From an uncultured Anaerolineaceae bacterium (GTDB lineage Bacteria > Chloroflexota > Anaerolineae > Anaerolineales > UBA4823), in NCBI GenBank assembly GCA_964354345.1, contig CAYGZL010000116.1, forward strand, positions 214-64,213: DNA of 64,000 bases, in the 5' to 3' direction. A program made the position numbers and the translations under genes. The number at the start of each line of letters is the position of its first letter. Position 1 is the first letter of the stretch. Of this stretch, positions 1 through 64,000 are shown piece after piece. The notes under the pieces were generated by a model. It made no database searches, had not been told where the DNA came from, and worked only from the letters and a program-made list of their open reading frames with translations.

Positions 1-168
1 GATGACGGCTGCATTGTGCTCGAGCAAGTAATTAATCGTGGGCAGGGAGGCGACAATACGGGTGTCATCACTGACCTTGCCTTCTTTGATCGGCACGTTA
101 AAATCCACCCGCACCAGGGCATGTTTACCCTTGACATCGAGGTCTGTGATGAGCTTCTTGTTGAACAT
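1..168 (-). CDS. pgk: Phosphoglycerate kinase, N-terminal part (runs off window start)
   Basis: Manual translation of the minus strand from ATG at 168 gives [49 protein letters not shown], containing the PGK RVDFNVP and DDTRI motifs. Directly downstream of gap. Confidence 0.95.
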
Positions 169-187
169 GATTACCTTCCAAATGGTT

Positions 188-1243
188 TTACAGTGATTTC
201 GCCATCAGGGCAGCCAGATCAGCGGTGCGGACCGAGTAACCCCATTCGTTATCGTACCAGGCGACGATCTTAGCGAAATTGTTCTCGGCCTTGCCCAACA
301 CCTGGGTGAAGGGCAGATCGACCGAGGAACTATGGGGGTCACCCTTAAAATCGATGCTGACTAACGGCTCATCGATAGCTTGTAGAATACCTTTCAGGGG
401 GCCAGCAGCCGCGTCGCGGAAATCCTGGCGCAGTTGCTCGGTGGTGGTGGCCTTCTCCAGCTCAACGGTCAGGTCGATGACCGAGACGGTGGAAATGGGC
501 ACGCGCAGGGCGTAGCCGTCCAGCTTGCCAGCCAGGTCGGGGATGACCAGCTTGATGGCCTTGGCGGCGCCGGTAGTGGTGGGGATGATGCTCATGGCGG
601 CGGCGCGGGCGCGGCGCAGGTCGCTGTGCGGCAGGTCCAGGATTTTCTGGTCATTGGTATAGGCGTGAATGGTGGTCATGAACGCACGGGTGATGCCATA
701 GGCGTCATGCACAACCTTGACGGCCGGAGCCAGGCAGTTGGTGGTGCAGGATGCGTTGGATACTACGTGATGGAGCGCCGGGTCGTACTTGTCCTCGTTT
801 ACACCCAGGACGATGGTGATGTCCTCGCCTTCGGCAGGGGCGGAGATGATAACCTTCTTGGCGCCGCCGCGGGTGATGTGGTTCTCAGCGCCTTGCACTA
901 CTTTACCCTTCTTATTCACGCCGTCTTTCTTGATCGTGAATAAGCCAGTGCTTTCGATGATGATCTCGACGCCCAAGTCGCCCCACGGGATTTTGCCCGG
1001 ATCGGTTTCTTTGAACGCCTTGACGGCCACGCCATCCACAAACAGCTCGCTCTCGCCCACTTCCACGGCGCCGTTGAAGCGCCCATAGTTCGAGTCGTAC
1101 TTGAGCAGGTGGGCCATGGTCTTGAGATCGCCGATATCGTTAAAGGCAACCACCTCAAGTTCTTCCGGATGATGATCGCGGATGGCCTTAAGCACTTGCC
1201 GGCCGATGCGGCCGAAACCATTGATACCTACTTTGACTGTCAT
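188..1243 (-). CDS. gap: Type I glyceraldehyde-3-phosphate dehydrogenase
   Basis: [13 protein letters not shown]-binding motif, catalytic [16 protein letters not shown]; GGAGG RBS upstream. Confidence 0.98.
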
Positions 1244-1326
1244 AGTGTGCCTCCAAAAATTTATATGCGATTACTAGATTAAGCGGCGTAAACTGTCCGC
1301 TAATTTTCAACCAGTCTCCAACCCTA

Positions 1327-2661
1327 CTATTCTACCAAAGGTCCGGTGCGTTCTTCATACAATTCTATGATCGATTTGGCTAACTTTAGTGAGTCGTGCC
1401 GCCAGGGAGATAAGGTGTCCACGACATCCACGGCATAGATGGCGTATTCTTCCTGCAGACCAGGTTCTGGTCGCACCCATTCAACGGTTGGCGGTAGACG
1501 GCCATCGTAACGATCGTTGATCAGGACGATGTCAAATATGCGTTGCCCAAGGTGCTCTTCCAGGGCGCGCAAGTGATCACCGCAGGTGTAGCCTTCGGTC
1601 TCTCCTGGCTGGGTGGCGACATTGCAGACATAGATTTTAAGCGCCCGGCTGGCATGGATGGCTTCCGTCAGGTCAGGCACCAACAAGTTTGGCAGAATGC
1701 TGGTATACAGGCTGCCCGGGCCAATCACGATCAGATCTGCGGCCAGGATCGCCTGGATCACCTCCGGGTAAGCAGGGGCATTGTTTGGTTCCAGCCAGAC
1801 GCGGCGGATTACCCCCTGCCGGCGGGGGATCTGGCTTTCCCCTTCGATGCGCACTTCATTCGCCGAATTGGGCAGCACGATATCGGCTTGCAGCTTCACA
1901 TCCTTCAAGGTCGAGGGCAGCACCCGGCCATGCACCGCCAGTACCCGCCCCGACTCGACCACCGCCGCTTCAAAGCTGCCAGTAATTTCAACCATGGCGC
2001 TGATGAACAGGTTGCCGAAGGTATGCCCATCCAACCCGGAGACGCCCTCTGAAAAGCGGTATTGGAATAGCTGCCCGAGTAAAGCTTCATCATCCGAGAG
2101 CGCCGCCAGACAGTTGCGGATATCCCCCGGCGGCGGGATGCCCAGGTCGCGGCGCAGCCGACCCGACGAACCGCCATCGTCCGCCACGGTCACCACGGCG
2201 GTCAGGTTATATGTGACCTCCTTCAGGCCGCGCAGCAGGGCGGCCAGGCCGTGCCCCCCACCCACCGCCACGATGCGTGGGCCGCGATCGCGTTGGTGGT
2301 GCGTCCACAGGCTGTCAATCACCCGGCGCCCGGGGCGCATGAAGGGCTTGATCAGCGAGCGGTTCACCTCCAGGAAGCCCAGGAAAATCAGTCCCAACCC
2401 TAATCCGCCAAAAATTATGGCGCGCAGCGGGCGCGAGAGGAAGCGCAGCGAAGCAGTGGAGAGCGCCGGCAGCCACCAGGTCTCCGGCGCGGTGCGATAG
2501 ATATCCAAGATGAGCACGGCGATGCCCACACCGATCAGCGTGGTTCCCAGCAAAATCAACAGGAGCCAACGTTTCACTCCAATCCCCGGAATCAACCAGC
2601 GCAAGGGGCTGGATAATTTTCTTAATAGCTTTTGGTAGCGAGATTCGCGCCTGCGTTTCAT
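1327..2661 (-). CDS. yvcK: YvcK/GlmR (CofD-like) gluconeogenesis/UDP-GlcNAc-binding factor with N-terminal TM segments
   Basis: GGGHGL, TVADDGGSSGRLR, PPGDIRNCL, GPGSLYTSI motifs; two hydrophobic N-terminal helices. Confidence 0.92.
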   Translation of the reverse strand: MKRRRESRYQKLLRKLSSPLRWLIPGIGVKRWLLLILLGTTLIGVGIAVLILDIYRTAPETWWLPALSTASLRFLSRPLRAIIFGGLGLGLIFLGFLEVNRSLIKPFMRPGRRVIDSLWTHHQRDRGPRIVAVGGGHGLAALLRGLKEVTYNLTAVVTVADDGGSSGRLRRDLGIPPPGDIRNCLAALSDDEALLGQLFQYRFSEGVSGLDGHTFGNLFISAMVEITGSFEAAVVESGRVLAVHGRVLPSTLKDVKLQADIVLPNSANEVRIEGESQIPRRQGVIRRVWLEPNNAPAYPEVIQAILAADLIVIGPGSLYTSILPNLLVPDLTEAIHASRALKIYVCNVATQPGETEGYTCGDHLRALEEHLGQRIFDIVLINDRYDGRLPPTVEWVRPEPGLQEEYAIYAVDVVDTLSPWRHDSLKLAKSIIELYEERTGPLVE

Positions 2662-2766
2662 TTCTAAAGATCATGATAGCAGTCTTTGAGTTTCACGTCA
2701 ATTGAAAAACTCCATTTCAGCAGCGCTTCCTGTTCAATCGTCCGGTTATTTGCTATACTTCCGGGC

Positions 2767-3705
2767 ATGAGTATACACATTGCTGTTGATGCTGGCGGCA
2801 CACAGTTGCGCGCTGCCATATGCCCTTCCGATGGCGCTTCTCCCCCCCAGATTTCCCGGATTCCCACCCAAGATGGCGATAGCACACCGCTTGAGCGGCT
2901 GTACCAGTTGTTGGATTCGGTCTGGCCGGTCGCTGAACCGGTAGCAGCGATTGCCGTCGCGGTTCCTGGACCGACAGATCCTTACGCCGGGATTATCTTC
3001 ACCGCGCCCAATATCCCCGGTTGGGATGACCTGCCCTTACAGCGCCTGCTGGAAGAACGCTACAGGGTGCCGGTGGCGATTGGTAACGATGCCAACCTGG
3101 CTGCTCTGGGCGAGTGGAAATTTGGCGCCGGCCGCGGCCACCACCACCTGGTGTACCTGACGGTCAGCACCGGCATCGGCGGCGGGGTGATCTGCGATGA
3201 TCGCCTGTTATTGGGTTACCACGGCCTGGCAGCCGAGTTGGGGCATGTCACCGTTTTGGCGGATGGGCCAGTGTGTGGTTGCGGCGCGCGTGGGCACCTG
3301 GAGGCCGTTTCATCCGGAACTGGCATCGCCAACTGGGTCAGAGAACAAATCACCTCAGGCGTACCGACCGCTTTGGCGAATATCCAACCGATCACGGCCA
3401 AGGTTGTATTCCAGGCCGCCCAGGCTGGAGATCCACTGGCGCACCAGGCTTTCACCCGGGCGGGCCGTTACCTGGGCATCGGGGTGGCCAACTACCTGCA
3501 CATCTTCAACCCTTCGGCGATTGTGTTCGGCGGCGGTGTCTCGCGCAGCGGTGAATTACTCTTCGCTCCGATGCGCCTCGCCATGCAGGAAGTCATCATG
3601 ACACCGCACTACCTGGATGGTCTGACGATTACTACTGCCGAATTAGGGGATGAAGCCGGATTAATGGGCGCTCTCGCCCTGGCGAAAGAGCTGCACCCTG
3701 GCTAA
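2767..3705 (+). CDS. ROK family sugar kinase (glucokinase-like)
   Basis: DAGGT, NDANLAALGE, STGIGGG, ELGH and CGCGARGHLE motifs. Start moved to ATG 2767 (MSIHIAVDAGG). Confidence 0.92.
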   Translation: MSIHIAVDAGGTQLRAAICPSDGASPPQISRIPTQDGDSTPLERLYQLLDSVWPVAEPVAAIAVAVPGPTDPYAGIIFTAPNIPGWDDLPLQRLLEERYRVPVAIGNDANLAALGEWKFGAGRGHHHLVYLTVSTGIGGGVICDDRLLLGYHGLAAELGHVTVLADGPVCGCGARGHLEAVSSGTGIANWVREQITSGVPTALANIQPITAKVVFQAAQAGDPLAHQAFTRAGRYLGIGVANYLHIFNPSAIVFGGGVSRSGELLFAPMRLAMQEVIMTPHYLDGLTITTAELGDEAGLMGALALAKELHPG

Positions 3706-3718
3706 CCGTGCGCCCAAC

Positions 3719-5407
3719 TTGAATAAATGCTGGCAGGTGGCGCCGCCTCCAAAAGCGGAAGATGAGCGCGACCTGTTGAATTATCCGCCGATCCTGCGCC
3801 GGATTCTGATCAACCGGGGTTACGGCACACCCGAAGCAGCACAGGAATACCTGGAAGCGCGCTCACCGGCAGGCACGGCGTCAAGGAACCTGTCGGGTAT
3901 GTCAGCGGCAGTCGACCGCATCCGAGTGGCGCTCCACCAGGAAGAGCCAATCGTGATCTATGGCGATTATGATGTAGATGGGGTAACTGCCACGGCGTTG
4001 CTCTGCCAGGTTCTACTCGGTCTGAACGCGGATGTACACCCCTATATCCCCAAGCGCCTGGATGAAGGCTATGGGTTGAACAATGAGGCGTTGGACGTCA
4101 TCCACAGTGGTGGCGCGCGCCTGGTGATCACGGTAGATTGCGGCATCCGCTCGCCAGGCGAAGCGCAACACGCACATGAATTAGGGCTGGACCTGATTAT
4201 TACGGACCACCACCAGCCAGCAGCCAGCCTGCCCGAGGCGTGCGCGGTGATCTGTCCCAAGCAACCCGGCGATACCTATGGCGAGAAGGAGCTCTCCGGG
4301 GTCGGTTTAGCCTACAAGCTGGCCTGCGCCTTGCTCGGAGAAGAGGATGCACACCACCTGGCCAGTCTGCTGGATCTGGTCACCCTGGGAACGGTGGCCG
4401 ATCTCGTGCCGCTGCTGGGGGAGAACCGCGCCCTGGTGCGCGTCGGGCTGGAGTACCTGCGCACCCCGCAGCGCCAGGGCCTGCTCTCGCTGATGGGTGT
4501 GGCCGGGCTGGCGCCCCAAAAAATCAGCGCGGGGGACATTGGTTATGTCCTGGGACCGCGCCTGAACGCAGCCGGCCGGTTGGATTCAGCGCTGGCTGCC
4601 CTGCGCCTGCTACTCACGCAAGATGTGACCGAAGCCGGTCAATTGGCTCAGCAGTTAGATGTGCAGAACCGCCAACGCCAGCAGCTCACCGAGCAGATCC
4701 AAAAACACGCTGAGCAATTGGCGCTGGAGCAAGCGCCTGATTCGTTACTGCTTTTTGCAGCCCATCGCGATTACAACCCGGGTGTGGTGGGACTGGCCGC
4801 GGCGCGCCTGACCGAACTCTATTACCGCCCGGCGATCGTCGCCTACCAGGGTGAGGAGTTCACGCGCGGCTCCTGCCGCAGCATCCCGGAGCTGCACATC
4901 ACGCAGGTGCTCGACCAATGTGCTGACTTACTCGACCATCATGGCGGACATGCTGCAGCGGCAGGCTTCACGGTGACCAATCGCAACCTGCCCGCTTTGG
5001 TTGAGCGCCTGCACCTGCTGGTGAACAAACAACTGACCGGACGCGACCTGTGCCCGGTGTTACGCGCCGATGCAGAGCTGCGCCTATCCGACCTGAAACC
5101 CGATCTCCTGGGGCAGCTCAAGCGCATCGAGCCGACCGGTCAAAGCAACCCCGCGGCGGCTTTCGTCTCACGCGGTCTGCGCATCACCGGGCGGCGCGCC
5201 GTCGGACGCGACAACGCCCACCTCAAGCTGACTGTCACCGATGGTCGGATCACCTATGACGCCATCGCCTTCCGCCAGGGTCACTGGATTGACCGGTTGC
5301 CCCCCACAGTTGATCTACTCTATTCCTTCGAAGTCAGCGAGTATAACGGGCGCAGCTACCTGCAACTCAACGTGCGCGATCTGAAGCCGGCCGGCGTTCC
5401 CGATTGA
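3719..5407 (+). CDS. recJ: Single-stranded-DNA-specific exonuclease RecJ
   Basis: GDYDVDG, TVDCG, TDHH, GTVAD, PRLNAAGR and GGHAAAAG DHH/DHHA1 motifs. Confidence 0.96.
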   Translation: MNKCWQVAPPPKAEDERDLLNYPPILRRILINRGYGTPEAAQEYLEARSPAGTASRNLSGMSAAVDRIRVALHQEEPIVIYGDYDVDGVTATALLCQVLLGLNADVHPYIPKRLDEGYGLNNEALDVIHSGGARLVITVDCGIRSPGEAQHAHELGLDLIITDHHQPAASLPEACAVICPKQPGDTYGEKELSGVGLAYKLACALLGEEDAHHLASLLDLVTLGTVADLVPLLGENRALVRVGLEYLRTPQRQGLLSLMGVAGLAPQKISAGDIGYVLGPRLNAAGRLDSALAALRLLLTQDVTEAGQLAQQLDVQNRQRQQLTEQIQKHAEQLALEQAPDSLLLFAAHRDYNPGVVGLAAARLTELYYRPAIVAYQGEEFTRGSCRSIPELHITQVLDQCADLLDHHGGHAAAAGFTVTNRNLPALVERLHLLVNKQLTGRDLCPVLRADAELRLSDLKPDLLGQLKRIEPTGQSNPAAAFVSRGLRITGRRAVGRDNAHLKLTVTDGRITYDAIAFRQGHWIDRLPPTVDLLYSFEVSEYNGRSYLQLNVRDLKPAGVPD

Positions 5408-5411
5408 TCCC

Positions 5412-6095
5412 TTAATCTACAAAGCGGTACTTCAACAGCGTCCAAACCGCAACGAAGGCATCCTTCAGCTTAATCTTCTTGCCTTCGGTATAATCGCGCG
5501 GGTTGAAGCTGATCGGCACCTCGTAGATGCGGCAGCGGCGTTTGAGTACTTTGGCAGTAAATTCGGGTTCGAAATCAAAACGCCGGGCGCGGATGTTCAA
5601 CCCCAGCACGGCGGAACGCCGGAACACCTTGTAACCGGTCTCCATATCGGTGAGGATATTGTTATAGAGCAAATTTGTCAGGAAAGTCAGCAGCTTATTG
5701 GCCACCATATGCCAGTACATGGTCGGCCGGCGGGGCCCACCCAAAAAGCGTGAGCCAAAAACAACATCGGCCAGGCCTTCCTGGATCGGCTTGAGCAGCG
5801 CCGGGTAATCGCGCGGGTCATATTCCAGATCAGCATCCTGGATAATCACAACATCGCCCGTTGCCTGTAGGACACCAGTCATTACCGCGGCGCCCTTCCC
5901 CTGGTTACGCTCGTGCAGGATGACTCGGATCGTACCCGAACCATCCAACCTGGCTAACACCTGGCGGGTTTCATCAGTCGAGCCATCATCCACCACCACG
6001 ATTTCATCGGCAATCTGCGTGGCCTGCACCCGGCGCAGGATTTCCTCAACCGTTTGAGCTTCATTATAAGCAGGAATTACCACAGATATTTTCAT
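5412..6095 (-). CDS. Glycosyltransferase family 2 (polyprenol-phosphate mannosyltransferase-like)
   Basis: [39 protein letters not shown] motifs. Confidence 0.9.
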
Positions 6096-6109
6096 AACGC
6101 CGATTATAC

Positions 6110-6919
6110 TTGTTAATAATAGAGCATGCTATAATGACCGCAAGAGCGATGTTCGAACAACTCCCTCGCCCCACTATTTTTGCTCATCGCGGCTCCAGCG
6201 CCCACGCTCCCGAAAACACCCTGGCTGCCTTTGAACTGGCATTGCGCCAGGGCGCGGATGGCATTGAGCTGGATGCCAAGCTGAGCGCCGATGGTCAGGT
6301 CGTCGTCATTCATGACCAGACGGTTGAGCGGACCACGGATGGCAGCGGTCGCGTCAAAAGTTTGACGCTGGCTGAAATGCGTAAGCTGGACGCCGGCAGC
6401 CATTTTGACTTCGCCTTTCGCGGCGAATGTATCCCTACACTGGACGAAGTCTTTAAGGCGGTTGGCCAGCTTACTTTCATCAACGTTGAGTTGACCAATT
6501 ACACCTCGATTACAGATGATTTGCCAGTCAGAGTCGCCGAATTGGTCAAGCGCCATAAACTTTCCCGGCGTGTGCTTTTTTCATCGTTCAATCCGGTCGC
6601 CCTGCTGCGCATCCATCCCCTGGTTCCCGATGCGCCGATCGGTTTGCTGGCCGGACCAGGCCGGACGGGCGCTGTGGCGCGTTCCTGGTTGGGAACGTGG
6701 CTGGGATATCAATCGCTCCACCCTGAAGTAAGCGATGTCACTGCTGAGCTGGTTAAGCGAGTTCACCGGCGCGGTTGCCGGGTGTTTGTATACACCGTGA
6801 ATCTACCGCAGGAGATGCGCCGCCTGTTCGATCTGGACATAGACGGCATCTTCACCGACGATCCCGTCCTGGCTCAGCAGGTACGCCAGGAACCAATACC
6901 GCGCAAAGTAGCTGGATAG
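6110..6919 (+). CDS. Glycerophosphodiester phosphodiesterase
   Basis: [24 protein letters not shown] and GIFTD motifs. The real start is probably a downstream ATG (about 6134-6149). Confidence 0.92.
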
Positions 6920-6930
6920 GTCGGGAGACA

Positions 6931-7752
6931 ATGGATATCACACCGGACGAAATCATGGTCGCCTGTATGGCGCGCCAGGTGCGCGATGGCGAGATCGTTG
7001 CTCAAGGGTTAGCCACGCCTTTGGCGGCAGCCGCTTACCTGTTGGCACGCCACACCCATGCCCCCCACCTGTATTTTGCCTCCGCCATTGGACAGGGTAT
7101 CTGCCGTGACCCGGCGCCTCTGAAACTGGCCGCCATCGAGAGCCTGTGGCTGGATCGTTCGCTGAACAATGTGGGCTTCGTACGCGCGGTGGTGGATATG
7201 TTGCCCTCCCTGCGCCCGATCGAGTTTTTCCGTCCCGCCCAGGTGGATCCGGCTGGTAATTTTAATAATATCGCCTTTGGAGAGGATTATCGCCGGCCGC
7301 GCTTGCGTTTACCCGGCACGGGAGGCATCCCGGATGTAACTACTTTCATCAGTGATATTATGCTCTACGTGCCACGCCACTCGCGCGTCACTTTCGTCGA
7401 AAAGCTAGATTTCATTTCCGGATTAGGTCACCATCCCGCCCGTCGCCAGGGCGCCGGACCACGCTACCTGATCTCCGATCTGGGGCAATTTGATTTCTCG
7501 GATGGCCGGATGCGTCTTACCAGTTACCATCCCGGGGTTGATATCAGCCGCATCCAGGCACGCACCGGGTTCATATTAGAAATCGCCCCCGATATCCATG
7601 TCACCCCGCTGCCCACCGATGACGAGTTGCGCCTGCTGCGAGAAGAAATAGATCCGCTGGGCATCCGCCGCCTGGAAGGCCTGAGCGGCGCGGCCCGGCG
7701 TGACCTGTTACACCAAATCCTGGCTCGAGAATCTGCCGAACTGAGTACCTGA
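6931..7752 (+). CDS. CoA-transferase beta subunit (glutaconate/3-oxoadipate CoA-transferase B-like)
   Basis: AQVDPAGNFN, RLPGTGG, FVEKLDFISGLG, YLISDLGQFDF, DELRLLREEIDPLG. Start at ATG 6931 after GGGAG, just past the GDPD stop. Confidence 0.82.
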   Translation: MDITPDEIMVACMARQVRDGEIVAQGLATPLAAAAYLLARHTHAPHLYFASAIGQGICRDPAPLKLAAIESLWLDRSLNNVGFVRAVVDMLPSLRPIEFFRPAQVDPAGNFNNIAFGEDYRRPRLRLPGTGGIPDVTTFISDIMLYVPRHSRVTFVEKLDFISGLGHHPARRQGAGPRYLISDLGQFDFSDGRMRLTSYHPGVDISRIQARTGFILEIAPDIHVTPLPTDDELRLLREEIDPLGIRRLEGLSGAARRDLLHQILARESAELST

Positions 7753-7756
7753 CCGC

Positions 7757-10642
7757 ATGCCGTCCCGAATCCGTTTGCACACCCGGCTGATTTCACTGCT
7801 CCTGATCGTCTGGATCAGCGGGATCCTGTCGCCTGGCTTTTCAGGGACGACATCCTTCAACAATCCCTCGCTTGCCCACGCCAAAGCGCCAGGCGCGTCC
7901 AATTTACAGCCCAGCCAGGACTCCGCCAACCAATTGCTGGCAAAGCTGAGTCCTGAAGAAAAAGTTGGCCAACTTTTTCTGGTAACCTTCAAAGGGGCAG
8001 TCATTGCTCCGAATGCCAATATTATTGACCTGATTATGAACCGCCATATCGGCGGCGTGGTCTTGTTATCGTCCAACGATAACTTCCTGGGCGGAGATAA
8101 AACCACCAAGGCGGTAGTAGATTTGAACCGCCAGCTGCAACAATTCCGCTCGGATTCCACTCTAAAAACCACAACTGATCCGGTCTCAGGTCTTAGTTTC
8201 ACACCTGCTTATATCCCCCTCTTCATCGGCCTGTCACAAGAAGGGGACGGCTATCCATATAACCAGATCCTGTCTGGGCTGACCGCGCTGCCAAATGAAA
8301 TGGCGCTCGGTGCCACCTGGAAACCAGAATATGCAAGGCAGGTCGGCAACATCCTGGGGAAAGAGCTGGTCACGCTAGGGATAAACTTGCTGGTCGGCCC
8401 TTCACTCGACATATTAGAATCGCCGCAAACCGAAGGATCGAACAACCTGGGGACACGCACATTCGGCGGCGATCCTTTCTGGGTGGGTAGCATGGGACAG
8501 ATGTATATCCAGGGGATTCATGAAGGCAGCCAGGGTCAGCTTGCAGTGATCGCCACACACTTCCCCGGGCATGGCGGTTCAGACCGTTTGCCGGAAGATG
8601 AAGTCGCCACAGTGCGCAAGTCTTTAGAGCAACTCAAGAGCTTCGAGCTGGCCCCATTTTTCAACGTTACCGGCAATGCTCCGTCGCCAGAGGCGACCAC
8701 CGATGGCTTATTGGTTTCCCATATCCGCTACCAGGGATTGCAGGGCAACATTCGCGCCACAACGCGACCGATCAGCCTGGATCCGCAGGCGCTCAACTTA
8801 TTGATGGCTTTGCCCCAGTTCGATCAATGGCGCCAGAACGGCGGTTTGATCGTCAGCGATAACCTGGGTTCGCAGGCCGTCCGCCGCTTTTACAGTCTGA
8901 CCAGCCAGCCTTTCGATATGCCGCGCCGGGTCGCCTTGAATGCCTTCCTGGCGGGGAATGATTTACTGTATGTCGCTGATTTCACCTCCGGAGATCTGGA
9001 TGCTTACACCGCAACGCTGCGCACGCTGGATTTCTTTGCCCAGAAATACCGCGAGGATACCGCTTTCGCCCAACGTGTAGACGCCTCAGTGCTGCGTATC
9101 CTGACATTAAAATACCGCCTGTATGGAGAATTTTCCATTGAGAAAGCGCTACCCACGACTACCAACCTGGCCAAGTTAGCCAGCGATCCCAATGTCACAT
9201 TCGAGGTAGCCCGCCAGGCGGCGACTCTGCTCAGTCCCAGCCAGGAGGAGTTAGACGCTACCATCCCAGATCCTCCCAACCAAAATGACCGCATTGTGAT
9301 CATCAGTGACACGCGCACTGCCAGACAATGTAGCCAATGTCTCGATAGTCCCTTGTTGGCTGTACGATCCCTGGAGGAAGTGATTCTCCGCCGATATGGA
9401 CCGCAAGCGGGTGGACAGGTGACAACGAACAACCTGATCTCATACTCCCTAAGCGATTTGGACAAAATGTTGCTCAGCTCCCGCCGGGATTCAGCGCTTG
9501 AGCGCAGCTTGAGCCGCGCCAACTGGATCGTCTTTGCCATGCTGAACGCCAGTAGCGAGATCCCCTCTTATCAGACCCTCAGCATGTTCCTGGCCGAACG
9601 TCCCGACCTGTTCCAACAAAAACGCCTGATCGTGTTTGCATTCAACGCTCCCACTTTCCTAGATGCAACCAATATCTCCAAACTGACCGCTTATTATTGC
9701 TTGTATAGCAAGATGCCCCAATTTATTGATGCCGCGGCTTACCTGCTCTTCCAGGAGCTACGCGCGACAGGGGCTCCACCGGTGTCCGTGCCGGGAATCA
9801 GCTACGATCTCAACGCAGCTCTCTTCCCCGATCCAAATCGTGAAATATTACTCGAGTTGGATCTCCCCATCCCTGTAGAACAAGAAACCACCACCACACC
9901 GACTCCCACTCAAGCTGAAGTTCGCATCGGCGATATCATCGCCTTACGCACTGGCATCATCCTGGATCATAACGGTCATCCAGTACCAGATGGCACACCC
10001 GTCGATTTTGTTATCAACGGGGTGAGCTTTACCAGTCCAATAAGGCAGTCAACTTTCACTCAAAAGGGTATCGCCCGGATGGCCTACACCGTGAATAATC
10101 CAGGAGTGCTGGAAATTTACGTCGAAAGTGAGCCAGCCAGGTCACAAACCTTGAAATTCGATATTCCTTCCCCAACAGGAACCGAGACGATACCAGCTCC
10201 TACAGAAGAGACTCCCGCGCCCACTACCCCGCCGACCCCAATCCCGACCGCCACCCTGACCCCCATCCCCACAGCTCCGCAACCGCAAGTAGTTCTGCCG
10301 CCTTCTATACCAGGTAAAGCGCCACGCCTGGCCGATTGGCTGATCGCGGTGTTGCTGGCAGGTCTCGTTTCTTGGGTTGCTTACCGGATTGGATCGCTTA
10401 TCGGCCTGGTCCGCTGGGGTGTCCGAACGGCGTTCCTGGCCTTCATCGGCGGGCTGGTCGCGTATTCTTACCTGGCCTTACAACTGCCAGGCAGCAGTTA
10501 TGTAGTTCGCCATTCCATCGCCCAAGGCGTTTTTTTGGTTACATTGGGGGGTGTATTGTTGGGTATTCTGATCGCCCTGGTGTGGCGTTTCTTCTCAGAA
10601 GCCCGTACCTCACGCGCCAATCAGATCAGCGAACCAAGGTAA
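7757..10642 (+). CDS. Large membrane-anchored glycoside hydrolase family 3 N-domain protein (NagZ-like)
   Basis: Signal/anchor, LSPEEKVGQLF, SQEG, MALGATW, RTFGGDP, HFPGHG, SDNL, AGNDLL; Thr/Pro linker and three C-terminal TM helices. Confidence 0.8.
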   Translation: MPSRIRLHTRLISLLLIVWISGILSPGFSGTTSFNNPSLAHAKAPGASNLQPSQDSANQLLAKLSPEEKVGQLFLVTFKGAVIAPNANIIDLIMNRHIGGVVLLSSNDNFLGGDKTTKAVVDLNRQLQQFRSDSTLKTTTDPVSGLSFTPAYIPLFIGLSQEGDGYPYNQILSGLTALPNEMALGATWKPEYARQVGNILGKELVTLGINLLVGPSLDILESPQTEGSNNLGTRTFGGDPFWVGSMGQMYIQGIHEGSQGQLAVIATHFPGHGGSDRLPEDEVATVRKSLEQLKSFELAPFFNVTGNAPSPEATTDGLLVSHIRYQGLQGNIRATTRPISLDPQALNLLMALPQFDQWRQNGGLIVSDNLGSQAVRRFYSLTSQPFDMPRRVALNAFLAGNDLLYVADFTSGDLDAYTATLRTLDFFAQKYREDTAFAQRVDASVLRILTLKYRLYGEFSIEKALPTTTNLAKLASDPNVTFEVARQAATLLSPSQEELDATIPDPPNQNDRIVIISDTRTARQCSQCLDSPLLAVRSLEEVILRRYGPQAGGQVTTNNLISYSLSDLDKMLLSSRRDSALERSLSRANWIVFAMLNASSEIPSYQTLSMFLAERPDLFQQKRLIVFAFNAPTFLDATNISKLTAYYCLYSKMPQFIDAAAYLLFQELRATGAPPVSVPGISYDLNAALFPDPNREILLELDLPIPVEQETTTTPTPTQAEVRIGDIIALRTGIILDHNGHPVPDGTPVDFVINGVSFTSPIRQSTFTQKGIARMAYTVNNPGVLEIYVESEPARSQTLKFDIPSPTGTETIPAPTEETPAPTTPPTPIPTATLTPIPTAPQPQVVLPPSIPGKAPRLADWLIAVLLAGLVSWVAYRIGSLIGLVRWGVRTAFLAFIGGLVAYSYLALQLPGSSYVVRHSIAQGVFLVTLGGVLLGILIALVWRFFSEARTSRANQISEPR

Positions 10643-11615
10643 CTGCCAGGCTTAACAGCAATAAACCAATCGAGATCCAGATCAGGCCTTGTTCGACGGG
10701 GGAAGCAACCAGGTCAGCCATTGAAGGTGCCGGTAGAGACGCCCGCGGCCGGGCGGATGGATTCCAGTCGCCCAATAACGCCTGGCGGAATGCCTCCACG
10801 TCCGGCGGTCGTTCATCCGGGTGCAGACTCATCGCCCATAAAACCGCCCGTTCGGTCCGCAGGCTGATGTTGGGATTGTATTGGCGGGGTGGAACAAGAT
10901 TTTCGGGATGAAGAAATAGCTCGCGCGCTTCAGCGGGTGGATGACCCGTCAGCAGGTGGTAAAGCGTCGAGCCAAACGCGTAAATATCTGTCCGGGCATC
11001 AGTATGTCCTGTATCACCCCCATATTGCTCCAGGGGTGTATACAATGCTGTGCCACGTCCCTGCAAAATGGTTATCGTGACTTCATCGGAGGCCAGGATT
11101 TTTACCAGCCCAAAATCCACCAGCTTAAGCAAACCGCTGGGTGTCAGTTTCAAGTTGCTTGGTTTTATATCGCGGTGGACAATTGGCGGTTTCAAGCTGT
11201 GCAAGTAAATCAAGGCGTCGGCTAATTGACTGGCCCAATTAAGCACTTCACGTTCGGAAAGAAACTCCCCCCGTCGCCGGGCTTCATTCATGATCGTCCG
11301 GAGATCTTTCCCGGGGACAAAATCCATCACCAGATAATCGCGCCCCTCAATCGAGAAGAAATCCGAGACCTTGGGAAGATTCGGGTGATCCAGCCGCGCC
11401 AACACAGTGGCCTCGCGTTGGAACTGGTCGCGCGCCTGCTTAAGCAATTTCTCGGGCAGCGTGCGATCGTGCTCCACTTCTTTTAGCGCGCACAAGCGAC
11501 CTTCCAACCGTAAATCATCTGCCAGGTAAATACTTCCCATCCCGCCCTGACCAATGATCCGGTTTATCCGGTAACGCCCACGCAGTATATCGCCTGCATT
11601 CAGCGGCGTCGTCAT
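10626..11615 (-). CDS. Hanks-type Ser/Thr protein kinase with C-terminal TM anchor
   Basis: GQGGMGSIY, ALKE, HRDIKPSN, DFG, DIYAFG; hydrophobic C-terminus and no extracellular domain. Confidence 0.95.
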   Translation of the reverse strand: MTTPLNAGDILRGRYRINRIIGQGGMGSIYLADDLRLEGRLCALKEVEHDRTLPEKLLKQARDQFQREATVLARLDHPNLPKVSDFFSIEGRDYLVMDFVPGKDLRTIMNEARRRGEFLSEREVLNWASQLADALIYLHSLKPPIVHRDIKPSNLKLTPSGLLKLVDFGLVKILASDEVTITILQGRGTALYTPLEQYGGDTGHTDARTDIYAFGSTLYHLLTGHPPAEARELFLHPENLVPPRQYNPNISLRTERAVLWAMSLHPDERPPDVEAFRQALLGDWNPSARPRASLPAPSMADLVASPVEQGLIWISIGLLLLSLAVTLVR

Positions 11616-11669
11616 CCTGTAACTCCACCAATCAGATTTGTGTTATTATACCTGGAGAGAGGCCAAAGA

Positions 11670-12422
11670 ATGCAGGATATCAATGAAGAGGTTGCTTTAC
11701 TGATTGCCCAGGTTGGACCGTTGAATGGGCAACGGTGGACATTACGCAGTAAACTGGTGATCGGACGTGACTTCTCTTGCGATATTGTGATTCCTGACCG
11801 GCAGGTATCTCGCCAACATGCCAGCCTCACCCCGACTCCCTTAGGGACCAGGTTAGAGGATTTAGGAAGTAAAAATGGCACACATCTCAATGGCCAACCT
11901 GTTCTGGAAGCAACCTACCTGGCTGATGGCGACCAAATCCAAATTGCAGTGGCGCAGAAATTCACTTTCCTCAGCTCTGACGCTACGGTACCTCTCGAGG
12001 ATATCGAGGAAACCAATCTCACTCCCACTCCGACCCACAGCAGCCTGATGGATCATCCCTCAACCGAGGTGAACCGCTTACAGTTGGATAAGCGCGCCCG
12101 GCGAATATGGGTCAATCTCCCAGAAACAACTGCGGTTGCTCCAAAACGCTACCGGACTGTGGAAGTCTTACCTCCGCTCTCAGCCCCCCAATTCCGCTTG
12201 CTTGAGCTGCTCTACGATTCAGGAGATCAGGTGGTAACGCGCCAGGATCTCATCCTGGTGGTGTGGGGGGATACCCAGGCGATTGCGGTTTCAGAACAGG
12301 CGTTAGATGCGCTGATTCGCCGTCTGCGTGAACGATTGGCCAGTATCGATCCACGCCATGAATACATCGTCACCGTGCGCGGGCATGGCTTACGCCTGGA
12401 TAATCCCCGGATAGCCGCCTGA
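11670..12422 (+). CDS. FHA domain plus OmpR/PhoB-type winged-helix regulator
   Basis: IGR, VSRQHA, DLGSKNGT FHA motifs; C-terminal LDALIRRLRERL...YIVTVRGHG wHTH. Start taken as ATG 11670. Confidence 0.88.
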   Translation: MQDINEEVALLIAQVGPLNGQRWTLRSKLVIGRDFSCDIVIPDRQVSRQHASLTPTPLGTRLEDLGSKNGTHLNGQPVLEATYLADGDQIQIAVAQKFTFLSSDATVPLEDIEETNLTPTPTHSSLMDHPSTEVNRLQLDKRARRIWVNLPETTAVAPKRYRTVEVLPPLSAPQFRLLELLYDSGDQVVTRQDLILVVWGDTQAIAVSEQALDALIRRLRERLASIDPRHEYIVTVRGHGLRLDNPRIAA

Positions 12423-12429
12423 AATTCGG

Positions 12430-13770
12430 TTACTGCATCTGGCGCTGCATTGAGAAACGTAGCACCAGGCGGTGAAGATGCATTACCGCCTCAGCCAGCT
12501 CTTTATCTTCTCCATTATGAACTTGAGAAGCCAGGTTGGTTAAGACGTTCATAAACTCTGGAGTAACCTCATTCGAGAATTGTTCCAGTAGATGCAAGCG
12601 CGCCGCATCATTCGGCGCCTCAAGAAGCTCCTGGATGAAGACCATTTCGGGTGGTGTGCTCGCTTCCTGGATCACGCCAATAACCAGCTTAATCCTGGCT
12701 TCTTGCTCCTGGTTCCCTTCGATCCGCGCGGCTTGTAAGATCGTGTCCAGCTCTTGCAGGAAGAAATCATCTACATTACCCAGGTTTTTCAGCATGGCTT
12801 CACGCGGGTTTTTATCTTGCAAGATTCGATTTATCAAAGCATGCGCTTGAGCGGAACGCAGTTTAAGCTGTTGATCTATTTCATCGGTAATTTCGAGTAG
12901 CTTCTCGCGCAAGTTTACCAGGCGTGTCCGTCCATCCCCACGCGCTCGATCAATTCGTTCGCTGAGGATCTGGAAAAATTCGTAATCCAAGGCCGGTCGA
13001 ACCAGGCTGGCGATTGCGCTTAACCGAATTTCCGTTGGAGCGTTGACCAATAAATCCAGGATCTTATCCCGGGTGACATCCTTGCCTAAGGATTGGATAT
13101 CTTTAACTGCCGCCTGAATTTCTTCAGATTGTTCCTTGAGTTTTTTACCAAAACTACTGTTCGTCACCAGGCTCTCTTGCAGCTCCTTCAACCGTTGAGC
13201 CGCTTGTGGGTCTCCCCCTGCTTGAACACCTTCGGCTAGGCGGTTAAAAATGCTAAAGAAATCCGCATCAATCAGATTGTCCTCTTGTTTGATAACTTCG
13301 GAGCGCACATCTTCGTCCGTTATGCCTGCCAGCCTTTGGATCAAGCTCAAGCGTTGTTGTTGAGCCTGGAGCATTTCACGGGTAATCCCATCTGCTTGTA
13401 AGATACGCTCGACCATCCCTTGCATCGTTAGCATGGTTTGAGGCTGAAATATGTAGGCTTTACGTTTCTCTGGTGGTAAGCGGCTCACCGCTTGATTGAT
13501 CAATGAACCGATCAGACGTTCTTGATCGTTGCGAGTCAGACCGACTTCCATCGGAGCGTAAGTCAATAACAATTCCTTCTCAGGATCATGATAAACCACC
13601 AGGATTCCAAGGTTTCCCTGATAACCACACTGTGGACACTTTACGACATTAACTGCTCCCGAGATAAGTCGCTGCTTGGCAGTGGGATCTGCGCCTACAT
13701 CGAACAACTGCTCAATATCTGCAACGATTGGCTGGCGGCAGTTGGGGCAATTCACACGAGTCTTAGACAT
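12430..13770 (-). CDS. CpXC-domain (Zn-binding) helical protein typical of Chloroflexota
   Basis: N-terminal CPNC and CPQC followed by VYHDPEKELLL; long alpha-helical C-terminus. Confidence 0.75.
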   Translation of the reverse strand: MSKTRVNCPNCRQPIVADIEQLFDVGADPTAKQRLISGAVNVVKCPQCGYQGNLGILVVYHDPEKELLLTYAPMEVGLTRNDQERLIGSLINQAVSRLPPEKRKAYIFQPQTMLTMQGMVERILQADGITREMLQAQQQRLSLIQRLAGITDEDVRSEVIKQEDNLIDADFFSIFNRLAEGVQAGGDPQAAQRLKELQESLVTNSSFGKKLKEQSEEIQAAVKDIQSLGKDVTRDKILDLLVNAPTEIRLSAIASLVRPALDYEFFQILSERIDRARGDGRTRLVNLREKLLEITDEIDQQLKLRSAQAHALINRILQDKNPREAMLKNLGNVDDFFLQELDTILQAARIEGNQEQEARIKLVIGVIQEASTPPEMVFIQELLEAPNDAARLHLLEQFSNEVTPEFMNVLTNLASQVHNGEDKELAEAVMHLHRLVLRFSMQRQMQ

Positions 13771-13822
13771 GCAATTTCTCCAAATTCCAGAATTTTATGA
13801 TTGACTACCCAGATGGGTCAGG

Positions 13823-15400
13823 TCAAGAGTTGATTATGTGCCGTTGGTCATCCCGCGGCAGTGAAAAACAAATTTGCGCTCCTAGCGCCGGTATCGGATC
13901 CACCCAAATCTTGCCACCATGGGCTTCTACGACCGCCCGAGCCAAATAAAGTCCTAAACCTGCGCCTTTGGTCGTCCGTGCTGTACTCGATGAACGGTAA
14001 AATCGTTCGAAGACATGCGGAGCGTCTTCGGGAGTAATTCCCGGACCCTGGTCGCGGATGCATATGATAACCGTATCGGGTCGGATCTGGCCTCGGATCG
14101 AAATTTCTCCTCCAGCAGGCGAATACTTGATCGCATTCGAAATTAAATTCGAGAAAACTTGTGCCAGGCGGTCCTCATCAGCCAGAATAATAGGGAAATT
14201 GGATGGAAAATCCAGAATAATTTTATGTTGGCTGGTTTGGGTTCTAAAGCGCTCGGCAATGCGCACAGCCAGATCATCCAACGCGACATCCGCCAGGTTT
14301 ATCGCCAAAGCCCCCGCCTGTAGGCGAGAGGCGTCCAACAGATTTTCAATTAATTCTGTCAGGCGATCCGCCTCTTCTTCAATTACCTGTAAACTATCTT
14401 GGATTATATTGCGATCCCAGGAAGCATCCTCTCGGCGCAAGGTGCTGACATAGCCTTTAATTAACGCAACCGGCGTTTTTAGCTCATGGCTGATCACTGA
14501 GATAAACGTGCTTTTCAGCTCCTCGGCTTCTCGAAAACGGGTAATGTCCCGCAGGGTCGCTACCACATTGCCCAATCCACCTTCACTGGTTACCAGCGGT
14601 GCGTAGGTAATGCCGACCGGCAAAGGCGGCGCACCGTTACGCAGTAGATCGCCCTCCACATAAAGTGTAGCATTGGGCGTTAATGGCCACCCACCGGCTT
14701 CGGCTTGCTCCAATGATTGACCATCTTTAACTTTAGCCCAACGGATCACCTGTTCATGCTTACGTCCCCGGATCAACTCGACGGTAGTCTTCAACATCCT
14801 TGCTAAAGCAGGATTGCACCGCTCAATCGTGTGATCTGCCGACAGGATCAGGATTCCATCCGCCGCCGAGTCTAATAAAGCGCTCATGCGGCGTTTCTCC
14901 TGGCTGGCCTGAGTATAAAGCTGGGCGTTGTGAACCGCGATCGCTGCCTGATCGGCAAAGCTTTGCAGTAAGGTAGTATCATTCGTAGAAAAACTACCCT
15001 GATAATTGCGGAAGATAAATAACAATCCCACCATCAAACGCCGGGAGATTAATGGCAAGCCAACACCCGTCAAAAGTCCCAGGCTGGCCGAGCGGGTAAG
15101 CGCCTGCAGTAAACGGTTAATTTCCGGGAGCTCATCGAAATTGGGCTGCTCCTGTTCCGGCACCTTCGCCAGTAAAAGCTCGAGTTGGCGCAAGAAAGCG
15201 GGAGGGATGCCTTGAGAAACGGCTACCCGCCAGCCACCAGTTTCTTCACGCAAAGCAATTAATCCGGCCTGTCCAGCCAGCATTTCTATAGAAATCGTTA
15301 AGATGCGCGCCAAAACCTGATCCAGATCTAACTCTTGGGTAATGGCGCGCGATATTTCCAGCAGATAATCACGCTGGCGGACGCGAAAATCAGGCAGCAA
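13823..15400 (-). CDS. Cytoplasmic GAF-PAS sensor histidine kinase
   Basis: GAF (FADQAAIAVHNA), PAS, H-box ISHELKTP, NLISNAIKYS, DQGPGI, GAGLGL. Confidence 0.93.
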   Translation of the reverse strand: MLPDFRVRQRDYLLEISRAITQELDLDQVLARILTISIEMLAGQAGLIALREETGGWRVAVSQGIPPAFLRQLELLLAKVPEQEQPNFDELPEINRLLQALTRSASLGLLTGVGLPLISRRLMVGLLFIFRNYQGSFSTNDTTLLQSFADQAAIAVHNAQLYTQASQEKRRMSALLDSAADGILILSADHTIERCNPALARMLKTTVELIRGRKHEQVIRWAKVKDGQSLEQAEAGGWPLTPNATLYVEGDLLRNGAPPLPVGITYAPLVTSEGGLGNVVATLRDITRFREAEELKSTFISVISHELKTPVALIKGYVSTLRREDASWDRNIIQDSLQVIEEEADRLTELIENLLDASRLQAGALAINLADVALDDLAVRIAERFRTQTSQHKIILDFPSNFPIILADEDRLAQVFSNLISNAIKYSPAGGEISIRGQIRPDTVIICIRDQGPGITPEDAPHVFERFYRSSSTARTTKGAGLGLYLARAVVEAHGGKIWVDPIPALGAQICFSLPRDDQRHIINS

Positions 15401-16724
15401 CGGCTTGCCCCTCGCGTTCGCTTACCACGATCGCTTCTTCCAAGATTTCTAACGCTTCATCCACTTCGTTACGGCTGACATTCAAGGGAGGCGCAATGCG
15501 AATGGTACTTTTTCCACAACCCAGCAGGAGTAAACCACGTTGAAACGCATTTTCCACAATCTGATCGCGTAATTTCTCAGCCGGCGCTTTTGTTTTCCGG
15601 TCCTGCACAAACTCCACTCCAATCATCAATCCTTTTCCGCGTACACAACCGATGCTGGGGTGACGAACCATTATTTCTTCCAAAGCATCCAACAGGTACT
15701 CCCCCATCTCCGCCGCGTTTTGCAGGTAACCATTTTCAATCAACTCGATCGTGGCCATAGCGGCTGCACAGGAGAGTGGATTCCCACCAAAGGTGTTTCC
15801 GTGCGCGCCGCGTGGCCAGGTCATTATATCTTCGCGAGCGAACATAACACCGAGGGGCATACCGGAAGCGATGCCTTTCGCTGAGCAGACGATATCGGGC
15901 TCAATATCAAAATGCTCAATTGCCCACCACTTCCCGGTGCGCCCCATTCCGGATTGTACTTCATCAACAATCAATAGAATTTTATGACGATCACACAGCT
16001 CGCGCAGGGCCGTGAAAAAGCCTGGCGCTGGCACCAGGTAGCCGCCCTCACCTTGGATCGGTTCAACCAGGATACCCGCCACATTATCCGCTGGCAGCAG
16101 GTGGCCGAATATTTGTTCTTCGATATATCGCACCGCCGCGACTCCATATTCTTCCCCTGGCAGTGCATTTAAAATCGGTCGATATGGATCTGGAAATGGC
16201 GCATGAATCACGCCGTTAAGCAATGGATAAAAACCGCGATGATAAACTGGTTTACTGGCCGTGAAAGTTACTGATCCCAGGGTTCGACCATGAAAGGCGC
16301 CCAAGAAACCGATGAAGTTTTGCCGACCTGTTTTATAACGCGCCAACTTAATCGCCGCCTCGACGGCTTCCGTGCCGGAGTTCGTCATAAATGAGACAGC
16401 ATTATCTAAGAACGGTGCAATTTCGTTGAGTTTTTCCGCTAACTCGACCCATTTTGGATGATAAAAGTCGGACGAAATATGGATGAATTTCTCTGCTTGC
16501 TCCTGGATTGCTTTAACCACCTGGGGATGACTGTGGCCAGTAGCGACCACTGCGATCCCGGCTGCAAAATCGAGGAAGCGATTTTCATCCACATCCCATA
16601 CTTCGGTGCCTCGTCCATGGTCCATCACAAAGGGATAGCCGCGTGGATACGAAGCTGAAATGACCGCCTGGTCACGTTTAACAATCGCCCTTGCCTTTGG
16701 CCCGGGCAGGTTCATCGGCTGCAT
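15390..16724 (-). CDS. Class III PLP aminotransferase (4-aminobutyrate/acetylornithine family)
   Basis: NSGTEAVE, FHGRT, EPIQGEGG, DEVQSGMGRTG, SAKG, HGNTFGGNP. AAGGAGG RBS before ATG 16724. Confidence 0.92.
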   Translation of the reverse strand: MQPMNLPGPKARAIVKRDQAVISASYPRGYPFVMDHGRGTEVWDVDENRFLDFAAGIAVVATGHSHPQVVKAIQEQAEKFIHISSDFYHPKWVELAEKLNEIAPFLDNAVSFMTNSGTEAVEAAIKLARYKTGRQNFIGFLGAFHGRTLGSVTFTASKPVYHRGFYPLLNGVIHAPFPDPYRPILNALPGEEYGVAAVRYIEEQIFGHLLPADNVAGILVEPIQGEGGYLVPAPGFFTALRELCDRHKILLIVDEVQSGMGRTGKWWAIEHFDIEPDIVCSAKGIASGMPLGVMFAREDIMTWPRGAHGNTFGGNPLSCAAAMATIELIENGYLQNAAEMGEYLLDALEEIMVRHPSIGCVRGKGLMIGVEFVQDRKTKAPAEKLRDQIVENAFQRGLLLLGCGKSTIRIAPPLNVSRNEVDEALEILEEAIVVSEREGQAVAA

Positions 16725-16867
16725 ATGGGATACCTCCTTCATACAGATACATCGGCCAATACCCCAAGGGGTAGTCAGCCCGATTTTAAGCCAGTAAACT
16801 CGAGCGGTTAATTATAACACTTTGAGCCTGACCTTCGGCAGCAAGCAAACCGAGTATAATCGCTGGC

Positions 16868-18007
16868 ATGGCGTTGTCCACCCCGTTCTCGTTTCAACTT
16901 CTAAGGGCTCACGAACGCGCCCGAGCAGGCATTCTACGTACACCTCATGGCGATCTACCTACTCCGCTCTTTGCACCCGTTGGAACACAAGCGGCAGTTA
17001 AGGCCATCACCCCAGCCCAGTTAAACGAACTGGGTGTTGGCCTGGTACTGGCTAACACCTATCACCTCTACTTGCGACCTGGAGACGAGGCAGTGGCTGC
17101 CTTAGGGGGATTGCATACGTTTATGAACTGGACCAATCCGATCTTGACCGACTCAGGTGGCTATCAGGTGTTCTCATTGGCTGATAGCCGTATTATAGAT
17201 GAAGACGGCGTGACTTTTAAAAGTCATATTGATGGCTCGACTCACCGCCTGACGCCAGAAAAATCTATCGCTATCCAGGAGAACCTGGGCGCGGATATCA
17301 TTATGGCTTTCGATGAGTGCGCCCCGCCTTACGACCGCGATTACAACCAACGCGCTGTAGCGCGCACCCATAACTGGGCGGAACGTTGCCTGCGGGTGAA
17401 AACCCGGGCTGACCAGGCCCTGTTTGGCATTACTCAAGGGGGCGTATTCCCTGACCTGCGTACAAATTCAGCCCAGGTTATCGCCTCGCTGGACTTCGCA
17501 GGTCACGCGATTGGCGGCCTCTCTGTCGGTGAGACGAAAGAAGAAATGCACGCCATGTTGGAAATCGTTGATGCCGTGCTGCCCGAGGATAAACCCCGCT
17601 ACTTGATGGGCGTCGGTTCGCCGGAAGACCTGGTCAACGCGGTGTCGCGGGGGATCGATATGTTCGATTGTGTCCTGCCTACCCGCCTGGCGCGCCACCA
17701 CGCGGCCATGACACGCACTGGACGCCTTAATCTACTCAATGCCGGTTATGCCCGAGATCCAAATCCCATCCTAACGGGTTGCCTGTGCTATACCTGTCAG
17801 AATTTTACGCGTGCCTACCTGCGTCATTTGATACTTGCCAAAGAGATGCTGGCAGCCACATTGCTCTCCATTCACAACCTGCACACGCTTCTCCAACTGA
17901 TGCGCGACATGCGAAATGCGATTTTAGAAGATTGTTTTCCTTCCTTCGCAGACAACTTCTATCGTAGCGCGGATCAAAACAACCATAATCATGATCACCT
18001 GGTGTAA
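16868..18007 (+). CDS. tgt: tRNA-guanine transglycosylase
   Basis: PVGT, NTYHLYLRPG, TDSGGYQVFSL, GGLSVGE, DMFDCVLPTR, CxCxxC...H Zn site. Confidence 0.97.
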   Translation: MALSTPFSFQLLRAHERARAGILRTPHGDLPTPLFAPVGTQAAVKAITPAQLNELGVGLVLANTYHLYLRPGDEAVAALGGLHTFMNWTNPILTDSGGYQVFSLADSRIIDEDGVTFKSHIDGSTHRLTPEKSIAIQENLGADIIMAFDECAPPYDRDYNQRAVARTHNWAERCLRVKTRADQALFGITQGGVFPDLRTNSAQVIASLDFAGHAIGGLSVGETKEEMHAMLEIVDAVLPEDKPRYLMGVGSPEDLVNAVSRGIDMFDCVLPTRLARHHAAMTRTGRLNLLNAGYARDPNPILTGCLCYTCQNFTRAYLRHLILAKEMLAATLLSIHNLHTLLQLMRDMRNAILEDCFPSFADNFYRSADQNNHNHDHLV

Positions 18008-18835
18008 ATGAGCATTCTTCAATCCATTATCCTGGGCATCCTTCAGGGTTTGACTGAGTTTCTGCCTGTTTCCAGTACGGCGCATTTACTAATTGCGCAA
18101 AACATTCTAGGACTGACATCGCCAATTGATGAGCAAGCCAAATTTTTGTTTATCTTCGATATATTAGTGCAGCTTGGCACTCTCCTGGCTCTGATCATAT
18201 ACTTTTGGAAGGATTGGGTAGCCATTATTGGGGGCTTATACCGGGGTGTGAAAACACGCCAACCTTTCACCGATCCACAAGCCCGGCTGGGCTGGTATAT
18301 CCTGCTGGCCTCCCTGCCCGCGCTGGTTGCAGGTGTGCTGCTGAAACCATTGGTTGAACAATTGTTCCGAACACCACTTATTGAGGCTGCCATCCGCCTG
18401 ACCTTGACAACAATTCTATTACTTGGCGCTGAATGGCTGGGCAAACGCTCCCGAAATATGAGTGAAATTAACTGGAAAGATGCCCTGTGGATTGGCTGCG
18501 CCCAAATCCTGTCAATTTTCCCGGGAGCTTCCCGCTCTGGTTCTACACTGGCAGGTGGGATGGCGCGCAACCTGGATCGCCCGGCTGCAGCGCGTTTTGC
18601 CTTCCTGATGTCTGTACCAGTAATGCTGGCGGCGGGGGCTTATCAATCGTTAGGGTTACTCAAGATCCCTCACCTGGCTACTTATCTTCCGCCTATCCTG
18701 GTTAGCATCATTGTGGCGACCATAGTTGGCTACCTGGCCATCCATTGGTTATTAGACTTCCTGGCGCATCGACCGCTTTACGTTTTCTCTATATACTGCG
18801 CTATCGTTGGATTAATCACATTAATTCGTTTGTAA
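18008..18835 (+). CDS. uppP: Undecaprenyl-diphosphate phosphatase
   Basis: QGLTEFLPVSSTAH and PGASRSG motifs; multi-pass membrane protein. Confidence 0.95.
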   Translation: MSILQSIILGILQGLTEFLPVSSTAHLLIAQNILGLTSPIDEQAKFLFIFDILVQLGTLLALIIYFWKDWVAIIGGLYRGVKTRQPFTDPQARLGWYILLASLPALVAGVLLKPLVEQLFRTPLIEAAIRLTLTTILLLGAEWLGKRSRNMSEINWKDALWIGCAQILSIFPGASRSGSTLAGGMARNLDRPAAARFAFLMSVPVMLAAGAYQSLGLLKIPHLATYLPPILVSIIVATIVGYLAIHWLLDFLAHRPLYVFSIYCAIVGLITLIRL

Positions 18836-18862
18836 ATTATTATTTCACGTAGAATACTACTC

Positions 18863-20038
18863 ATGAACAGCCAAGAATCCCGATATACTTATCTTATCCT
18901 CGGCGCTGGACGCCAGGGGACAGCCGCAGCGTATGATTTGGCGCGTTTTGGCCAGGCGCGCCGGATCACCCTGTCCGATATCAGTGGTGAGCGGGCGCTA
19001 GCTGCAGCTCAACGTGTCAACGATCTGTTAAAGGTAAACGTTGTTCAAGGCATTCAACTCGACGTCCTAAATTATGATGCTTTGCTTCGAGAATTGGAGA
19101 TATCTGACGTGGCCTTGAGTGCTGTCCCGTATTTCTACAACCTGGCGATAACTCAGGCCGCCATCCGGAGCCATACAAGTTTATGCGATATGGGTGGCAA
19201 CACCCAGATCGTTTTTCAGCAGCTTGCGCTGGATGAAATGGCCCGTCTGGCGCAGATCAGCATCGTTCCTGACTGCGGGATGGGGCCTGGTCTGGTAAAT
19301 ACCCTTGGCGCCTATGCAATGGAATTGCTGGATGAACCCCAAGAGATTTACGTTTATGATGCCGGCTTACCCCAAAAGCCTGTCCCACCCTGGAACTACC
19401 AGTTGACATTTCACATCAATGGGTTGACCAACGAGATGGATGGCCAGGCAGTCTTCATCCGAGAGGGCAAGATACAGTATGTTGATACCCTATCTGAACC
19501 CGAATGGATTGATTTTCCACCTCTCGGTCGCCTCGAAGCGGATGTCACCTCGGGAGGCACTTCCACTGCTCCGTGGACATTTCTAGGCAAATTGCAGCGC
19601 TTTGAAAATAAAGTCTTGCGCTACCCGGGTCACTATGAATGGCTACGGGCGTTTAAGACTTTGGGATTATTCAACGAAACTCCAATTCAGGTTGGCAAGC
19701 AGACAGTCATCCCCCGCGAGGTGTACCATGCTCTTCTGGAACCGAAGATCAGCGCTGTGCATATCGAGGATATCTGCATCATGCGCGTTATCGGTAAAGG
19801 TATGAAAAGCGGGAAATTCTGCACAGTCACGATTGACCTGGTTGATGCTTATGACCCAATTACCGGCTTCACCGGGATGGAACGCCTGACTGGCTGGCAT
19901 TGCTCGATTATGATGGGTTTCCTGGCGCGAGGTCAGGTTCGCCCGGGTGTGATGCCGAATGAGGTTGCCGTCCCGGCGAGTCAGGTTATGGAACAGGTAC
20001 GCATAAGAGGAATTCAATTCTCTGTTCGATGGAATTAA
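18863..20038 (+). CDS. Saccharopine dehydrogenase / lysine 6-dehydrogenase family oxidoreductase
   Basis: LGAGRQG Rossmann motif, DMGG, DCGMGPG, GLPQ, TSGGTS, LRYPGH. Confidence 0.88.
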   Translation: MNSQESRYTYLILGAGRQGTAAAYDLARFGQARRITLSDISGERALAAAQRVNDLLKVNVVQGIQLDVLNYDALLRELEISDVALSAVPYFYNLAITQAAIRSHTSLCDMGGNTQIVFQQLALDEMARLAQISIVPDCGMGPGLVNTLGAYAMELLDEPQEIYVYDAGLPQKPVPPWNYQLTFHINGLTNEMDGQAVFIREGKIQYVDTLSEPEWIDFPPLGRLEADVTSGGTSTAPWTFLGKLQRFENKVLRYPGHYEWLRAFKTLGLFNETPIQVGKQTVIPREVYHALLEPKISAVHIEDICIMRVIGKGMKSGKFCTVTIDLVDAYDPITGFTGMERLTGWHCSIMMGFLARGQVRPGVMPNEVAVPASQVMEQVRIRGIQFSVRWN

Positions 20039-20048
20039 GGCTCTCAGA

Positions 20049-21335
20049 CTACATCCATTGCAATGAAAGGGTTGCCTGAGATAACACATTCGAGATGTTA
20101 TCGCCGTTCTTCACCCGGCAAACCTGTACTCCCATGAACTCTAGCGAGGCCTGCAGGCCCTCCGGATTTGTACTTCCACCAAAAGAGGATGCATCAAGCA
20201 GGACCGCTACAGGTCTCAAACCACGTCGAAGCAAGATATCCGCCACCTGGTAGACCGTCTCTGCTGCGCTGGGCGTAATCAGGATTATTGTGCTGCCGCG
20301 GGGTAGATGGCGAGCCTGGGTTTCCACCAGGCTGTGAAGGGGGAGGTCCCCTTCATCGGTTAAGACTGCCAGGCTTTCGAGGATTTTACCAAGTTGGCGT
20401 GCGCCCCGGTCAGAAGGTAAGATTCGCATAGATTGCCCTGCTGACACCAGACCTACCGCCCGACCTTTTTGAATATAATAGCGTCCCAGGGAAGCGGCAA
20501 TACTGACTGCATATTCGAGCGTCGCGGGTGGGAGTTCAAAACGAACGTCTTTCCGCCAAACATCCTGTAAATCGAACTCCGTTTGTGTACGGGGCAAGGC
20601 GAACTGCACCGACTTCGCCGCGTCAACGAAGAGCCATACTTCCGCCAGAGGATCCAACTCGAACTCTTTTACCATAATCCGGTTGCGCCTGGCGGTGCTG
20701 ACCCAATGAATACGGTTTAGTGGATCGCCCGGTGCATATTCACGCACCCCGGAGGCATTGGAAGTGATTTGCATCGTACGGCGGCGTAAAGCCTCACCGC
20801 CGGGAAGTAAGCCAGGCGGATTCGGGAAGCTGCGTACATCGAACACAAGTGGATACACCAATAGAGAATCCTGAAATGGTACCTTACGTCTGATCGGAAA
20901 TAAACCGAACAAATCTCCCGAAGCCAATTCTGTCGGCCCAAGACTGAACACACCTCGATCAATCAGACGCGTACGCGCCAGGTAGGTGCGACTCTCATGT
21001 CCACCGATCATTGTCAGGACATGCGATCCACTTGAACCGGGCAGGGTTGACTCATTTTTGATCTCAATCCATAAGCGCGGTAACCAATGATCGTTAATGA
21101 TCTCGTAACGTTCTTCAAATAATTGGCCAACCTGAGAACGCAATGCACGGGCTGTCCGGCGAAACTGGACTCCCCGCAAGGATAGCCTGGACATCGCCCA
21201 GCTAGCCACCACCATCACTCCCCACAAGTAGCTCAACCGGTAGAAAATCGCGGCGCGGGCGTCACCTCCCATGAGAACACCGAAAACGATGCTCACGGCA
21301 AGCAGAACCAGGATGACACGCAAAGCGGCTGTCAA
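20049..21335 (-). CDS. DUF58 domain membrane protein (MoxR-associated)
   Basis: VREYAPGDPLNRIHWVSTAR and MVKEFE motifs; N-terminal TMs; follows moxR. Confidence 0.88.
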   Translation of the reverse strand: MTAALRVILVLLAVSIVFGVLMGGDARAAIFYRLSYLWGVMVVASWAMSRLSLRGVQFRRTARALRSQVGQLFEERYEIINDHWLPRLWIEIKNESTLPGSSGSHVLTMIGGHESRTYLARTRLIDRGVFSLGPTELASGDLFGLFPIRRKVPFQDSLLVYPLVFDVRSFPNPPGLLPGGEALRRRTMQITSNASGVREYAPGDPLNRIHWVSTARRNRIMVKEFELDPLAEVWLFVDAAKSVQFALPRTQTEFDLQDVWRKDVRFELPPATLEYAVSIAASLGRYYIQKGRAVGLVSAGQSMRILPSDRGARQLGKILESLAVLTDEGDLPLHSLVETQARHLPRGSTIILITPSAAETVYQVADILLRRGLRPVAVLLDASSFGGSTNPEGLQASLEFMGVQVCRVKNGDNISNVLSQATLSLQWM

Positions 21336-21346
21336 CTAATCACCTG

Positions 21347-22345
21347 TTAGCGGCGATTATTCTCGGGCTGCTTACTGCCACTGGGACGTGACGATACCGC
21401 AGTGGGATCACCGCCTGGAATCGGCACACCGCTTAAGATCTCCTCAACGATCTGCTGAGAGTTTAAATCTCTCAGGCGCGCCCCTGGACCAAGGATCACA
21501 CGATGAGCTAAGGTCGGCACGGCCAGGGCTTTGATATCATCAGGCAAAACAAAATCCCGTCCCCGCATTGCTGCCCGTGCTTGCCCTGTCCTGAATAATG
21601 CCAGGCTGCCGCGGGGACTGGCGCCAAGGTAAACTTCAGCATGTTGGCGAGTCTGGTGAACCAGATCAATAATATAGCGTTTTAAAGCCGGTGAGACAAA
21701 AATTTCTTTGATTGCTTCCTGGTTTAATATTAACTCTTCGACGCTCGCCACCTGTTGCAAATCTTCCAGAGGGTGACGATATTGCTGGCGCTCCAGCACC
21801 CGGATTTCATCTTCAGGCGAAGGATAGCCGAGGCGGATGCGCAACAAAAAGCGATCGACCTGAGCTTCGGGCAACGGGAAAGTCCCTTCATACTCGATTG
21901 GATTCTGGGTTGCCTGGACCATAAACGGACGGGGCAACGGTCGCGTAACAACATCTACGGTGATCTGACGCTCTTCCATGGCTTCCAGTAAGGCTGCCTG
22001 GGTTTTCGGGGTCGCTCGATTGATCTCATCCGCCAGTACAATTTGCGCCATGATTGGTCCAGGTCGAAATTCAAATTCTCGCGTGACCTGGTTAAAGATT
22101 GAAACACCTGTAACATCGCTGGGCAACATATCGGGTGTGAACTGGATGCGGCTGAAAGAACAACCCAAGGAGCGCGCCAGGCTGCGCGCCAACATGGTTT
22201 TCCCAACCCCGGGCACATCTTCGATTAATAAGTGTCCCTGGCAAAGCAAGCCAGCCACCGCCAGCTCGATTGTTGGGCGTTTTCCTATAATAACTTTTTC
22301 AATATTAGCAATAATCCGTTCAGCAAATTCTTGTATTGTTGCCAT
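21347..22345 (-). CDS. moxR: MoxR family AAA+ ATPase
   Basis: [49 protein letters not shown]. Confidence 0.95.
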
Positions 22346-22642
22346 GTGCAGCTCCGTGTAAATATCAGGCGTCTATATGGACGCAGTAACCAGCGAAGAT
22401 AATGGGATTAATTTCAGAACCAGTGATCATAGCGTAATAGAAAAGCAGGCATATTTTATCATCACCCGCGTAACACACTTAAATACTTAGGCACCTATTA
22501 TTTCGTTCATTCGAGAGCCGGCCTGGTGGTATTTACGATCAGACCGGAATTCATTCAGTCTGCCTCTTGCCTTATCGAGAAGTGACCTCTATAATCAAGT
22601 ATAAGGATCCTGATGCAATACATCAGGTTGACTGGAAAAACA

Positions 22643-23344
22643 ATGACACAGACTTTTAAACTATATCGTCTCCAGCAAATCGACAGCCAGATTGATCATA
22701 ACCGGACACGCCTGAACGCAATAGAGGCCACGCTAAGCGAAAATGAGGCGCTGCGTCAGGCTGAAACACAATCCGAAGCCGCAGCCCAGACCTGGCAAGC
22801 AGCCTGTAAGATTCTAAACCAGGCCGAGGTTACTGTGCGCGATCACCTTCTGAAAATCGAGCAAATTGAAGCCACATTATACAGCGGAAAAGTGCGCAAC
22901 CCAAAAGAGTTACAAGACATGCAAAACGAGGTCGGAGCGCTAAAGCGCTACCGTGTAATTCTGGAAGACAGGCAATTGGATGCCATGCTGCAGGAAGAGG
23001 ATACACAGACGGTTTACCAGGCTGCTGCGAAGGAGCTGGAGAGGATCAAAGAACAATATTCTGCCCAGCATAAACAACTAATGGAAGAAAAATACCGCTT
23101 AACCCGTGAAACTTCTCACCTGGAGGAAGAACGCCGGGCAGCCGTCGCATCGATCCCAAACGACGAATTGCAACTCTATGAAAACTTACGCCGGCAACGC
23201 ATCGGAGTAGCTGTAGCCAAAGTTACTGAACGGGCTTGCTCAGCCTGTGGTTCCGTTCTCAGTACTGCACTCCTGGCTTCTGCTCGCTCACCCAGCCAAA
23301 CCGCCCGTTGCGATACGTGTGGTCGCCTGTTGTACGCCGGGTGA
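22643..23344 (+). CDS. Coiled-coil protein with C-terminal C4 zinc ribbon (DUF164/CT398-like)
   Basis: LYRLQQIDSQID start, long coiled coil, CSAC and CDTCGRLLY. Confidence 0.85.
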   Translation: MTQTFKLYRLQQIDSQIDHNRTRLNAIEATLSENEALRQAETQSEAAAQTWQAACKILNQAEVTVRDHLLKIEQIEATLYSGKVRNPKELQDMQNEVGALKRYRVILEDRQLDAMLQEEDTQTVYQAAAKELERIKEQYSAQHKQLMEEKYRLTRETSHLEEERRAAVASIPNDELQLYENLRRQRIGVAVAKVTERACSACGSVLSTALLASARSPSQTARCDTCGRLLYAG

Positions 23345-23415
23345 CCGGCAGCATTTCGTATCGCTCATATTTTGCGTGTCGCCCAGACTCTTTATCGCGC
23401 TCAGAGCGACATTGC

Positions 23416-23673
23416 TTACAAGCGCGATAGCAAATTCGTCAAAACCATATCCAGGATTTGCAACAGGACAATTAATATCAACGGGCTGAAATCCAGTCCA
23501 CCCATGTTCGGCATTAAACGCCGGATGGGAGTCAACAACGGATCTACCAGCCGAGAAAAGAACTGCCGTACTGGATGGAATGGGGACAAGAAATAAGATA
23601 AGATCACTTCAACGATAACAACCAGGATATATCCCTGGATCAGCCGATGTAATAACATGACGACTAAACTCAT
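23416..23673 (-). CDS. yggT: YggT family membrane protein
   Basis: DPLLTPIRRLMP and GLDFSPLI motifs; follows yggS. Confidence 0.9.
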   Translation of the reverse strand: MSLVVMLLHRLIQGYILVVIVEVILSYFLSPFHPVRQFFSRLVDPLLTPIRRLMPNMGGLDFSPLILIVLLQILDMVLTNLLSRL

Positions 23674-23726
23674 ATTTAAATTCCTTTGTTACCCTGGGAA
23701 AGTAGAAGGATCTCCCTACGATTGAT

Positions 23727-24503
23727 CTATAGGCGTGGGCCCATGATCGCGGTGCCAATGCGTACCAAAGTTGCGCCTTCCTGAACGGCGACTGGATAAT
23801 CAGCGCTCATGCCCATTGACAACTCTTTCCATGACAGCCCAGGATACTGCTGTGTTGGAAATTCCTCCTGCAATATATTAGCCAGTGTACGTAAACGCCG
23901 GAAGAAAGGTCGCGTCTCTTCTGGATCCTCAACATACGGCGCCATCGTCATCAGCCCACGTACACTCAGGTTATGTAGCAATAGCAATTCACGAATATCT
24001 TTGGTTAAAACGGGCAGTTGATCCTCTTGGCAGGCTGACCAGCCAAACTTCGTCTCTTCGCCGCTGACATTACACTCCAAAAGCACTGGTAGGATGACCC
24101 CAACTTCGCTCGCAAACCGGTCCAATCGTCGGGCTAATGGCAGACTATCGAGTGAATGCAGCCAGGCGAAGTACCCACACACCCGCTGGGCCTTGCGTCT
24201 TTGCACGTGACCAATCATATGCCAGGCAACTCTGGGTAGATCTGCACAGGCATTGATCTTGGTGATTGCTTCTTCTACATAATTTTCACCTAAATCGCGC
24301 GCTCCAGCCGCAATAACCGCCCGGACGGCCCACAGGGGGTGACCTTTTGTTACCACAACCAACTGCACAGACATGGAATTGCGCCCTGCTTGACTGGCAA
24401 TTTGCTCGATCTGAGTAATTACTGTCCGGTAGTTTTCAGCGATGGCGGTGCTACGAATAGCTTCGGAGGGATCCCGCAAGGTTTCCGGATCGGTTTTCAT
24501 CAA
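23727..24503 (-). CDS. yggS: YggS family PLP homeostasis protein
   Basis: VVTK, GENY, WHMIGHVQ, GLMTMAP, LSMGMSADY, RIGTAIMG. Confidence 0.95.
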   Translation of the reverse strand: MMKTDPETLRDPSEAIRSTAIAENYRTVITQIEQIASQAGRNSMSVQLVVVTKGHPLWAVRAVIAAGARDLGENYVEEAITKINACADLPRVAWHMIGHVQRRKAQRVCGYFAWLHSLDSLPLARRLDRFASEVGVILPVLLECNVSGEETKFGWSACQEDQLPVLTKDIRELLLLHNLSVRGLMTMAPYVEDPEETRPFFRRLRTLANILQEEFPTQQYPGLSWKELSMGMSADYPVAVQEGATLVRIGTAIMGPRL

Positions 24504-25307
24504 TCACCTTGCTTTCACGTCACTGTTCAATCCGATCAACACCCCAAACCTCCCTGTGCGCCCGAGTTCAGCACGATGAGAATACCAATCCTGCAATTGA
24601 CAGGCCGTACATAGACCAGAGACTTCGATATTCCTGACTCCAGCCTGTTCGAGTAAGAAACGGTTCGCCTCCCAAAGATCCAAGGTGATGTAATCAGACA
24701 TATTGGTAGATAATAAGCCAGCTGCCTCCTCTCTAAAGGTCAGTCTTACTTGTTCGACCACCTCGGCGCCAACCGGATAATGATGCGCGGCTATGGAAGG
24801 ACCGATACCCGCCTGGATGTCACACGGATTACAACCATAGTGCTCCTGCATTTCGTGCACAGCCCAGTAAGCTGCCTTCCGGACAGTGCCTAACCATCCG
24901 GCATGCACTAAGCCAATCACCTGCTGGCGCGGATCATACAATAAAATCGGTACGCAATCAGCAAACCGCATCATTAAAGTCACCTGTGGGTGATCGGTGA
25001 GCAGGATGTCCGCCTGGAGATAAGGCGCCTGAGGGGAGCGTGGTGCATCAACGTAGACAACGTGTCGACTGTGGACCTGCCAGGCATCGTACAGGCTATC
25101 GAGAGCGCGACCACAGGACTGAAATGCGCGCTGGCGATTCTCTTTTACGCGCTCCGGATCATCGCCTACCGTACCGCCCACATTCAAGGCCGCCCAGGGC
25201 GTAGGGCTGACTCCTCCCCTCCGGGTGAAGATAGCGTGGGTCAACCGCCGGTCAGCCAGCAGGTCAAAGGTGAAATAACGAAGGGAGTCGGGTTGGTGAA
25301 AAGGCAT
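24504..25307 (-). CDS. pgeF: PgeF/YfiH laccase-domain protein
   Basis: FTRRGGVS, QVHS, ADCVPIL, HAGWLG, IGPSI, CTAC, YSHR. Confidence 0.93.
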   Translation of the reverse strand: MPFHQPDSLRYFTFDLLADRRLTHAIFTRRGGVSPTPWAALNVGGTVGDDPERVKENRQRAFQSCGRALDSLYDAWQVHSRHVVYVDAPRSPQAPYLQADILLTDHPQVTLMMRFADCVPILLYDPRQQVIGLVHAGWLGTVRKAAYWAVHEMQEHYGCNPCDIQAGIGPSIAAHHYPVGAEVVEQVRLTFREEAAGLLSTNMSDYITLDLWEANRFLLEQAGVRNIEVSGLCTACQLQDWYSHRAELGRTGRFGVLIGLNSDVKAR

Positions 25308-25352
25308 TGTGCAATTAATTCACAAGGAATCGGTTGCGTGAAACGTTGTTCA

Positions 25353-26348
25353 TCATAGACGCGGTGAAGGATCATCGCTGTTCAGATGCTGCCGTTTAGC
25401 CTTCATAAAACCTGATGTCTCTGACATCGTCTGTTCAACCATTGGATACCCAAACCAGGCAGTTGATAAACCAAATAACCCACCCGTTAATACTCTCAAG
25501 AATGGCGTGCTTTCATGGAAGGGAATCCAGGGCAATCCAAACTGGCTGATAAACTGGCTGCCTCCATCCAAACCCATGGGCAGGATGCCAATCAGCACCC
25601 AAAGATACCAGGGGAACACCGGCATCGACCGGCGGGTGAAAGAAAATACCAGACCGAACCCCAGGATTCCCAAATAAATCGCCACATCCCGTTCGCATAA
25701 AGCCACTTTATAACCCATCTGTGAGCTGCCAGTGTACTGTCGGGCGGTGAGAAAATCATCGGGTGAATTGCTCTCGCCTAAGCCGGTTGCCGTGCCATAG
25801 GGTAATAAACTTGTAACGCCTGCAGCGCTACGTGGATATACAATCTGTTCACCAAATAGAAAAAACGATCGGTAAGCCAATTGGTGACACATCAAACCGT
25901 ATGCGCGATAAATCAAGTTGGCGGGTCGGGGCGCATTCGCTTTCATTAAGATTGGCGCTAAGAAGGGTAAGCCCACATAAATGAAAACCAGCAGGTTAAA
26001 CACCGCCAGATAATGCTTGGAGAACCAATAAGTAAATGAGTCAGCCCTTGACCAGGTTCCTGATTTCCATGACCAGGCAGACTCAGCCTGAAGATCGCGC
26101 TCCCGAGCAGACTCCAGAGTTAACCGTAACTGTTGATGGGTAATTGGCGCGCGTAAAACATAAGCCCCAATCACCACTACAGGCACTTCCTGGCCATATC
26201 GCTGTATAAAAACCGGATTGCTATCTACATCGATAACTTCGAGCTGATGCGGAAATTCACCTTTTAATACCTGTAATTCGGCTTGAACCTCATCACACAG
26301 ATTGCAATCCGCCCGACTGTAGAGTTTTACCTGCAGCGTGATGCCCAT
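25353..26348 (-). CDS. Glutaredoxin-like domain fused to DUF2085 membrane domain
   Basis: N-terminal YSRADCNLCD (CxxC) and VPVV; membrane part with CHQ, ALCERD, LDGGSQ, LRVLTGGLFG. Confidence 0.78.
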   Translation of the reverse strand: MGITLQVKLYSRADCNLCDEVQAELQVLKGEFPHQLEVIDVDSNPVFIQRYGQEVPVVVIGAYVLRAPITHQQLRLTLESARERDLQAESAWSWKSGTWSRADSFTYWFSKHYLAVFNLLVFIYVGLPFLAPILMKANAPRPANLIYRAYGLMCHQLAYRSFFLFGEQIVYPRSAAGVTSLLPYGTATGLGESNSPDDFLTARQYTGSSQMGYKVALCERDVAIYLGILGFGLVFSFTRRSMPVFPWYLWVLIGILPMGLDGGSQFISQFGLPWIPFHESTPFLRVLTGGLFGLSTAWFGYPMVEQTMSETSGFMKAKRQHLNSDDPSPRL

Positions 26349-26439
26349 TATTGAATTACTCCCAGGCGCTGTAAGTAACCGGTCAATTCATTTTCTTCTA
26401 AGACGTAAATATGCCGATAACGTAAGATCCCGCCTGGTT

Positions 26440-27369
26440 TCATCTTTCTCCTACGATACTGGTTTCTTCTTCTTTCGATTTAGGTGCAATCAACAAGGAC
26501 ATCACTAAAGCAATTGGGAAGAGGCTTATCCCAAAGAACCACCAATCGAAAAAGTTGCGTCCCTTACGCGCAGCAATTAACGCCGGCGCTAAACCGAGAC
26601 TTACCAAAATAATCAAACCGATCAGCATGATCCGACCGATTTCAAGTTCATCGATTGCACCAAAGAATGAGCCCAGGCTGGCTAATTGCTCAAAACGACC
26701 AGATATGAGCAGGATTCCAACAAAGATGAGAATCACGCCCATCCCAATTTCCACATATCGCATCACCTTCCCATATCTGCGGATGGCAGTCGTCACCAGG
26801 CTGATCTGGGTTGAGGCAACGAGAAATGGGATCGCCAGGCCGGCTGAGTAAGCGGATAACAAGACGACTCCCTGGTTAACCGAGCCACCGTTAAAGGCCA
26901 GGGTGAGAATCGAGCCTAACACCGGTCCCACACATGGGGACCAACCAGCTGAAAAGAATATACCCATTAAAACAGAAGCCAGGTAGCCCCGGTTGCGATC
27001 AGGTGCTGTCTGAGGACGCAGATCATACTCCAGGAACGGAATGCGGATCAGACCCGTCATATGGAAGCCAAAGATCACCACGACATGACCGCCAATCATT
27101 ACCAGTGCACTGCGCATGTTGAATAAGACGCCGCCAATGGCTGAAGAAGCAACACCCAATGAGATAAATACCAGGCTGAACCCAAACACAAACGCTAATC
27201 CATGACTCAAGGTGACCCAGCGATTGTCTTTACCTCCGACCGCTGAAGCAGCTGAACGTCCACCCAGATAACTGATATAAGCCGGTACTAACGAAAAAAC
27301 ACAGGGCGACAAAAAAGAAGCTAATCCAGCCAAAAAAGCCAAACCGACGCTAATATTCGATAATTCCAT
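26440..27369 (-). CDS. ccdA: CcdA/DsbD-beta thiol-disulfide transporter with C-terminal extension
   Basis: SFLSPCV and GWSPCVGP motifs; multiple TMs. Confidence 0.92.
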   Translation of the reverse strand: MELSNISVGLAFLAGLASFLSPCVFSLVPAYISYLGGRSAASAVGGKDNRWVTLSHGLAFVFGFSLVFISLGVASSAIGGVLFNMRSALVMIGGHVVVIFGFHMTGLIRIPFLEYDLRPQTAPDRNRGYLASVLMGIFFSAGWSPCVGPVLGSILTLAFNGGSVNQGVVLLSAYSAGLAIPFLVASTQISLVTTAIRRYGKVMRYVEIGMGVILIFVGILLISGRFEQLASLGSFFGAIDELEIGRIMLIGLIILVSLGLAPALIAARKGRNFFDWWFFGISLFPIALVMSLLIAPKSKEEETSIVGER

Positions 27370-27387
27370 TTCATCCCTCTGCCGGAG

Positions 27388-28494
27388 CTATTGTTCCGTA
27401 ACGATAACCGGGGTGCTCGGTACCCCTGAAACTGCCACATCTAACATACCCGGATCGGACAGAACGTTAGGTTGAGTCCAACGGAAAATCCACTTTGCGT
27501 CCTCTGGGCGAGTATTGACGCATCCATGCGACATCCGATCTCCAAAGTTATTATGCCAGAAGGTTGAGTGGATCGCCACACCACCTGTGACAAAGATCAC
27601 TGTCCAACCAATTCCTGGTAAATCATAACCTGCCCCCGTAGTTCCCCCACTCATCTGTAATGAGATGAATTTTCGGGCAACCCGATGTGAACCGATAGGC
27701 GTAGACCACTTATCCACCAGGTTGCCGAACATGTCGAACTTGGCGCCAGTTGATACCGTGCAAAAGTAGATTTCTCGCTTCCCCTCATAACAAGATAAGG
27801 TCTGGTAAGTCAGGTCAATCACAACCTTCTTCTCTTCTGCGTCTGGGTGGATAGCCATCAACTCATCGGTTGAGATTGGTCGAAAGGCTTCAGCCGCAGC
27901 CCACAGTAGATCAACACCGCCATAATAATTAGGATTTACCCGGTATAGTACCTGCCCCTTCTCTGTTTTTTTAATGCGATCCACCCAAAAAACCTGGCTG
28001 TAATATAAACGGACCGGCAAACCTTGTTCCACAAGCGCTTCTACCCAAGAGTTTGAAGAAGGCTTATTTTCCATTATCGTATCAACATAGGGGACAGTAA
28101 CTTCCACCCACATTCCATTCCCCAGGCTGGTTTTCGGCAAGGAGGAAATTGGTTGGTTGGGCAGGTTACGAACCGGCTGTAAAAGCGCCCCATAAATATA
28201 ACCATCCGGCGTCTCCACCCATTTCTGGTTATTAAAAATCAAAGTCGGCTTTTGGGCGACTACCTCCCGCAGCCAGGGAACAACCGCGTCTTCATAAATG
28301 ACGCCAACCGTCTGGCTATCTAAATCCGGGCGGGCTTTGAGCTCTGCGCTTCCCCGGCTGACCCGACCTAGCCGCTCTTTTTTCGGAAAGTCAGCCAGGG
28401 TAATAAGAGAAGCCAAGGGTCGTAAAGCAACTGCCCCCAGGGAGAGAGTCGCCAATCTAATAAAATCCTGCCGCGTGATCAACCTTCTTATCAT
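27388..28494 (-). CDS. L,D-transpeptidase (YkuD) family protein, probably Tat-exported
   Basis: VSTG, TPIG, AIHSTFWH and SHGCVN catalytic motif; N-terminal Tat-like signal. Confidence 0.9.
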   Translation of the reverse strand: MIRRLITRQDFIRLATLSLGAVALRPLASLITLADFPKKERLGRVSRGSAELKARPDLDSQTVGVIYEDAVVPWLREVVAQKPTLIFNNQKWVETPDGYIYGALLQPVRNLPNQPISSLPKTSLGNGMWVEVTVPYVDTIMENKPSSNSWVEALVEQGLPVRLYYSQVFWVDRIKKTEKGQVLYRVNPNYYGGVDLLWAAAEAFRPISTDELMAIHPDAEEKKVVIDLTYQTLSCYEGKREIYFCTVSTGAKFDMFGNLVDKWSTPIGSHRVARKFISLQMSGGTTGAGYDLPGIGWTVIFVTGGVAIHSTFWHNNFGDRMSHGCVNTRPEDAKWIFRWTQPNVLSDPGMLDVAVSGVPSTPVIVTEQ

Positions 28495-28530
28495 CGTAGA
28501 GAATAAGGATAACCAGAAAGAGACAGTGGG

Positions 28531-30996
28531 TCAATGCTCGAGAGTGATAGCAGGCATTAAAGTTTGGTTAGAAGTCATGCGACGTAACCGTAAGCTATTG
28601 CTCACCACGAAAATGCTGCTGAAGGCCATTGCGCCTGCAGCCAGCATCGGATTCAAGTAGCCTGATGCGGCTGCTGGAATGAGAATCACATTATAGAAAA
28701 AAGCCCAGAATAGGTTTTGCCGAATGGTCCTTAAAGTACGTCGGGACAAAGCAATCGCCCGCGCCACTCCGCGTAGATCACCACTGATCAACACAACCGG
28801 CGCGGCGGCCATGGCAACATCGGTGCCTGTTCCGATCGCGATCCCCACCTCAGCCTGCGCCAGTGCTGGTGCGTCGTTAATGCCATCTCCCACCATGGCG
28901 ACCACCTGTGCCCTGGCTTGCAGTTTCTTTACCTCGGCGGCTTTATCTCCCGGTAAAACCTCAGCCAATACCTTATCCACTCCGACTTGTTGAGCAATCG
29001 CCAGGGCGGTCTGCCGGTTATCGCCGGTAATCATAACCACCTGCAATCCCATGCGGTGCAGCTCATCAATTGCCTGTCGGGAGCCTTCCTTAACAGTATC
29101 AGCTACCGCGATCACGCCGTGCAATACCTTATTTACAGTTACCAACATAGCCGTCTTGGCCTCGACTTGCACGCGATTGACCACGGTTTGCATCCCATTC
29201 AGCGGTATGCCACGCTCGATCATCATTTGCAAATTACCCACCAGTACCGGCTGTCCATCCACCTCAGCCTCGACACCCTTACCAACCACCGCTCGGAAAC
29301 TTTGCGGCTCAGATAAAACCAGCCCGCGCTCACCAGCCTCAGCCACAATTGCCTCGCCCAAGGGATGCTCACTGCCTTTCTCGACTGAGGCAGCCAGGCG
29401 TAACAACTCAGTTTGGTCGATGGATCCACTTTGGTCTACCAGGATTACATCAGTGACGGCTGGTTGGCCGCGCGTTATCGTACCTGTCTTATCTAAAACA
29501 ACCGTGGTGATTTTCCCCGCCCGTTCAAGCGCTTCACTCGATTTAAATAAGATGCCCCATTCCGCGCCTTTGCCAGTTCCGACCATCACAGCCGTTGGAG
29601 TGGCCAGACCCATTGCACAAGGGCAGGCAATCACCAACACCGCCACCATGTTAATTAGAGCGCGAGTGACTCCGCTAACCTCAGAATTCGCTGGCAGCGG
29701 GATCAATATCCACCAAACCAGGAACGTCACCAGAGCTACGATGATCACCGCCGGCACGAACACCGCCGAAACCTGATCGGCCAGTTTCTGGATTGGCGCC
29801 TTGCTGCCCTGTGCTTCTTCCACCAGCCGGATTATTTGCGCCAGGGCGGTTTCCTTACCGACCCTGGTCGCTTCTATCTTGAGCAGACCAAGCTTGTTCA
29901 GTGTCGCCCCTATGACCGGATCTCCGGGACCTTTTTCAACCGGCAACGATTCACCCGTCAACATCGACTCGTCCACGGCTGAGCGACCTTCTATGACTAC
30001 GCCATCCACGGCAATTTTTTCACCGGGTCGTACAATTACAACATCACCGACCAGTACCTGATCGGTGGCTATGTCTATCTCCTCGCCATTGCGCACAACA
30101 CGGGCAGTCCTGGCGCGCAGACTCACCAACTTCTTGATCGCCTCACTGGTGCGACCTTTCGCGCGCGCCTCCAAGAATTTCCCAAGCTTGATCAAAGTAA
30201 TGATTACGGCAGCCGTCTCAAAATAGACATGCCCAGGCAACCAACCCAGGGCGATGGGTAGAGAATAGAAAAATGCAGCGGAAGAACCCATGGCGATCAA
30301 TACGTCCATATTGGCTGAGCCATTCCGCAGAGCCTTATATGCGCCAATATAATATTGTCCACCGACATAGAATTGCACCACCGACGCCAGTACAAGCATG
30401 AGCCAATTGGTCCAGGCAGCGTGCCGAATCATCTCTGGTAATAATCCCAGATCGCGCGCCATCGAAAAAAGAAAAAGCGGAATGGTAAAAACCAACCCGA
30501 CCGATAATAAATGACGTTGCTTAGCAATTTCAGCCTGGCGCGCCTTCTGTTCAGCATCTTCCGACTCACCACCTGACTCTGCTGCTTCAAAGCCTGCCGC
30601 TGCCACAATCTGACGCAGATCAGCCTGGCTGACAATCGTTGGAATATAACGGACCCGCGCTCGCTCACTGGTAAAACTCACCTGTGCTTCTAAAACCCCC
30701 TCAACCTGGCTTAAGGTTTTTTCCAGGCGGCGGGCGTCATTATTGTCGCTCAACCGGCGAATAAACAAGTCAGCTTCTCCGGTGGCAACGCCGTAACCCG
30801 CTTTCTGGATCCGACCAATCAGATCGTCCATCGTGGCTATTTCTGGATCAAACTCAACAGTCGCCCGCTCCGAGGCGAGGTTAACCATTGCGACGTGGAC
30901 ACCGCTGACTTTCTTCAGATTACGCTCAACCGTTGCCACGCAATTCGCGCAGGTCATTCCTGTGACCGGTAGGGTAATTTGTTTTGTATCCGCCAT
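28531..30996 (-). CDS. copA: Cu(I)-translocating P1B-type ATPase
   Basis: GMTCANC metal-binding domain, [24 protein letters not shown] and MAFSS. GGAGG RBS before ATG 30996. Confidence 0.95.
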
Positions 30997-31142
30997 GTAT
31001 ACCTCCAATAAACACGCACTACGGAAGCCGGGCATTCCCGTAGTGCGCGATAAGCAATCCTGATTTTACGACGCAACCCGGCTCAGAAATAACTTGCTTC
31101 TAAATGCCAGGTCGTTTACGCCCTATGCAGAGTTTATCCTGA

Positions 31143-31349
31143 TCAATTGACAGCTGGATAATTAATTTCAAGCAATAAGGACTTGATTACCTCTTCTGTA
31201 GCTGGCGGATCGAAGGTAATCGTCGCCTTCTTGCCCTGTGCATCTGCCACTACGGACTTCACTCCGGCCAACTCGCTGACTTCAGTCTGGATTGTGTGGA
31301 CGCAGTGCATACAGGAAATATTGGGAATTGAATAGGTAACGGTAGTCAT
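31143..31349 (-). CDS. copZ: Copper chaperone (HMA domain)
   Basis: ISCMHC motif, 68 aa, lies between csoR and copA. Confidence 0.9.
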   Translation of the reverse strand: MTTVTYSIPNISCMHCVHTIQTEVSELAGVKSVVADAQGKKATITFDPPATEEVIKSLLLEINYPAVN

Positions 31350-31364
31350 GGTAACTCTCCATAA

Positions 31365-31643
31365 TCAAATTTTGGTTGACGCCTCAAAAACATCGGCAAT
31401 CTCCTTTAACACCCGCTCTCGTTCATCTGCGTTTTCACCGCGCACCGCGGTGATCAAGCAAGAGTTGAGATGGTCTTCCAGAATCATGGCGGTAACCTTG
31501 TTCAGCGCAGCCTGAACGGCTTGAATTTGGCGGATAATATCGATACAATAAGCGCCTTCTTCCACCATACGTTCCACACCGCGTAAATGGCCGCTGACAT
31601 TCTTGATTCGTCGTAAAGTTTCGTCTTGTTGCATCTTCATCAT
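31365..31643 (-). CDS. csoR: CsoR family metal-sensing repressor
   Basis: GHLRGVERMVE, YCIDIIRQ and HLNSC ligand pattern. Confidence 0.92.
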   Translation of the reverse strand: MMKMQQDETLRRIKNVSGHLRGVERMVEEGAYCIDIIRQIQAVQAALNKVTAMILEDHLNSCLITAVRGENADERERVLKEIADVFEASTKI

Positions 31644-31647
31644 ACTG

Positions 31648-31673
31648 ACACCCCCCCCAGGTGGGTAGGGTAT
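31648..31673. promoter_or_regulatory. Putative CsoR operator
   Basis: ACACCCCCCCCAGGTGGGTAGGGTAT is a C-tract/G-tract pseudo-palindrome between the promoter and the csoR start, the form known for CsoR operators. Confidence 0.7.
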
Positions 31674-31681
31674 CTACAAAT

Positions 31682-31709
31682 ATTATACTATATCCATCCA
31701 ATTTGTCAA
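31682..31709 (-). promoter_or_regulatory. Sigma70 promoter of the csoR-copZ-copA operon
   Basis: Minus strand TTGACA-N16-TATAAT, perfect consensus hexamers. Confidence 0.8.
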
Positions 31710-31739
31710 GAGATTGGCGCCTCTTTACTGATGTCCTCT

Positions 31740-32513
31740 TTATTGCCCGAGTGCACCAAGGAAAGCTTTTTCTAGATCTGTACCACTTACGTACCCAAGC
31801 CACTGTTGGAGGATATTCCCTTGTGCATCCAATAGCAATAGGTGAGGCTGGTAACGATATCCTAACTGTCGCATAGTGGAGTAATTCAGCGGATCATCAA
31901 TGTCCAGGTAGATAAAATTTACGCGATCTCCATACACTGCTTCCAGCCCATGCACGATAGGTGCCAGCGATCGGCAGGTACCACACCAGAAGGCGAAAAA
32001 CTTAACCAATTGGATTTTCCCGGAGGCCAATTGAAATGTTTCAGGGTCGGTGGCATGTAAATCAGTGCGAACCAGTTTGATCGCCACGGTTACGGTCGGG
32101 GTGTTCGGAATAATCACAGTTGGGGCAGCGAGAACTTGCGATTGCGTGGGCAGGGGACTGGTTGGGGCAGGATAGAGAGTGGCACTGGCTTCCAGCGTGG
32201 GATTGGCAGGTTCAGGATAGGATCCCGCGGGATAGGCTGCCACGGGATAGGCCGGCACGGAATAACCTGACGCTGGATATCCCGGGGCAGGATACCCTGA
32301 TCCTGGATAAGCTGCCAGCTCAGGATATGGGTACGCCAGTGAACCAGTTAATGCTGGATATGCTGAAGAACCTTGAGTTTCAGATGGCGAACGCTGCAGA
32401 GCCATCCCATGGGATGGTGTCGGAGTCGGCTTTCCGTTCCCGCTACAAGCCGCCAGAGCCTGACTACAAAGAAATACCAATCCCACAATGAGCAATAATA
32501 ACTTCACTTTCAT
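31740..32513 (-). CDS. Thioredoxin-fold lipoprotein with YP-repeat linker
   Basis: Lipobox ALAAC, Tyr-Pro repeats, FWCGTC active site. Confidence 0.82.
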   Translation of the reverse strand: MKVKLLLLIVGLVFLCSQALAACSGNGKPTPTPSHGMALQRSPSETQGSSAYPALTGSLAYPYPELAAYPGSGYPAPGYPASGYSVPAYPVAAYPAGSYPEPANPTLEASATLYPAPTSPLPTQSQVLAAPTVIIPNTPTVTVAIKLVRTDLHATDPETFQLASGKIQLVKFFAFWCGTCRSLAPIVHGLEAVYGDRVNFIYLDIDDPLNYSTMRQLGYRYQPHLLLLDAQGNILQQWLGYVSGTDLEKAFLGALGQ

Positions 32514-32685
32514 TTACACCTCCAAAATATATCAGATGGATTATCTCTAATTTATGCAGATCGTCCAACTGGGATTTATTATATTTATTCACTTGACGCT
32601 TCCCGGATATACTTATACACTAAAACCTATCACCATTAATCAGGAAATTATTCGAAATAACCAGTACCACCTTGAGAAAAAAACG

Positions 32686-33051
32686 ATGGATAAAATCATC
32701 ATTCAGGATCTACGTGTTCTTGGCATCATTGGTGTCTACGACGAAGAACGGCATACACCACAAGAAATTCGGATCAATTTGTGTCTTTTTACATTTTTGG
32801 AGAAAGCTGGTGCGAGCGATCGGGTAACCGATAGCGTAGATTATGCACAAATCACCATGCAGGTTCAAAACCTGGCAGAAACCGCTCAACGATTCACAAT
32901 CGAGGCGCTGGCAACCGACATCGCCCGTCTCTGCCTGGAGACGCCGGGTATCGAGAAAGTTATCGTCAGAGTCGAAAAACCGGGGGCGATATCCTCGGCT
33001 GGTTCGGTTGGCGTAGAAATTGAGCGGGAGCGCGGTTCATACACCCGGTAA
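32686..33051 (+). CDS. folB: Dihydroneopterin aldolase
   Basis: MDKIII, IIGVYDEER, SVDY, TIEALA, VEKP. Start at ATG 32686. Confidence 0.9.
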   Translation: MDKIIIQDLRVLGIIGVYDEERHTPQEIRINLCLFTFLEKAGASDRVTDSVDYAQITMQVQNLAETAQRFTIEALATDIARLCLETPGIEKVIVRVEKPGAISSAGSVGVEIERERGSYTR

Positions 33052-33061
33052 AGAGATCTGG

Positions 33062-33727
33062 CTACAAAAGGGGATCCGAACTGCGCGAAATGTTGTTCAG
33101 AAACTCTTCACGAGTCGCTAAATTCGTTCGAAATGCACCTACCATGGCGGAAGTCGTCATCCGGGCATCATGTTTCTTAACCCCACGCATTGCTGCACAC
33201 AGGTGTAAACCCTCAATAACCACTGCAACTCCCAGTGGTTGAAGCAAACAATCTATAAATTCGGCAATCTGGCGTGTCATCCGCTCCTGGACCTGCAAAC
33301 GCCGGGCAAATAAGTCAACCACGCGAGGGATTTTTGACAACCCTAACACGCGACCTTTTGGTAGATAAGCCACATGCACCCTACCAAAGAAGGGTAACAA
33401 ATGATGCTCACACAGGCTATAAAATTCGATGTTGCTTACCACGATCATTTCGTCATAAGTAACTTCAAAGAGGGCACCATTCACCAGCGTCATTGGATCT
33501 TGCCGGTAACCCTCCAAGAGTTCCAGGTACATGCGCGCCACTCGATCCGGCGTTCGTTCTAGTCCTTCCCGGTTTGGATCTTCCCCAAACGCACACAGCA
33601 TCTGTTCGACCGCCTGCCGGATCACCGATCGATCAATCTCTTGGTCATCTAACAAGCAGGCTAACTGGTATAAGCGGTCTTTATCAATTTCCATCCATTG
33701 ACTTCCAATAGATGCGGCGGAGAGCAA
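33062..33727 (-). CDS. folE: GTP cyclohydrolase I
   Basis: [44 protein letters not shown]. Confidence 0.96.
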
Positions 33728-33756
33728 TCTTCCGCCGCATCATAGACAAATCTGAA

Positions 33757-34326
33757 TTAACCAATTTCCGGTTCAATTAACCCGAAGGCGCCATCCCTCC
33801 GGCGGTACAGCACGTTTATGGCGTGGGTGTTGGCATTGTAAAAGACGAAGAAGTTCTCGTGACCAAGCAGACTCATTTGCTCAAGGGCTTCGTTTTCATC
33901 CATTGGCACCAACACAAAACGCTTACGCCGGGCAATTAACGGAGGCAATTCCCCAGTTTCTTCTTCCTCAACCACCGGTGGAGCGGTTATATCGGCGGCA
34001 GACTTACCATCGCCGCGTCCGCGAAAATGTTTGCCCTTATAACGCTCAATCCGGCGCTGTAATTTCTCTATGGCTGTGTCAAAGGCAGCAAATATATCAT
34101 CGCCTCGCTCTTCTGCGCGCAGGATAAATCCTTTTCCGCGAACTGTAATCTGAGCCACCTGGCGATCCGTCGCACTACGCGCCGATTTCGAGTATGCCAG
34201 GTCGAGCCGAGCCTCCTCAATACCTGGTAAAAACCGATCCAACCTCGCTATTTTCTTGGTGACGTATTCCCGTATCCGATCCGTCACCTCCATATTTCGT
34301 CCGTAGATCTCGATTTCGAAATCCAT
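33757..34326 (-). CDS. hpf: Ribosome hibernation promoting factor (long HPF)
   Basis: GRNMEVT...YVTKK, DIFAAFD, EALEQMSLLGH...VLYRRRDG. AAGGAGG RBS before ATG 34326. Confidence 0.93.
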   Translation of the reverse strand: MDFEIEIYGRNMEVTDRIREYVTKKIARLDRFLPGIEEARLDLAYSKSARSATDRQVAQITVRGKGFILRAEERGDDIFAAFDTAIEKLQRRIERYKGKHFRGRGDGKSAADITAPPVVEEEETGELPPLIARRKRFVLVPMDENEALEQMSLLGHENFFVFYNANTHAINVLYRRRDGAFGLIEPEIG

Positions 34327-34424
34327 ATCCACCTCCTTATTATGATTGGTCTGGTATTTTATCACACCCTATCTCCGGGGTGCATTGGTCAGATAACCTG
34401 CGGAACGATTATTTCGCCTTCCTG

Positions 34425-35129
34425 TTAACGCTGTGTACGCGCCAGAGTTAACCCATACACTTTAGTTGCTCGGGCGGTCAGGATAGCCTTGGCGCAAGCT
34501 TCTAGTGTCGCTCCACTTGTAGTGACATCATCAATAACCAGCACATTTTTACCCTGGACAATCGCTGGTCGAGCCAGAAATACGCCAGAGACATTTTGAT
34601 ACCGTTCAGCGAAGGTTAACCCGACCTGGGAACGGGCTTCTTTGATTTTAACAAGCGCCCGCGGCCGATAAGGGATGCCACACCCTAGCGCCACCGGACG
34701 CGCTAATAAGGCCGCCTGATTGTAACCGCGTTCTTCCTGGTGAATTCTTCCGGCAGGCACCGGTGTCACCAGGTCAATGGGCCATTGCAACTCCTTTAGT
34801 GTAACGATTAATGGCCGTGCTAATATTTCGGCCAACGCCATATCGCCATAGTATTTCAAGCGGTGAATCGCTTCTCGAACTGACCCCTCATAATAAGCCC
34901 AGGAGCGTAATGCCCGGAAACTTGGTGGCTGGCTTTGGCATTCAGGGCACAATCCTGGTGAAGCCATGGCTATGCCGCAATCGCGACATACTACATAACC
35001 AACCACCCGGCTATGATTTACACAATCCGGACACCACCTTGCCCCCGGCATACCACATCCCCCACAACGCGGTGGATACAACCAATCCAGGCTACTCCAC
35101 AACAACCGGTACAAAGTATACAATGACAT
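34425..35129 (-). CDS. comF: ComF family protein (Zn ribbon plus PRTase domain)
   Basis: Paired CxxC motifs, RGYNQA, VLVIDDVTTSGATL; upstream of hpf as is typical. Confidence 0.92.
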   Translation of the reverse strand: MSLYTLYRLLWSSLDWLYPPRCGGCGMPGARWCPDCVNHSRVVGYVVCRDCGIAMASPGLCPECQSQPPSFRALRSWAYYEGSVREAIHRLKYYGDMALAEILARPLIVTLKELQWPIDLVTPVPAGRIHQEERGYNQAALLARPVALGCGIPYRPRALVKIKEARSQVGLTFAERYQNVSGVFLARPAIVQGKNVLVIDDVTTSGATLEACAKAILTARATKVYGLTLARTQR

Positions 35130-35131
35130 TG

Positions 35132-36415
35132 TTATGAGGTCGCTTCTACCAAAGTCTCCAGGGGTAGCTTGGCGGAACGTATTGCCCACCAACGCACCCA
35201 ATACAAACCAGCCAGAATAATTAAAGGCAAACCAAAGAACATGAGTGGATCCAGGTCAAACATCAATCCGCTCAGTAAATCCTTCCAGAATAATATCCAC
35301 GGTCCAATTAATAAAATGATCAGAGTAGTAATCCCCATTCCCAAACCTATCCGGTCCCAACGCTCTTGCCAGGTTGCCAGGGTTAAAACAAATGCTGGAT
35401 ACATTAAAAAGTAATTCCCGGTTGACGTATGGATCCCAAATAGATTGGTCAACGTTAAAGTTAGGCAAGCTGTCCAGAGAAACCAACGCCAATCTCTTCC
35501 CAGCGTAGCACGCCATTCAATCAATAATATTACTGTAACAATACCGGTTAAGACCCAACCCATCTGACGGCCGATGCCAGGCAGCCAATGCACTAATAAT
35601 CCTTCTGGCGTGCCAACCCGGATTTGTTGGATAAAGGCAATCACTTGTTTAATGTTAGAAAGTAACCAATCAGGTACCAACATGCTGGTGGCTGCGGTTA
35701 ATAATACCGCAGTTCCGATAAATCCCCCTACCAAAGCCCAACGACGTTGCGAGGCAGCCCACACCAGGATGAAGATAATCAGCAGTAAAACCGTATTCGG
35801 TTTGATACAGGCAGCCACCATACACATACTGGCCAGGCCATCATATCCAGCTCGAATCGCATGGAAAGTCAATACGATCAATAACGTCACCAATACAACA
35901 GCATTGCCACTGAAAACAGCATAGACTCCCGGAAACCACAGGCCTGAGAAAATAAGAAAGGCAATTAACAAGCCACCCCTGACCCTCCAGTTAATCAATG
36001 AAAGAGAATAAATGATTGAAGTATAAAGTGTAATTAGAAGTACCGACATCCAAACCAATTTAGCAATCAGGAAGTCACTGATAATAGCAAAAGGAAGGAA
36101 TATCAGAAAGGAATAAAAAGGGTATAGAAAGAATTGCGGATCTTCACCTGCTTGCGTTGACTGGTTATCTGTCCTGGATCTACTGCTCAACCATTCTTGA
36201 GTAGCTTTAACGGTTTCTGTGCTGTAAGGACTCTGCCCTTCTAAGATATATAGCCGAGTGCCCAGCCAACGAGGCAGAAAATGATCACCGCCCAATTTAT
36301 CCAGTGAAGGATCTACTGTTGAGAAATGATTATTTGCCCAGATTATCCCGATCAGGCTCAGGATAAACAAGGGCACGGTTACTATGATAAAGGTAATCAG
36401 CTGGCGATTAGCCAA
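35132..36415 (-). CDS. GT87/DUF2029-like polytopic membrane glycosyltransferase
   Basis: DHF/SPY, FLYP, GN and IKP motifs; many TM helices. Confidence 0.65.
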   Translation of the reverse strand: MANRQLITFIIVTVPLFILSLIGIIWANNHFSTVDPSLDKLGGDHFLPRWLGTRLYILEGQSPYSTETVKATQEWLSSRSRTDNQSTQAGEDPQFFLYPFYSFLIFLPFAIISDFLIAKLVWMSVLLITLYTSIIYSLSLINWRVRGGLLIAFLIFSGLWFPGVYAVFSGNAVVLVTLLIVLTFHAIRAGYDGLASMCMVAACIKPNTVLLLIIFILVWAASQRRWALVGGFIGTAVLLTAATSMLVPDWLLSNIKQVIAFIQQIRVGTPEGLLVHWLPGIGRQMGWVLTGIVTVILLIEWRATLGRDWRWFLWTACLTLTLTNLFGIHTSTGNYFLMYPAFVLTLATWQERWDRIGLGMGITTLIILLIGPWILFWKDLLSGLMFDLDPLMFFGLPLIILAGLYWVRWWAIRSAKLPLETLVEATS

Positions 36416-36483
36416 GAGGACTCCACATAGGGTGAGTGGTATTAGCTGCGGTTTATTACCCGCGAATTATTCCGATAAACAAG

Positions 36484-36519
36484 CCGGGTTGCTTTGGATA
36501 TATCACCAAAACAACCCGG
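36484..36519 (-). terminator. Hairpin, probable intrinsic terminator after rpoD
   Basis: Inverted repeat CCGGGTTG...CAACCCGG 17 bp downstream of the rpoD stop, followed by a U-rich tract on the minus strand. Confidence 0.6.
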
Positions 36520-36536
36520 GCCTATCCTGATCTGGT

Positions 36537-37766
36537 TTAACCCAAATATTCGCGTAATTTCCGGCGGATGGCCGGGTGGCGGAGACGGCTAAGCGCCTGA
36601 GCTTCTATCTGGCGTACCCGTTCGCGAGTTACGCCCATCTTGCGACCCACCTCCTCGAGCGTATAAGCCTGCCCATCCAATAGACCGTAACGAAGCTGCA
36701 AGATACGCACCTCGCGGGGCGGCAAGCCGTTCAAAACGTTCTCAAGATGCTCACGGAGTAAATCATAGGTGGCTGTTTCGTCGGGGGCGGGAGCCTCCTC
36801 GTCCTGGATAAAATCACCCAGCACAGAGTCCTCTTCATCATCCGTCGGAGTTTCTAATGAAAGCGGGCGCCGGGCGACCTGGATCATATTTTCCACTTTC
36901 TGGGGAGTCACTTCCAAAGCATTCGCTAATTCCTCAACCGAGGGATCCCGACCTAAGCGTTGAGTTAATTGGTGTTGCACACGCAGTAACTTATTGATTT
37001 GATCGCCCATGTGCACGGGTACACGGATTGTGCGTCCTTGGTCGGCGATGGCGCGGGTGACTGCCTGGCGAATCCACCAGGTGGCATAGGTACTGAATTT
37101 GTGTCCACGCCGGTAATCAAACTTCTTCGCGGCACGGATGAGGCCAATATTGCCTTCCTGGATCAAATCAAGGAAAGGTACGCCACGCCCCATATATTTC
37201 TTGGCCACACTGATTACCAAACGCGAGTTGGCAGTGATCAGGTGTTCACGGGCTGCCCAGCCATCTTCGATCAGTCTTTGCAATTCCTGACGATGGCGCG
37301 GGCTGACATTGCCCCTGGCCAGCTCTTCGCGCGCCAGACGCCCACGCTCAATTCGTTGAGCAAGTTCGACCTCTTCTACAGCAGTGAGTAGAGGCACCCG
37401 GCCGACTTCCTTGAGATATAAACCGATCGTATCGTCGGTATCAATATTCGCCAGATAGTTATCGTCAACAACTACTGGTTGCTGAGTCTCTTCTTCAGCC
37501 TCTTCTTCAACCAGCTCCTCTTCGCTAGGCCCAGCCTGAGCAGCCTCATCCACAAATGGGATACCAGCGCTTAGCAACGCAGCAAAAGCTTCCTCGAGTT
37601 GGTCTACATCCTGCTCAGCTTCGGGAAAAAACCCGAGGATATCATCAATCGTAACAAATGTCTTTTGGCGACCTAACTCTATCAAGCGAGCGATCGCTGG
37701 ATGTTCGTCTCGTCCTTCAAGATCATGCAGTAATTCCTCGTCAATCATTTTTGCTCCATTACCCAA
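36537..37766 (-). CDS. rpoD: Primary sigma factor RpoD/SigA
   Basis: Region 1.1, [49 protein letters not shown]. Confidence 0.95.
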
Positions 37767-37891
37767 TCAGGTGCAAAGTCTCTTAAAAACAGAATACCTT
37801 GTTTTTCACCCAAAATCAATAACCAAATCTGCAACCTTTGAAACTCTAATGTAACGATATTGAAATAGCCATGGTTTTTTACTACCGATTA

Positions 37892-38602
37892 TTATGGTTT
37901 GGTTGTTTCGGTTGGTTGAACCGGAGTGGACTGTAGCTGTGGGGTTGAATCCAAAGTACTGGTTACTGTCTGGGTAGGTGTCAATGATAGGGTTGGTGTG
38001 AGGATTACCATTGGGGTGGCAGTCTGGGTTGTTTGTGTGACAACCGCGGTAGCCGTAATAGTGGGAGTAATCAGGATCGGAGGTGCGCTAACCATACCCG
38101 TGATCGTGTCCATGGTGTATTTATTGACTACCTGTACGAGCCCCTGGTCTACTTGAACATAGTAACCATTACCAATCGCAGTCAATTGGCCGACTTTCAC
38201 AATCGTGGTGCGGCCATCCCGTAAAGAAAATGTGATCGTGAAGGCAGGTGTGTTCAAGCCTATCAGTTCAGGAGCAAAACCAGCCTCCAACGAGGTCATC
38301 ACAGTCATAGCCGTTAGCTGATTAATCGCCTGTTCGATGACCACCGTGTCTGGGGTCCCGGTTGTAACATCGGCAAGAGTCCATTTCTCCGACAGATCGC
38401 GCAGAAGGGTGATCGATCCACCGGTGGCGGCCTCGATTCTCACTTTGTCAATCAGATCAACCGTCACTGGCACCAAAACTTTTTTCTCGACGGTTGGCGG
38501 TGTCTGCTCAGCCGTCAGCCTACCAGACCGACTCAAGTAAATGGTCAATCCCATGAGGACGATGAACACCGCAAGAATTATCCAGGTTGTACGCCGAATC
38601 AT
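37892..38602 (-). CDS. DUF4340-like membrane-anchored protein with Thr/Pro tail
   Basis: N-terminal TM; typical fourth gene of Gld-like ABC operons. Confidence 0.65.
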   Translation of the reverse strand: MIRRTTWIILAVFIVLMGLTIYLSRSGRLTAEQTPPTVEKKVLVPVTVDLIDKVRIEAATGGSITLLRDLSEKWTLADVTTGTPDTVVIEQAINQLTAMTVMTSLEAGFAPELIGLNTPAFTITFSLRDGRTTIVKVGQLTAIGNGYYVQVDQGLVQVVNKYTMDTITGMVSAPPILITPTITATAVVTQTTQTATPMVILTPTLSLTPTQTVTSTLDSTPQLQSTPVQPTETTKP

Positions 38603-38608
38603 ACGCCT

Positions 38609-40204
38609 TTAGCCTCGCTTGCGTCGCTGTATCCAGACTACGACCCCAGCTAACAGGATCATGCCAGGCACAAGTATTACTGAACCCACCATCATCAGGT
38701 TCATCATCACCTTTTGGGGAGGCACTAAAGTGCGTTGGGTGGTTTTTTTTGGCGTCAGGTTGATTAATTGTTCCTGCCCCAGCGCCCAATCAACCGCATT
38801 GACGAATAAATCGCCATTGGCATTAACACTGTAGTTACGGTCACTGGCAAATGCAGCATTACCAAAGGCCACCAGGCGCGCCTGGGTGGTAGTATTGGTT
38901 GCTGCGACAGCCAACGAGACCGGTCCGAGCAAATCAACACCTGCGTTATATTGCGCGGGCTGGTTGGCCATTAGATTCACCAGGTCGGTCTCTCCCCAGG
39001 CCTGACTGGCAGTGCTCAGGAAGGTTGTTGCCGTAACTGCCTCGGGCGTCTTGCCGATTGAAACGCTGCGGGCGCCGGGCATAAGCCCTAAATAGGTGGC
39101 CAACTTCTGGGTAATCGGATGGCTAGAATTTGGCTCACCAACAGCCACTGTCGGCTGGTATGAGGTGGTATCAAAAACAAAATCTTGACCGAGCACAACA
39201 CCCCATGATTGGGCCAGATCTTCTGCCAGCGGATCGCTGGCATCGCCAAAACCCGTCAACACGACGGAATCTTCCATGACGATCAGGGCTTTCCCTTGTG
39301 CCAGGTAACTTTCCAGGGTCTTGACTTCATCCGGTGATAATGGCTTATTCGGTCCAGCCACCACGATCAAACGGGCATCCTCCGGAATTTGGCTAGAAGT
39401 CAGCAAATTTAGCGTCTTAACAGTGTAATTCTTATTCTCTAAAAGGCTTTTTATCTCGGTCATAGAACGATCGCCGGTTGTTTCGATGGAGTAATCGCCA
39501 TGCCCGGTTAAGAAATAGACGGTGCGCTTCTCAGGGTTTAATAACTTTACCAACGCACCGGTCAGATCCGCCTCCGTCGCAGTCGTGACCCTTTCTTGCC
39601 GGTCAGCCAGACTCAAGACAATCATGCCATCCTGGGTTAGCTTAGCGGTTTGAGCCTTTATGGGATTACTGATTGGATCAATGAACTGGTAAGAAAAATT
39701 ACCTTTTCCGTGGTATTGGTATTGATCCAGCAATTTTTTCGCCTGGTCAGTTGAGTCAGGGGGGTAATTCGGGGAATAAAATGCTTCAACCTTTACCGGC
39801 TGTTGTAGGCTGGCTAAGGTTGTAATCGTCTCTGGAGCCAGGGTAAATTGTTTATCTTCGGTCAAATCCCACCGCCGGGGATTCACGCGGCTATTTACAA
39901 CCACCAAATAATTAAGGACCGCAATTATCCCCAGAAACGCCAGGGTCAACACCAGTGCATTGCTGCCATATCGCGCCTGGCGTCCGGTCAGGGCAACTCG
40001 TACCCGCTCCGGATCCAGGATGGCGAACAATGCCAGACCGATGAATATAAAGCCCAAACAAATCTGCAGAGGCAGATTCCATTGGCGTTGAATGAGATAC
40101 AAACCAGCTGCAATAACAGCAGCAGCTAAAGCTAAATACAAGCCCACAGGGGCTAATTTGACGGAACGAAGGTTCCGCAACCATTCGCGTTTCATCAGCG
40201 CCAC
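38609..40204 (-). CDS. GldG-like ABC transporter auxiliary component
   Basis: WDLTEDKQFTL, VYFLTGHG, NGDLFVNAVDW; TM segments at both ends. Confidence 0.85.
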   Translation of the reverse strand: MALMKREWLRNLRSVKLAPVGLYLALAAAVIAAGLYLIQRQWNLPLQICLGFIFIGLALFAILDPERVRVALTGRQARYGSNALVLTLAFLGIIAVLNYLVVVNSRVNPRRWDLTEDKQFTLAPETITTLASLQQPVKVEAFYSPNYPPDSTDQAKKLLDQYQYHGKGNFSYQFIDPISNPIKAQTAKLTQDGMIVLSLADRQERVTTATEADLTGALVKLLNPEKRTVYFLTGHGDYSIETTGDRSMTEIKSLLENKNYTVKTLNLLTSSQIPEDARLIVVAGPNKPLSPDEVKTLESYLAQGKALIVMEDSVVLTGFGDASDPLAEDLAQSWGVVLGQDFVFDTTSYQPTVAVGEPNSSHPITQKLATYLGLMPGARSVSIGKTPEAVTATTFLSTASQAWGETDLVNLMANQPAQYNAGVDLLGPVSLAVAATNTTTQARLVAFGNAAFASDRNYSVNANGDLFVNAVDWALGQEQLINLTPKKTTQRTLVPPQKVMMNLMMVGSVILVPGMILLAGVVVWIQRRKRG

Positions 40205-40938
40205 CTCCGCGTTTCCACCGACATTGTACTTATGAAGAGCGCCAGGGCAGTAACGCTCAAGTAATATAGTATGTCTCGGATATCCAGGATACCACTCAAT
40301 AAATTTGAGAAGAAATGATCACTTAAATCTAAGTAAGCAATCCATTCCGAGGCTCCACTGGCTGCTCCGAGCGTCTGAGCGATCGGAGCGACGATCCACC
40401 ATAACATTACCAGCACTCCCATCGTCGTCGCGAAAGCAGCCAGCTGGTTGCTGAAGAATGAAGAAATCGCCACACCGATCGCAATTAATGCTGCGCTCAG
40501 CATGATAATTCCCAGGTAACCACTAAGCAATGGACCCTGGTCAATCCCTGGCTCTACTACCAGGTTCAGGAGAATCGGGAAAATAAAAGTGGCTAACACC
40601 ACGGTCAACAGGAACAACCAGCTTCCCAACCATTTCCCAACAACCAGTTCCCAATCCCGCACCGGCGCGGTAAGTAATAGTTCGATCGTACCCATACGTT
40701 GTTCTTCCGCCAATAAACGCGTGGTGATGGCGGGAGTCGCCAGCATTAACAACGTGGCTAAAGGAGCTAATGTGATTGACACGCCAGGGACATACCCAGG
40801 CGATTCAGATGCCGCCTTGATGGTCAGGTAAAATAAAATCCCTAAAACCAGCAGAATAATAAAAGCGATCATATAAGCAGCCGGGCTTGCAAAATACAGC
40901 TTATACTCTCTTTTGGCAATGATCCAGATATTACGCAT
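40195..40938 (-). CDS. ABC-2 type permease (GldF-like)
   Basis: IAKREYKLYFASP, AEEQRMGTIELLLTAP, VVGKW. Confidence 0.9.
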   Translation of the reverse strand: MRNIWIIAKREYKLYFASPAAYMIAFIILLVLGILFYLTIKAASESPGYVPGVSITLAPLATLLMLATPAITTRLLAEEQRMGTIELLLTAPVRDWELVVGKWLGSWLFLLTVVLATFIFPILLNLVVEPGIDQGPLLSGYLGIIMLSAALIAIGVAISSFFSNQLAAFATTMGVLVMLWWIVAPIAQTLGAASGASEWIAYLDLSDHFFSNLLSGILDIRDILYYLSVTALALFISTMSVETRRWR

Positions 40939-40967
40939 TAATTAATCCTTTATCTCAAAGCACGCGA

Positions 40968-41948
40968 TCAAGCGACTTCGGACTCTTCTTCATCCGACTC
41001 ATCTGCAGGCGCTGGCGGTGTTGGTTCATCGCGGGTCAACTGCAGGAAGATATCTTCCAAACTCATGCTGACAGGATGAAACTCTATTAAATCAAAGCCC
41101 GCATTCACTACCGCCCGTGCCACCTGAGGACGGGCGTCCTGCCCAGGTAAAATTTCGAACTCCAGGGACGTTCCGGTATTGCTATCCACACTCGGGTGAA
41201 CCCGAGCCACCCCGGGAACGCTGCCAACCACCTGTTCGAGTCCATCGGCGTCACCAATCACATGCAATATCACGCGTTGCATTCCCATCAAGCGCGCTTG
41301 TAGCCGTTCTGGTGTATCTTCGACCACGATCTGACCTTTATTTATGATCAGAACACGATTACACACCTGTTGCGCCTCCGACAAAATATGCGTGGAAAGC
41401 AACACAGTCCGTTCCCGACCCAAATCCCGGATCAGATTCCGCACCTCGATAATTTGCGCCGGATCCAGACCAATCGTTGGTTCGTCAAGAATTAAAACTT
41501 CTGGTTGATGCAACAGGGCTTGCGCCAGTCCAACCCGCTGGCGCATACCTTTCGACAGGTTGGCAATATAACCATCGGCGCGCTCTTCCATGTGGACGGT
41601 TTCCAGGATATCATCCACACGATCTTCAGCGTGGGGCACCCGCCGTAAATCGGCCATAAATTTCAGGTATTCAAAGACGGTCATATCGGGATAAAGGGGA
41701 ACTGTTTCCGGCATGTACCCGATACGCCGGCGGACTTCCAGCGATTGCTCGACAACATCGAATCCAGCAACCTGCGCTTTCCCTGCTGTTGGAGGCATGT
41801 ATCCGGCCAGAATCCGCATCGTGGTGGTTTTCCCTGCCCCATTGGGACCCAAAAATCCTAAAATTTCACCTTTTTCAGCGTTGAACGTTATATTATCGAT
41901 TGCCCGACGCAATCCATAATCTTTCGTCAAACCCTCAACTTGGATCAT
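40968..41948 (-). CDS. ABC transporter ATP-binding protein (GldA-like)
   Basis: GPNGAGKTT, LSKGMRQR, LDEPT, STH. Confidence 0.95.
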   Translation of the reverse strand: MIQVEGLTKDYGLRRAIDNITFNAEKGEILGFLGPNGAGKTTTMRILAGYMPPTAGKAQVAGFDVVEQSLEVRRRIGYMPETVPLYPDMTVFEYLKFMADLRRVPHAEDRVDDILETVHMEERADGYIANLSKGMRQRVGLAQALLHQPEVLILDEPTIGLDPAQIIEVRNLIRDLGRERTVLLSTHILSEAQQVCNRVLIINKGQIVVEDTPERLQARLMGMQRVILHVIGDADGLEQVVGSVPGVARVHPSVDSNTGTSLEFEILPGQDARPQVARAVVNAGFDLIEFHPVSMSLEDIFLQLTRDEPTPPAPADESDEEESEVA

Positions 41949-41991
41949 AATGTTCTCCCATTAAACTTTACCTCTCCTCATAGACAACAAA

Positions 41992-42024
41992 TAGCACAGC
42001 AACCGTCAACGGCGGCTGCGCTGA
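41992..42024 (-). terminator. Leader hairpin upstream of the ABC operon (possible attenuator)
   Basis: Minus strand GCGCAGCCGCCGT-TG-ACGGTTGCTGTGC folds as a GC-rich stem with G-U pairs, followed by UAUUUGUUG. Confidence 0.5.
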
Positions 42025-42352
42025 AGAGTTAACGAAATTCTTTTCAATGGCGGTGGGGGTCTACCCACAGGATTGGATGATAAGATAATTGAGTCATATA
42101 CTCGTGATAGTTTATACATTAATAATTAAGCCTGAGTCAAGTAGGTAATCAAGTTCCTAATTAAACGCTAATCTTCGAAACGATCGTGGTCTGTGCCATT
42201 CCCATTCTGCACGGTTCTGTGGACAAATTTATCAAATCTCCTTGCATGTTTTTAAAGATTAGGGCATACTACAAGTTGCTGTAGGTTTATAACCCACAAA
42301 AGCTTGACCTGAGCGAAGCAAAGGGAGCTTATTTACCAGGGAGTGTGGAACT

Positions 42353-44959
42353 ATGGAAACAATCTCATTACGAGCTTATCAGCGTGAAATTGAAGGCCTG
42401 ATCAAGACCGGACAGTTTGCAGATGCCATAAGCCATTGTCGCCATATCCTTAAATCTTTCCCGAAAAGTGTCGCCACCTACCGACTGTTAGGGAAAGCCT
42501 GTCTCGAAAACCAGCAATTGGAAGAAGCATCCGATGTGTTTCAACGGGTGCTTTCCTCTATACCCGACGATATGACAGCAAACCTGGCCATGAGCGTAAT
42601 CCGACAAGAGCAGGGCAGGCTGGACGAGGCGATTGGATTTATGGAGCGCGCCTTTGAAACACAACCAGCCAATCCAAAAATTCAACAAGAACTACGCCAA
42701 TTATACGGAAAGCGGGATGGTTTAGAGCCCCCGAAGGTTCGCCTCACCCGCGCTGCCCTGGCACGAATGTATTTAAAGGGAGAGTTGGTTCAACAGGCCA
42801 TTGCTGAATTACATGTGGCAATCAAGGAAAATCCCGAACGGATTGATTTACAGATTCTATTGGCACGCGCTTATACTCAGGCCGGTAAATATGGCGAGGC
42901 GGCTAACACCTGCAGTGGTATCCTGGTTAAGCTACCCTTTTGCCTGGAAGCTAATCGGGTCATGACAGAAGTTCTTGCCAACACCGAAAAAGCTGATCAG
43001 ATCCCTGTTTATCGCCAGCGTTTTCATGAACTCGATCCTTATGCAGCTTTTCTAGGTCCCAATGCATTAACGCCAGAGAAAGTTCCCGATCAAGCAGTTA
43101 CACTTGAGAAACTAGATCTGACTGTCGCGCCAGTGCCAGCCGAAGAAGAGACACTGCCGATTTCCGCCGAAATCGCTCAACTCCCAGTCGCAGAAACTGG
43201 AGATGAAGTTGAAATTTCCGCTCCAGAGCCAATCGCTGGAATTGCGTCCGAAACCCCCTCAGCAGAGGTTTCACCGGTAGAAACACAACCAACTGAATGG
43301 CAGCCAGAAGAAGAGCTTGAAGTACCTCAAGCCGAACCCGAACCCGCAATTGCCTCCGATTGGTTCAAAGGCGTCATTCAAGAAGTTCCCGAGCCCACGC
43401 CAGCGGAATCAGAGATCGAACCTGAAGAGATTGCGGAGACCGCGCCGGTCGTCTCGCTGGCTGGCGGGGCGGAGCTTGTTGAGAGTGCAATTGGGTCTGA
43501 AGAGAGCGCAGTAGAAACTGTATCTACTGCCGAAGGTCGATCAGAATGGGTGCCGGAGGTAGAATTAGCTCCCGCTGAGGTTCCTACCACGATAGAAGAG
43601 ATCACCGAGAGCCACCCACTGGTTGTTGAAACCATCCCAGTGAGTGAAACACCCGGGCCAGAAGAAATTACGGTTACGCCACCAGCTACTCCTGAAGTAC
43701 CGGAATGGGTTACGGCAATGACTCCGCCAGAAATTCCCGTTCAAGCAACTCCATCTGTCTCGGAGGAGGTATCTGCACCTCAGGTGGAAGGCGCGCCCGA
43801 GACTCCTGCCGGAGCTGCCGTTCCGGAATGGATAAATGAAATATTGGCCGAAGAGATGCCGCCCGTCGAGGCTGAACCAGAAATTCAAGCGCCGGTCGAA
43901 GAAGCACCAGTGCTGGTGATTAGCGAGGCTGCTGTCGAGGCTCCACCAGTCCAGGTAGTTCCTGTTGAAGTCACTCCAGAGATCGCTCCCGTCGAGGTTA
44001 TCACACCCGTTGAGGAAGGGGTAGAAGCGCTGCCCACCGAAGCCGTTCAACTGCCTGAGGTTGTTACCGAAATCGCATCCGTTGAAACCTATCCAGAAAT
44101 CACTCCCGTCGAAGTCCCGCCCATCGAGGCTGTCGTGGAAGCCCTACCCACCGACGCTGTTCAACTGCCAGAAGAGGTTACTGAAATCGCCCCCGTTGAA
44201 ACCATTCTGGAATTCACTCCCATCGAGGCAGTGGTAGAAGCCCTGCCCACCGAAGCTGTTCAACTGCCTGAGGCTGTTACCGAAATCGCATCCGTTGAAT
44301 CCTATCCAGAAATCACTCCCGTCGAAGTCCCGCCCATCGAGGCTGTCGTGGAAGCGCTGCCCACCGAAGTCGAACAATTTCCCGAAGTGGTCGCTGAAGT
44401 TACGCCGGTTGAGGTCACTCCCGAAACCGCAACTGTGGAAGTTGCCCCGTCCATCGAAGCCATCGTGGAAGCACTACCCACTGAAGCAATCCAACAGCCA
44501 GAAGTAGTTGTTGAAGTCGCGCCAGTTGAAACCGTTCTGGAAGCCGCTCCCGTCGAAGATGTCCCGCTCATCGAGGCTGTCGTGGAAGCGCTGCCCATCG
44601 AAGCAGTGCGACTGCCCGAAGTGGTCGCTGAAGCCGCGCCCGTTGAAATCGCTCCCGAAGTACCACCAGGCGTGAGTCTCCAACCGATCGCCCTACCCGA
44701 GCCAGCCGTCCCACCTGTTCTCGATGCAGCACGTCAGGCCCTCAAAACTGGCAATCTGGATCTGGCGCTTGACCATTATGGCAACTTAATCAATACACAC
44801 CAGGATCTACCCGAGGTCATCCAGGATTTGAAACAGGCTCTCGATAAGGAGCCACAAAATCAAGCCCTCTGGCAGCACCTGGGGGATGCATATCTACGGG
44901 CTGACCAGCTTCAAGAAGCCCTGGAGGCCTATCTTAAGGCTGAGGAACTGATAAAATAG
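42353..44959 (+). CDS. TPR protein with long acidic Glu/Pro/Val-rich repeat region
   Basis: N-terminal TPRs, central low-complexity repeats, C-terminal TPRs (WQHLGDAYLRAD). Confidence 0.85.
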   Translation: METISLRAYQREIEGLIKTGQFADAISHCRHILKSFPKSVATYRLLGKACLENQQLEEASDVFQRVLSSIPDDMTANLAMSVIRQEQGRLDEAIGFMERAFETQPANPKIQQELRQLYGKRDGLEPPKVRLTRAALARMYLKGELVQQAIAELHVAIKENPERIDLQILLARAYTQAGKYGEAANTCSGILVKLPFCLEANRVMTEVLANTEKADQIPVYRQRFHELDPYAAFLGPNALTPEKVPDQAVTLEKLDLTVAPVPAEEETLPISAEIAQLPVAETGDEVEISAPEPIAGIASETPSAEVSPVETQPTEWQPEEELEVPQAEPEPAIASDWFKGVIQEVPEPTPAESEIEPEEIAETAPVVSLAGGAELVESAIGSEESAVETVSTAEGRSEWVPEVELAPAEVPTTIEEITESHPLVVETIPVSETPGPEEITVTPPATPEVPEWVTAMTPPEIPVQATPSVSEEVSAPQVEGAPETPAGAAVPEWINEILAEEMPPVEAEPEIQAPVEEAPVLVISEAAVEAPPVQVVPVEVTPEIAPVEVITPVEEGVEALPTEAVQLPEVVTEIASVETYPEITPVEVPPIEAVVEALPTDAVQLPEEVTEIAPVETILEFTPIEAVVEALPTEAVQLPEAVTEIASVESYPEITPVEVPPIEAVVEALPTEVEQFPEVVAEVTPVEVTPETATVEVAPSIEAIVEALPTEAIQQPEVVVEVAPVETVLEAAPVEDVPLIEAVVEALPIEAVRLPEVVAEAAPVEIAPEVPPGVSLQPIALPEPAVPPVLDAARQALKTGNLDLALDHYGNLINTHQDLPEVIQDLKQALDKEPQNQALWQHLGDAYLRADQLQEALEAYLKAEELIK
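43960..44660 (+). repeat. Intragenic tandem repeat, six units of about 33-40 aa containing VEALP
   Basis: VEALP(T/I) occurs six times; near-identical DNA blocks of about 75 bp at about 44069 and 44282. Confidence 0.85.
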
Positions 44960-45035
44960 GTCGGTTAATCTTGATAAGCCACAGTCCTGGATAGGTCAGG
45001 CAGCCCAAAATAACATTTATTCATTGGAGGTATTT

Positions 45036-45485
45036 GTGGAACGGACATTGGTGCTGGTAAAGCCTGACGGGGTGCAACGCGGCTTGATTGGTGAAGTCAT
45101 CTCCCGCCTGGAACGGCGCGGTTTACGCCTGGTTGCCGCAAAATTTATGCTAGTCAGCCAGGAATTGGCTGAAACTCATTATGCAATTCACAAGGAGAAA
45201 GATTTTTATTATGGCCTGATCCGTCATATCACTTCAGGACCAGTCATGGCAATGGTCTGGGAAGGACCGGCGGCAATCGTTGCGGTGCGGCAGACTATGG
45301 GAAAGACCATACCAACACAAGCGGCGCCGGGAACAGTGCGCCATGATTACGCCTTGGAGGTCGGTCGTAACTTAACCCATGCTTCAGATGAACTTGAGAA
45401 CGGGGAAAAAGAAGTGGCTTTGTGGTTCCGACCGGAAGAGTTGGTCAGTTGGGAACGCAGTACCGATCGTTGGATTTTTGAGTAA
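45036..45485 (+). CDS. ndk: Nucleoside-diphosphate kinase
   Basis: ERTLVLVKPDGVQRGLIG, PGTVR, NLTHASD. GTG start after GGAGG. Confidence 0.96.
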   Translation: MERTLVLVKPDGVQRGLIGEVISRLERRGLRLVAAKFMLVSQELAETHYAIHKEKDFYYGLIRHITSGPVMAMVWEGPAAIVAVRQTMGKTIPTQAAPGTVRHDYALEVGRNLTHASDELENGEKEVALWFRPEELVSWERSTDRWIFE

Positions 45486-45493
45486 AGATTTTA

Positions 45494-47422
45494 TTGGCGC
45501 TAAATTCAGATCAAATTCAAGAGAAACTTAACCGGATCCTGCCTGCCGTTCAAAAGCCTGGGCGTTACACCGGAGGAGAGTTAAACCAGGTCGTTAAGGA
45601 TTGGAATCGAGTCAAGACCCGCGTGGCGCTGGTATTCCCTGATCTATATGATCTCGGGATGTCTAACCTGGGCCTGGCAATCCTGTACGATCTGCTCAAC
45701 CAACGTCCGGACGTACTCGCAGAACGGTGCTTCAGCCCCTGGACAGATATGGAAGCTGTTCTGCGTTCAACGGGTATCCCTCTATATTCTCTGGAAACCA
45801 AACACCCTCTGGCTTCCTTTGATATCGTCGGCTTTTCGCTACCTTACGAGACGCTCTATACCAACACGCTGAACATCCTGGATCTGGCCGGCATCCCGCT
45901 CTTTACAAGTGAGCGAACTGTATCAGACCCCCTGATCATCGCAGGTGGGCATGCCACGTTCAATCCCGAGCCCATGCACGCCTTCATTGATGCTTATGCC
46001 ATCGGCGAAGGGGAAGAGGTGATCCAGGAAATCGTAGATACCCACCAGGCCTGGAAACAGCGCGGCACAGGGCGAGATGACCTGTTACGGTCTTTGGCGA
46101 AAATATGCGGCGTCTATGTTCCTGCACTTTACCGTGACCATTATCACCCGGATGGTACATTTTCATCTATCGAAACCTTGACACCTGAAGCCGCACTGCC
46201 AGTGGTCAAACGGATCGTCGGCAAACTCCCTCCACCTCCCACCCATTTCATCGTTCCATACATTGAAACTGTTCATAACCGGGTTCCGATTGAGATTATG
46301 CGAGGTTGTACGCGGGGTTGCCGTTTCTGCCATGCCGGGATGATCGCCCGTCCTGTCCGAGAACGACCGGTGGAGGAAATCGTTAATGCTATTGATGAGG
46401 CTTTGCAAAACACCGGTTTCGAAGAGGTGGGATTGTTATCTCTCTCTTCGTCAGATTACACGCAAATCCTCAACCTGGTAAATTCGGTGAGCCAGCGCCT
46501 CGCAAACCGGCATATCTCCATCTCACTGCCTTCCTTGCGAATCGAATCGTTCTCGGTCGACCTAATGAACGCCATGCAAGATTCACGCCGCAGCGGTTTT
46601 ACGCTGGCTCCGGAGGCAGCCACAGAACGGATGCGTGAGATCATCAACAAGCCAGTCAGCACCGCGCAACTCCTGGAAACCGCCCACGCCATCTTCAGCC
46701 GGGGTTGGTCTAATATCAAGTTGTATTTTATGATCGGCCACCCATCCGAAACGGTGGCAGATGTGCAGGCCATTGCTGATCTGTGTAAGTCTGTTTTAAC
46801 CGAAGGTCGCAAGGTGATTGGCCGGCGCGCCCAGGTCACTGCAGGCGTGAGTACGTTTATCCCAAAGCCCCACACACCCTTCCAATGGGTGCCCTGCGAC
46901 ACCGTCGAACAAATTACAGCCAAACAAGAGTTGCTCAAACAAACCCTGCGAGGCCCTGGATTGAAGTTAAACTGGAATCCAATTGAAGGCACCTTACTTG
47001 AAGCATGGTTATCCCGCGGTGACCGGCGCATGGCTGCCGTGATCTATCAAGCCTGGAAGCAGGGAGCAAAATTCGACGCCTGGAACGAGCAATTTCGTTT
47101 CGAACTTTGGCAAGAAGCGTTTAGGTTAGCGGGATTGGATCCGGCTTTTTATACGCACCGGGAACGTCCTGTTGATGAGGCGTTCCCTTGGGATCACATC
47201 AGCGCGTCGGTACGCAAAAAATTCTTGACTGAAGACTACCTGTGGAGCTTGCAGGGTAAAACACGCCTCGATTGCCGTGAACACTGTTACGCCTGCGGTA
47301 TCCTGCCGACTTTCGCTGACTTGCGCCGTCACAATCCCGGGAAAATCTGGCAATGCCCTGAAGTAAAATCAAAGAGAAACCTGCTTACGGTGAATGATGC
47401 GCATCCGGATTCACTTCGCTAA
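45494..47422 (+). CDS. TIGR03960 family B12-binding radical SAM protein
   Basis: KPGRYTGGE, FPDLYDLGMSNLG, RGCTRGCRFC, TLAPEA, PWDHI, C-terminal Cys cluster. Confidence 0.92.
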   Translation: MALNSDQIQEKLNRILPAVQKPGRYTGGELNQVVKDWNRVKTRVALVFPDLYDLGMSNLGLAILYDLLNQRPDVLAERCFSPWTDMEAVLRSTGIPLYSLETKHPLASFDIVGFSLPYETLYTNTLNILDLAGIPLFTSERTVSDPLIIAGGHATFNPEPMHAFIDAYAIGEGEEVIQEIVDTHQAWKQRGTGRDDLLRSLAKICGVYVPALYRDHYHPDGTFSSIETLTPEAALPVVKRIVGKLPPPPTHFIVPYIETVHNRVPIEIMRGCTRGCRFCHAGMIARPVRERPVEEIVNAIDEALQNTGFEEVGLLSLSSSDYTQILNLVNSVSQRLANRHISISLPSLRIESFSVDLMNAMQDSRRSGFTLAPEAATERMREIINKPVSTAQLLETAHAIFSRGWSNIKLYFMIGHPSETVADVQAIADLCKSVLTEGRKVIGRRAQVTAGVSTFIPKPHTPFQWVPCDTVEQITAKQELLKQTLRGPGLKLNWNPIEGTLLEAWLSRGDRRMAAVIYQAWKQGAKFDAWNEQFRFELWQEAFRLAGLDPAFYTHRERPVDEAFPWDHISASVRKKFLTEDYLWSLQGKTRLDCREHCYACGILPTFADLRRHNPGKIWQCPEVKSKRNLLTVNDAHPDSLR

Positions 47423-48026
47423 AACGGATGAGATGCGGTTTACCGGTCACCTCGATCTGTACCGCAGCTGGGAACGTACCCTCAGGCGCGCCAATCTACC
47501 GTTGACCTATAGCCAGGGCTTTAATCCACATCCTAAAATAAACCTGGCTGCAGCTCTACCCCTCGGATTCACCGGTCAGGATGAGTTACTCGACACATGG
47601 CTGGATACACCTCTGCCTGTCGACATGATCCAGACAGCGCTCCAGACAGCCGCACCGCCCGGAATCACCATTAAGCAGGTATATGAGGTTGAAGAGCGAG
47701 CCCCAACCTTACAAACCCTTGTCCAGGCTTCAGATTATGAAATCACTTTTTTGGACTCTTTTCCAGAACTAGACGGGCGTCTCCAAAGTGTGATCGAAGC
47801 TCCCGTATTAAGGCGTGAATGGCGAGGCAAGCCTTACGATCTGCGACCTTTAATCATGGATCTCCAACAGATGCCCGATGATGATCTTGGGCGCCAACGA
47901 ATTTACGTGCGCCTGACAATTCGGGAGGGCGCCACCGGTCGACCGGAAGAGGTTGTCTCCGCACTGGGTTTTTCGCCCCTGGCAATCCTGGCCAAACGCG
48001 TACGACTCGTTTTTCAGGCAAGCTAA
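47394..48026 (+). CDS. TIGR03936 radical SAM-associated protein (DUF2344)
   Basis: FTGHLDL, YSQGFNPHP, ALPLG; overlaps the TIGR03960 gene. Confidence 0.9.
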   Translation: MMRIRIHFAKTDEMRFTGHLDLYRSWERTLRRANLPLTYSQGFNPHPKINLAAALPLGFTGQDELLDTWLDTPLPVDMIQTALQTAAPPGITIKQVYEVEERAPTLQTLVQASDYEITFLDSFPELDGRLQSVIEAPVLRREWRGKPYDLRPLIMDLQQMPDDDLGRQRIYVRLTIREGATGRPEEVVSALGFSPLAILAKRVRLVFQAS

Positions 48027-48153
48027 GCAATCTTTATAATATGGGCATATTCTTATGTATCTCATTTAGAGTATAATTGTCCTATTTACAATAAGAGATA
48101 TTGCAAAAAAATATATTAAGGAAATAAATATTAAATAATATGGTAAGATTGGT
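48027..48153 (+). promoter_or_regulatory. AT-rich promoter region of the CIS operon
   Basis: Strongly AT-rich intergenic stretch with two TATAAT hexamers, TTGCAA at 48101 and TGnTAAGAT at 48141-48149. Confidence 0.5.
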
Positions 48154-48840
48154 ATGAATATGATTGAACAAGCTGATCAACGGTTGCGTTCTTGGGTTGA
48201 AACAGTTCTGGGTTCAGTGACAGTTTCATTCGATCCGCCAAGCAACAAACCAGGGGGAGAAGGCGTCAGCTTATATTTATTTGAATTACTATCTACACCC
48301 CCTCCCAGCTCTACTAAATTATCTCCCTTACAATTTACCGTTCGATATTTAGTGACTACCTGGGCCGACACCCCAGAAAAGGCCCACCAATTGTTAAGCG
48401 AGTTGGTCCTGGCCGCGTTAGGAACTCCTGATCTGGAAGTGGAGATCGCGCCTTTCCCATCTGAAAGCTGGCTGGCAATCGGCGCCCAACCAAGGCCATC
48501 CTTCTATATAAAAACTATTGTTCGCCAGGAGCGGGTTGAACCCCTCACCCATCTGGTTGAGCAACCCCTGATCGTCGAAACTGCCCAAATTACGAGCCTG
48601 GTCGGTGAATTGTGTACCCCTGATAATATCCCGATTATGGGAGGCTACGTTGAGCTAATTGATCTCGGTTTATCTGCTTATACAGATCGTAAGGGACGTT
48701 TTCGTTTTCCCACCATCCCCTCCGGCTTGCCGCTCAAGCTGCAAGTGAAAGCACGTGGCAAGACACTGAATGTTTTGGTCAAGCGTCTGGCTACTGACAC
48801 TGATCCAATCGTAATCCAAATCGACCCGCTTAAACCTTAA
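48154..48840 (+). CDS. Pvc16/Afp16 (DUF4255)-like cap/terminator with C-terminal carboxypeptidase-regulatory-like beta-sandwich
   Basis: VSFDPP, VSLYLF, YLVTTW and W.AIG..PRPS pattern; C-terminal TDRKGRFRF prealbumin-like motif; first gene of the CIS locus. Confidence 0.72.
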   Translation: MNMIEQADQRLRSWVETVLGSVTVSFDPPSNKPGGEGVSLYLFELLSTPPPSSTKLSPLQFTVRYLVTTWADTPEKAHQLLSELVLAALGTPDLEVEIAPFPSESWLAIGAQPRPSFYIKTIVRQERVEPLTHLVEQPLIVETAQITSLVGELCTPDNIPIMGGYVELIDLGLSAYTDRKGRFRFPTIPSGLPLKLQVKARGKTLNVLVKRLATDTDPIVIQIDPLKP

Positions 48841-48964
48841 CCAGAGACAAAAGCGGAGCTTCAGTTAAGTAATTTATGATTTAACAGCCTGATCAGCCCA
48901 GCGTCATTCTTTTTTACGCTGGATATGAAAAAGATGGTCACTATCTAGTCAGAGGAGGCAAGTA

Positions 48965-50155
48965 ATGGAATATCGAGCACCAGATATCTATGTCGAAGAA
49001 GTGCCAGGTGGTCCACGTCCGATTCAGGCGGTAGGCACCAGCACAGCGGGCTTCGTCGGCGTCGCTCCCGATCCGAAAGCGCCGACCGATCAAGTCAAGG
49101 CTATCAATAACTGGACCCAATTTGTAAACAATTTTGCGTCCGGGCAAGCTATTAAATCGACTCCGTTAGCCCAGGCGGTGTTCGGTTTCTTCCAGAATGG
49201 CGGCACACGCTGTTATGTTGTGGCCGTTGGGGATGGCAAGCCGATTACCGGAAAAGGCGGGAAACGCTCTGGCCTGGATTTACTCGAAGCGTATGATGAA
49301 ATAGCTATCGTAGCTGCGCCTGGTAAAAATGACCAGGCCTCACAGGAAGCCCTGCTGACGCACTGCGAATCGTTGAAAGATCGCGTGGCCATCCTGGACA
49401 GCCCGGAGAAGGTGGAAGATTTACAGAAGCTGGTCACCGTAGCGGATAGCGGCGGCCCTGCTCCGACACCTGCGACTCCCAGTGGAGGTGTTCGCCCGCG
49501 TGATTCCAAAGGCGGTTATGGAACCTTCTATTATCCATGGATTATCATCCGCGATCCGATCACCGGAGACCAGGTCAGCGCCCCACCTTCCGGACACCTG
49601 GCTGGAATTTGGGCTCGCTCAGACTCCACACGCGGAGTTCATAAGGCTCCAGCAAATGAACCGGTGCGCGGCGCCCTGGGTGTGACCCACGCCCTCACAC
49701 GCCAGGAACAGGCTGAATTGAACCCGGCCGGTGTGAACGTGATTCGCTTCTTCCCCCGCCAGGGTGTCCTGGTATGGGGCGCGCGCACACTTGAAAAAGA
49801 CGAGTTTCGCTACCTGAATGTGCGTCGTTTGTTTAACATGGTAGAAGAGTCGATCGCCACCAGCACCCGTTGGATCGTCTTCGAGCCAAATGACCGCACT
49901 CTGTGGAAATCAATCCGGCGTGATATCACGGCCTTCCTGACCGGATTATGGCGGGATGGAGCCTTAATGGGGCGCACGCCACAGGAAGCTTTCTTCGTCA
50001 AGTGTGACGAGGAGACAAACCCACCAGAGAGCATCAATGAGGGCAAAGTCATCACCCTGATCGGGATTGCCCCAGTCAAACCAGCCGAATTTATTATCTT
50101 CCGCATCAGCCAGTTTGAGGGCGGCGTGGAAGTCCAAACCGAGGGAGGTAGCTAA
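48965..50155 (+). CDS. Contractile tail sheath protein
   Basis: YRAPDIYVEEV, TSTAGFVG, FFQNGG, YYPW, PPSGHLAG, GVHKAPANE, VWGARTL, YLNVRRLF, FEPND, AFFVKCD, APVKPAEF. Confidence 0.97.
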   Translation: MEYRAPDIYVEEVPGGPRPIQAVGTSTAGFVGVAPDPKAPTDQVKAINNWTQFVNNFASGQAIKSTPLAQAVFGFFQNGGTRCYVVAVGDGKPITGKGGKRSGLDLLEAYDEIAIVAAPGKNDQASQEALLTHCESLKDRVAILDSPEKVEDLQKLVTVADSGGPAPTPATPSGGVRPRDSKGGYGTFYYPWIIIRDPITGDQVSAPPSGHLAGIWARSDSTRGVHKAPANEPVRGALGVTHALTRQEQAELNPAGVNVIRFFPRQGVLVWGARTLEKDEFRYLNVRRLFNMVEESIATSTRWIVFEPNDRTLWKSIRRDITAFLTGLWRDGALMGRTPQEAFFVKCDEETNPPESINEGKVITLIGIAPVKPAEFIIFRISQFEGGVEVQTEGGS

Positions 50156-50610
50156 TGCCTGAGGAAACTGGAGCCCAACCGGGTACGTTCGTTGAACCGT
50201 ACCGCGTCTATAACTTCAAGCTGGTGATCAACGGGATCACCGAAGGGCACTTTACCGAATGCAGCGGGTTAGCTGCGCGCGTCCAGACAATCCGTTACCG
50301 TGAAGCCGGTCAGACACAGCTTGTGCGTACCATGCCTGGCCCAGTTGAATATGCCGATGTTACCTTGCGCTATGGATTGACCACTACCCATGAACTGTGG
50401 GATTGGTTTTTGAAATCGGTGGAGGGTAAAGCGGAAAGGAAAAATGTCTCGATTGTAATGCTGGATAGCACTGGAACGACCGAGGTCATGCGCTGGAACC
50501 TGATTGATGCCTGGCCAGCGGAATGGCGGGGAGCGCTGTTAGACGCGCTCGCTGGCGAGGCTGCGATCGAGTCGGTGCGCCTGGTTTACGACCGCCTGGA
50601 GCGGGAATAA
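50155..50610 (+). CDS. Tail tube protein (T4 gp19-like)
   Basis: YNFKL, FTECSGL, YRE, PG, VTLRYG, LWDW, RKNVSI, RWNLIDAWP, AIES; start overlaps the sheath stop. Confidence 0.95.
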   Translation: MPEETGAQPGTFVEPYRVYNFKLVINGITEGHFTECSGLAARVQTIRYREAGQTQLVRTMPGPVEYADVTLRYGLTTTHELWDWFLKSVEGKAERKNVSIVMLDSTGTTEVMRWNLIDAWPAEWRGALLDALAGEAAIESVRLVYDRLERE

Positions 50611-50669
50611 ACCGCCCTCAGGTCGTTGCTGCTGATAACCTGGCGTATCCAAACCTCCCTTAGGCTGGT

Positions 50670-52262
50670 GTGGATATGGATCGAGTCGGCTGGCGCGCGC
50701 GTTTTCTGCTGAAGCTTGGCGCAGGATTGCAACGCCTGGGTTTAGCTTTAACCGCGCGCGCCTCCCGTATACAGCCACCACCAACAGCCGGGGCTAGTTC
50801 CGGCAAAGGTAACACCCACCCTCCTGAAGACAAGTCAGGGAAGACAGATGGTCCACCAGCACATTGGTTGGCACGTCTGAAACAAGCCAACGTGCCTCTC
50901 CAATGGATCGAACGCACATCGAGACCGGCGCGAACCGACCGGTCAGTTGGGCAAGCCCGGTATGGTAGAGAAAACCTGAACCCATCGTTGTCTGCCAGTG
51001 AGTCAGGCCCGCAGCAACCACCAGCCTATCGAGTCGCTCCAACGGTGCGTTCCACCGTGCAGCCTGCGGGATCTCCACCAGCCAGATCGACCGAGCCGCC
51101 ACCCATGCAATCAAGTGCGCCAAAAATACGTCGCGCCAGCCCTGACTGGCAACCAGTGCGTTTGACACCCCGCAAACGATCCTCAACTGGCTCTGCCAAT
51201 CAGGCTCCAGGCGCTTCGCCCCTGCCTGATCGAACAGACTACGGAGTTGTACAACCGGCTAATTTTTCCCCCCGACTACCTGCCGGGGCGAAGTCATCAG
51301 AACCGCGGTTTACGATGAAACAATCCTCGGAACCACCCGAGGCTGCTCCATTATCCAATCCGTCTGGCAGAAAACGGCGGCTGGCGACCAAATTGCATCA
51401 GTTCTGGCGGAACTTCCGTAAAACTCATTCTTACGCCAGCACCCACTGGTCAGCCAAGGCAGCAATCTCACCCACCAGGTTGCCTACCCTTTCACGAGCA
51501 GAGGAACATACTATTCCAGCAAGCTCTGCGCGACGACCGCAGCCAGAGCCAACACCGGTAGTAATCAGGCATAAGCATTCTGAAATAGATGTGGGATTAA
51601 CGCCACAGATAGGGGAGAACCATCCTGTAGTAGCTCAACATCTCGCCCAACCGGTGCGGGAGAATCCTCCCGTAGTAGCTGATGGTTTCGATGCACAGTT
51701 GCGAGAGAACTCACATGGATTAACTGAGGGGCTTATCCCACAGGCGCCGGTTATAACTCCGAAACCAGGCAGCCACCCAGGCTGGCCATCCCCGACAAGC
51801 AATGTAAATCGCTCTCCGAACCTGACTCTGCCTGAGCGGCCGAGTCGTCCTGTGGAACAGCCACCGATGGAGACAGGCAGCTCTCAACCGCTTGAACCGG
51901 TTCTGCCCGAGTTCTCTCCCTCCCCTCCGCGTTCCGCCCAAATAACCGTACCGGATTGGCCAGGTCAGCCAAAATCAAGTGAGGCGACTGTCGCTCCTCA
52001 TCCAGATTGGTCGCCCAATCACTCAATGCGACCCAAGCTCATGCCATCCGACCAACCAACGCATGCGAGCCAATTGCCAATCACACCCGAACCCGCGCAA
52101 TCCTTCTCACCAGAGGGACCATGCGACGCCTGGCCGGAACTGTTAGAGACATCCGTTGGATCAGAGCTAACTGAAACATGGTCTGAACCTTTTAATGAAC
52201 GACGCAAACAACACCTGGTGCAGGAACAGCAAGGTCGAAGACCAGAAGAGGTGGAGGGTTAG
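50670..52262 (+). CDS. Pro/Ser-rich, probably disordered CIS-associated protein
   Basis: Fills the gap between tube and tube initiator in the same orientation; PPAHWL near the N-terminus and WPEL near the C-terminus; start codon uncertain. Confidence 0.6.
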   Translation: MDMDRVGWRARFLLKLGAGLQRLGLALTARASRIQPPPTAGASSGKGNTHPPEDKSGKTDGPPAHWLARLKQANVPLQWIERTSRPARTDRSVGQARYGRENLNPSLSASESGPQQPPAYRVAPTVRSTVQPAGSPPARSTEPPPMQSSAPKIRRASPDWQPVRLTPRKRSSTGSANQAPGASPLPDRTDYGVVQPANFSPRLPAGAKSSEPRFTMKQSSEPPEAAPLSNPSGRKRRLATKLHQFWRNFRKTHSYASTHWSAKAAISPTRLPTLSRAEEHTIPASSARRPQPEPTPVVIRHKHSEIDVGLTPQIGENHPVVAQHLAQPVRENPPVVADGFDAQLRENSHGLTEGLIPQAPVITPKPGSHPGWPSPTSNVNRSPNLTLPERPSRPVEQPPMETGSSQPLEPVLPEFSPSPPRSAQITVPDWPGQPKSSEATVAPHPDWSPNHSMRPKLMPSDQPTHASQLPITPEPAQSFSPEGPCDAWPELLETSVGSELTETWSEPFNERRKQHLVQEQQGRRPEEVEG

Positions 52263-52267
52263 AAAAT

Positions 52268-53041
52268 ATGGAACGTGTAGCTTTCTTGATCGAAGAAACA
52301 GGTGAAAGAATTGGTTGTATGCTCAATCCTGAAGGGCTGGTCGTCCGCCGGGTAGCCGGTGTGCGTAGAGCAATTTCTATTAACGGGCAGTTAAGCGGGA
52401 GCGGGATGAATGATGATCCATTGTTATACACCGGCGGTGGATATACCGAGGTACAACTCGATTTGCTGTTCGATGTAACCCTGGCTGGTTCCTCGATTCA
52501 AACCGAAGATGTGCGAGACCTGACTGGTCCTCTCTGGCGTCTGGCAGAAAATGCACGGAAAGATTCGGGGTACGGTCGCCCGCCACTGGCACGCTTTGTC
52601 TGGGGGAAGGCATGGAATGTGTTGGGTATTGTCACCTCCGTAGCTGAACGGTTTGATCGCTTCACTTCATCTGGAGAACCCCAACGTTCCTGGTTAAGGA
52701 TGCGCTTTGTACGAGTCGATGAACCAGAAACAGATCTCACTGAAGAGGCTGCCATGCGGGGGGAGTCCTCTCGATCCTCCAAGGCATTGGCGACGGCGCT
52801 TGAATCGCTCCCAGAGGAGGTTCCGCTGGAAGAGGCGGAAAATCCCGAGGTCGACGCTCACGAACTTCATGGAGACGGCATCCAGGGGGAAAATTTACCA
52901 GAATTATCCTACCGGTACTATGGCGATCCAACTTTATGGCGTTGGCTGGCCTGGTTTAACCGGGTTATCCATCCCTTGAAGATGGCAATCGGGAGTGTGT
53001 TGCGCATTCCGCCATTACAATTGCTAAGAAAAAGGCTATGA
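52268..53041 (+). CDS. CIS tube-initiator (Afp7-like) with LysM-like C-terminal domain
   Basis: LNPE, LDLLFD, PPLARFVWG, FTSSGEPQR; C-terminal LSYRYYGDPTLWRWLAWFN...GSVLRIP. Confidence 0.85.
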   Translation: MERVAFLIEETGERIGCMLNPEGLVVRRVAGVRRAISINGQLSGSGMNDDPLLYTGGGYTEVQLDLLFDVTLAGSSIQTEDVRDLTGPLWRLAENARKDSGYGRPPLARFVWGKAWNVLGIVTSVAERFDRFTSSGEPQRSWLRMRFVRVDEPETDLTEEAAMRGESSRSSKALATALESLPEEVPLEEAENPEVDAHELHGDGIQGENLPELSYRYYGDPTLWRWLAWFNRVIHPLKMAIGSVLRIPPLQLLRKRL

Positions 53042-54570
53042 CTCCTGTAAATACCCTGCCACAACTATCTCTTGAATTAAACGATTTGCCAGTCCCGGTG
53101 AATTTCTACCGCCCCTTAACCGGTGTCTATGTCCGGCAGGCATTAAACGCGCCGGCACAATGTGAACTGGTTTTCAGTGATCCACCCGGTTCCTCCGAAG
53201 AAATGGATCAGATTGCTCAACAACTCAGTCCCGGGACACATTTTCGCCTTAAGCTGGTGGGTATTGATATCCCCCTTTTCATCGGCCAGGTGACAGGCAA
53301 CGAGTATACCTATCGCCCGGACTCCACTCGAGAAATACGCATCCGTGCTTACGATTTGCTCCACAGCCTGCGCAAACGCCAACAAGTTCGCGCTCACGTT
53401 CAGGTGACACCAGTCGAGTTGGCCACTGAAATGGTGAGTACACTTGGGTTAAGCGTCCAGGCAGCGCTAAAAGGGCCTTTATATCCGCGGGTGATCCAAC
53501 ATGCGCAATCCGACTATGACTTGTTATGCGAATTGCTGGATCGCTGTGGCTTATATTTCACTCTCCGCGATGATGTATTACACCTGTTGACCCTGGAAGG
53601 TTTAGACGACCAGGTTGATTTACGCCTGGGTGAAACGCTTCTGGAAGCGCGCCTGGAAATTAACACCGAAACTGCCAGCAGTTCAATCCGTGCCCAAGGT
53701 TGGGATCCTTTAGGCGTTGAACCATTCGAAGGTCAGAAAAATCAACCCCGCTCCGGTCGGAGTGTGGAAGCGGCGGTTGATGCACAATCAGTTGGCGGCG
53801 ATGGTGAACGCTGGCTGGTCGGGGAGGATGCGGTTAATTTCGATCATATCGAAGCCCTGGCCCAGGCAGAATTAGATCGTCGTGCGGGAAACGAGGTGAC
53901 CATGTGGGGGGTCGCCCAAGGTAACCCGTCTCTTCGACCTGGGACGCGGATCGAAATCGCAGGGGTAAATCAATCCTTCTCAGGCAAGTATGTTTTGACC
54001 AAGGTCACCCATACTATTGACACGCGATCCGGCTATATCACCCAGATTTCCAGCCAACCACCAGGCGGCCTCCGCCATTCCCAAAGCGCGATTGCAGCAT
54101 TGGGAGTGGTAACTCGAGTGGATGATCCTGAAAAATTCGGCCGGGTAAAAGCCTCATTGCCGGCCTATAACAACGTGGAAACCGAATGGATGCAGGTCAT
54201 TCACCCGGCAGCCGGAGTCAACAAAGGTCTGGTGGCACTGCCAGGGGTGGAGGATACCATATTGATTTTATTCACCCATGCGGATCCAGCGCGCGGCGTG
54301 GTGTTAGGTGGTTTTTACGGACCATTTGCTCCTTATGATCCGGGAGTGGACGGGAATGCTGTCAAACGATACTCGCTGCGCACCCCTCAGGGGCATCTGA
54401 TCCGCCTGGATGACGAGAAGCAAGTACTGCGCTTTGAACACAGTCGCGGAAGCTATGTCGAGATGACGCCCGATAAGGTCACCGTTTATGCGGCTGCCGA
54501 TCTTGAAATCAGCGCCCCTGGAAAACAGATCGTCATCCAGGGTGCAGCTATTGACTTTCGTAAGGCTTAA
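53038..54570 (+). CDS. VgrG-like spike (gp27 hub plus gp5/gpV OB-fold, Afp8-like)
   Basis: QSDYDLL, GNPSLRPG, SGKYVLTKVTH, GVVTRVDDPEKFGRVK, LPGVED, VVLGGFY, GHLIRLDD. Confidence 0.92.
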   Translation: MTPVNTLPQLSLELNDLPVPVNFYRPLTGVYVRQALNAPAQCELVFSDPPGSSEEMDQIAQQLSPGTHFRLKLVGIDIPLFIGQVTGNEYTYRPDSTREIRIRAYDLLHSLRKRQQVRAHVQVTPVELATEMVSTLGLSVQAALKGPLYPRVIQHAQSDYDLLCELLDRCGLYFTLRDDVLHLLTLEGLDDQVDLRLGETLLEARLEINTETASSSIRAQGWDPLGVEPFEGQKNQPRSGRSVEAAVDAQSVGGDGERWLVGEDAVNFDHIEALAQAELDRRAGNEVTMWGVAQGNPSLRPGTRIEIAGVNQSFSGKYVLTKVTHTIDTRSGYITQISSQPPGGLRHSQSAIAALGVVTRVDDPEKFGRVKASLPAYNNVETEWMQVIHPAAGVNKGLVALPGVEDTILILFTHADPARGVVLGGFYGPFAPYDPGVDGNAVKRYSLRTPQGHLIRLDDEKQVLRFEHSRGSYVEMTPDKVTVYAAADLEISAPGKQIVIQGAAIDFRKA

Positions 54571-54573
54571 AAG

Positions 54574-54909
54574 ATGAAGTGGCTCACCGAGGATGCCAGG
54601 CTCGTTTGTGCTCACCGGGGAGTGGTACAAAACCACCCAACCCAAAATCTGGTGACAATAGAAGGCCGGCGGGTGTTGGTGGACAACAATCCTGAAGGAC
54701 GAACCATTGGTGGTTGTCCGCAACCCGTGCCAGCCAGTAAGCCCTGTACTTTAACCTATAAAGTGGTTGAGGGTTATTCCGAGCTGCTCCGCATCGACAG
54801 CCAACGAGTGTGTCTGGATACGGTGCGGGGGAAGACTGATGGCCTACCCGCCGGCGCATTCGATTATTATGTCGACCAGCCAGGACAGGGTTTGGTGGAG
54901 GAATCATGA
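54574..54909 (+). CDS. PAAR-like/DUF4280 spike tip protein
   Basis: 111 aa after the spike gene; LVCAHRG, GCP, KPC and IDSQRVCL Cys/His pattern. Confidence 0.72.
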   Translation: MKWLTEDARLVCAHRGVVQNHPTQNLVTIEGRRVLVDNNPEGRTIGGCPQPVPASKPCTLTYKVVEGYSELLRIDSQRVCLDTVRGKTDGLPAGAFDYYVDQPGQGLVEES

Positions 54910-55337
54910 AAAATCCACGCTACCGCGCCTGGAAGTTTATCCATCCAGATCTGGATATCAGCCAGGGACAACCCGGGTTGAGTCTCTCACCACTCGGTGG
55001 GATCGCGATGGTGGAAGAGGCTGAGTCTGTGAGACAAGCTATCTTTCTCCTGCTTTCTACGCGTCCTGGGGAACGGGTGATGCGGCCAACTTATGGTTGT
55101 GAACTTTACAGCTTAATCTTCTCGCCCAACGATGATACCACCGCCGGTCTGGCGATTCATTTCGTCCGGCGCGCCCTGGAGCGCTGGGAACCGCGCATCC
55201 AAATCCTGCGCCTGGATGCAGAACAGAATCCAGAGAATCCAGAGTTATTAGATATCTTCCTGGAATACCGGCTGCGCGCCACGCAGCGCCAGGAACAAAT
55301 TCAATTCTCATTCCGCTTGAGCGGAGGGAGGTCGTGA
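54906..55337 (+). CDS. gp25/GpW baseplate sheath initiator (Afp9-like)
   Basis: SVRQAI, LSTRPGERVMRPTYGC, ALERWEPRI. Confidence 0.95.
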   Translation: MKNPRYRAWKFIHPDLDISQGQPGLSLSPLGGIAMVEEAESVRQAIFLLLSTRPGERVMRPTYGCELYSLIFSPNDDTTAGLAIHFVRRALERWEPRIQILRLDAEQNPENPELLDIFLEYRLRATQRQEQIQFSFRLSGGRS

Positions 55338-57946
55338 TGGCGGCTAACGATTTTAAGTCTCCCAGGCTGGACGACCGAACCTTCGACCAGTTACTGGCAG
55401 ATGCCCGGCGTATTATCCAGGAAAAAGGAACGAATTGGAACGATCTGTCCGCCAACGATCCAGGTATCGTGCTGTTGGAATTGTTCGCTTACCTGACCGA
55501 AGTAATGCTCTACCGGCTAAACCGGCTACCCGAAAAGGCCTATGTGGAATTCTTGCGTCTACTTGGGGTTACCATCCAACCCTCCTCAGCAGCCGCAGCC
55601 AACCTGACCTTTTACGTTGATCAGCCAGCAGCTAAAATAATCGAAATTCCTCTCGGAACGCGGGTCACTGTCGAACGCAGCGGTGGGGGCGGCCAGGAAC
55701 CACCTGTATTCGTCACGCTGCAGGATGGTGTTATTAAAGCTGGTCAGACGGATGTGACCTTGCTGGCGCGTAACTGTGATCAGGTAGATGGGGAGCTGGT
55801 TAAAAAAGGCACCGGGCAACCTGGTCAGGTGGTGCGCGTAATGCGCCCCCCGATTATTGCCGATACTGGTGATCGGACAGACCTGATCGTTACAACGGAA
55901 GCGCATGTCGATGAACTGAATGAACGGATTGAAGCGCGTGAATATCTCGGTAAAACATATCGGGTCTGGCGCCGGGTTGAAAATTTCACCAGCCTGGGCG
56001 ATGACCGTTTTACCTACATGGTCGATCGTAATAGTGGCCTGATCCAGTTTGCCCCTGCCGTAGACCTGGGAGAAGGGGCACAGCTATTGGCTGAAGCGCC
56101 TGGTCTGGATCGCGAGATTCGCGTTTGGTATCGCCGGGGGGGAGGTTCGCAAGGGAACCTGGCTGAAAATACACTTACGGTGATGAAAGATCCGATCAAA
56201 GGAGTCAAAGTCACCAATCACCAGCGCGCCACGGGAGGCAAAGCCGCTGAAACCCTGGAAAATGCACTGCTGCGGGGACCGCTCGAGTTACATTCACTCC
56301 AACGTGCCGTGACTGCTAAAGATTTCGAGCTTATTGCTCGCAAATTCAGTTCACGCGCGGTTGTACGCGCCAAAGCCTTTACCCGGCGGGATTTGTGGAA
56401 ACACGCCCAACCTGGGCAGGTCGAAGTCATGTTGGTGCCAGATATTCCTGTGGAAGAGCGAAATAACGTTACCATCGAATTGCTAACCGCCCACCAGAAC
56501 GAAGCCGTCCGTACGCAAATCCAGAAAGCGCTGGACGAGCGACGTCCCCTCGGCACCACCTGTCAGGTCAGTTGGACACGCTACAAACCGATGAAAGTCC
56601 GCACGCGGATTGTCGTACAGCGTGAAGAAGATAAAGACGCTATTCAACGACGCATCACCCAACGTCTTAACCAGACAATCACACCCATTCCGACAGATTT
56701 CAACTCGACTGGTTGGCCCTTCGGTCAGGCTTTACGCGCCTCGAATGTCTATGATATCGCTCTTGCTGAACCTGGTGTTCGTTGGGTTGATACCGTCCGG
56801 TTGGTGGTTGAGGAAGCTCCCAACAAGGATGTTGGAGTGATCGCAATTGACCATAGCCAACCGAAAACCTGGTATGCGAGCAGTGGGTCCGTCTTATTCC
56901 GCTCGCTCAACCACGGTGACGGTTGGGAAGCCATCCAAAAGTTCCCTGGAAAAATTCTATCCATCCAATCCCACCCTCAGGTGCCGGGCTTACTTGCTTT
57001 GGCGTGTCAACAAGCTGATGGTACAGGAACTGGCTTATTTTTCTCGGCAGATTGCGGCGAAACCTGGCCAACGAATCCTGATTTCGCTCCCGAGTTCACT
57101 ATCTGCGGGACCGCCTGGACTATGCGCGAAGGTGTGCCAATCCTTCACCTGGCGACCGATGTTGGATTGTATGAAGTTGCCCGTCAACCGGGTGCCACAC
57201 CCATTCCAATCCGGTTGAATACCGACACCGATGTTCCCAAGAGTTTTTATGCGGTAACTTCCTTTACTGACATTCAGGGCATTGTCTATGTCGCCCTGGC
57301 CGCGCAAGGTCAGAAAGGCGTTTATCTGTCTCGGCGAGGTGGATTGCGCGACTCCTTTAGCCGTTTGAAAACCGGCGCATTGCCTGCCAATGAGGATATT
57401 CGCGTTCTGGGCGTGCAAGCCATCGGATCACAATCCTTCCTATGGGCTGGCTCAACCGTGACGGACAGTGGCGTAGGAAATGGCGGCTATCGCTGGCAAC
57501 TGCGCGGGATGGAAGATCCTCCGGAAGGATGGATATCCTTCAAGACGGGTTGGCAGGCGGGTAGTTGTAAAGGATTGGCGTTTCATGGCGTTGAAGTTTT
57601 CGCCGCCTCGCATCGCCTGGGTGTGCTGCGCATCGCCGATGGCACCGTAGCCGGGGGACAGTGGGAAGCGCCCCAGATTACCTGTGGTCTACCCCTGCGG
57701 GAGACAACCACCCAAAAGCTCTTCCATCCGGTAGACACTGTTGCAGCGACTGCTGATCCTGAAAGATTGCTGGTGTTGGCTGGTGGTATTGAAGGCGTGT
57801 ATTCAACGGACGATGAAGGGAAGAGTTGGAGCGAATCCTCTCAAACAGAATTCATTGAGAAAGTCACGTTGCCCGAGACCAGCCTGTTCGTCTCCAAGGA
57901 TCATGAGGTGACCATCGTCAGGGAGGGCGAAGATGAAACAGGCTGA
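55334..57946 (+). CDS. Baseplate J/gp6-like wedge (Afp11-like) fused to a C-terminal Asp-box beta-propeller
   Basis: PRLDDRTFDQL, DPGIVLLELFAY, YRLNRLP, GTGQPGQ, YRRGGGSQGN, ATGG, RAVTAKDFE, GWPFG; after about aa 495 the motifs SLNHGDGW, SADCGETW and STDDEGKSW. Confidence 0.9.
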   Translation: MMAANDFKSPRLDDRTFDQLLADARRIIQEKGTNWNDLSANDPGIVLLELFAYLTEVMLYRLNRLPEKAYVEFLRLLGVTIQPSSAAAANLTFYVDQPAAKIIEIPLGTRVTVERSGGGGQEPPVFVTLQDGVIKAGQTDVTLLARNCDQVDGELVKKGTGQPGQVVRVMRPPIIADTGDRTDLIVTTEAHVDELNERIEAREYLGKTYRVWRRVENFTSLGDDRFTYMVDRNSGLIQFAPAVDLGEGAQLLAEAPGLDREIRVWYRRGGGSQGNLAENTLTVMKDPIKGVKVTNHQRATGGKAAETLENALLRGPLELHSLQRAVTAKDFELIARKFSSRAVVRAKAFTRRDLWKHAQPGQVEVMLVPDIPVEERNNVTIELLTAHQNEAVRTQIQKALDERRPLGTTCQVSWTRYKPMKVRTRIVVQREEDKDAIQRRITQRLNQTITPIPTDFNSTGWPFGQALRASNVYDIALAEPGVRWVDTVRLVVEEAPNKDVGVIAIDHSQPKTWYASSGSVLFRSLNHGDGWEAIQKFPGKILSIQSHPQVPGLLALACQQADGTGTGLFFSADCGETWPTNPDFAPEFTICGTAWTMREGVPILHLATDVGLYEVARQPGATPIPIRLNTDTDVPKSFYAVTSFTDIQGIVYVALAAQGQKGVYLSRRGGLRDSFSRLKTGALPANEDIRVLGVQAIGSQSFLWAGSTVTDSGVGNGGYRWQLRGMEDPPEGWISFKTGWQAGSCKGLAFHGVEVFAASHRLGVLRIADGTVAGGQWEAPQITCGLPLRETTTQKLFHPVDTVAATADPERLLVLAGGIEGVYSTDDEGKSWSESSQTEFIEKVTLPETSLFVSKDHEVTIVREGEDETG

Positions 57947-58499
57947 GATCGCACTCTTGTTGCCAGAAATATTTCAGCGAACAGTCGCGGGGACTCGCGA
58001 TGGGAAAGCTTCACCGATTGATTTCCTGTTGGCAGTCATGGATGCGCTACACGCACCCAGTGAAGCAATCCTGGAAAACCTGGATCGATACTTCAATCCA
58101 TATCAGGCGGATGATAATTTTGTCCCATTTTTGGCGACATGGGTCGATCTGACAGAACTACTCCGCGAGACGCCTGCCGTATTTCAGGGACAGGCAGACC
58201 AGGGCATGTGCTCAGCACCCCTGGCGACTGGCATGGGGCGGCTGCGCGAATTGGTCGCGGCCGCGGCATATCTATCCCAATGGCGAGGCACCGAGAAGGG
58301 TTTACGCCGGTTTCTTGAAACCGCCACCGGTGTAAGCGGTTTCATAATAAAGGAGCAAATTATCGAGAATGGCCAGGAAAAACCTTACCACTTACAAATC
58401 GAAGCTCCCAAGAGCACGGAGCAATTTCGCCCCCTGCTCGAGAAGATCATTGATTTAGAAAAACCCGCCTATGTTACCTACCAGTTGGAATTTGTTTGA
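57933..58499 (+). CDS. Phage tail protein I/gp7-like baseplate component (Afp12 position)
   Basis: LLPEIFQ, LDRYFNP, FVPFLATWV, WRGTEKGLRRFLETATG, IIDLEKPAYV. Confidence 0.85.
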   Translation: MKQAEIALLLPEIFQRTVAGTRDGKASPIDFLLAVMDALHAPSEAILENLDRYFNPYQADDNFVPFLATWVDLTELLRETPAVFQGQADQGMCSAPLATGMGRLRELVAAAAYLSQWRGTEKGLRRFLETATGVSGFIIKEQIIENGQEKPYHLQIEAPKSTEQFRPLLEKIIDLEKPAYVTYQLEFV

Positions 58500-58558
58500 G
58501 TCCAGTTTTATGAACACTCGTATGAGGTTTACCCCACCATGTCAAAGGAGAAAATATT

Positions 58559-58852
58559 ATGGACACCATCCACAGTATCATTAACATCCTGGGATTCATT
58601 TGCGGCCTGGGGGCTGGTATTTTACTGATTGTCCTGGGTATAATTAACAAAAGCGCTGCCGCAATCGCGTTTGGCGTCTGGGCATTAATCAGCGTACCCC
58701 TGGCCTGGTTTAGCGGAGCCAAGGCCGAGCCAAGCGAAAATCCATTCAAGTTGAAATTAGGCGCCAAGTTCAAATATGTACCGGATTTCGTCTGGGTGAT
58801 CATTGCTTTGTTATTCGTTGGTGCGGTGGTTATCGCGATCGTACTGCGGTAA
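58559..58852 (+). CDS. Small membrane protein (about 3 TMs), unknown function
   Basis: AAGGAG RBS; three hydrophobic segments; first gene after the baseplate genes. Confidence 0.7.
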   Translation: MDTIHSIINILGFICGLGAGILLIVLGIINKSAAAIAFGVWALISVPLAWFSGAKAEPSENPFKLKLGAKFKYVPDFVWVIIALLFVGAVVIAIVLR

Positions 58853-58915
58853 TTCTTATTTCCTGGATCCGAATCAGACCTATCGTCAAGGAAAAGGATA
58901 GTATTTGCTATCAAC

Positions 58916-60238
58916 ATGACCAGCCAATTTAACCTCACCGTCGAAAGCAACACCGTCGCGATCAACTCGCAAGGGTCAGGGAAAATCACCTTTACCGCTT
59001 TCAATGCCAGTGGGAGAACTGCGCGCGGGCGCGCGAATATGCAGACAGTTCCTGAAGGACAGCCCCACCTGGCCTGGTTAACCATCTCCGGCGATGCCGA
59101 AAGAGAGTTTCCCATCGCCGGAGTGGACCAGTTCCTTGTCCAGGTTAATGCACCAAAAAATGCTGCGGTAGGGCAGTATACCTTCCGTTTGAACCTGGTG
59201 GAGGTCGCCAATCCAGATGAGACTTTTTCGGAGGGACCAACCGTCAGCTTCAAGATTAGTGAACGGAAAAGGGATTTGAGTCTCTTTCCCTGGTGGATCC
59301 TGCTGGCATTATTGGCAGGGATTATCTTAATCGCGGGGATCATCTACCTGGCCACGCGCCCGCGTACGGTTGAGGTGCCAAACGTAATAGGTTTACAGGT
59401 GGACGATGCCCTATCAACACTTGAAGCCGGCTCCTTACGTCCCCGGCAGGGCGCTGAGGAATTCAGCGCCAATGTTTCGAAGGGCGCCGTGGCGCGCACC
59501 GATCCTCAGGCCAAGACGAAAGTAGACAAGGGCAGCCGCGTCGAGTGGTATCCTTCTCTTGGCGCACAACCTACTCCTACCCCAACCGCCACTCCAATGC
59601 GCCTCACAGCCACCCCTACCGCTACTCCTACACCCAACCTGCTCGCCAGTTGGACAATTTATGAGGATCGGATAGCAGCCATACGCCACCCCAAGGATTG
59701 GTTGCCGATGCCATGCCCGATGTGTGTCGGTTTCAACGACAGTGGTTCATCGTTGTTGGCTGTGGTTTCAAACAAGGATCTGTACGGCAGCCTGGAATAT
59801 TATTTCCACGGGGTTCTACCGGAGAAAGTCAATTATCAAGCAGGTGCATTTTTCATGGCTTTTGTTTTCCAGGACAACACACTGGGATTTTCATCGGCCT
59901 TTCCGACTGACTGGTTAAAGATGTTTTTAATGAATTCCCCCAGCGGTTATTTCCCCTGGCATTTCTTTATATTTGGTCCCGATGGATACGGATCTTTCGA
60001 TAATTATGTCAAGATCCAGGAAGAAAGGTCGTTAAACCTGAGCGGTTACACGGCAGCCCAGTGGCTTCTGGAAGGCGAGGATCGCCTGTCTGGTCAGACT
60101 CTTCTGATTCAGGTGACAGCGATTGTCTTTGGCTCGCGTAGTGAACGCGCCTACCTGATTGCGGCTGCTCCAGGCGATATATTCGAGAAATACCAAAGTA
60201 CATTTACCTTGCTGGTCGAGAACTTTAAGTTGAAATAG
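58916..60238 (+). CDS. Bitopic protein 1: Ig-like N-domain, TM, PASTA, Thr-Pro linker, PsbP/DcrB-like C-domain
   Basis: FPWW plus hydrophobic helix; PASTA pattern VPNVIGLQVDDALSTLE...GAVARTDPQA.TKVDKGSRV; PTPTPTATP; C-domain begins WTIYE...IRHPKDW and ends FTLLVENFKL. Confidence 0.8.
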   Translation: MTSQFNLTVESNTVAINSQGSGKITFTAFNASGRTARGRANMQTVPEGQPHLAWLTISGDAEREFPIAGVDQFLVQVNAPKNAAVGQYTFRLNLVEVANPDETFSEGPTVSFKISERKRDLSLFPWWILLALLAGIILIAGIIYLATRPRTVEVPNVIGLQVDDALSTLEAGSLRPRQGAEEFSANVSKGAVARTDPQAKTKVDKGSRVEWYPSLGAQPTPTPTATPMRLTATPTATPTPNLLASWTIYEDRIAAIRHPKDWLPMPCPMCVGFNDSGSSLLAVVSNKDLYGSLEYYFHGVLPEKVNYQAGAFFMAFVFQDNTLGFSSAFPTDWLKMFLMNSPSGYFPWHFFIFGPDGYGSFDNYVKIQEERSLNLSGYTAAQWLLEGEDRLSGQTLLIQVTAIVFGSRSERAYLIAAAPGDIFEKYQSTFTLLVENFKLK

Positions 60239-60307
60239 AGACTACAACCAGTGTCCTTTACCGGAAATGATGTAAAATAAGAACAAATCAAAAAACAGGA
60301 GGGCGCC

Positions 60308-61720
60308 ATGGCCGGAACCTTCATTATTACACCGCTGGCAAACCAGGCAATCCTTGCCAAGGGTGAGGGAAGCGCGTCTTTTACCGTTACGAATAATAGC
60401 GGTCGAGCGTTGCGTGGCCGGGCGTTGTTAGAGACTGTACCGGCTGAACAGTCTCACAAGGATTGGCTGAAGCTGGATCGGGAGGCCGAACAGGAGTACG
60501 ACATCGCTGCAGCAGCGCAAATTAACGTGGCGATTAAAGCCCCTGCTGGAACTCCGCCAGGCAAATATACTTTCCGCCTGAATATACTGGATGTCAGCAA
60601 TCCAGACGAGGGTTTATCCGAGGGTCCGACGGTCACAATCATCGTCCCGAAAGAAGGAGATGGAGGCCATTTCCCCTGGTGGATCATCCTGGTTGTCCTG
60701 GCTGTGCTGGCTTTGATCGGCGGATTAATTTATTCCTTAACCCGTCCAAAAGGATCCATTGTGCCAGCGTTGATTGGGAAGCCGGTGGAGACGGCCTTAG
60801 CAATGCTAGACAAAGCTGGCCTGCAAGTTACCCCGCTGTATGCGGATAATCCGGAGACGAAGGGGAATGTGTTCGCCTCCACTCCGCAAGGCGGAGATGG
60901 CGTGGTGAAGAACGCGCCTGTGATCTTGTTCATCTCCAATGGACCGACGGCAACCTTCACAGTGACCCCGCAGTTCACCCCCACGCCAACCTTCACCCCT
61001 TCCATCACCCCCTCGCCGACTCCTCACACCGGAATCTTCCAGGCTAACCAGGACCGGTTTTGGTGGTCAGAAGCATGCCCGCAAAATTGCCCCGATTTCG
61101 CTAAAGGTGATATGCTGACCATCTACCGGTACAGCGAGTTTGAAATAGCTCCGAAAAATAAAATCAACTTACCCGAATTTATTCAGCCTAATCTTGAAGT
61201 GATTCCTACTGCCACGAATACACCCTCCTCGGGTATGGTACTTATCAAACCGGATATATCTATCCTTAAACCTTTAGTTCCTGCGGATACAATCACAAAA
61301 GCCACACTTATCAGCCCTTTTAGAAGAACGACGACCTGGTCAACGGCTACGGTTCTTTTCGATTTGACGCAAATTCCACGCCGGGCTAACATCGTGTCAG
61401 CCATGCTAACTTTATCTGTAGTTGATTCAGATGGCGCAGATCCGAATATATCTGTTATGTTGGCAAGCGCGCCATGGTCCGAGTCGAGCAATGATGCCCC
61501 GCCGTGCAATCAAACTGGAAAAGTCCTTATTAAAGTAACTTCCAGCGGCACCCAGAATTGGGATATCAGTAATTTACTGGCCAGCCAGATTGCTGGGTCT
61601 GGACAAATTAACGGCTTCTGTTTGACCATGGAAACCAGTGGTTCGACACGTAGTTTTGCCAGCCGGAACAATTCCAACACAAAGCTACGACCAACATTGA
61701 CTGTGATCTATTATCCGTAA
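60308..61720 (+). CDS. Bitopic protein 2: Ig-like N-domain, TM, PASTA, Thr-Pro linker, DNRLRE/CBM96-like C-domain
   Basis: FPWW-TM; VPALIGKPVETALAMLDKAGL...GNVFASTP...VILFISNG; C-domain FDLTQIP...IVSAMLTL...WDIS...FASR...RPTLTVIY. Confidence 0.8.
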   Translation: MAGTFIITPLANQAILAKGEGSASFTVTNNSGRALRGRALLETVPAEQSHKDWLKLDREAEQEYDIAAAAQINVAIKAPAGTPPGKYTFRLNILDVSNPDEGLSEGPTVTIIVPKEGDGGHFPWWIILVVLAVLALIGGLIYSLTRPKGSIVPALIGKPVETALAMLDKAGLQVTPLYADNPETKGNVFASTPQGGDGVVKNAPVILFISNGPTATFTVTPQFTPTPTFTPSITPSPTPHTGIFQANQDRFWWSEACPQNCPDFAKGDMLTIYRYSEFEIAPKNKINLPEFIQPNLEVIPTATNTPSSGMVLIKPDISILKPLVPADTITKATLISPFRRTTTWSTATVLFDLTQIPRRANIVSAMLTLSVVDSDGADPNISVMLASAPWSESSNDAPPCNQTGKVLIKVTSSGTQNWDISNLLASQIAGSGQINGFCLTMETSGSTRSFASRNNSNTKLRPTLTVIYYP

Positions 61721-61760
61721 GTCGAAACTTACTGTTCCCCGATGAAGGAAGGAGAACGTC

Positions 61761-62942
61761 ATGGCAGATATTTTCACCATCACACCATTGTCGAACCAGG
61801 TAACCCTGAACGCCAACCGCCAGGCAACCGTCGTGTTTACTGTCACCAATAACAGTGGTCGGATGGTGCATGGCCTGGCCTCGCTGGCGACTGATCCGGA
61901 AAAACAACCCCATGCAGCCTGGCTAACGATCGAGGGTGAGGCTGAACAAGAATACCCTATTGCCGGCCTCATCCAAATCAAGGTGAATATCACCGTTCCT
62001 GCAGAAACCAGCCCAGGCACGTATAACTTCCGGCTTAACATGGTGGATGTCAGCAATACGGATGAAACCTTTTGCCAGGGGCAAACAGTAACGATCGTCG
62101 TCCGTGAGGTTATCATCATACCCTGGTGGAAAAAGTTCTACCCCTGGTGGATCATCGTTGCAGCAGTGATCGCTCTGGTGTTAATTATCCTGCTCGTGAT
62201 TTTATTAACCCGAAAAAAAGAGGTAACCATTCCACCTGTCGTGGGTACTCCCGTGGGAGTGGTACAAACCCGGTTGACTGAAATTGGCTTGACAAATTCA
62301 ACCACCAACAATAATCACACCGAGGCCAGCGGTATTGTCTATGATTCGAATCCAACCTCCGGCACGAAGGTTCCCAGTGGATCGAATGTTGAATTATTCG
62401 TCTCCAAAGGACCAGGCCAGGTTACGGTAAGGTTTAAAGCCGTCCAGGACAAATTCTGGTACCCGCCTTATGTATTATGTATTTTCGGTTCATGTCCTGA
62501 CTTTAACTATGGTCCGGATTTGCAACTCTTTAGGAGCGCGACAGGAACTGGAGGCTCTGGGTTAGTTGCTATTCAATTTATGTTAAATTCCATCCCAGCC
62601 GGAGCGACTATTCAATCAGCCTCACTACAATTATCTGTTACGGATTACAAGGGGATTAATCCAGGGGTTACCGTTTCACTGGCTTCTTCATACTGGTCTG
62701 AGGGGGGGGCGACGGCGCCAAATTGCTCAACCGTAAACCAGACCAGTATTTCAGTCGGCCCGGCAGGTGATTATGTTAAGTGGGATGTCACCGCACTGGT
62801 AAACTACAAATACCATAATCCCGCGGTAAATAACGGATTCTGCCTGACCATGAACTTCGGAGATTCTTTGAGATCTTTTGGCAGCCGGGAGAATCCCAAC
62901 CCCAGAGCCCAACCAGTACTGTCAGTTACCTATACTCCTTAG
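61761..62942 (+). CDS. Bitopic protein 3: Ig-like N-domain, TM, PASTA, DNRLRE/CBM96-like C-domain
   Basis: YPWW-TM; IPPVVGTPV...GIVYDSNPTSGTKVPSGSNVELFVSKG; C-domain IPAGATIQSASLQL...WDVTALV...FGSRE...PVLSVTY; AAGGAG RBS. Confidence 0.82.
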   Translation: MADIFTITPLSNQVTLNANRQATVVFTVTNNSGRMVHGLASLATDPEKQPHAAWLTIEGEAEQEYPIAGLIQIKVNITVPAETSPGTYNFRLNMVDVSNTDETFCQGQTVTIVVREVIIIPWWKKFYPWWIIVAAVIALVLIILLVILLTRKKEVTIPPVVGTPVGVVQTRLTEIGLTNSTTNNNHTEASGIVYDSNPTSGTKVPSGSNVELFVSKGPGQVTVRFKAVQDKFWYPPYVLCIFGSCPDFNYGPDLQLFRSATGTGGSGLVAIQFMLNSIPAGATIQSASLQLSVTDYKGINPGVTVSLASSYWSEGGATAPNCSTVNQTSISVGPAGDYVKWDVTALVNYKYHNPAVNNGFCLTMNFGDSLRSFGSRENPNPRAQPVLSVTYTP

Positions 62943-62953
62943 GATTGTTCTAG

Positions 62954-63499
62954 ATGAGTCTAAAAACACTAATTATTATCCTGGTTGTGCTGGGGTTGCT
63001 GTTTGCTGCCGCGGTTCTGGTTGGTGCATCGCGACAGGACGATCCCAATGCAAAGCCAACCAATAGCTGGCAGGGAAACCTGATCAAAAGCTTCGGTAAC
63101 CTGATCCCCAAGGGAAAAGTTGGCGCGGACGATGTACGCAGGGCGATTGATCCGAGTTGCTGGAGACCGCAGGAACAGAGAATGGTCATTCAAAGTGGGT
63201 TGGTCTGTCTGTATTATTTCAACCCATCCAAAATGCCACGCCTGCTGCGCCTGAGTCTGACAGAGGGAAATTCAGCTCAGCTATTACTCAGCCAGCCGGT
63301 AAACTCCGATGGTGATATGGTCACCGCCAAGCCAGTCCTCGACCAGGGGAACGAACCGCCAACGGTTGATCCTGTTATTAATGGGCAAACGATCCGCTTT
63401 AACCTGTACCGGCAACAGAAAGACACCGATACGGTCAAATTGGTTGTGCAATGTAATGCTGCGCCCGGAAAGAATTGTAGTTTAACCTTCAAAAAATAA
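62954..63499 (+). CDS. Membrane-anchored or secreted hypothetical protein with Cys pairs
   Basis: N-terminal hydrophobic helix; four Cys; starts 11 bp after the previous stop. Confidence 0.7.
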   Translation: MSLKTLIIILVVLGLLFAAAVLVGASRQDDPNAKPTNSWQGNLIKSFGNLIPKGKVGADDVRRAIDPSCWRPQEQRMVIQSGLVCLYYFNPSKMPRLLRLSLTEGNSAQLLLSQPVNSDGDMVTAKPVLDQGNEPPTVDPVINGQTIRFNLYRQQKDTDTVKLVVQCNAAPGKNCSLTFKK

Positions 63500-63531
63500 C
63501 CCCCCCACCGATTATCCATTCCGGCCATTCA

Positions 63532-64000
63532 CTAGGTGCGTGTAAGCGCCTTGAGGATGGCCGGAATCGCGCCAATCAACAGGATTATCAGCCAGATTAC
63601 GCCCAGGATCGCCACCACAATGGCCGCGATGGCATCGGTAATGCTGACCAAAAAGATCGGCACGATGCCCCAAAGAAAGCTGATGATAATGTTCCCGAGA
63701 AATGAGCACAAGATCATCATAATCAAGGCTTTTCCCCGCAGGAAGTGTTGTTGCGCCAACAGGATGCAAACCACGATACCGATCTTCATCAACAACAGCA
63801 CGCTCAGGATGGCATTGCCACCGCCGCGGTTAAAGAAAGCAAACATGATAAAGTAAGCGATCGTGCCGAACGGAACAGCTAATAACAATCCGACCATCAG
63901 CAGTAACTTAACGATGGCCAGGATAATCATGAGGATCGCGGCGATGAGGAGCAGGATCGAGAATATGACTGTGACGCAGCCCTGTAACCGCCCGTGAATA
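63532..64000 (-). CDS. Polytopic membrane protein, 5' end beyond the window
   Basis: The frame stays open upstream of 63930 to the window edge (IHGRLQGCVTVIFSILLLIAAIL...); at least 5 hydrophobic helices; convergent with the CIS operon. Confidence 0.7.
   Translation of the reverse strand, partial: IHGRLQGCVTVIFSILLLIAAILMIILAIVKLLLMVGLLLAVPFGTIAYFIMFAFFNRGGGNAILSVLLLMKIGIVVCILLAQQHFLRGKALIMMILCSFLGNIIISFLWGIVPIFLVSITDAIAAIVVAILGVIWLIILLIGAIPAILKALTRT

Follow-up and report, generated by a model that had tools for sequence, protein, structure and literature searches.

Introduction

The closest solved relative of the locus described here is the cytoplasmic CIS of Streptomyces coelicolor, for which the structure 9GTP is available (PMC12237407). 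According to the part of that paper drawn on here, cisA adjoins the baseplate genes on their downstream side, and its product CisA (SCO4242) is oriented N-in/C-out, is predicted to contact Cis11, and is absent from purified particles. In Anabaena, Cis13 (All3316) carries an N-terminal baseplate-binding domain and a TM helix (aa 122-154); Cis13 is touched by an extension at the C-terminus of Cis11, and thylakoid anchoring requires the TM of Cis13 (PMC8894136, in the part drawn on). Cytoplasmic CIS of Chloroflexota are already published and were thus known before; Roseiflexus particles are described as unattached in the cytoplasm (PMC12998442, likewise in the part drawn on).

Here, we analyse a CIS locus from a window of 64,000 nucleotides of an uncultured Chloroflexota bacterium, the phylum that had been proposed from the letters alone. 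Its CIS core runs into genes for membrane proteins that probably tether the CIS at the membrane and link it to signals from the cell wall or from surface sugars.

A fibre-less, Streptomyces-like CIS

The CIS core and the five membrane-protein genes that follow it occupy positions 48154-63499, all on the + strand and separated by short gaps (11-69 nt from cis12 through the five membrane genes). The first gene encodes a probable cap (Cis16-like, 228 aa, 48154..48840), whose Pvc16_N score of 25.5 bits lies under the cut-off of 27 and which only weakly resembles 9gts_0A, the cap chain of S. coelicolor (E 0.013); the gene is syntenic in the related loci L019 and L024-L026, at 34-43% identity. Pfam families identify the sheath (Cis2, 396 aa, 48965..50155; Phage_sheath_1, E 1e-20, and Phage_sheath_1C, E 2e-21), which is the only sheath of this genome, the inner tube (Cis1, 151 aa, 50155..50610; Phage_T4_gp19, E 3.3e-36), the tube initiator (Cis7-like, 257 aa, 52268..53041; CIS_tube, E 3.7e-12), the VgrG-like spike (Cis8, 510 aa, 53038..54570; Phage_base_V, E 4e-17, and Phage_GPD), the gp25-like sheath initiator (Cis9, 143 aa, 54906..55337; GPW_gp25, E 2.4e-25) and the gpI-like wedge protein (Cis12, 188 aa, 57933..58499; Tail_P2_I, E 5e-7). 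The C-terminus of the tube initiator also resembles Anabaena All3321 (chain 7b5h_AK, E 2.4e-5). Baseplate J (Cis11, 870 aa, 55334..57946) matches Baseplate_J in Pfam and TIGR02243 in NCBIfam.

Two proteins of this stretch matched no family. Between tube and tube initiator lies a Pro/Ser-rich, low-complexity protein of 530 aa (50670..52262), for which no family was found in Pfam, NCBIfam or PHROGs. The slot is kept in related loci by a gene of 319-516 aa, of which only the ~50-80 N-terminal residues are alignable; a role as length determinant or cargo is possible. The second is a 111-aa protein (54574..54909) in the PAAR/Afp10 position, 46-62% identical across 10 of 10 related loci. It had been labelled a PAAR-like tip, a label that stays unconfirmed: nothing in Pfam, NCBIfam, PHROG or PDB matched, and position and conservation alone speak for it.

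The best PDB match of the sheath was the S. coelicolor sheath (8bky/9gtp, E 3.5e-108); AFP, PVC and the Anabaena chain 7b5h all matched at E 1e-53 or weaker. Cis12 resembles a 190-aa S. coelicolor chain (9gtp_E, E 2.5e-4), and for sheath, Cis11 and Cis12 alike the nearest solved relatives are those of the S. coelicolor cytoplasmic CIS. The sheath tree placed nine loci that carry genes of the family described below after cis12 in one group (support 98/96), which spans Chloroflexota and Acidobacteriota and leaves outside the CIS of same-family relatives. We consider it fairly probable that this fibre-less CIS in a Chloroflexota genome is a distinct sub-lineage of the Streptomyces type (published lineage IId).

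The ORFs scanned, 19 in 42353-63499 and 10 upstream, gave no match to lysis, fibre, TssJLM or toxin families. Much of the preliminary description stands: its co-oriented core running directly into five membrane-protein genes is borne out by the Pfam and NCBIfam matches on the + strand, the CIS is complete and fibre-less and agrees, in the affinities of sheath, Cis11 and Cis12, with the Streptomyces cytoplasmic type that the description had in view, and its statement that lysis, tail-fibre, TssJLM-type and toxin genes are missing held in the 19 and 10 ORFs. Promoter and terminator scans of the locus gave results at chance level. A point that it had overlooked concerns the Cis15-type ATPase: neither the locus nor, with the queries used, the genome yielded one, nor a ClpV-like recycling ATPase.

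Three paralogous membrane proteins after cis12

Three of the five membrane genes are paralogs, each encoding an N-terminal domain (the N-domain), one TM, a PASTA domain and, at the C-terminus, a domain that varies. Paralog 1 (440 aa, 58916..60238) has its PASTA (E 8e-13) followed by a Pro/Thr linker and an unclassified C-terminal domain; paralog 2 (470 aa, 60308..61720) ends, after PASTA and linker, in a CBM96 domain (Pfam), and paralog 3 (393 aa, 61761..62942) in a CBM96/DNRLRE domain (Pfam; DNRLRE_dom, E 5e-20). An AF2 model of paralog 2 predicts a beta-sandwich for residues 1-115 (pLDDT 92-98), a helix at 124-144, and the PASTA domain at 149-210 (pLDDT 85-96). The N-domain (1-115) falls outside every Pfam family, and the TM helix begins with FPWWI. 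The TM and PASTA stretch of paralog 1 aligns to positions 328-442 of the NCBIfam profile PknB_PASTA_kin. The proteins were rejected as PASTA Ser/Thr kinases (PknB/Stk1), as they have no kinase domain and score 47-50 bits against a cut-off of 450.

Among 124 scanned members of the N-domain family, PASTA was present in 62. The constant module is the N-domain with its TM rather than PASTA, and the earlier view of PASTA as the defining part of the adaptors has to be given up. The ectodomains of the family are exchangeable (PASTA, CBM96/DNRLRE, DUF11, Laminin_G and others) and belong to typically extracytoplasmic families, which fits well with the interchangeable wall- or glycan-binding ectodomains that had been proposed. 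None of the 124 members has an N-terminal hydrophobic stretch, 114 of them have an N-domain without Cys (the ectodomains contain 1.2% Cys), and 103 of 105 have a single TM. Within 15 aa of the TM, K/R residues come to 2.16 before it against 1.89 after it; they are more numerous before the TM in 49 members, equal in 31 and more numerous after it in 25. The positive-inside rule thus weakly favours N-in, and we infer an N-in/C-out topology for these candidate adaptors.

N-domain genes occur together with an extended Cis11

At its C-terminus, Cis11 is extended by about 370 aa (residues ~495-865) of all-beta structure. The 652-aa PDB chain 9gtp_1K aligns to residues 209-490 only; an AF2 model shows only beta structure for residues 482-863, where pLDDT by 10-residue block is mostly between 66 and 90, and an F510_1955-like match (NCBIfam, E 6e-10) covers residues 506-617. 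In both phylum samples, this extension was confined to genomes also carrying N-domain genes. The samples comprised 400 other genomes of the host phylum and 400 of a second phylum. In the first, 3 of the 400 genomes carried N-domain genes; a Baseplate_J-like match was found in 66, and a match to Cis11 over residues 8-868 only in the 3 carriers. In the second, there were 2 carriers out of 400, and the C-terminal part of Cis11 was matched along its entire length only in these two and in the window's own genome. N-domain and Cis11 extension therefore occur in the same five genomes of 800 (5/5 against 0/795). No N-domain was found in the 40 relatives searched.

N-domain genes, in 1 to 5 copies, lie at most about 1.3 kb after cis12 in 13 of the 14 carrier genomes or contigs. 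They follow cis12 in 6 of 7 loci from the genome contig search, and stand after it in all three host-phylum matches, in the second-phylum genomes G747 and G795 (by coordinates) and in the one metagenome locus of two that could be assessed; the adjacency is retained despite rearrangements among related loci. Adaptor homologs lying mostly away from CIS loci would have spoken against the preliminary description; what we observed in these carriers speaks in its favour, with adjacency to cis12 of one CIS sub-lineage in 13 of 14, and strict co-occurrence with one type of Cis11. The linkage did not extend to every copy: an orphan lies at G442:C3:262509, and G441 has 16 dispersed copies, with none within 10 kb after its cis12. 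The window's genome itself holds a fourth, orphan paralog (G000:C57), beside V-ATPase and PFOR genes, which the first reading had overlooked.

An exhaustive profile search gave 2503 cluster representatives of the N-domain family, against ~14 carriers with known genomic context, all found by similarity to the window, so that most of the family could lie elsewhere. As the carriers form one sheath clade, the co-occurrence may also stem from a small number of transfers of a single block, and not from many separate events.

Other membrane proteins of the module

The first of the five membrane genes encodes a hydrophobic protein of 97 aa (58559..58852) that matched no family and, among related loci, has a homolog only in L017 (36-38% identity). 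The last encodes a 181-aa protein (62954..63499; the m181 family) that is anchored by a TM at its N-terminus, contains conserved pairs of Cys and belongs to no Pfam family. In a set of 25 sequences, an m181 profile built on four members matched the positional analogs in L017, L018, L019, L021 and L023 (E 2.8e-11 to 2.2e-4), and left the one in L020 unmatched. Convergent with the operon, on the - strand, is the gene for a 251-aa multi-TM protein (63535..64290, past the window end at 64000; L031:746-1501), without a Pfam family. Each of the 10 related loci encodes it, at 40-50% identity along the full length, with the gene placed either where the operon ends or a short way upstream of the cap gene. 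This gene lies just beyond the span covered by the preliminary description, which had missed it. On conservation and position, the module appears to include the multi-TM protein and the m181 family as well, both unannotated and co-travelling with the CIS.

Possible roles of the membrane module

The explanation that we hold to be rather likely, by analogy with known anchors, is that the N-domain proteins serve as membrane adaptors in the manner of CisA and Cis13, in a cytoplasmic CIS sub-lineage that has a membrane module of its own. For adaptor-baseplate binding, cytoplasmic localisation, trigger and firing direction, we infer the following. The module would consist of 1-5 bitopic adaptors, the m181 protein and the 251-aa multi-TM protein. 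CIS particles would assemble in the cytoplasm, and adaptor N-domains would dock at the periphery of the baseplate, most likely on the Cis11 extension, so tethering and orienting the baseplate at the cytoplasmic membrane, as proposed for CisA in Streptomyces and as by the TM-bearing Cis13 in Anabaena. The ectodomains would recognise peptidoglycan or lipid II in the case of PASTA and surface glycans in that of CBM. They may therefore fix the complex to the wall or signal that the wall is damaged; either could license firing that enters or crosses the envelope of the cell itself. Counting against this explanation are the orphan and dispersed N-domain copies, the Roseiflexus particles lying unattached in the cytoplasm (PMC12998442) and the absence of CisA from purified S. 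coelicolor particles (PMC12237407).

Alternatively, the adaptors, m181 and the multi-TM protein may together build a stable complex in the envelope, which PASTA, CBM and PG-binding domains hold to peptidoglycan or glycan and through which the tube is fired at neighbours on contact, as in a T6SS. T6SS membrane complexes likewise carry peptidoglycan-anchoring domains, and this alternative would account for three conserved membrane components travelling with the CIS, for ectodomains of wall- or glycan-binding families, and for the lack of lysis genes in the ORFs scanned. We nevertheless judge it unlikely: the closest relatives of sheath, Cis11 and Cis12 are those of the cytoplasmic Streptomyces CIS, searches of the locus and, with the queries used, of the genome gave neither a TssJLM-like family nor a ClpV- or Cis15-like ATPase, no effector was recognised, and the published Chloroflexota relatives are described as free in the cytoplasm (PMC12998442, in the part drawn on).

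The N-domain proteins could also be cargo, with the N-domain as a loading tag and the TM and ectodomain delivered into a target membrane. A constant N-terminal module with variable C-termini and copy number does recall polymorphic effector arrays, yet this seems quite improbable, as the variable C-termini consist of binding modules (PASTA, CBM96, DUF11, Laminin_G) rather than enzymes or toxins, proteins of up to about 1000 aa with a TM helix inside them are poorly suited to tube loading, and the layout matches that of the known anchors CisA and Cis13. Least probable of all is an extracellular CIS released by lysis, with unrelated wall-biogenesis or sensing genes as neighbours: orphan and dispersed N-domain copies do exist and PASTA proteins are common wall sensors, but in the two phylum samples N-domain genes and one Cis11 type strictly occur in the same genomes, which already disfavours it, as do the adjacency to cis12 kept despite rearrangements and the lack of fibre or lysis genes in the ORFs scanned.

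Comparison with known systems

Membrane adaptors of a cytoplasmic CIS can be compared with several described or neighbouring systems. The Roseiflexus and other Chloroflexota-Deinococcota CIS, compared here by description, share the phylum, are intracellular and are related to lineage IId; the text of that paper contains neither 'PASTA' nor 'transmembrane' (PMC12998442). In the same-family relatives G002 and G003, the gene after cis12 encodes a bitopic protein made of FHA, TM and Peptidase_M23. It resembles the window adaptors in its wall-directed ectodomain and in its slot directly after cis12, and differs in having a peptidoglycan hydrolase as its ectodomain and, on the cytoplasmic side, an FHA module of the kind that in these relatives is fused to Cis12 as well. 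Unlike the window locus, related non-propeller loci of relatives are adjoined by a Cis15-like ATPase. With PknB/Stk1, the window adaptors share an alignable TM-to-PASTA junction.

Anabaena Cis13 is similar in layout, its TM spanning aa 122-154 where the window adaptor has its helix at 124-144. The N-domain profile matched none of the 7b5h chains at E up to 10, and the Anabaena sheath is a much weaker match to ours (7b5h_AO, E 6e-49). Cis13 ends soon after its TM, whereas the window adaptors have large ectodomains, and the membrane concerned is the thylakoid in Anabaena and would be the cytoplasmic membrane here.

The S. coelicolor CIS is likewise without fibres, and provides the best solved relatives of sheath, Cis11 and Cis12. 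It differs from the window CIS, for which no Cis15-like ATPase was found, and its 652-aa Cis11 has no counterpart of the extra C-terminal domain. CisA and the window adaptors are likened by layout and not by sequence, the N-terminus of the latter being modelled as a folded beta-sandwich of ~115 aa, and the window genome, unlike S. coelicolor, has three tandem paralogs and an orphan, with PASTA and CBM ectodomains.

Results

Gene content of the CIS locus

The host, an uncultured Anaerolineaceae bacterium (Chloroflexota), has a genome of 4.02 Mb with a completeness of 98%. Its placement in Chloroflexota is supported by genome G069, a member of the host phylum that recurs, with identical contig, coordinates and score, in the phylum sample centred on a Promineifilaceae (Chloroflexota) MAG. 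Between 48154 and 63499, every gene lies on the + strand and gaps are short. Pfam and NCBIfam confirmed that a core of seven contractile injection system (CIS) genes forms one cluster there: the sheath (48965-50155), a gp19-type tube (50155-50610), a CIS_tube tube initiator (52268-53041), a VgrG-like spike (53038-54570), gp25 (54906-55337), an 870-aa Baseplate J/TIGR02243 protein (Cis11, 55334-57946) and a Tail_P2_I wedge protein (Cis12, 57933-58499). The labels proposed in the preliminary description were thus retained from the sheath to the gpI-like protein, with the exception of the 'PAAR-like' tip, which is without any family match, and of the cap, which is only probable. The cap candidate at 48154-48840 scored 25.5 bits with Pvc16_N (cut-off 27), and matched the S. 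coelicolor cap chain at E 0.013. The 111-aa gene at 54574-54909 had no match in Pfam, NCBIfam, PHROGs or PDB, and its product is 46-62% identical across every related locus.

Between tube and initiator lies a 530-aa Pro/Ser-rich, low-complexity ORF of no family (50670-52262, +). The protein at the homologous position in related loci ranges from 319 to 516 aa and can be aligned over its N-terminal 50-80 residues only. It is probably disordered, and would make an odd tape-measure candidate.

The flanks are housekeeping, with a TPR protein, NDK, a radical SAM/DUF2344 enzyme, an ABC transporter and an RpoD-like sigma factor among the upstream genes. Promoter and terminator scans were at chance level (13 versus 14.3 expected, and 21 versus 19.3 expected) and were set aside.

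Affinity of the CIS core

The best solved relatives of the sheath were 8bky/9gtp (E 3.5e-108) and 8bl4/9gts (E 2e-105), whereas AFP, PVC, Anabaena 7b5h and other CIS entries were matched at E 1e-53 or weaker. 9GTP is the S. coelicolor CIS baseplate and 9GTS its cap (PMC12237407). Cis11 matched 9gtp_1K (652 aa) over residues 209-490 only, and Cis12 matched 9gtp_E, a 190-aa chain. As sheath, Cis11 and Cis12 all have their nearest chains in the S. coelicolor CIS, the core is placed, by best PDB matches, with the Streptomyces cytoplasmic type, in keeping with the cytoplasmic CIS first proposed. Chloroflexota CIS have already been assigned to lineage IId together with Streptomyces, and their particles shown to be intracellular (PMC12998442).

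An extracellular CIS of the Afp/PVC/AlgoCIS kind would be released by lysis and carry fibres, but the sheaths of these systems are far weaker matches to the window sheath, and no family for tail fibres, ATPase, toxin cargo or lysis was found in the scanned ORFs. The absence of fibre, lysis, TssJLM and toxin genes noted earlier stands for the ORFs scanned with Pfam, NCBIfam and PHROGs. A T6SS does not fit the gene content: no TssJLM, TssBC or ClpV Pfam family occurs among the locus ORFs, and the window sheath is of the phage/eCIS type.

Three paralogous membrane proteins downstream of cis12

Downstream of cis12, the sequence encodes a 97-aa hydrophobic protein (58559-58852, +), with a single homolog, in the related locus L017, and, further on, a 181-aa protein with an N-terminal TM segment (62954-63499, +). 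The three genes in between (58916-60238, 60308-61720 and 61761-62942, all +), hereafter called adaptors after their proposed role, are paralogous: identity is 31-34% for the entire proteins and 43-54% for residues 1-118. In each, a conserved N-domain precedes a TM helix that starts with FPWWI; a single PASTA domain comes next, and a Pro/Thr linker then leads to a C-terminal domain that varies. This last domain is CBM96/DNRLRE (Pfam, NCBIfam) in the second and third paralogs and has no classification in the first. For the second paralog, AlphaFold2 run on an alignment of 124 sequences predicted a beta-sandwich for residues 1-115 (pLDDT 92-98), a helix at 124-144, the PASTA domain at 149-210 (pLDDT 85-96) and a disordered linker at 218-325.

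Taken alone, the N-domain gave only sub-threshold scores against Pfam (best NEW3/NPCBM_assoc, 19.3 bits for a cut-off of 24.4), and its profile had no meaningful match in the PDB at E up to 10. The PASTA kinase model NF033483 reached 47-50 bits for a cut-off of 450, the matched part being the TM and PASTA stretch only. Kinases of the PknB/Stk1 kind have a cytoplasmic Ser/Thr kinase domain, whereas the window adaptors do not.

A word-indexed search had returned only 4 homologs, suggesting a rare family. This was rejected, as the search missed the window's own paralogs and an exhaustive profile search (N-domain and TM, 149 positions, E <= 1e-3) gave 2503 cluster representatives, 652 of them at E <= 1e-30. 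The N-domain starts within the first 27 residues in 150/150 of the matches listed. We also discarded PASTA as the family-defining part, since only 62 of the 124 members scanned carry it; the ectodomains of the remaining members are CBM96, Laminin_G_3, PD40, B_lectin, PG_binding_1/3, SBP_bac_1, DUF11 or CARDB.

Topology was examined over the same family. An N-terminal hydrophobic stretch or signal-like start was found in 0/124 members, the N-domain is Cys-free in 114/124 while ectodomains contain 1.2% Cys, and 103 members out of 105 have a single TM. The K/R bias around the TM is weak (2.16 before versus 1.89 after), and the profile of the PknB kinase aligns, at its TM-to-PASTA junction, with the TM and PASTA stretch. 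Taken together, these sequence features favour a bitopic, N-in/C-out arrangement of the adaptors.

Linkage of the adaptors to CIS loci across genomes

Among 40 close relatives (24 of the same family and 16 of the same order), none carries the N-domain although 10 have sheath homologs, so that the adaptors cannot be regarded as a common part of CIS in this circle of relatives. Among 400 other genomes of the host phylum, the N-domain was found in 3. In these three, the N-domain genes come after cis12, in a cluster colinear with the window from cap to cis12. The whole Cis11 query gave a Baseplate_J-like match in 66 of the 400 (the unpublished G265 being counted here only), and the match extended over residues 8-868 only in the same 3 N-domain genomes, the other 63 stopping by about residue 518. 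In a second phylum, Acidobacteriota, 2 of 400 other genomes had the N-domain, and full-length matches to the C-terminal part of Cis11 were found only in those 2 and in the centre genome of the sample; six other genomes gave weak, partial matches to this part (E 3.5e-8 to 9.8e-6).

A scan of genome contigs with a pattern drawn from the alignment of four paralogs returned 7 loci, from Anaerolineae MAGs, a Promineifilaceae MAG, Acidobacteriota, Blastocatellia and two 'uncultured' records. Six of the 7 have N-domain genes 25-1270 nt after cis12, as 1-5 tandem copies. In two genomes (G747 and G795) they are adjacent to the CIS by coordinates. Two metagenome loci were also retrieved: the first holds the complete cluster with 2 copies, and the second begins at a contig end. 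In one locus (L021:9397-9750), a 117-aa ORF between cis12 and five tandem adaptors has no N-domain and starts with an FPWWI-type TM, and may represent either an adaptor that has been truncated or a small partner in its own right.

The possibility, raised in the preliminary description, that adaptor homologs lie mostly away from CIS loci was not borne out in the carriers examined, a small part of the 2503-member family: they keep these genes after cis12, with three exceptions. These are a fourth paralog of the host, on contig C57 and away from the CIS, an orphan N-domain gene in genome G442, and genome G441, in which 16 N-domain copies are found on 16 contigs, none of them within 10 kb after its cis12. 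The latter genome nonetheless encodes an extended Cis11, Cis12 and sheaths. The host's orphan (G000:C57:96988-98340, minus strand; L008:6989-8341) encodes 451 aa, with N-domain, TM, PASTA and a beta-rich C-terminus, and has a dihydroorotate-dehydrogenase-like/PFOR region on one side and a V-type ATPase operon on the other. As to G441 (the genome of locus L022), it is a high-GC MAG whose Enterobacteriaceae label looks like a mislabel, and its extended-Cis11/Cis12 pair stands at the start of contig C2.

A 17-row sheath tree gathered the 9 loci with this kind of CIS into one group (support 98/96), which spans both phyla and is apart from the CIS of same-family relatives. The association between adaptors and CIS is therefore strict, yet does not represent many independent events. 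Against simple hitch-hiking of the adaptor genes, the linkage has outlasted changes in copy number, ectodomain and gene order. One ectodomain swap is the presence of DUF11 and Laminin_G_3 in the related loci L018 and L020.

Cis11 extension and assembly ATPase

Compared to the Streptomyces type, the window Cis11 has ~370 additional residues at its C-terminus. Residues 482-863 are all-beta in a model based on an alignment of only 9 sequences, with pLDDT per 10-residue block mostly between 66 and 90. An F510_1955-like match was found at 506-617, besides two Asp-box-like motifs, and the extension is likely to form a beta-propeller.

No Cis15-like (Afp15) AAA+ ATPase was found in the window locus or in 9 related loci of the same sub-lineage. 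Three relatives (loci L009, L012 and L015) have ATPases of 645-725 aa beside their CIS; used as queries in the 98% complete host genome, these returned generic AAA domains only, at 26-29% identity.

Further conserved membrane proteins

Convergent to the operon and running past the window end, a gene at 63535-64290 encodes a 251-aa multi-TM protein of no Pfam family. It is present in 10/10 related loci with 40-50% identity over the full length, and its gene is found either next to the last operon gene or immediately before the cap gene. For the 181-aa protein, positional analogs were seen in 9/9 loci inspected, and a profile made from four seeds detected 5 more in a set of 25 sequences (E 2.8e-11 to 2.2e-4), missing the L020 analog. 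Its conserved Cys pairs suggest that it is extracytoplasmic.

Beyond the window end and downstream of the multi-TM gene, a 528-aa frame cut by the contig end (window coordinates 64414-65997; L031:1628-3211) matches no Pfam family and contains an internal start that is hydrophobic and resembles that of a lipoprotein.

Discussion

This locus bears on the way in which cytoplasmic CIS engage the membrane and on the signals that fire them, a matter for which CisA is the only characterised adaptor known to date. We read the three paralogs as membrane adaptors or anchors on the basis of the slot and the domain-then-TM spacing that they have in common with CisA and Cis13, and of the Cis11 extension, which is specific to this lineage and co-varies with the paralogs. 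Docking on the baseplate would be the part of the cytoplasmic beta-sandwich, probably at the Cis11 extension, a putative contact whose support is the co-variation of N-domain genes with this extension. Peptidoglycan, lipid II or glycans would be the ligands of the exchangeable ectodomains. These ectodomains may serve in damage sensing, leading to self-directed death, or in the simple anchoring of an outward-firing machine.

A bolder version of the adaptor reading, which we consider rather unlikely as a whole, is that of 'inside-out tail fibres'. The adaptors would form a modular receptor array whose conserved cytoplasmic beta-sandwich is plugged into a dedicated Cis11 domain and whose swappable outer domains read the state of peptidoglycan, lipid II or surface glycans, so that each of several envelope insults could license firing of the cytoplasmic machine. 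Such a programmable trigger of regulated cell death or filament breakage would be shared horizontally between Chloroflexota and Acidobacteriota, and would act with two further membrane proteins of no known family and without the usual assembly ATPase.

A full-text literature search returned no paper joining PASTA domains to contractile injection systems, and in a second one no cytoplasmic-CIS adaptor besides CisA was described in the best-ranked 10 of 722 papers. The locus provides a candidate set made of a folded baseplate-side domain outside Pfam, a matching Cis11 extension, exchangeable wall- or glycan-binding ectodomains and two more conserved membrane proteins. This set is backed by conserved gene neighbourhoods, and opens both the recognition between adaptor and baseplate and the signal input to direct tests. 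As the ectodomains are exchangeable, re-wiring of the input specificity seems feasible, a point of interest for CIS engineering too.

Comparison with known systems

Loci of same-family relatives were compared as well. In two of them (L010:1149-5237 in G002 and L011:654-4933 in G003), Cis12 carries an FHA domain fused to its N-terminus, and the next gene encodes a protein of ~1000 aa with FHA, TM, Peptidase_M23 and SH3 segments; in G002, the gene after that has the sequence appearance of a Ser/Thr kinase. This arrangement suggests that a wall hydrolase is coupled to the baseplate in a phospho-threonine-dependent manner. The slot of the adaptors is thus occupied there by FHA-TM-Peptidase_M23, a bitopic protein of a different kind, which suggests that these CIS have repeatedly come to place a bitopic, wall-directed protein after cis12. 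The CIS of a third relative (L014:646-9444 in G022) is of another type: it has a pair of sheath genes and a Cis12 of 746 aa with NHL repeats, and the fibre position is taken by three large proteins (844, 644 and 676 aa) that lack TM helices.

CisA of S. coelicolor (SCO4242) is described as encoded right after the baseplate genes, N-in/C-out, needed for firing and predicted to contact Cis11 (PMC12237407). The window adaptor genes are likewise directly downstream of baseplate genes. By description, however, CisA has a largely unstructured N-terminus and an SBP-like C-terminal domain, whereas the adaptors have a beta-sandwich and PASTA/CBM96 domains. According to the 2026 Chloroflexota study, close cisA homologues are absent from Roseiflexus (PMC12998442).

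The thylakoid-anchored CIS of Anabaena offers the other comparison. Its Cis13 (All3316) has an N-terminal baseplate-binding domain touched by a C-terminal extension of Cis11, and a TM helix at aa 122-154, whose loss sets particles free (PMC8894136). The window proteins, whose N-domain profile matched no PDB chain at E up to 10, share this layout: an adaptor domain at 1-115, a helix at 124-144, and a Cis11 extension at 495-865.

Follow-up and report, generated by a model that had tools for sequence, protein, structure and literature searches.

The three tandem paralogs encoded at the end of the analysed window (a DNA stretch of 64,000 nucleotides) would, in our reading, serve the adjacent contractile injection system (CIS) as bitopic membrane adaptors (N-in/C-out), placed in the slot that holds tail fibres in extracellular CIS (eCIS); we give this reading as a whole a probability of about 0.68. 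The Ig-like N-terminal domain (N-domain) would remain cytoplasmic and dock peripherally on the CIS baseplate, the likeliest sites being the C-terminal extension of Baseplate_J and/or the small P2_I wedge protein. A helix preceded by an FPWW motif would cross the cytoplasmic membrane, and the outer part, which varies (here PASTA followed by either DNRLRE/CBM96 or an orphan domain), would bind cell-wall, envelope or surface glycans. Such adaptors could draw a cytoplasmic particle resembling CIS-Sc to the membrane, linking envelope events to the place or time of CIS firing, and may be pictured as 'inside-out tail fibres' whose baseplate end is constant and whose sensing or anchoring end can be exchanged.

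For the paralogs, the linkage of the genes, their domain composition, the fold and the homology are demonstrated. The three tandem ORFs proposed in an initial annotation were confirmed on the plus strand at 58916–62942 (Table 1), and they share a common plan of a 115-aa N-domain, the FPWW motif, one transmembrane (TM) helix and a PASTA repeat, after which they diverge. The resemblance of their N-terminal ~145 amino acids is far beyond chance: with the N-module of paralog 2 as a query, the other two paralogs were found at E 5.8e-36 and 4.7e-35. The constant N-module and diverging C-parts described in the initial annotation were thus borne out, and the motifs it quoted are visible in the alignment of the paralogs. 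PASTA (PF03793) scores 48.5, 34.9 and 32.7 bits in paralogs 1, 2 and 3, respectively, against a Pfam cut-off of 23.2, and the DNRLRE/CBM96 assignment holds in paralogs 2 and 3 for both models (CBM96, PF24517, 32.9 and 47.2 bits against 26; NCBIfam DNRLRE_dom, NF033679, 49.9 and 72.2 bits against 34). Paralog 1 has no DNRLRE/CBM96 match to the Pfam and NCBIfam models. Its PASTA repeat is followed by a Pro/Thr linker and an orphan C-domain containing a single Cys pair (aa 267, 270), for which the earlier PsbP/DcrB-like label found no support: no Pfam match is better than E 0.14, no PDB sequence match is significant, and the only homologue among proteins of 242–770 aa is the domain itself. The mean pLDDT of its single-sequence fold is 35, too low for a fold search. 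Paralog 2 contains four cysteines, and the Cys pairs of the C-domains lie where the initial annotation had put them.

Table 1 Features of the paralog array and of the neighbouring CIS cluster. Nucleotide positions refer to the window unless another locus is given.
Feature	Residues	Position	Strand	Remarks
Pvc16_N-like cap		48154–48840	+	
Sheath		48965–50155	+	
gp19 tube		50155–50610	+	
Pro-rich ORF		50670–52262	+	530 aa
CIS_tube protein		52268–53041	+	
VgrG/gpD spike		53038–54570	+	
Cys-bearing protein		54574–54909	+	111 aa, in PAAR position
gp25		54906–55337	+	
Baseplate_J/Cis11-like		55334–57946	+	870 aa; C-extension is the candidate docking surface
Tail_P2_I/Cis12-like baseplate wedge protein		57933–58499	+	188 aa, directly upstream of the paralog array
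97-aa protein		58559–58852	+	with two hydrophobic segments; P2_I upstream, paralog 1 downstream
Paralog 1 ORF		58916–60238	+	440 aa
Paralog 1 Ig-like N-domain	1–~118	58916–59269	+	
Paralog 1 TM	128–146	59297–59353	+	
Paralog 1 PASTA	152–209	59369–59542	+	Pfam
Paralog 2 ORF		60308–61720	+	470 aa
Paralog 2 Ig-like N-domain	1–~118	60308–60661	+	
Paralog 2 TM	126–144	60683–60739	+	
Paralog 2 PASTA	151–211	60758–60940	+	Pfam
Paralog 2 DNRLRE/CBM96 domain	347–466	61346–61705	+	NCBIfam, Pfam
Paralog 3 ORF		61761–62942	+	393 aa
Paralog 3 Ig-like N-domain	1–~118	61761–62114	+	
Paralog 3 TM	131–149	62151–62207	+	
Paralog 3 PASTA	155–216	62223–62408	+	Pfam
Paralog 3 DNRLRE/CBM96 domain	245–390	62493–62930	+	NCBIfam, Pfam
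TM181		62954–63499	+	181 aa, N-terminal TM or signal anchor, four Cys
multiTM250		63532–64000	-	251-aa polytopic membrane protein, at least 5 hydrophobic segments; runs past window end
multiTM250, complete gene		L037:1249–2004	-	

The paralogs lie on the same strand as gp25, Baseplate_J and Tail_P2_I, 59–69 bp apart and directly after them, that is, in the tail-fibre slot. This CIS context, and with it the adjacent baseplate as a likely docking partner, had been missed by the initial annotation. The only PDB sequence match of the window's Baseplate_J is 9gtp (E 1.9e-57), which is also the best match of its P2_I profile (E 3.5e-9), making the cytoplasmic CIS-Sc the nearest solved CIS. Among the smaller neighbours, the 97-aa protein has homologues in three other loci, TM181 is a recurrent neighbour of N-module genes, and multiTM250 is present in all 11 CIS loci from other genomes.

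The same gene order recurs elsewhere. N-module genes occupy the post-P2_I slot at six of seven loci from genome contigs (at the seventh, the contig extends no more than 1.5 kb upstream), in 3/3 further genomes of a sample of the window's own phylum and in one further genome of a second phylum sample, drawn around an Acidobacteriota-labelled MAG; in total, one to five N-module genes stand right after P2_I in 10 of the 11 CIS loci from other genomes. Plasmid p96k of Deinococcus sp. AJ005 has this order as well. When 59 metagenome loci were picked by pattern from the N-module alone, 40 of them held CIS-cluster genes; P2_I was present in 17 of the 18 loci with at least 2 kb upstream, and a CIS context in 14 of the 15 that span at least 10 kb. 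Strong N-module matches were found in 4 of 401 genomes of the window's phylum, and strong short-P2_I matches (E <= 6e-54) in the same four; the 17 genomes with weak P2_I-like matches only had no N-module. In the second phylum (351 genomes), the two genomes with the N-module are the two with short P2_I, so that across all 752 sampled genomes the N-module and the short P2_I of this lineage coincide in the same six. The N-module travels with one CIS lineage.

CIS-distant copies of the N-module also occur. A fourth copy in this genome (E 1.3e-38 with the paralog 2 query) lies on another contig, between PFOR/DHOD-like and V-ATPase genes, and in one genome a third copy is 2.9 Mb away. Another genome (G442) has 16 N-module matches over many contigs, none of them less than 15 kb after its P2_I, and one 20-kb metagenome locus with an N-module contains no CIS gene.

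The N-module begins at profile position 4 or earlier in 144 of the 150 relatives listed. Among tandem copies, here and at six other loci, N-domains are 40–84% identical and C-parts mostly 15–30%, with some pairs up to 61%; the outer domains of relatives elsewhere include LamG, DUF11, PKD, PG_binding, F5/8-C, Tectonin and PD40. Among the homologues, C-terminal domain shuffling is heavy. A place in the tail-fibre slot, together with a constant N-part and variable C-parts, is the signature of baseplate-attached fibres. A few members carry translation-type domains after the TM helix (EF-Tu-like GTP-binding, EFTU_D2, Ribosomal_L12_C), which fit poorly with a cell-wall-binding ectodomain.

An AF2 model of paralog 2 (aa 1–145, mean pLDDT 94.9) is an Ig-like sandwich, confirming the fold named in the initial annotation, and both fold and profile resemble the Ig-like β-sandwiches FixG_C and NPCBM_assoc (NEW3). 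As no CIS or phage chain is among the 50 fold matches listed in a search of cluster representatives, the fold itself is uninformative about baseplates. Against PDB sequences, the N-module profiles A3 (one match, a GH61 protein, E 0.36) and A9 (six weak matches, best E 0.0068) retrieved no CIS chain. The N-domain does align by hhalign to the Ig-like module of fibre-slot proteins from other CIS lineages (probability 96.3%, E 1.9e-9, 90 columns; 0.2% for DUF11 repeats as a negative control), where this module sits between Pkinase/FHA domains and a TM helix. The module stands alone in the lineage described here (Chloroflexota, Acidobacteriota and a Deinococcus plasmid), is doubled in L101 and is fused to Pkinase and FHA in L099 and L100, which suggests one ancestral adaptor to which phospho-signalling was added or from which it was lost. 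The earlier picture of a kinase replaced by an Ig-like adaptor came close, given that relatives combine all three domains.

Each paralog has a single strong hydrophobic segment, none of them N-terminal, consistent with the one TM helix and lack of a signal peptide noted initially. In all 125 aligned members, FPWW is followed by a 19-residue segment with a mean hydropathy of ~3. There is only a weak positive-inside bias: K+R amounts to 2.06 before the TM helix and 1.75 after it, with more before in 52 proteins, more after in 26 and a tie in 40. Cysteines make up 0.07% of the N-part and 1.2% of the sequence after the TM helix; in the latter part, 80 of 115 proteins have an even number of them, 6 an odd number and 29 none. 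The stretch made up of the TM helix and the first PASTA repeat matches positions 328–442 of 563 of the Stk1/PknB model NF033483 (E 2.4e-13 to 1.7e-7), which argues for the same orientation, and the homology of the N-domain to a module located between kinase/FHA and TM argues for its cytoplasmic placement. With all computational signs agreeing, the N-domain is most likely cytoplasmic, as first proposed, and we strongly infer an N-in/C-out topology. The three outcomes named beforehand as speaking against the initial annotation (an extracellular N-domain, a failing PASTA assignment and unshuffled C-termini) did not come true.

From the fibre slot of a phage-tail-like machine, the paralogs probably tie that machine to the cell membrane, and we infer that they dock at the baseplate and serve as a trigger or anchor. 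Over 22 loci, N-module distances correlate best with those of the Baseplate_J C-terminal extension (r 0.83), a region of ~370 aa (aa ~500–870) with weak BNR/Sortilin-like matches, which outperforms gp25, VgrG and the CIS_tube protein in 500/500 resamples and the Baseplate_J core in 484/500. As all cluster genes share one history, with mirror-tree r = 0.58–0.83 across every component, this signal is no more than a hint. In related Chloroflexota and Deinococcota, CIS particles are reported to be unattached in the cytoplasm (excerpt of PMC12998442), so any docking may be transient.

The same proteins could instead be envelope sensors or regulators inherited with the CIS that never touch the baseplate and signal or recruit like T6SS PpkA/TagE and Fha1/TagH, the Ig-like module being a signalling or oligomerisation domain. 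In favour of this explanation are (i) relatives in other CIS lineages that have Pkinase and FHA domains ahead of this module, (ii) the dispersed N-module copies, (iii) the post-translational PpkA/Fha1 control of T6SS assembly (excerpt of PMC13584744) and (iv) the purification of CIS-Sc particles with no CisA detected (PMC12237407), but we judge it unlikely. A Pfam scan of the window's three paralogs found neither a kinase nor an FHA domain on the cytoplasmic side, nor any other domain with a catalytic or signalling role, and with the 115-aa Ig-like domain alone there, direct protein contact is the simplest output. Furthermore, the slot and the constant-N/variable-C plan are those of baseplate-attached fibres, and N-module divergence best tracks a peripheral baseplate part.

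If the paralogs were instead genuine tail fibres and the CIS an extracellular one, released from the cell, the helix would not serve to anchor them in the producer's membrane, and the role of the C-domains would be to bind receptors on target cells. The slot, the copy number of one to five and the glycan-binding C-domains (LamG, CBM96, F5/8-C, PKD) do resemble the eCIS fibre catalogue, in which 23.4% of loci encode multiple fibres, up to a maximum of five (excerpt of PMC12923769). However, the hydrophobic segment behind FPWW in every aligned member would insert into a membrane; PASTA, PG_binding and the even numbers of Cys indicate export by the producing cell; a polytopic membrane protein is conserved in the cluster (11/11 loci); the nearest solved system is cytoplasmic; and the N-module has no matches in phage genomes or IMG/VR, all of which makes released fibres highly improbable. 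We give least credence to a role in cargo, immunity or self-recognition, with the paralogs as surface markers for the CIS of neighbours or as protection against self-firing: variable outer domains and multi-copy arrays are typical of such loci too, but no toxin-like domain was found in any member scanned, and it is the cytoplasmic part that is conserved and diverges along with the baseplate, a part for which a surface marker would have no use.

Returning to the membrane adaptors, we tentatively suggest that fibre-slot proteins in which a cytoplasmic Ig-like module and a TM helix are joined to interchangeable ectodomains might form a general, undescribed class, a transmembrane receptor layer that decides where and when a CIS fires. 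If so, this layer would report cell-wall or outside events (peptidoglycan fragments, glycans, neighbours) to a cytoplasmic CIS, and an ectodomain swap would re-aim its firing, much as phages exchange receptor-binding proteins.

Several known systems share parts of this architecture. Hbor_38620 of a haloarchaeal T6SS-like CIS, a putative membrane anchor with six TM helices and a ~150-aa cytoplasmic domain, is likewise a conserved membrane protein tied to one CIS clade and proposed to tether the baseplate to the cytoplasmic membrane; by its description it is, if anything, nearer in kind to multiTM250 than to the bitopic paralogs (PMC11566945). PknB/Stk1 PASTA kinases (NF033483) share the TM helix and first PASTA repeat, but the paralogs have no Pkinase match and score 30–50 bits, far under the family cut-off of 450. 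In the threonine-phosphorylation pathway of T6SS, PpkA (TagE)/Fha1 (TagH), a membrane-spanning sensor likewise governs where and when a contractile machine assembles or fires (excerpt of PMC13584744). Relatives of the N-module from other CIS lineages have the domain order Pkinase-FHA-Ig-TM-ectodomain; the window's proteins lack kinase and FHA, and the parallel drawn is one of architecture. Fibres with eBAP1–5 resemble the paralogs in their conserved N-terminal module, variable binding domains, multi-copy loci and upstream Baseplate_J, gp25 or Tail_P2_I (excerpt of PMC12923769). In that excerpt eBAP1 and eBAP2 are ~50-aa helical bundles, eBAP3 and eBAP4 are ~200-aa 'shoulders' domains, eBAP4 being defined by the tCIS crown protein, and eBAP5 is DUF6519; its descriptions of eBAP1–5 include no TM helix, which sets the paralogs apart, and its text lacks the words 'transmembrane', 'PASTA', 'Chloroflex' and 'Acidobacter'. 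The paralogs have no Pfam match to DUF6519, and profiles A3 and A9 have no PDB sequence match to an eBAP4-type tCIS crown chain.

Anabaena Cis13, as described in PMC8894136, is a thylakoid-anchored, fibre-like CIS protein with a baseplate-binding N-domain and a TM helix (aa 122–154), reported only in filamentous cyanobacteria; deletion of this helix releases the CIS from the membrane. Its TM spacing is nearly equal to that seen here (~aa 125–145) and its gene also follows P2_I/Cis12, a likeness of architecture only. Cis13 (PDB 7B5H) gave no significant PDB sequence match with A3 or A9 and is absent among the 50 fold matches listed. Unlike the thylakoid anchor, the paralogs carry large ectodomains behind the helix. 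CisA (SCO4242) of the Streptomyces coelicolor CIS, the lineage nearest this one (PDB 9gtp), is N-in/C-out, needed for firing and predicted to bind Cis11, the Baseplate_J homologue (excerpt of PMC12237407). The paralogs match it in position, directly after the baseplate genes of an IId-like CIS cluster where eCIS encode fibres, and in a predicted bitopic architecture in which the N-terminus is cytoplasmic and the C-domain lies beyond the membrane. In the same excerpt, the cytoplasmic part of CisA is ~285 aa and largely disordered, and CisA is a single gene with one conserved SBP-like C-domain, whereas a compact 115-aa Ig-like domain, one to five genes and shuffled ectodomains are found here. 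The best reading is by analogy: the paralogs would be adaptors comparable to Streptomyces CisA and Anabaena Cis13, but built with a new domain.

The three tandem paralogs lie at the end of a contractile injection system (CIS) gene cluster, on the same strand. Many positions are invariant when their N-terminal ~145 residues are aligned, and searching the entire assembly in six frames pairs them at E values of 5.8e-36 and 4.7e-35. Each protein contains one strongly hydrophobic helix (amino acids 126-149) with (F/Y)PWW just before it, none of the three has an N-terminal hydrophobic segment, and each carries one PASTA repeat that scores above the Pfam cut-off. At their C-terminal end, paralogs 2 and 3 have a DNRLRE/CBM96 domain that passes both curated thresholds. 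The open reading frames, the alignment and Pfam thus bear out this architecture as described in the initial annotation, all of which was confirmed except for one label: the C-terminal domain of paralog 1 had been called PsbP/DcrB-like, which is unsupported because this domain has no relative in Pfam, PDB sequences or the database search and its single-sequence model (pLDDT 35) is unusable. Scans for promoter and terminator signals at the locus were no richer than those of shuffled sequence.

Features of the CIS cluster in the window and of related DNA loci (L-numbers)
Feature	Location	Strand	Description
Pvc16_N-like cap	window 48154-48840	+	
Sheath	window 48965-50155	+	
gp19 tube	window 50155-50610	+	
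Pro-rich ORF	window 50670-52262	+	530 aa, 15.7% proline
CIS_tube protein	window 52268-53041	+	
VgrG/gpD spike	window 53038-54570	+	
Cys-bearing protein	window 54574-54909	+	111 aa
gp25	window 54906-55337	+	
Baseplate_J (Cis11-like)	window 55334-57946	+	870 aa
Baseplate_J C-terminal extension	window 56834-57946	+	~370 aa, aa ~500-870
Tail_P2_I (P2_I, Cis12-like wedge)	window 57933-58499	+	188 aa
Paralog 1	window 58916-60238	+	440 aa
Paralog 2	window 60308-61720	+	470 aa
Paralog 3	window 61761-62942	+	393 aa
TM181	window 62954-63499	+	181 aa, N-terminal TM or signal anchor, four Cys
multiTM250	window 63532-64000, continuing past window end (full gene L037:1249-2004)	-	251 aa, at least 5 hydrophobic segments
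Fourth N-module copy of window's genome	G000:C57, L005:8989-10341	-	PASTA plus unassigned C-domain
Orphan N-module copy, genome G440	L036:9074-10441	-	TSP3, two PG_binding_1 repeats
HEFVH protein, plasmid p96k	L098:16789-17706	+	305 aa, multi-TM
Bitopic array after P2_I-like gene	L101:11692-18301	+	
Kinase-FHA protein region	L099:12073-18516	+	~1060-1090-aa protein
Kinase-FHA protein region	L100:6517-9780	-	~1060-1090-aa protein
N-module gene with EF-Tu-like domain	L059:10001-11053 (also L060)		

Downstream of P2_I the order of genes is a 97-aa two-helix protein, paralogs 1-3, the membrane protein TM181 and the convergent gene of a second membrane protein, multiTM250. PDB entry 9gtp is the sole relative of the window's Baseplate_J among PDB sequences (E 1.9e-57) and the best match of the P2_I profile (E 3.5e-9); we take it to be the model for CIS-Sc from the study that described CisA, a CIS membrane protein of Streptomyces. 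That study mentions 9GTP once (PMC12237407). Another report assigns the CIS of Chloroflexota and Deinococcota to subtype IId, together with the cytoplasmic CIS of Streptomyces (PMC12998442). The Pro-rich ORF between the tube and CIS_tube genes has no family match and no detected homologue in other loci, which have a gap of 1-1.5 kb at its position; it could be a tape-measure-like or cargo gene that evolves fast. Upstream of the cluster, the genes for the TPR/BTAD protein, NDK, radical-SAM and DUF2344 show no conservation next to the other loci.

The association of the common N-terminal part of the paralogs (the N-module) with CIS extends well beyond the window. Six of seven loci from species-representative genomes (labelled Anaerolineae (two), Promineifilaceae, uncultured bacterium, Acidobacteriota and Blastocatellia) display the order VgrG, small Cys-bearing protein, gp25, Baseplate_J, P2_I and one to five N-module genes, and the seventh has only 1.5 kb of upstream DNA. 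With three genomes from the sample of the window's phylum and one from a second phylum added to these seven, N-module genes lie directly downstream of P2_I in 10/11 CIS loci of other genomes. The whole set is present on plasmid p96k of Deinococcus sp. AJ005, where the N-module gene is annotated just as 'PASTA domain-containing protein'. Between P2_I and this gene, p96k encodes a multi-TM 'hypothetical protein' with an HEFVH motif, which may be a membrane metalloprotease and of which no counterpart was seen in the window.

Among 401 genomes of the window's phylum, six match the N-module profile (E ≤ 1e-5), four of them full-length and strongly and two through short pieces (E ~5e-6); P2_I is matched in 21, with E ≤ 6e-54 only in the four strong N-module genomes. 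In the second phylum (351 genomes sampled around the Acidobacteriota-labelled MAG), strong N-module and strong P2_I matches coincide in two genomes. As two of these six genomes were search centres and three come from one family, the co-occurrence represents few independent events. A less biased sample is given by 59 metagenome loci that were collected by an N-module-only peptide pattern. CIS-cluster genes are present in 40 of them, P2_I in 17 of the 18 that extend 2 kb or more upstream, and CIS context in 14 of the 15 that are at least 10 kb long; the 19 loci devoid of CIS genes comprise 18 contigs shorter than 4.2 kb and one 20-kb locus (L040). The 27 arrays bounded on both sides hold one (8 loci), two (14), three (3) or five (2) N-module copies.

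Dispersed copies show that adjacency to a CIS is not obligatory. The fourth copy of the window's genome, found on another contig by the six-frame assembly search (E 1.3e-38), is far from CIS genes, between PFOR/DHOD-like and V-type ATPase genes. One genome has a third copy 2.9 Mb away from its cluster. The orphan copy of G440 is far from the CIS cluster. Genome G442 (that of L018; loci L023-L035), a MAG whose label 'uncultured Enterobacteriaceae' looks doubtful, contains 16 N-module matches distributed across numerous contigs, several of which carry PKD repeats. The genome holds the CIS lineage, yet no N-module lies within 15 kb of its P2_I, which is followed by the gene of a large caspase-like protein and by further genes. 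The N-module matched none of 50,697 phage records, two N-module patterns matched nothing in IMG/VR, and PHROGs yielded no match to either the paralogs or the small TM proteins.

The direct signs in the sequences of the family agree on an N-in/C-out topology: (i) the proteins have a single TM helix and no signal-like segment, (ii) K and R are slightly commoner before the helix than after it (2.06 vs 1.75; more before in 52 proteins, more after in 26, a tie in 40), (iii) the Cys content is 0.07% before the helix and 1.2% beyond it, and (iv) the TM and PASTA stretch aligns with the equivalent stretch of the Stk1/PknB kinases. The number of Cys residues after the helix in 115 proteins is even in 80, odd in 6 and zero in 29, and even counts are the pattern expected of disulfide-bonded exported domains.

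The strongest argument for a cytoplasmic N-domain comes from predicted homology to proteins of other CIS lineages, for which we used same-phylum genomes whose P2_I-like matches are weak. In L101, a P2_I-like gene is followed by a DUF4159 protein and four tandem bitopic proteins, in which two Ig-like repeats form the first ~230 amino acids (FixG_C scores of 32.3 and 39.3 bits; cut-off 25.6), followed by a TM helix and a variable part. In L099 and L100, the slot after the P2_I-like gene is occupied by large proteins (~1060-1090 aa) composed of Pkinase (E 7e-51), FHA, a module of two Ig-like repeats, a TM helix (~705-730) and an ectodomain. In a profile-profile comparison, the N-domain of the window type matches this Ig-like module with a probability of 96.3% (E 1.9e-9, 90 columns), and the negative control, DUF11 repeats in hhalign, gives 0.2%. 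Hanks kinases and FHA domains act in the cytoplasm. The Ig-like module, located between Pkinase/FHA and the TM helix, should therefore be cytoplasmic and so, by homology, should the N-domain of the paralogs. The N-in/C-out topology originally proposed is thus upheld computationally.

The N-domain was also rightly called Ig-like, according to its predicted fold. The AF2 model built from a 125-sequence alignment (mean pLDDT 94.9) contains a β-sandwich of nine strands (amino acids 5-113) and a helix at amino acids 125-144, and a structural search against representatives returned Ig-like, PapD-like and MSP-like matches; none of the 50 listed is a CIS, phage baseplate or fibre chain. N-module profiles found nothing significant among PDB sequences. 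Because the Ig-like fold is common, it gives no function.

When 1.84 billion representatives were searched with a profile, up to 3744 clusters (at 50% identity) matched at E ≤ 1e-3 and up to 696 at E ≤ 1e-30, both totals being upper bounds for the N-module because the C-domain of two members was part of the 276-position profile. Of the 150 proteins listed, 144 have a match that begins no later than profile position 4, at or close to residue 1, and the listed relatives are 136 to 988 amino acids long. After the TM helix, 135 of these 150 contain one to five PASTA repeats (57), other families without PASTA (15; Laminin_G_3, DUF11, PD40, META, Thioredoxin, B_lectin, CarboxypepD_reg, HYDIN-Ig, EFTU_D2 and others) or no Pfam family (63), and CARDB, PG_binding_1, SBP_bac_1/5, Inhibitor_I42 and Ribosomal_L12_C each accompany PASTA in single listed relatives. 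The same region of 56 of the 63 complete metagenome-locus ORFs displays PASTA in 38 and no Pfam family in 15, and CBM96, Laminin_G_3, F5/8 type C, Tectonin, PD40 and one GTP_EFTU also occur there; that of 34 genome-locus proteins displays PASTA, Laminin_G_3, DUF11, PG_binding_1, PKD and, in some, no Pfam family. Tandem copies in seven loci are 40-84% identical in the N-domain and mostly 15-30% identical beyond residue 210 (some pairs up to 61%). Judging from these identities, C-terminal shuffling is real, as had been anticipated.

Several family members carry translation-type, cytoplasmic domains in their supposedly outer part, a misfit to the ectodomain reading for which we have no explanation. 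The CIS-adjacent gene of L059 encodes an EF-Tu-like GTP-binding domain (E 1.5e-36) with recognisable G motifs after the TM helix, and EF-Tu domain 2 or PASTA plus a ribosomal L7/L12 C-domain takes this position in proteins P0142 and P0082.

Two further membrane proteins accompany the N-module genes. The multiTM250 protein, which has no Pfam family, flanks the CIS cluster in 11/11 CIS loci of other genomes, with E values from 1e-42 to 1e-69, and is also found on the Deinococcus plasmid. It represents a second and better conserved membrane component in this CIS lineage, whose role may be comparable to that of the haloarchaeal anchor candidate Hbor_38620. TM181 recurs near N-module genes, either after them or between P2_I and them, in 7/11 genome loci, many metagenome loci and the Deinococcus locus.

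The Baseplate_J extension, which shows weak BNR/Sortilin/Ycf48-like matches and a partial F510_1955 glycosylhydrolase match, accompanies the N-module lineage. The Baseplate_J-like chain of 9gtp (652 aa) aligns to the window's Baseplate_J only over amino acids 209-490, and the J ORFs of other CIS lineages sampled in the same phylum are 678-699 aa long. Across 22 loci, N-module distances correlate best with those of the extension (r 0.83; P2_I 0.75, gp25 0.58), which outscores gp25, VgrG and the CIS_tube protein in 500/500 resamples. This hints at the extension as the partner of the N-module, weak evidence since all components correlate.

Combining these findings, we propose that the paralogs may function as a tail fibre turned inside out, in which the constant N-terminal domain would attach to the CIS baseplate, the TM helix would span the producer's own membrane and the exchangeable outer domains would bind peptidoglycan or glycans. 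The way in which cytoplasmic CIS contact the membrane, and the trigger of their firing, are open questions that CisA answers for actinomycetes only, and the N-module family is a concrete candidate for the membrane contact in other phyla. It should be of clear interest to the CIS field: the 115-aa N-domain is predicted to be well folded and suits binding and structural tests, the large family offers a natural series of ectodomains and has a cultured carrier in Deinococcus sp. AJ005, and it ties CIS to PASTA-type cell-wall sensing and, via its relatives, to Ser/Thr kinase and FHA signalling.

In the open-access literature we came across no paper linking contractile injection systems to PASTA domains, or to Deinococcus and PASTA together; the only text that mentions contractile injection along with an FHA domain, a kinase and a transmembrane part is a T6SS review. 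A grassland-soil preprint that names CIS, Chloroflexota and Acidobacteriota concerns a Haliangiales CIS and not this family. No open-access description was found of the N-module family, its cytoplasmic Ig-like module, its range of PASTA and glycan-binding ectodomains, its presence in at least three phyla or its kinase/FHA relatives. A fibre catalogue describes five other N-terminal anchor domains (eBAP1-5) and nowhere mentions transmembrane segments or PASTA (PMC12923769); the family differs from eBAP1-3 as these are described there, and an overlap with them is conceivable.

The kind of protein, a membrane adaptor in the CIS fibre slot, is known from CisA and from Cis13 of Anabaena. According to the respective reports, the N-domain of Cis13 binds the baseplate and its TM helix (amino acids 122-154), described as exclusive to filamentous cyanobacteria, anchors the CIS (PMC8894136), and CisA, which occupies the same slot and has an N-in/C-out topology, is required for contraction and a predicted Cis11 binder (PMC12237407). 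Cis13-like TM proteins beyond cyanobacteria and haloarchaea were not found in the open-access literature. TM181 is, by description, reminiscent of the TM plus C-domain half of CisA in size and layout. Related particles of Chloroflexota and Deinococcota were reported to be unattached (PMC12998442), which would favour a transient, CisA-like trigger contact of the paralogs over a stable T6SS-like anchor. The fibre-slot proteins of L099-L101, in turn, look like a counterpart, in CIS, of the PpkA/Fha pathway of T6SS.
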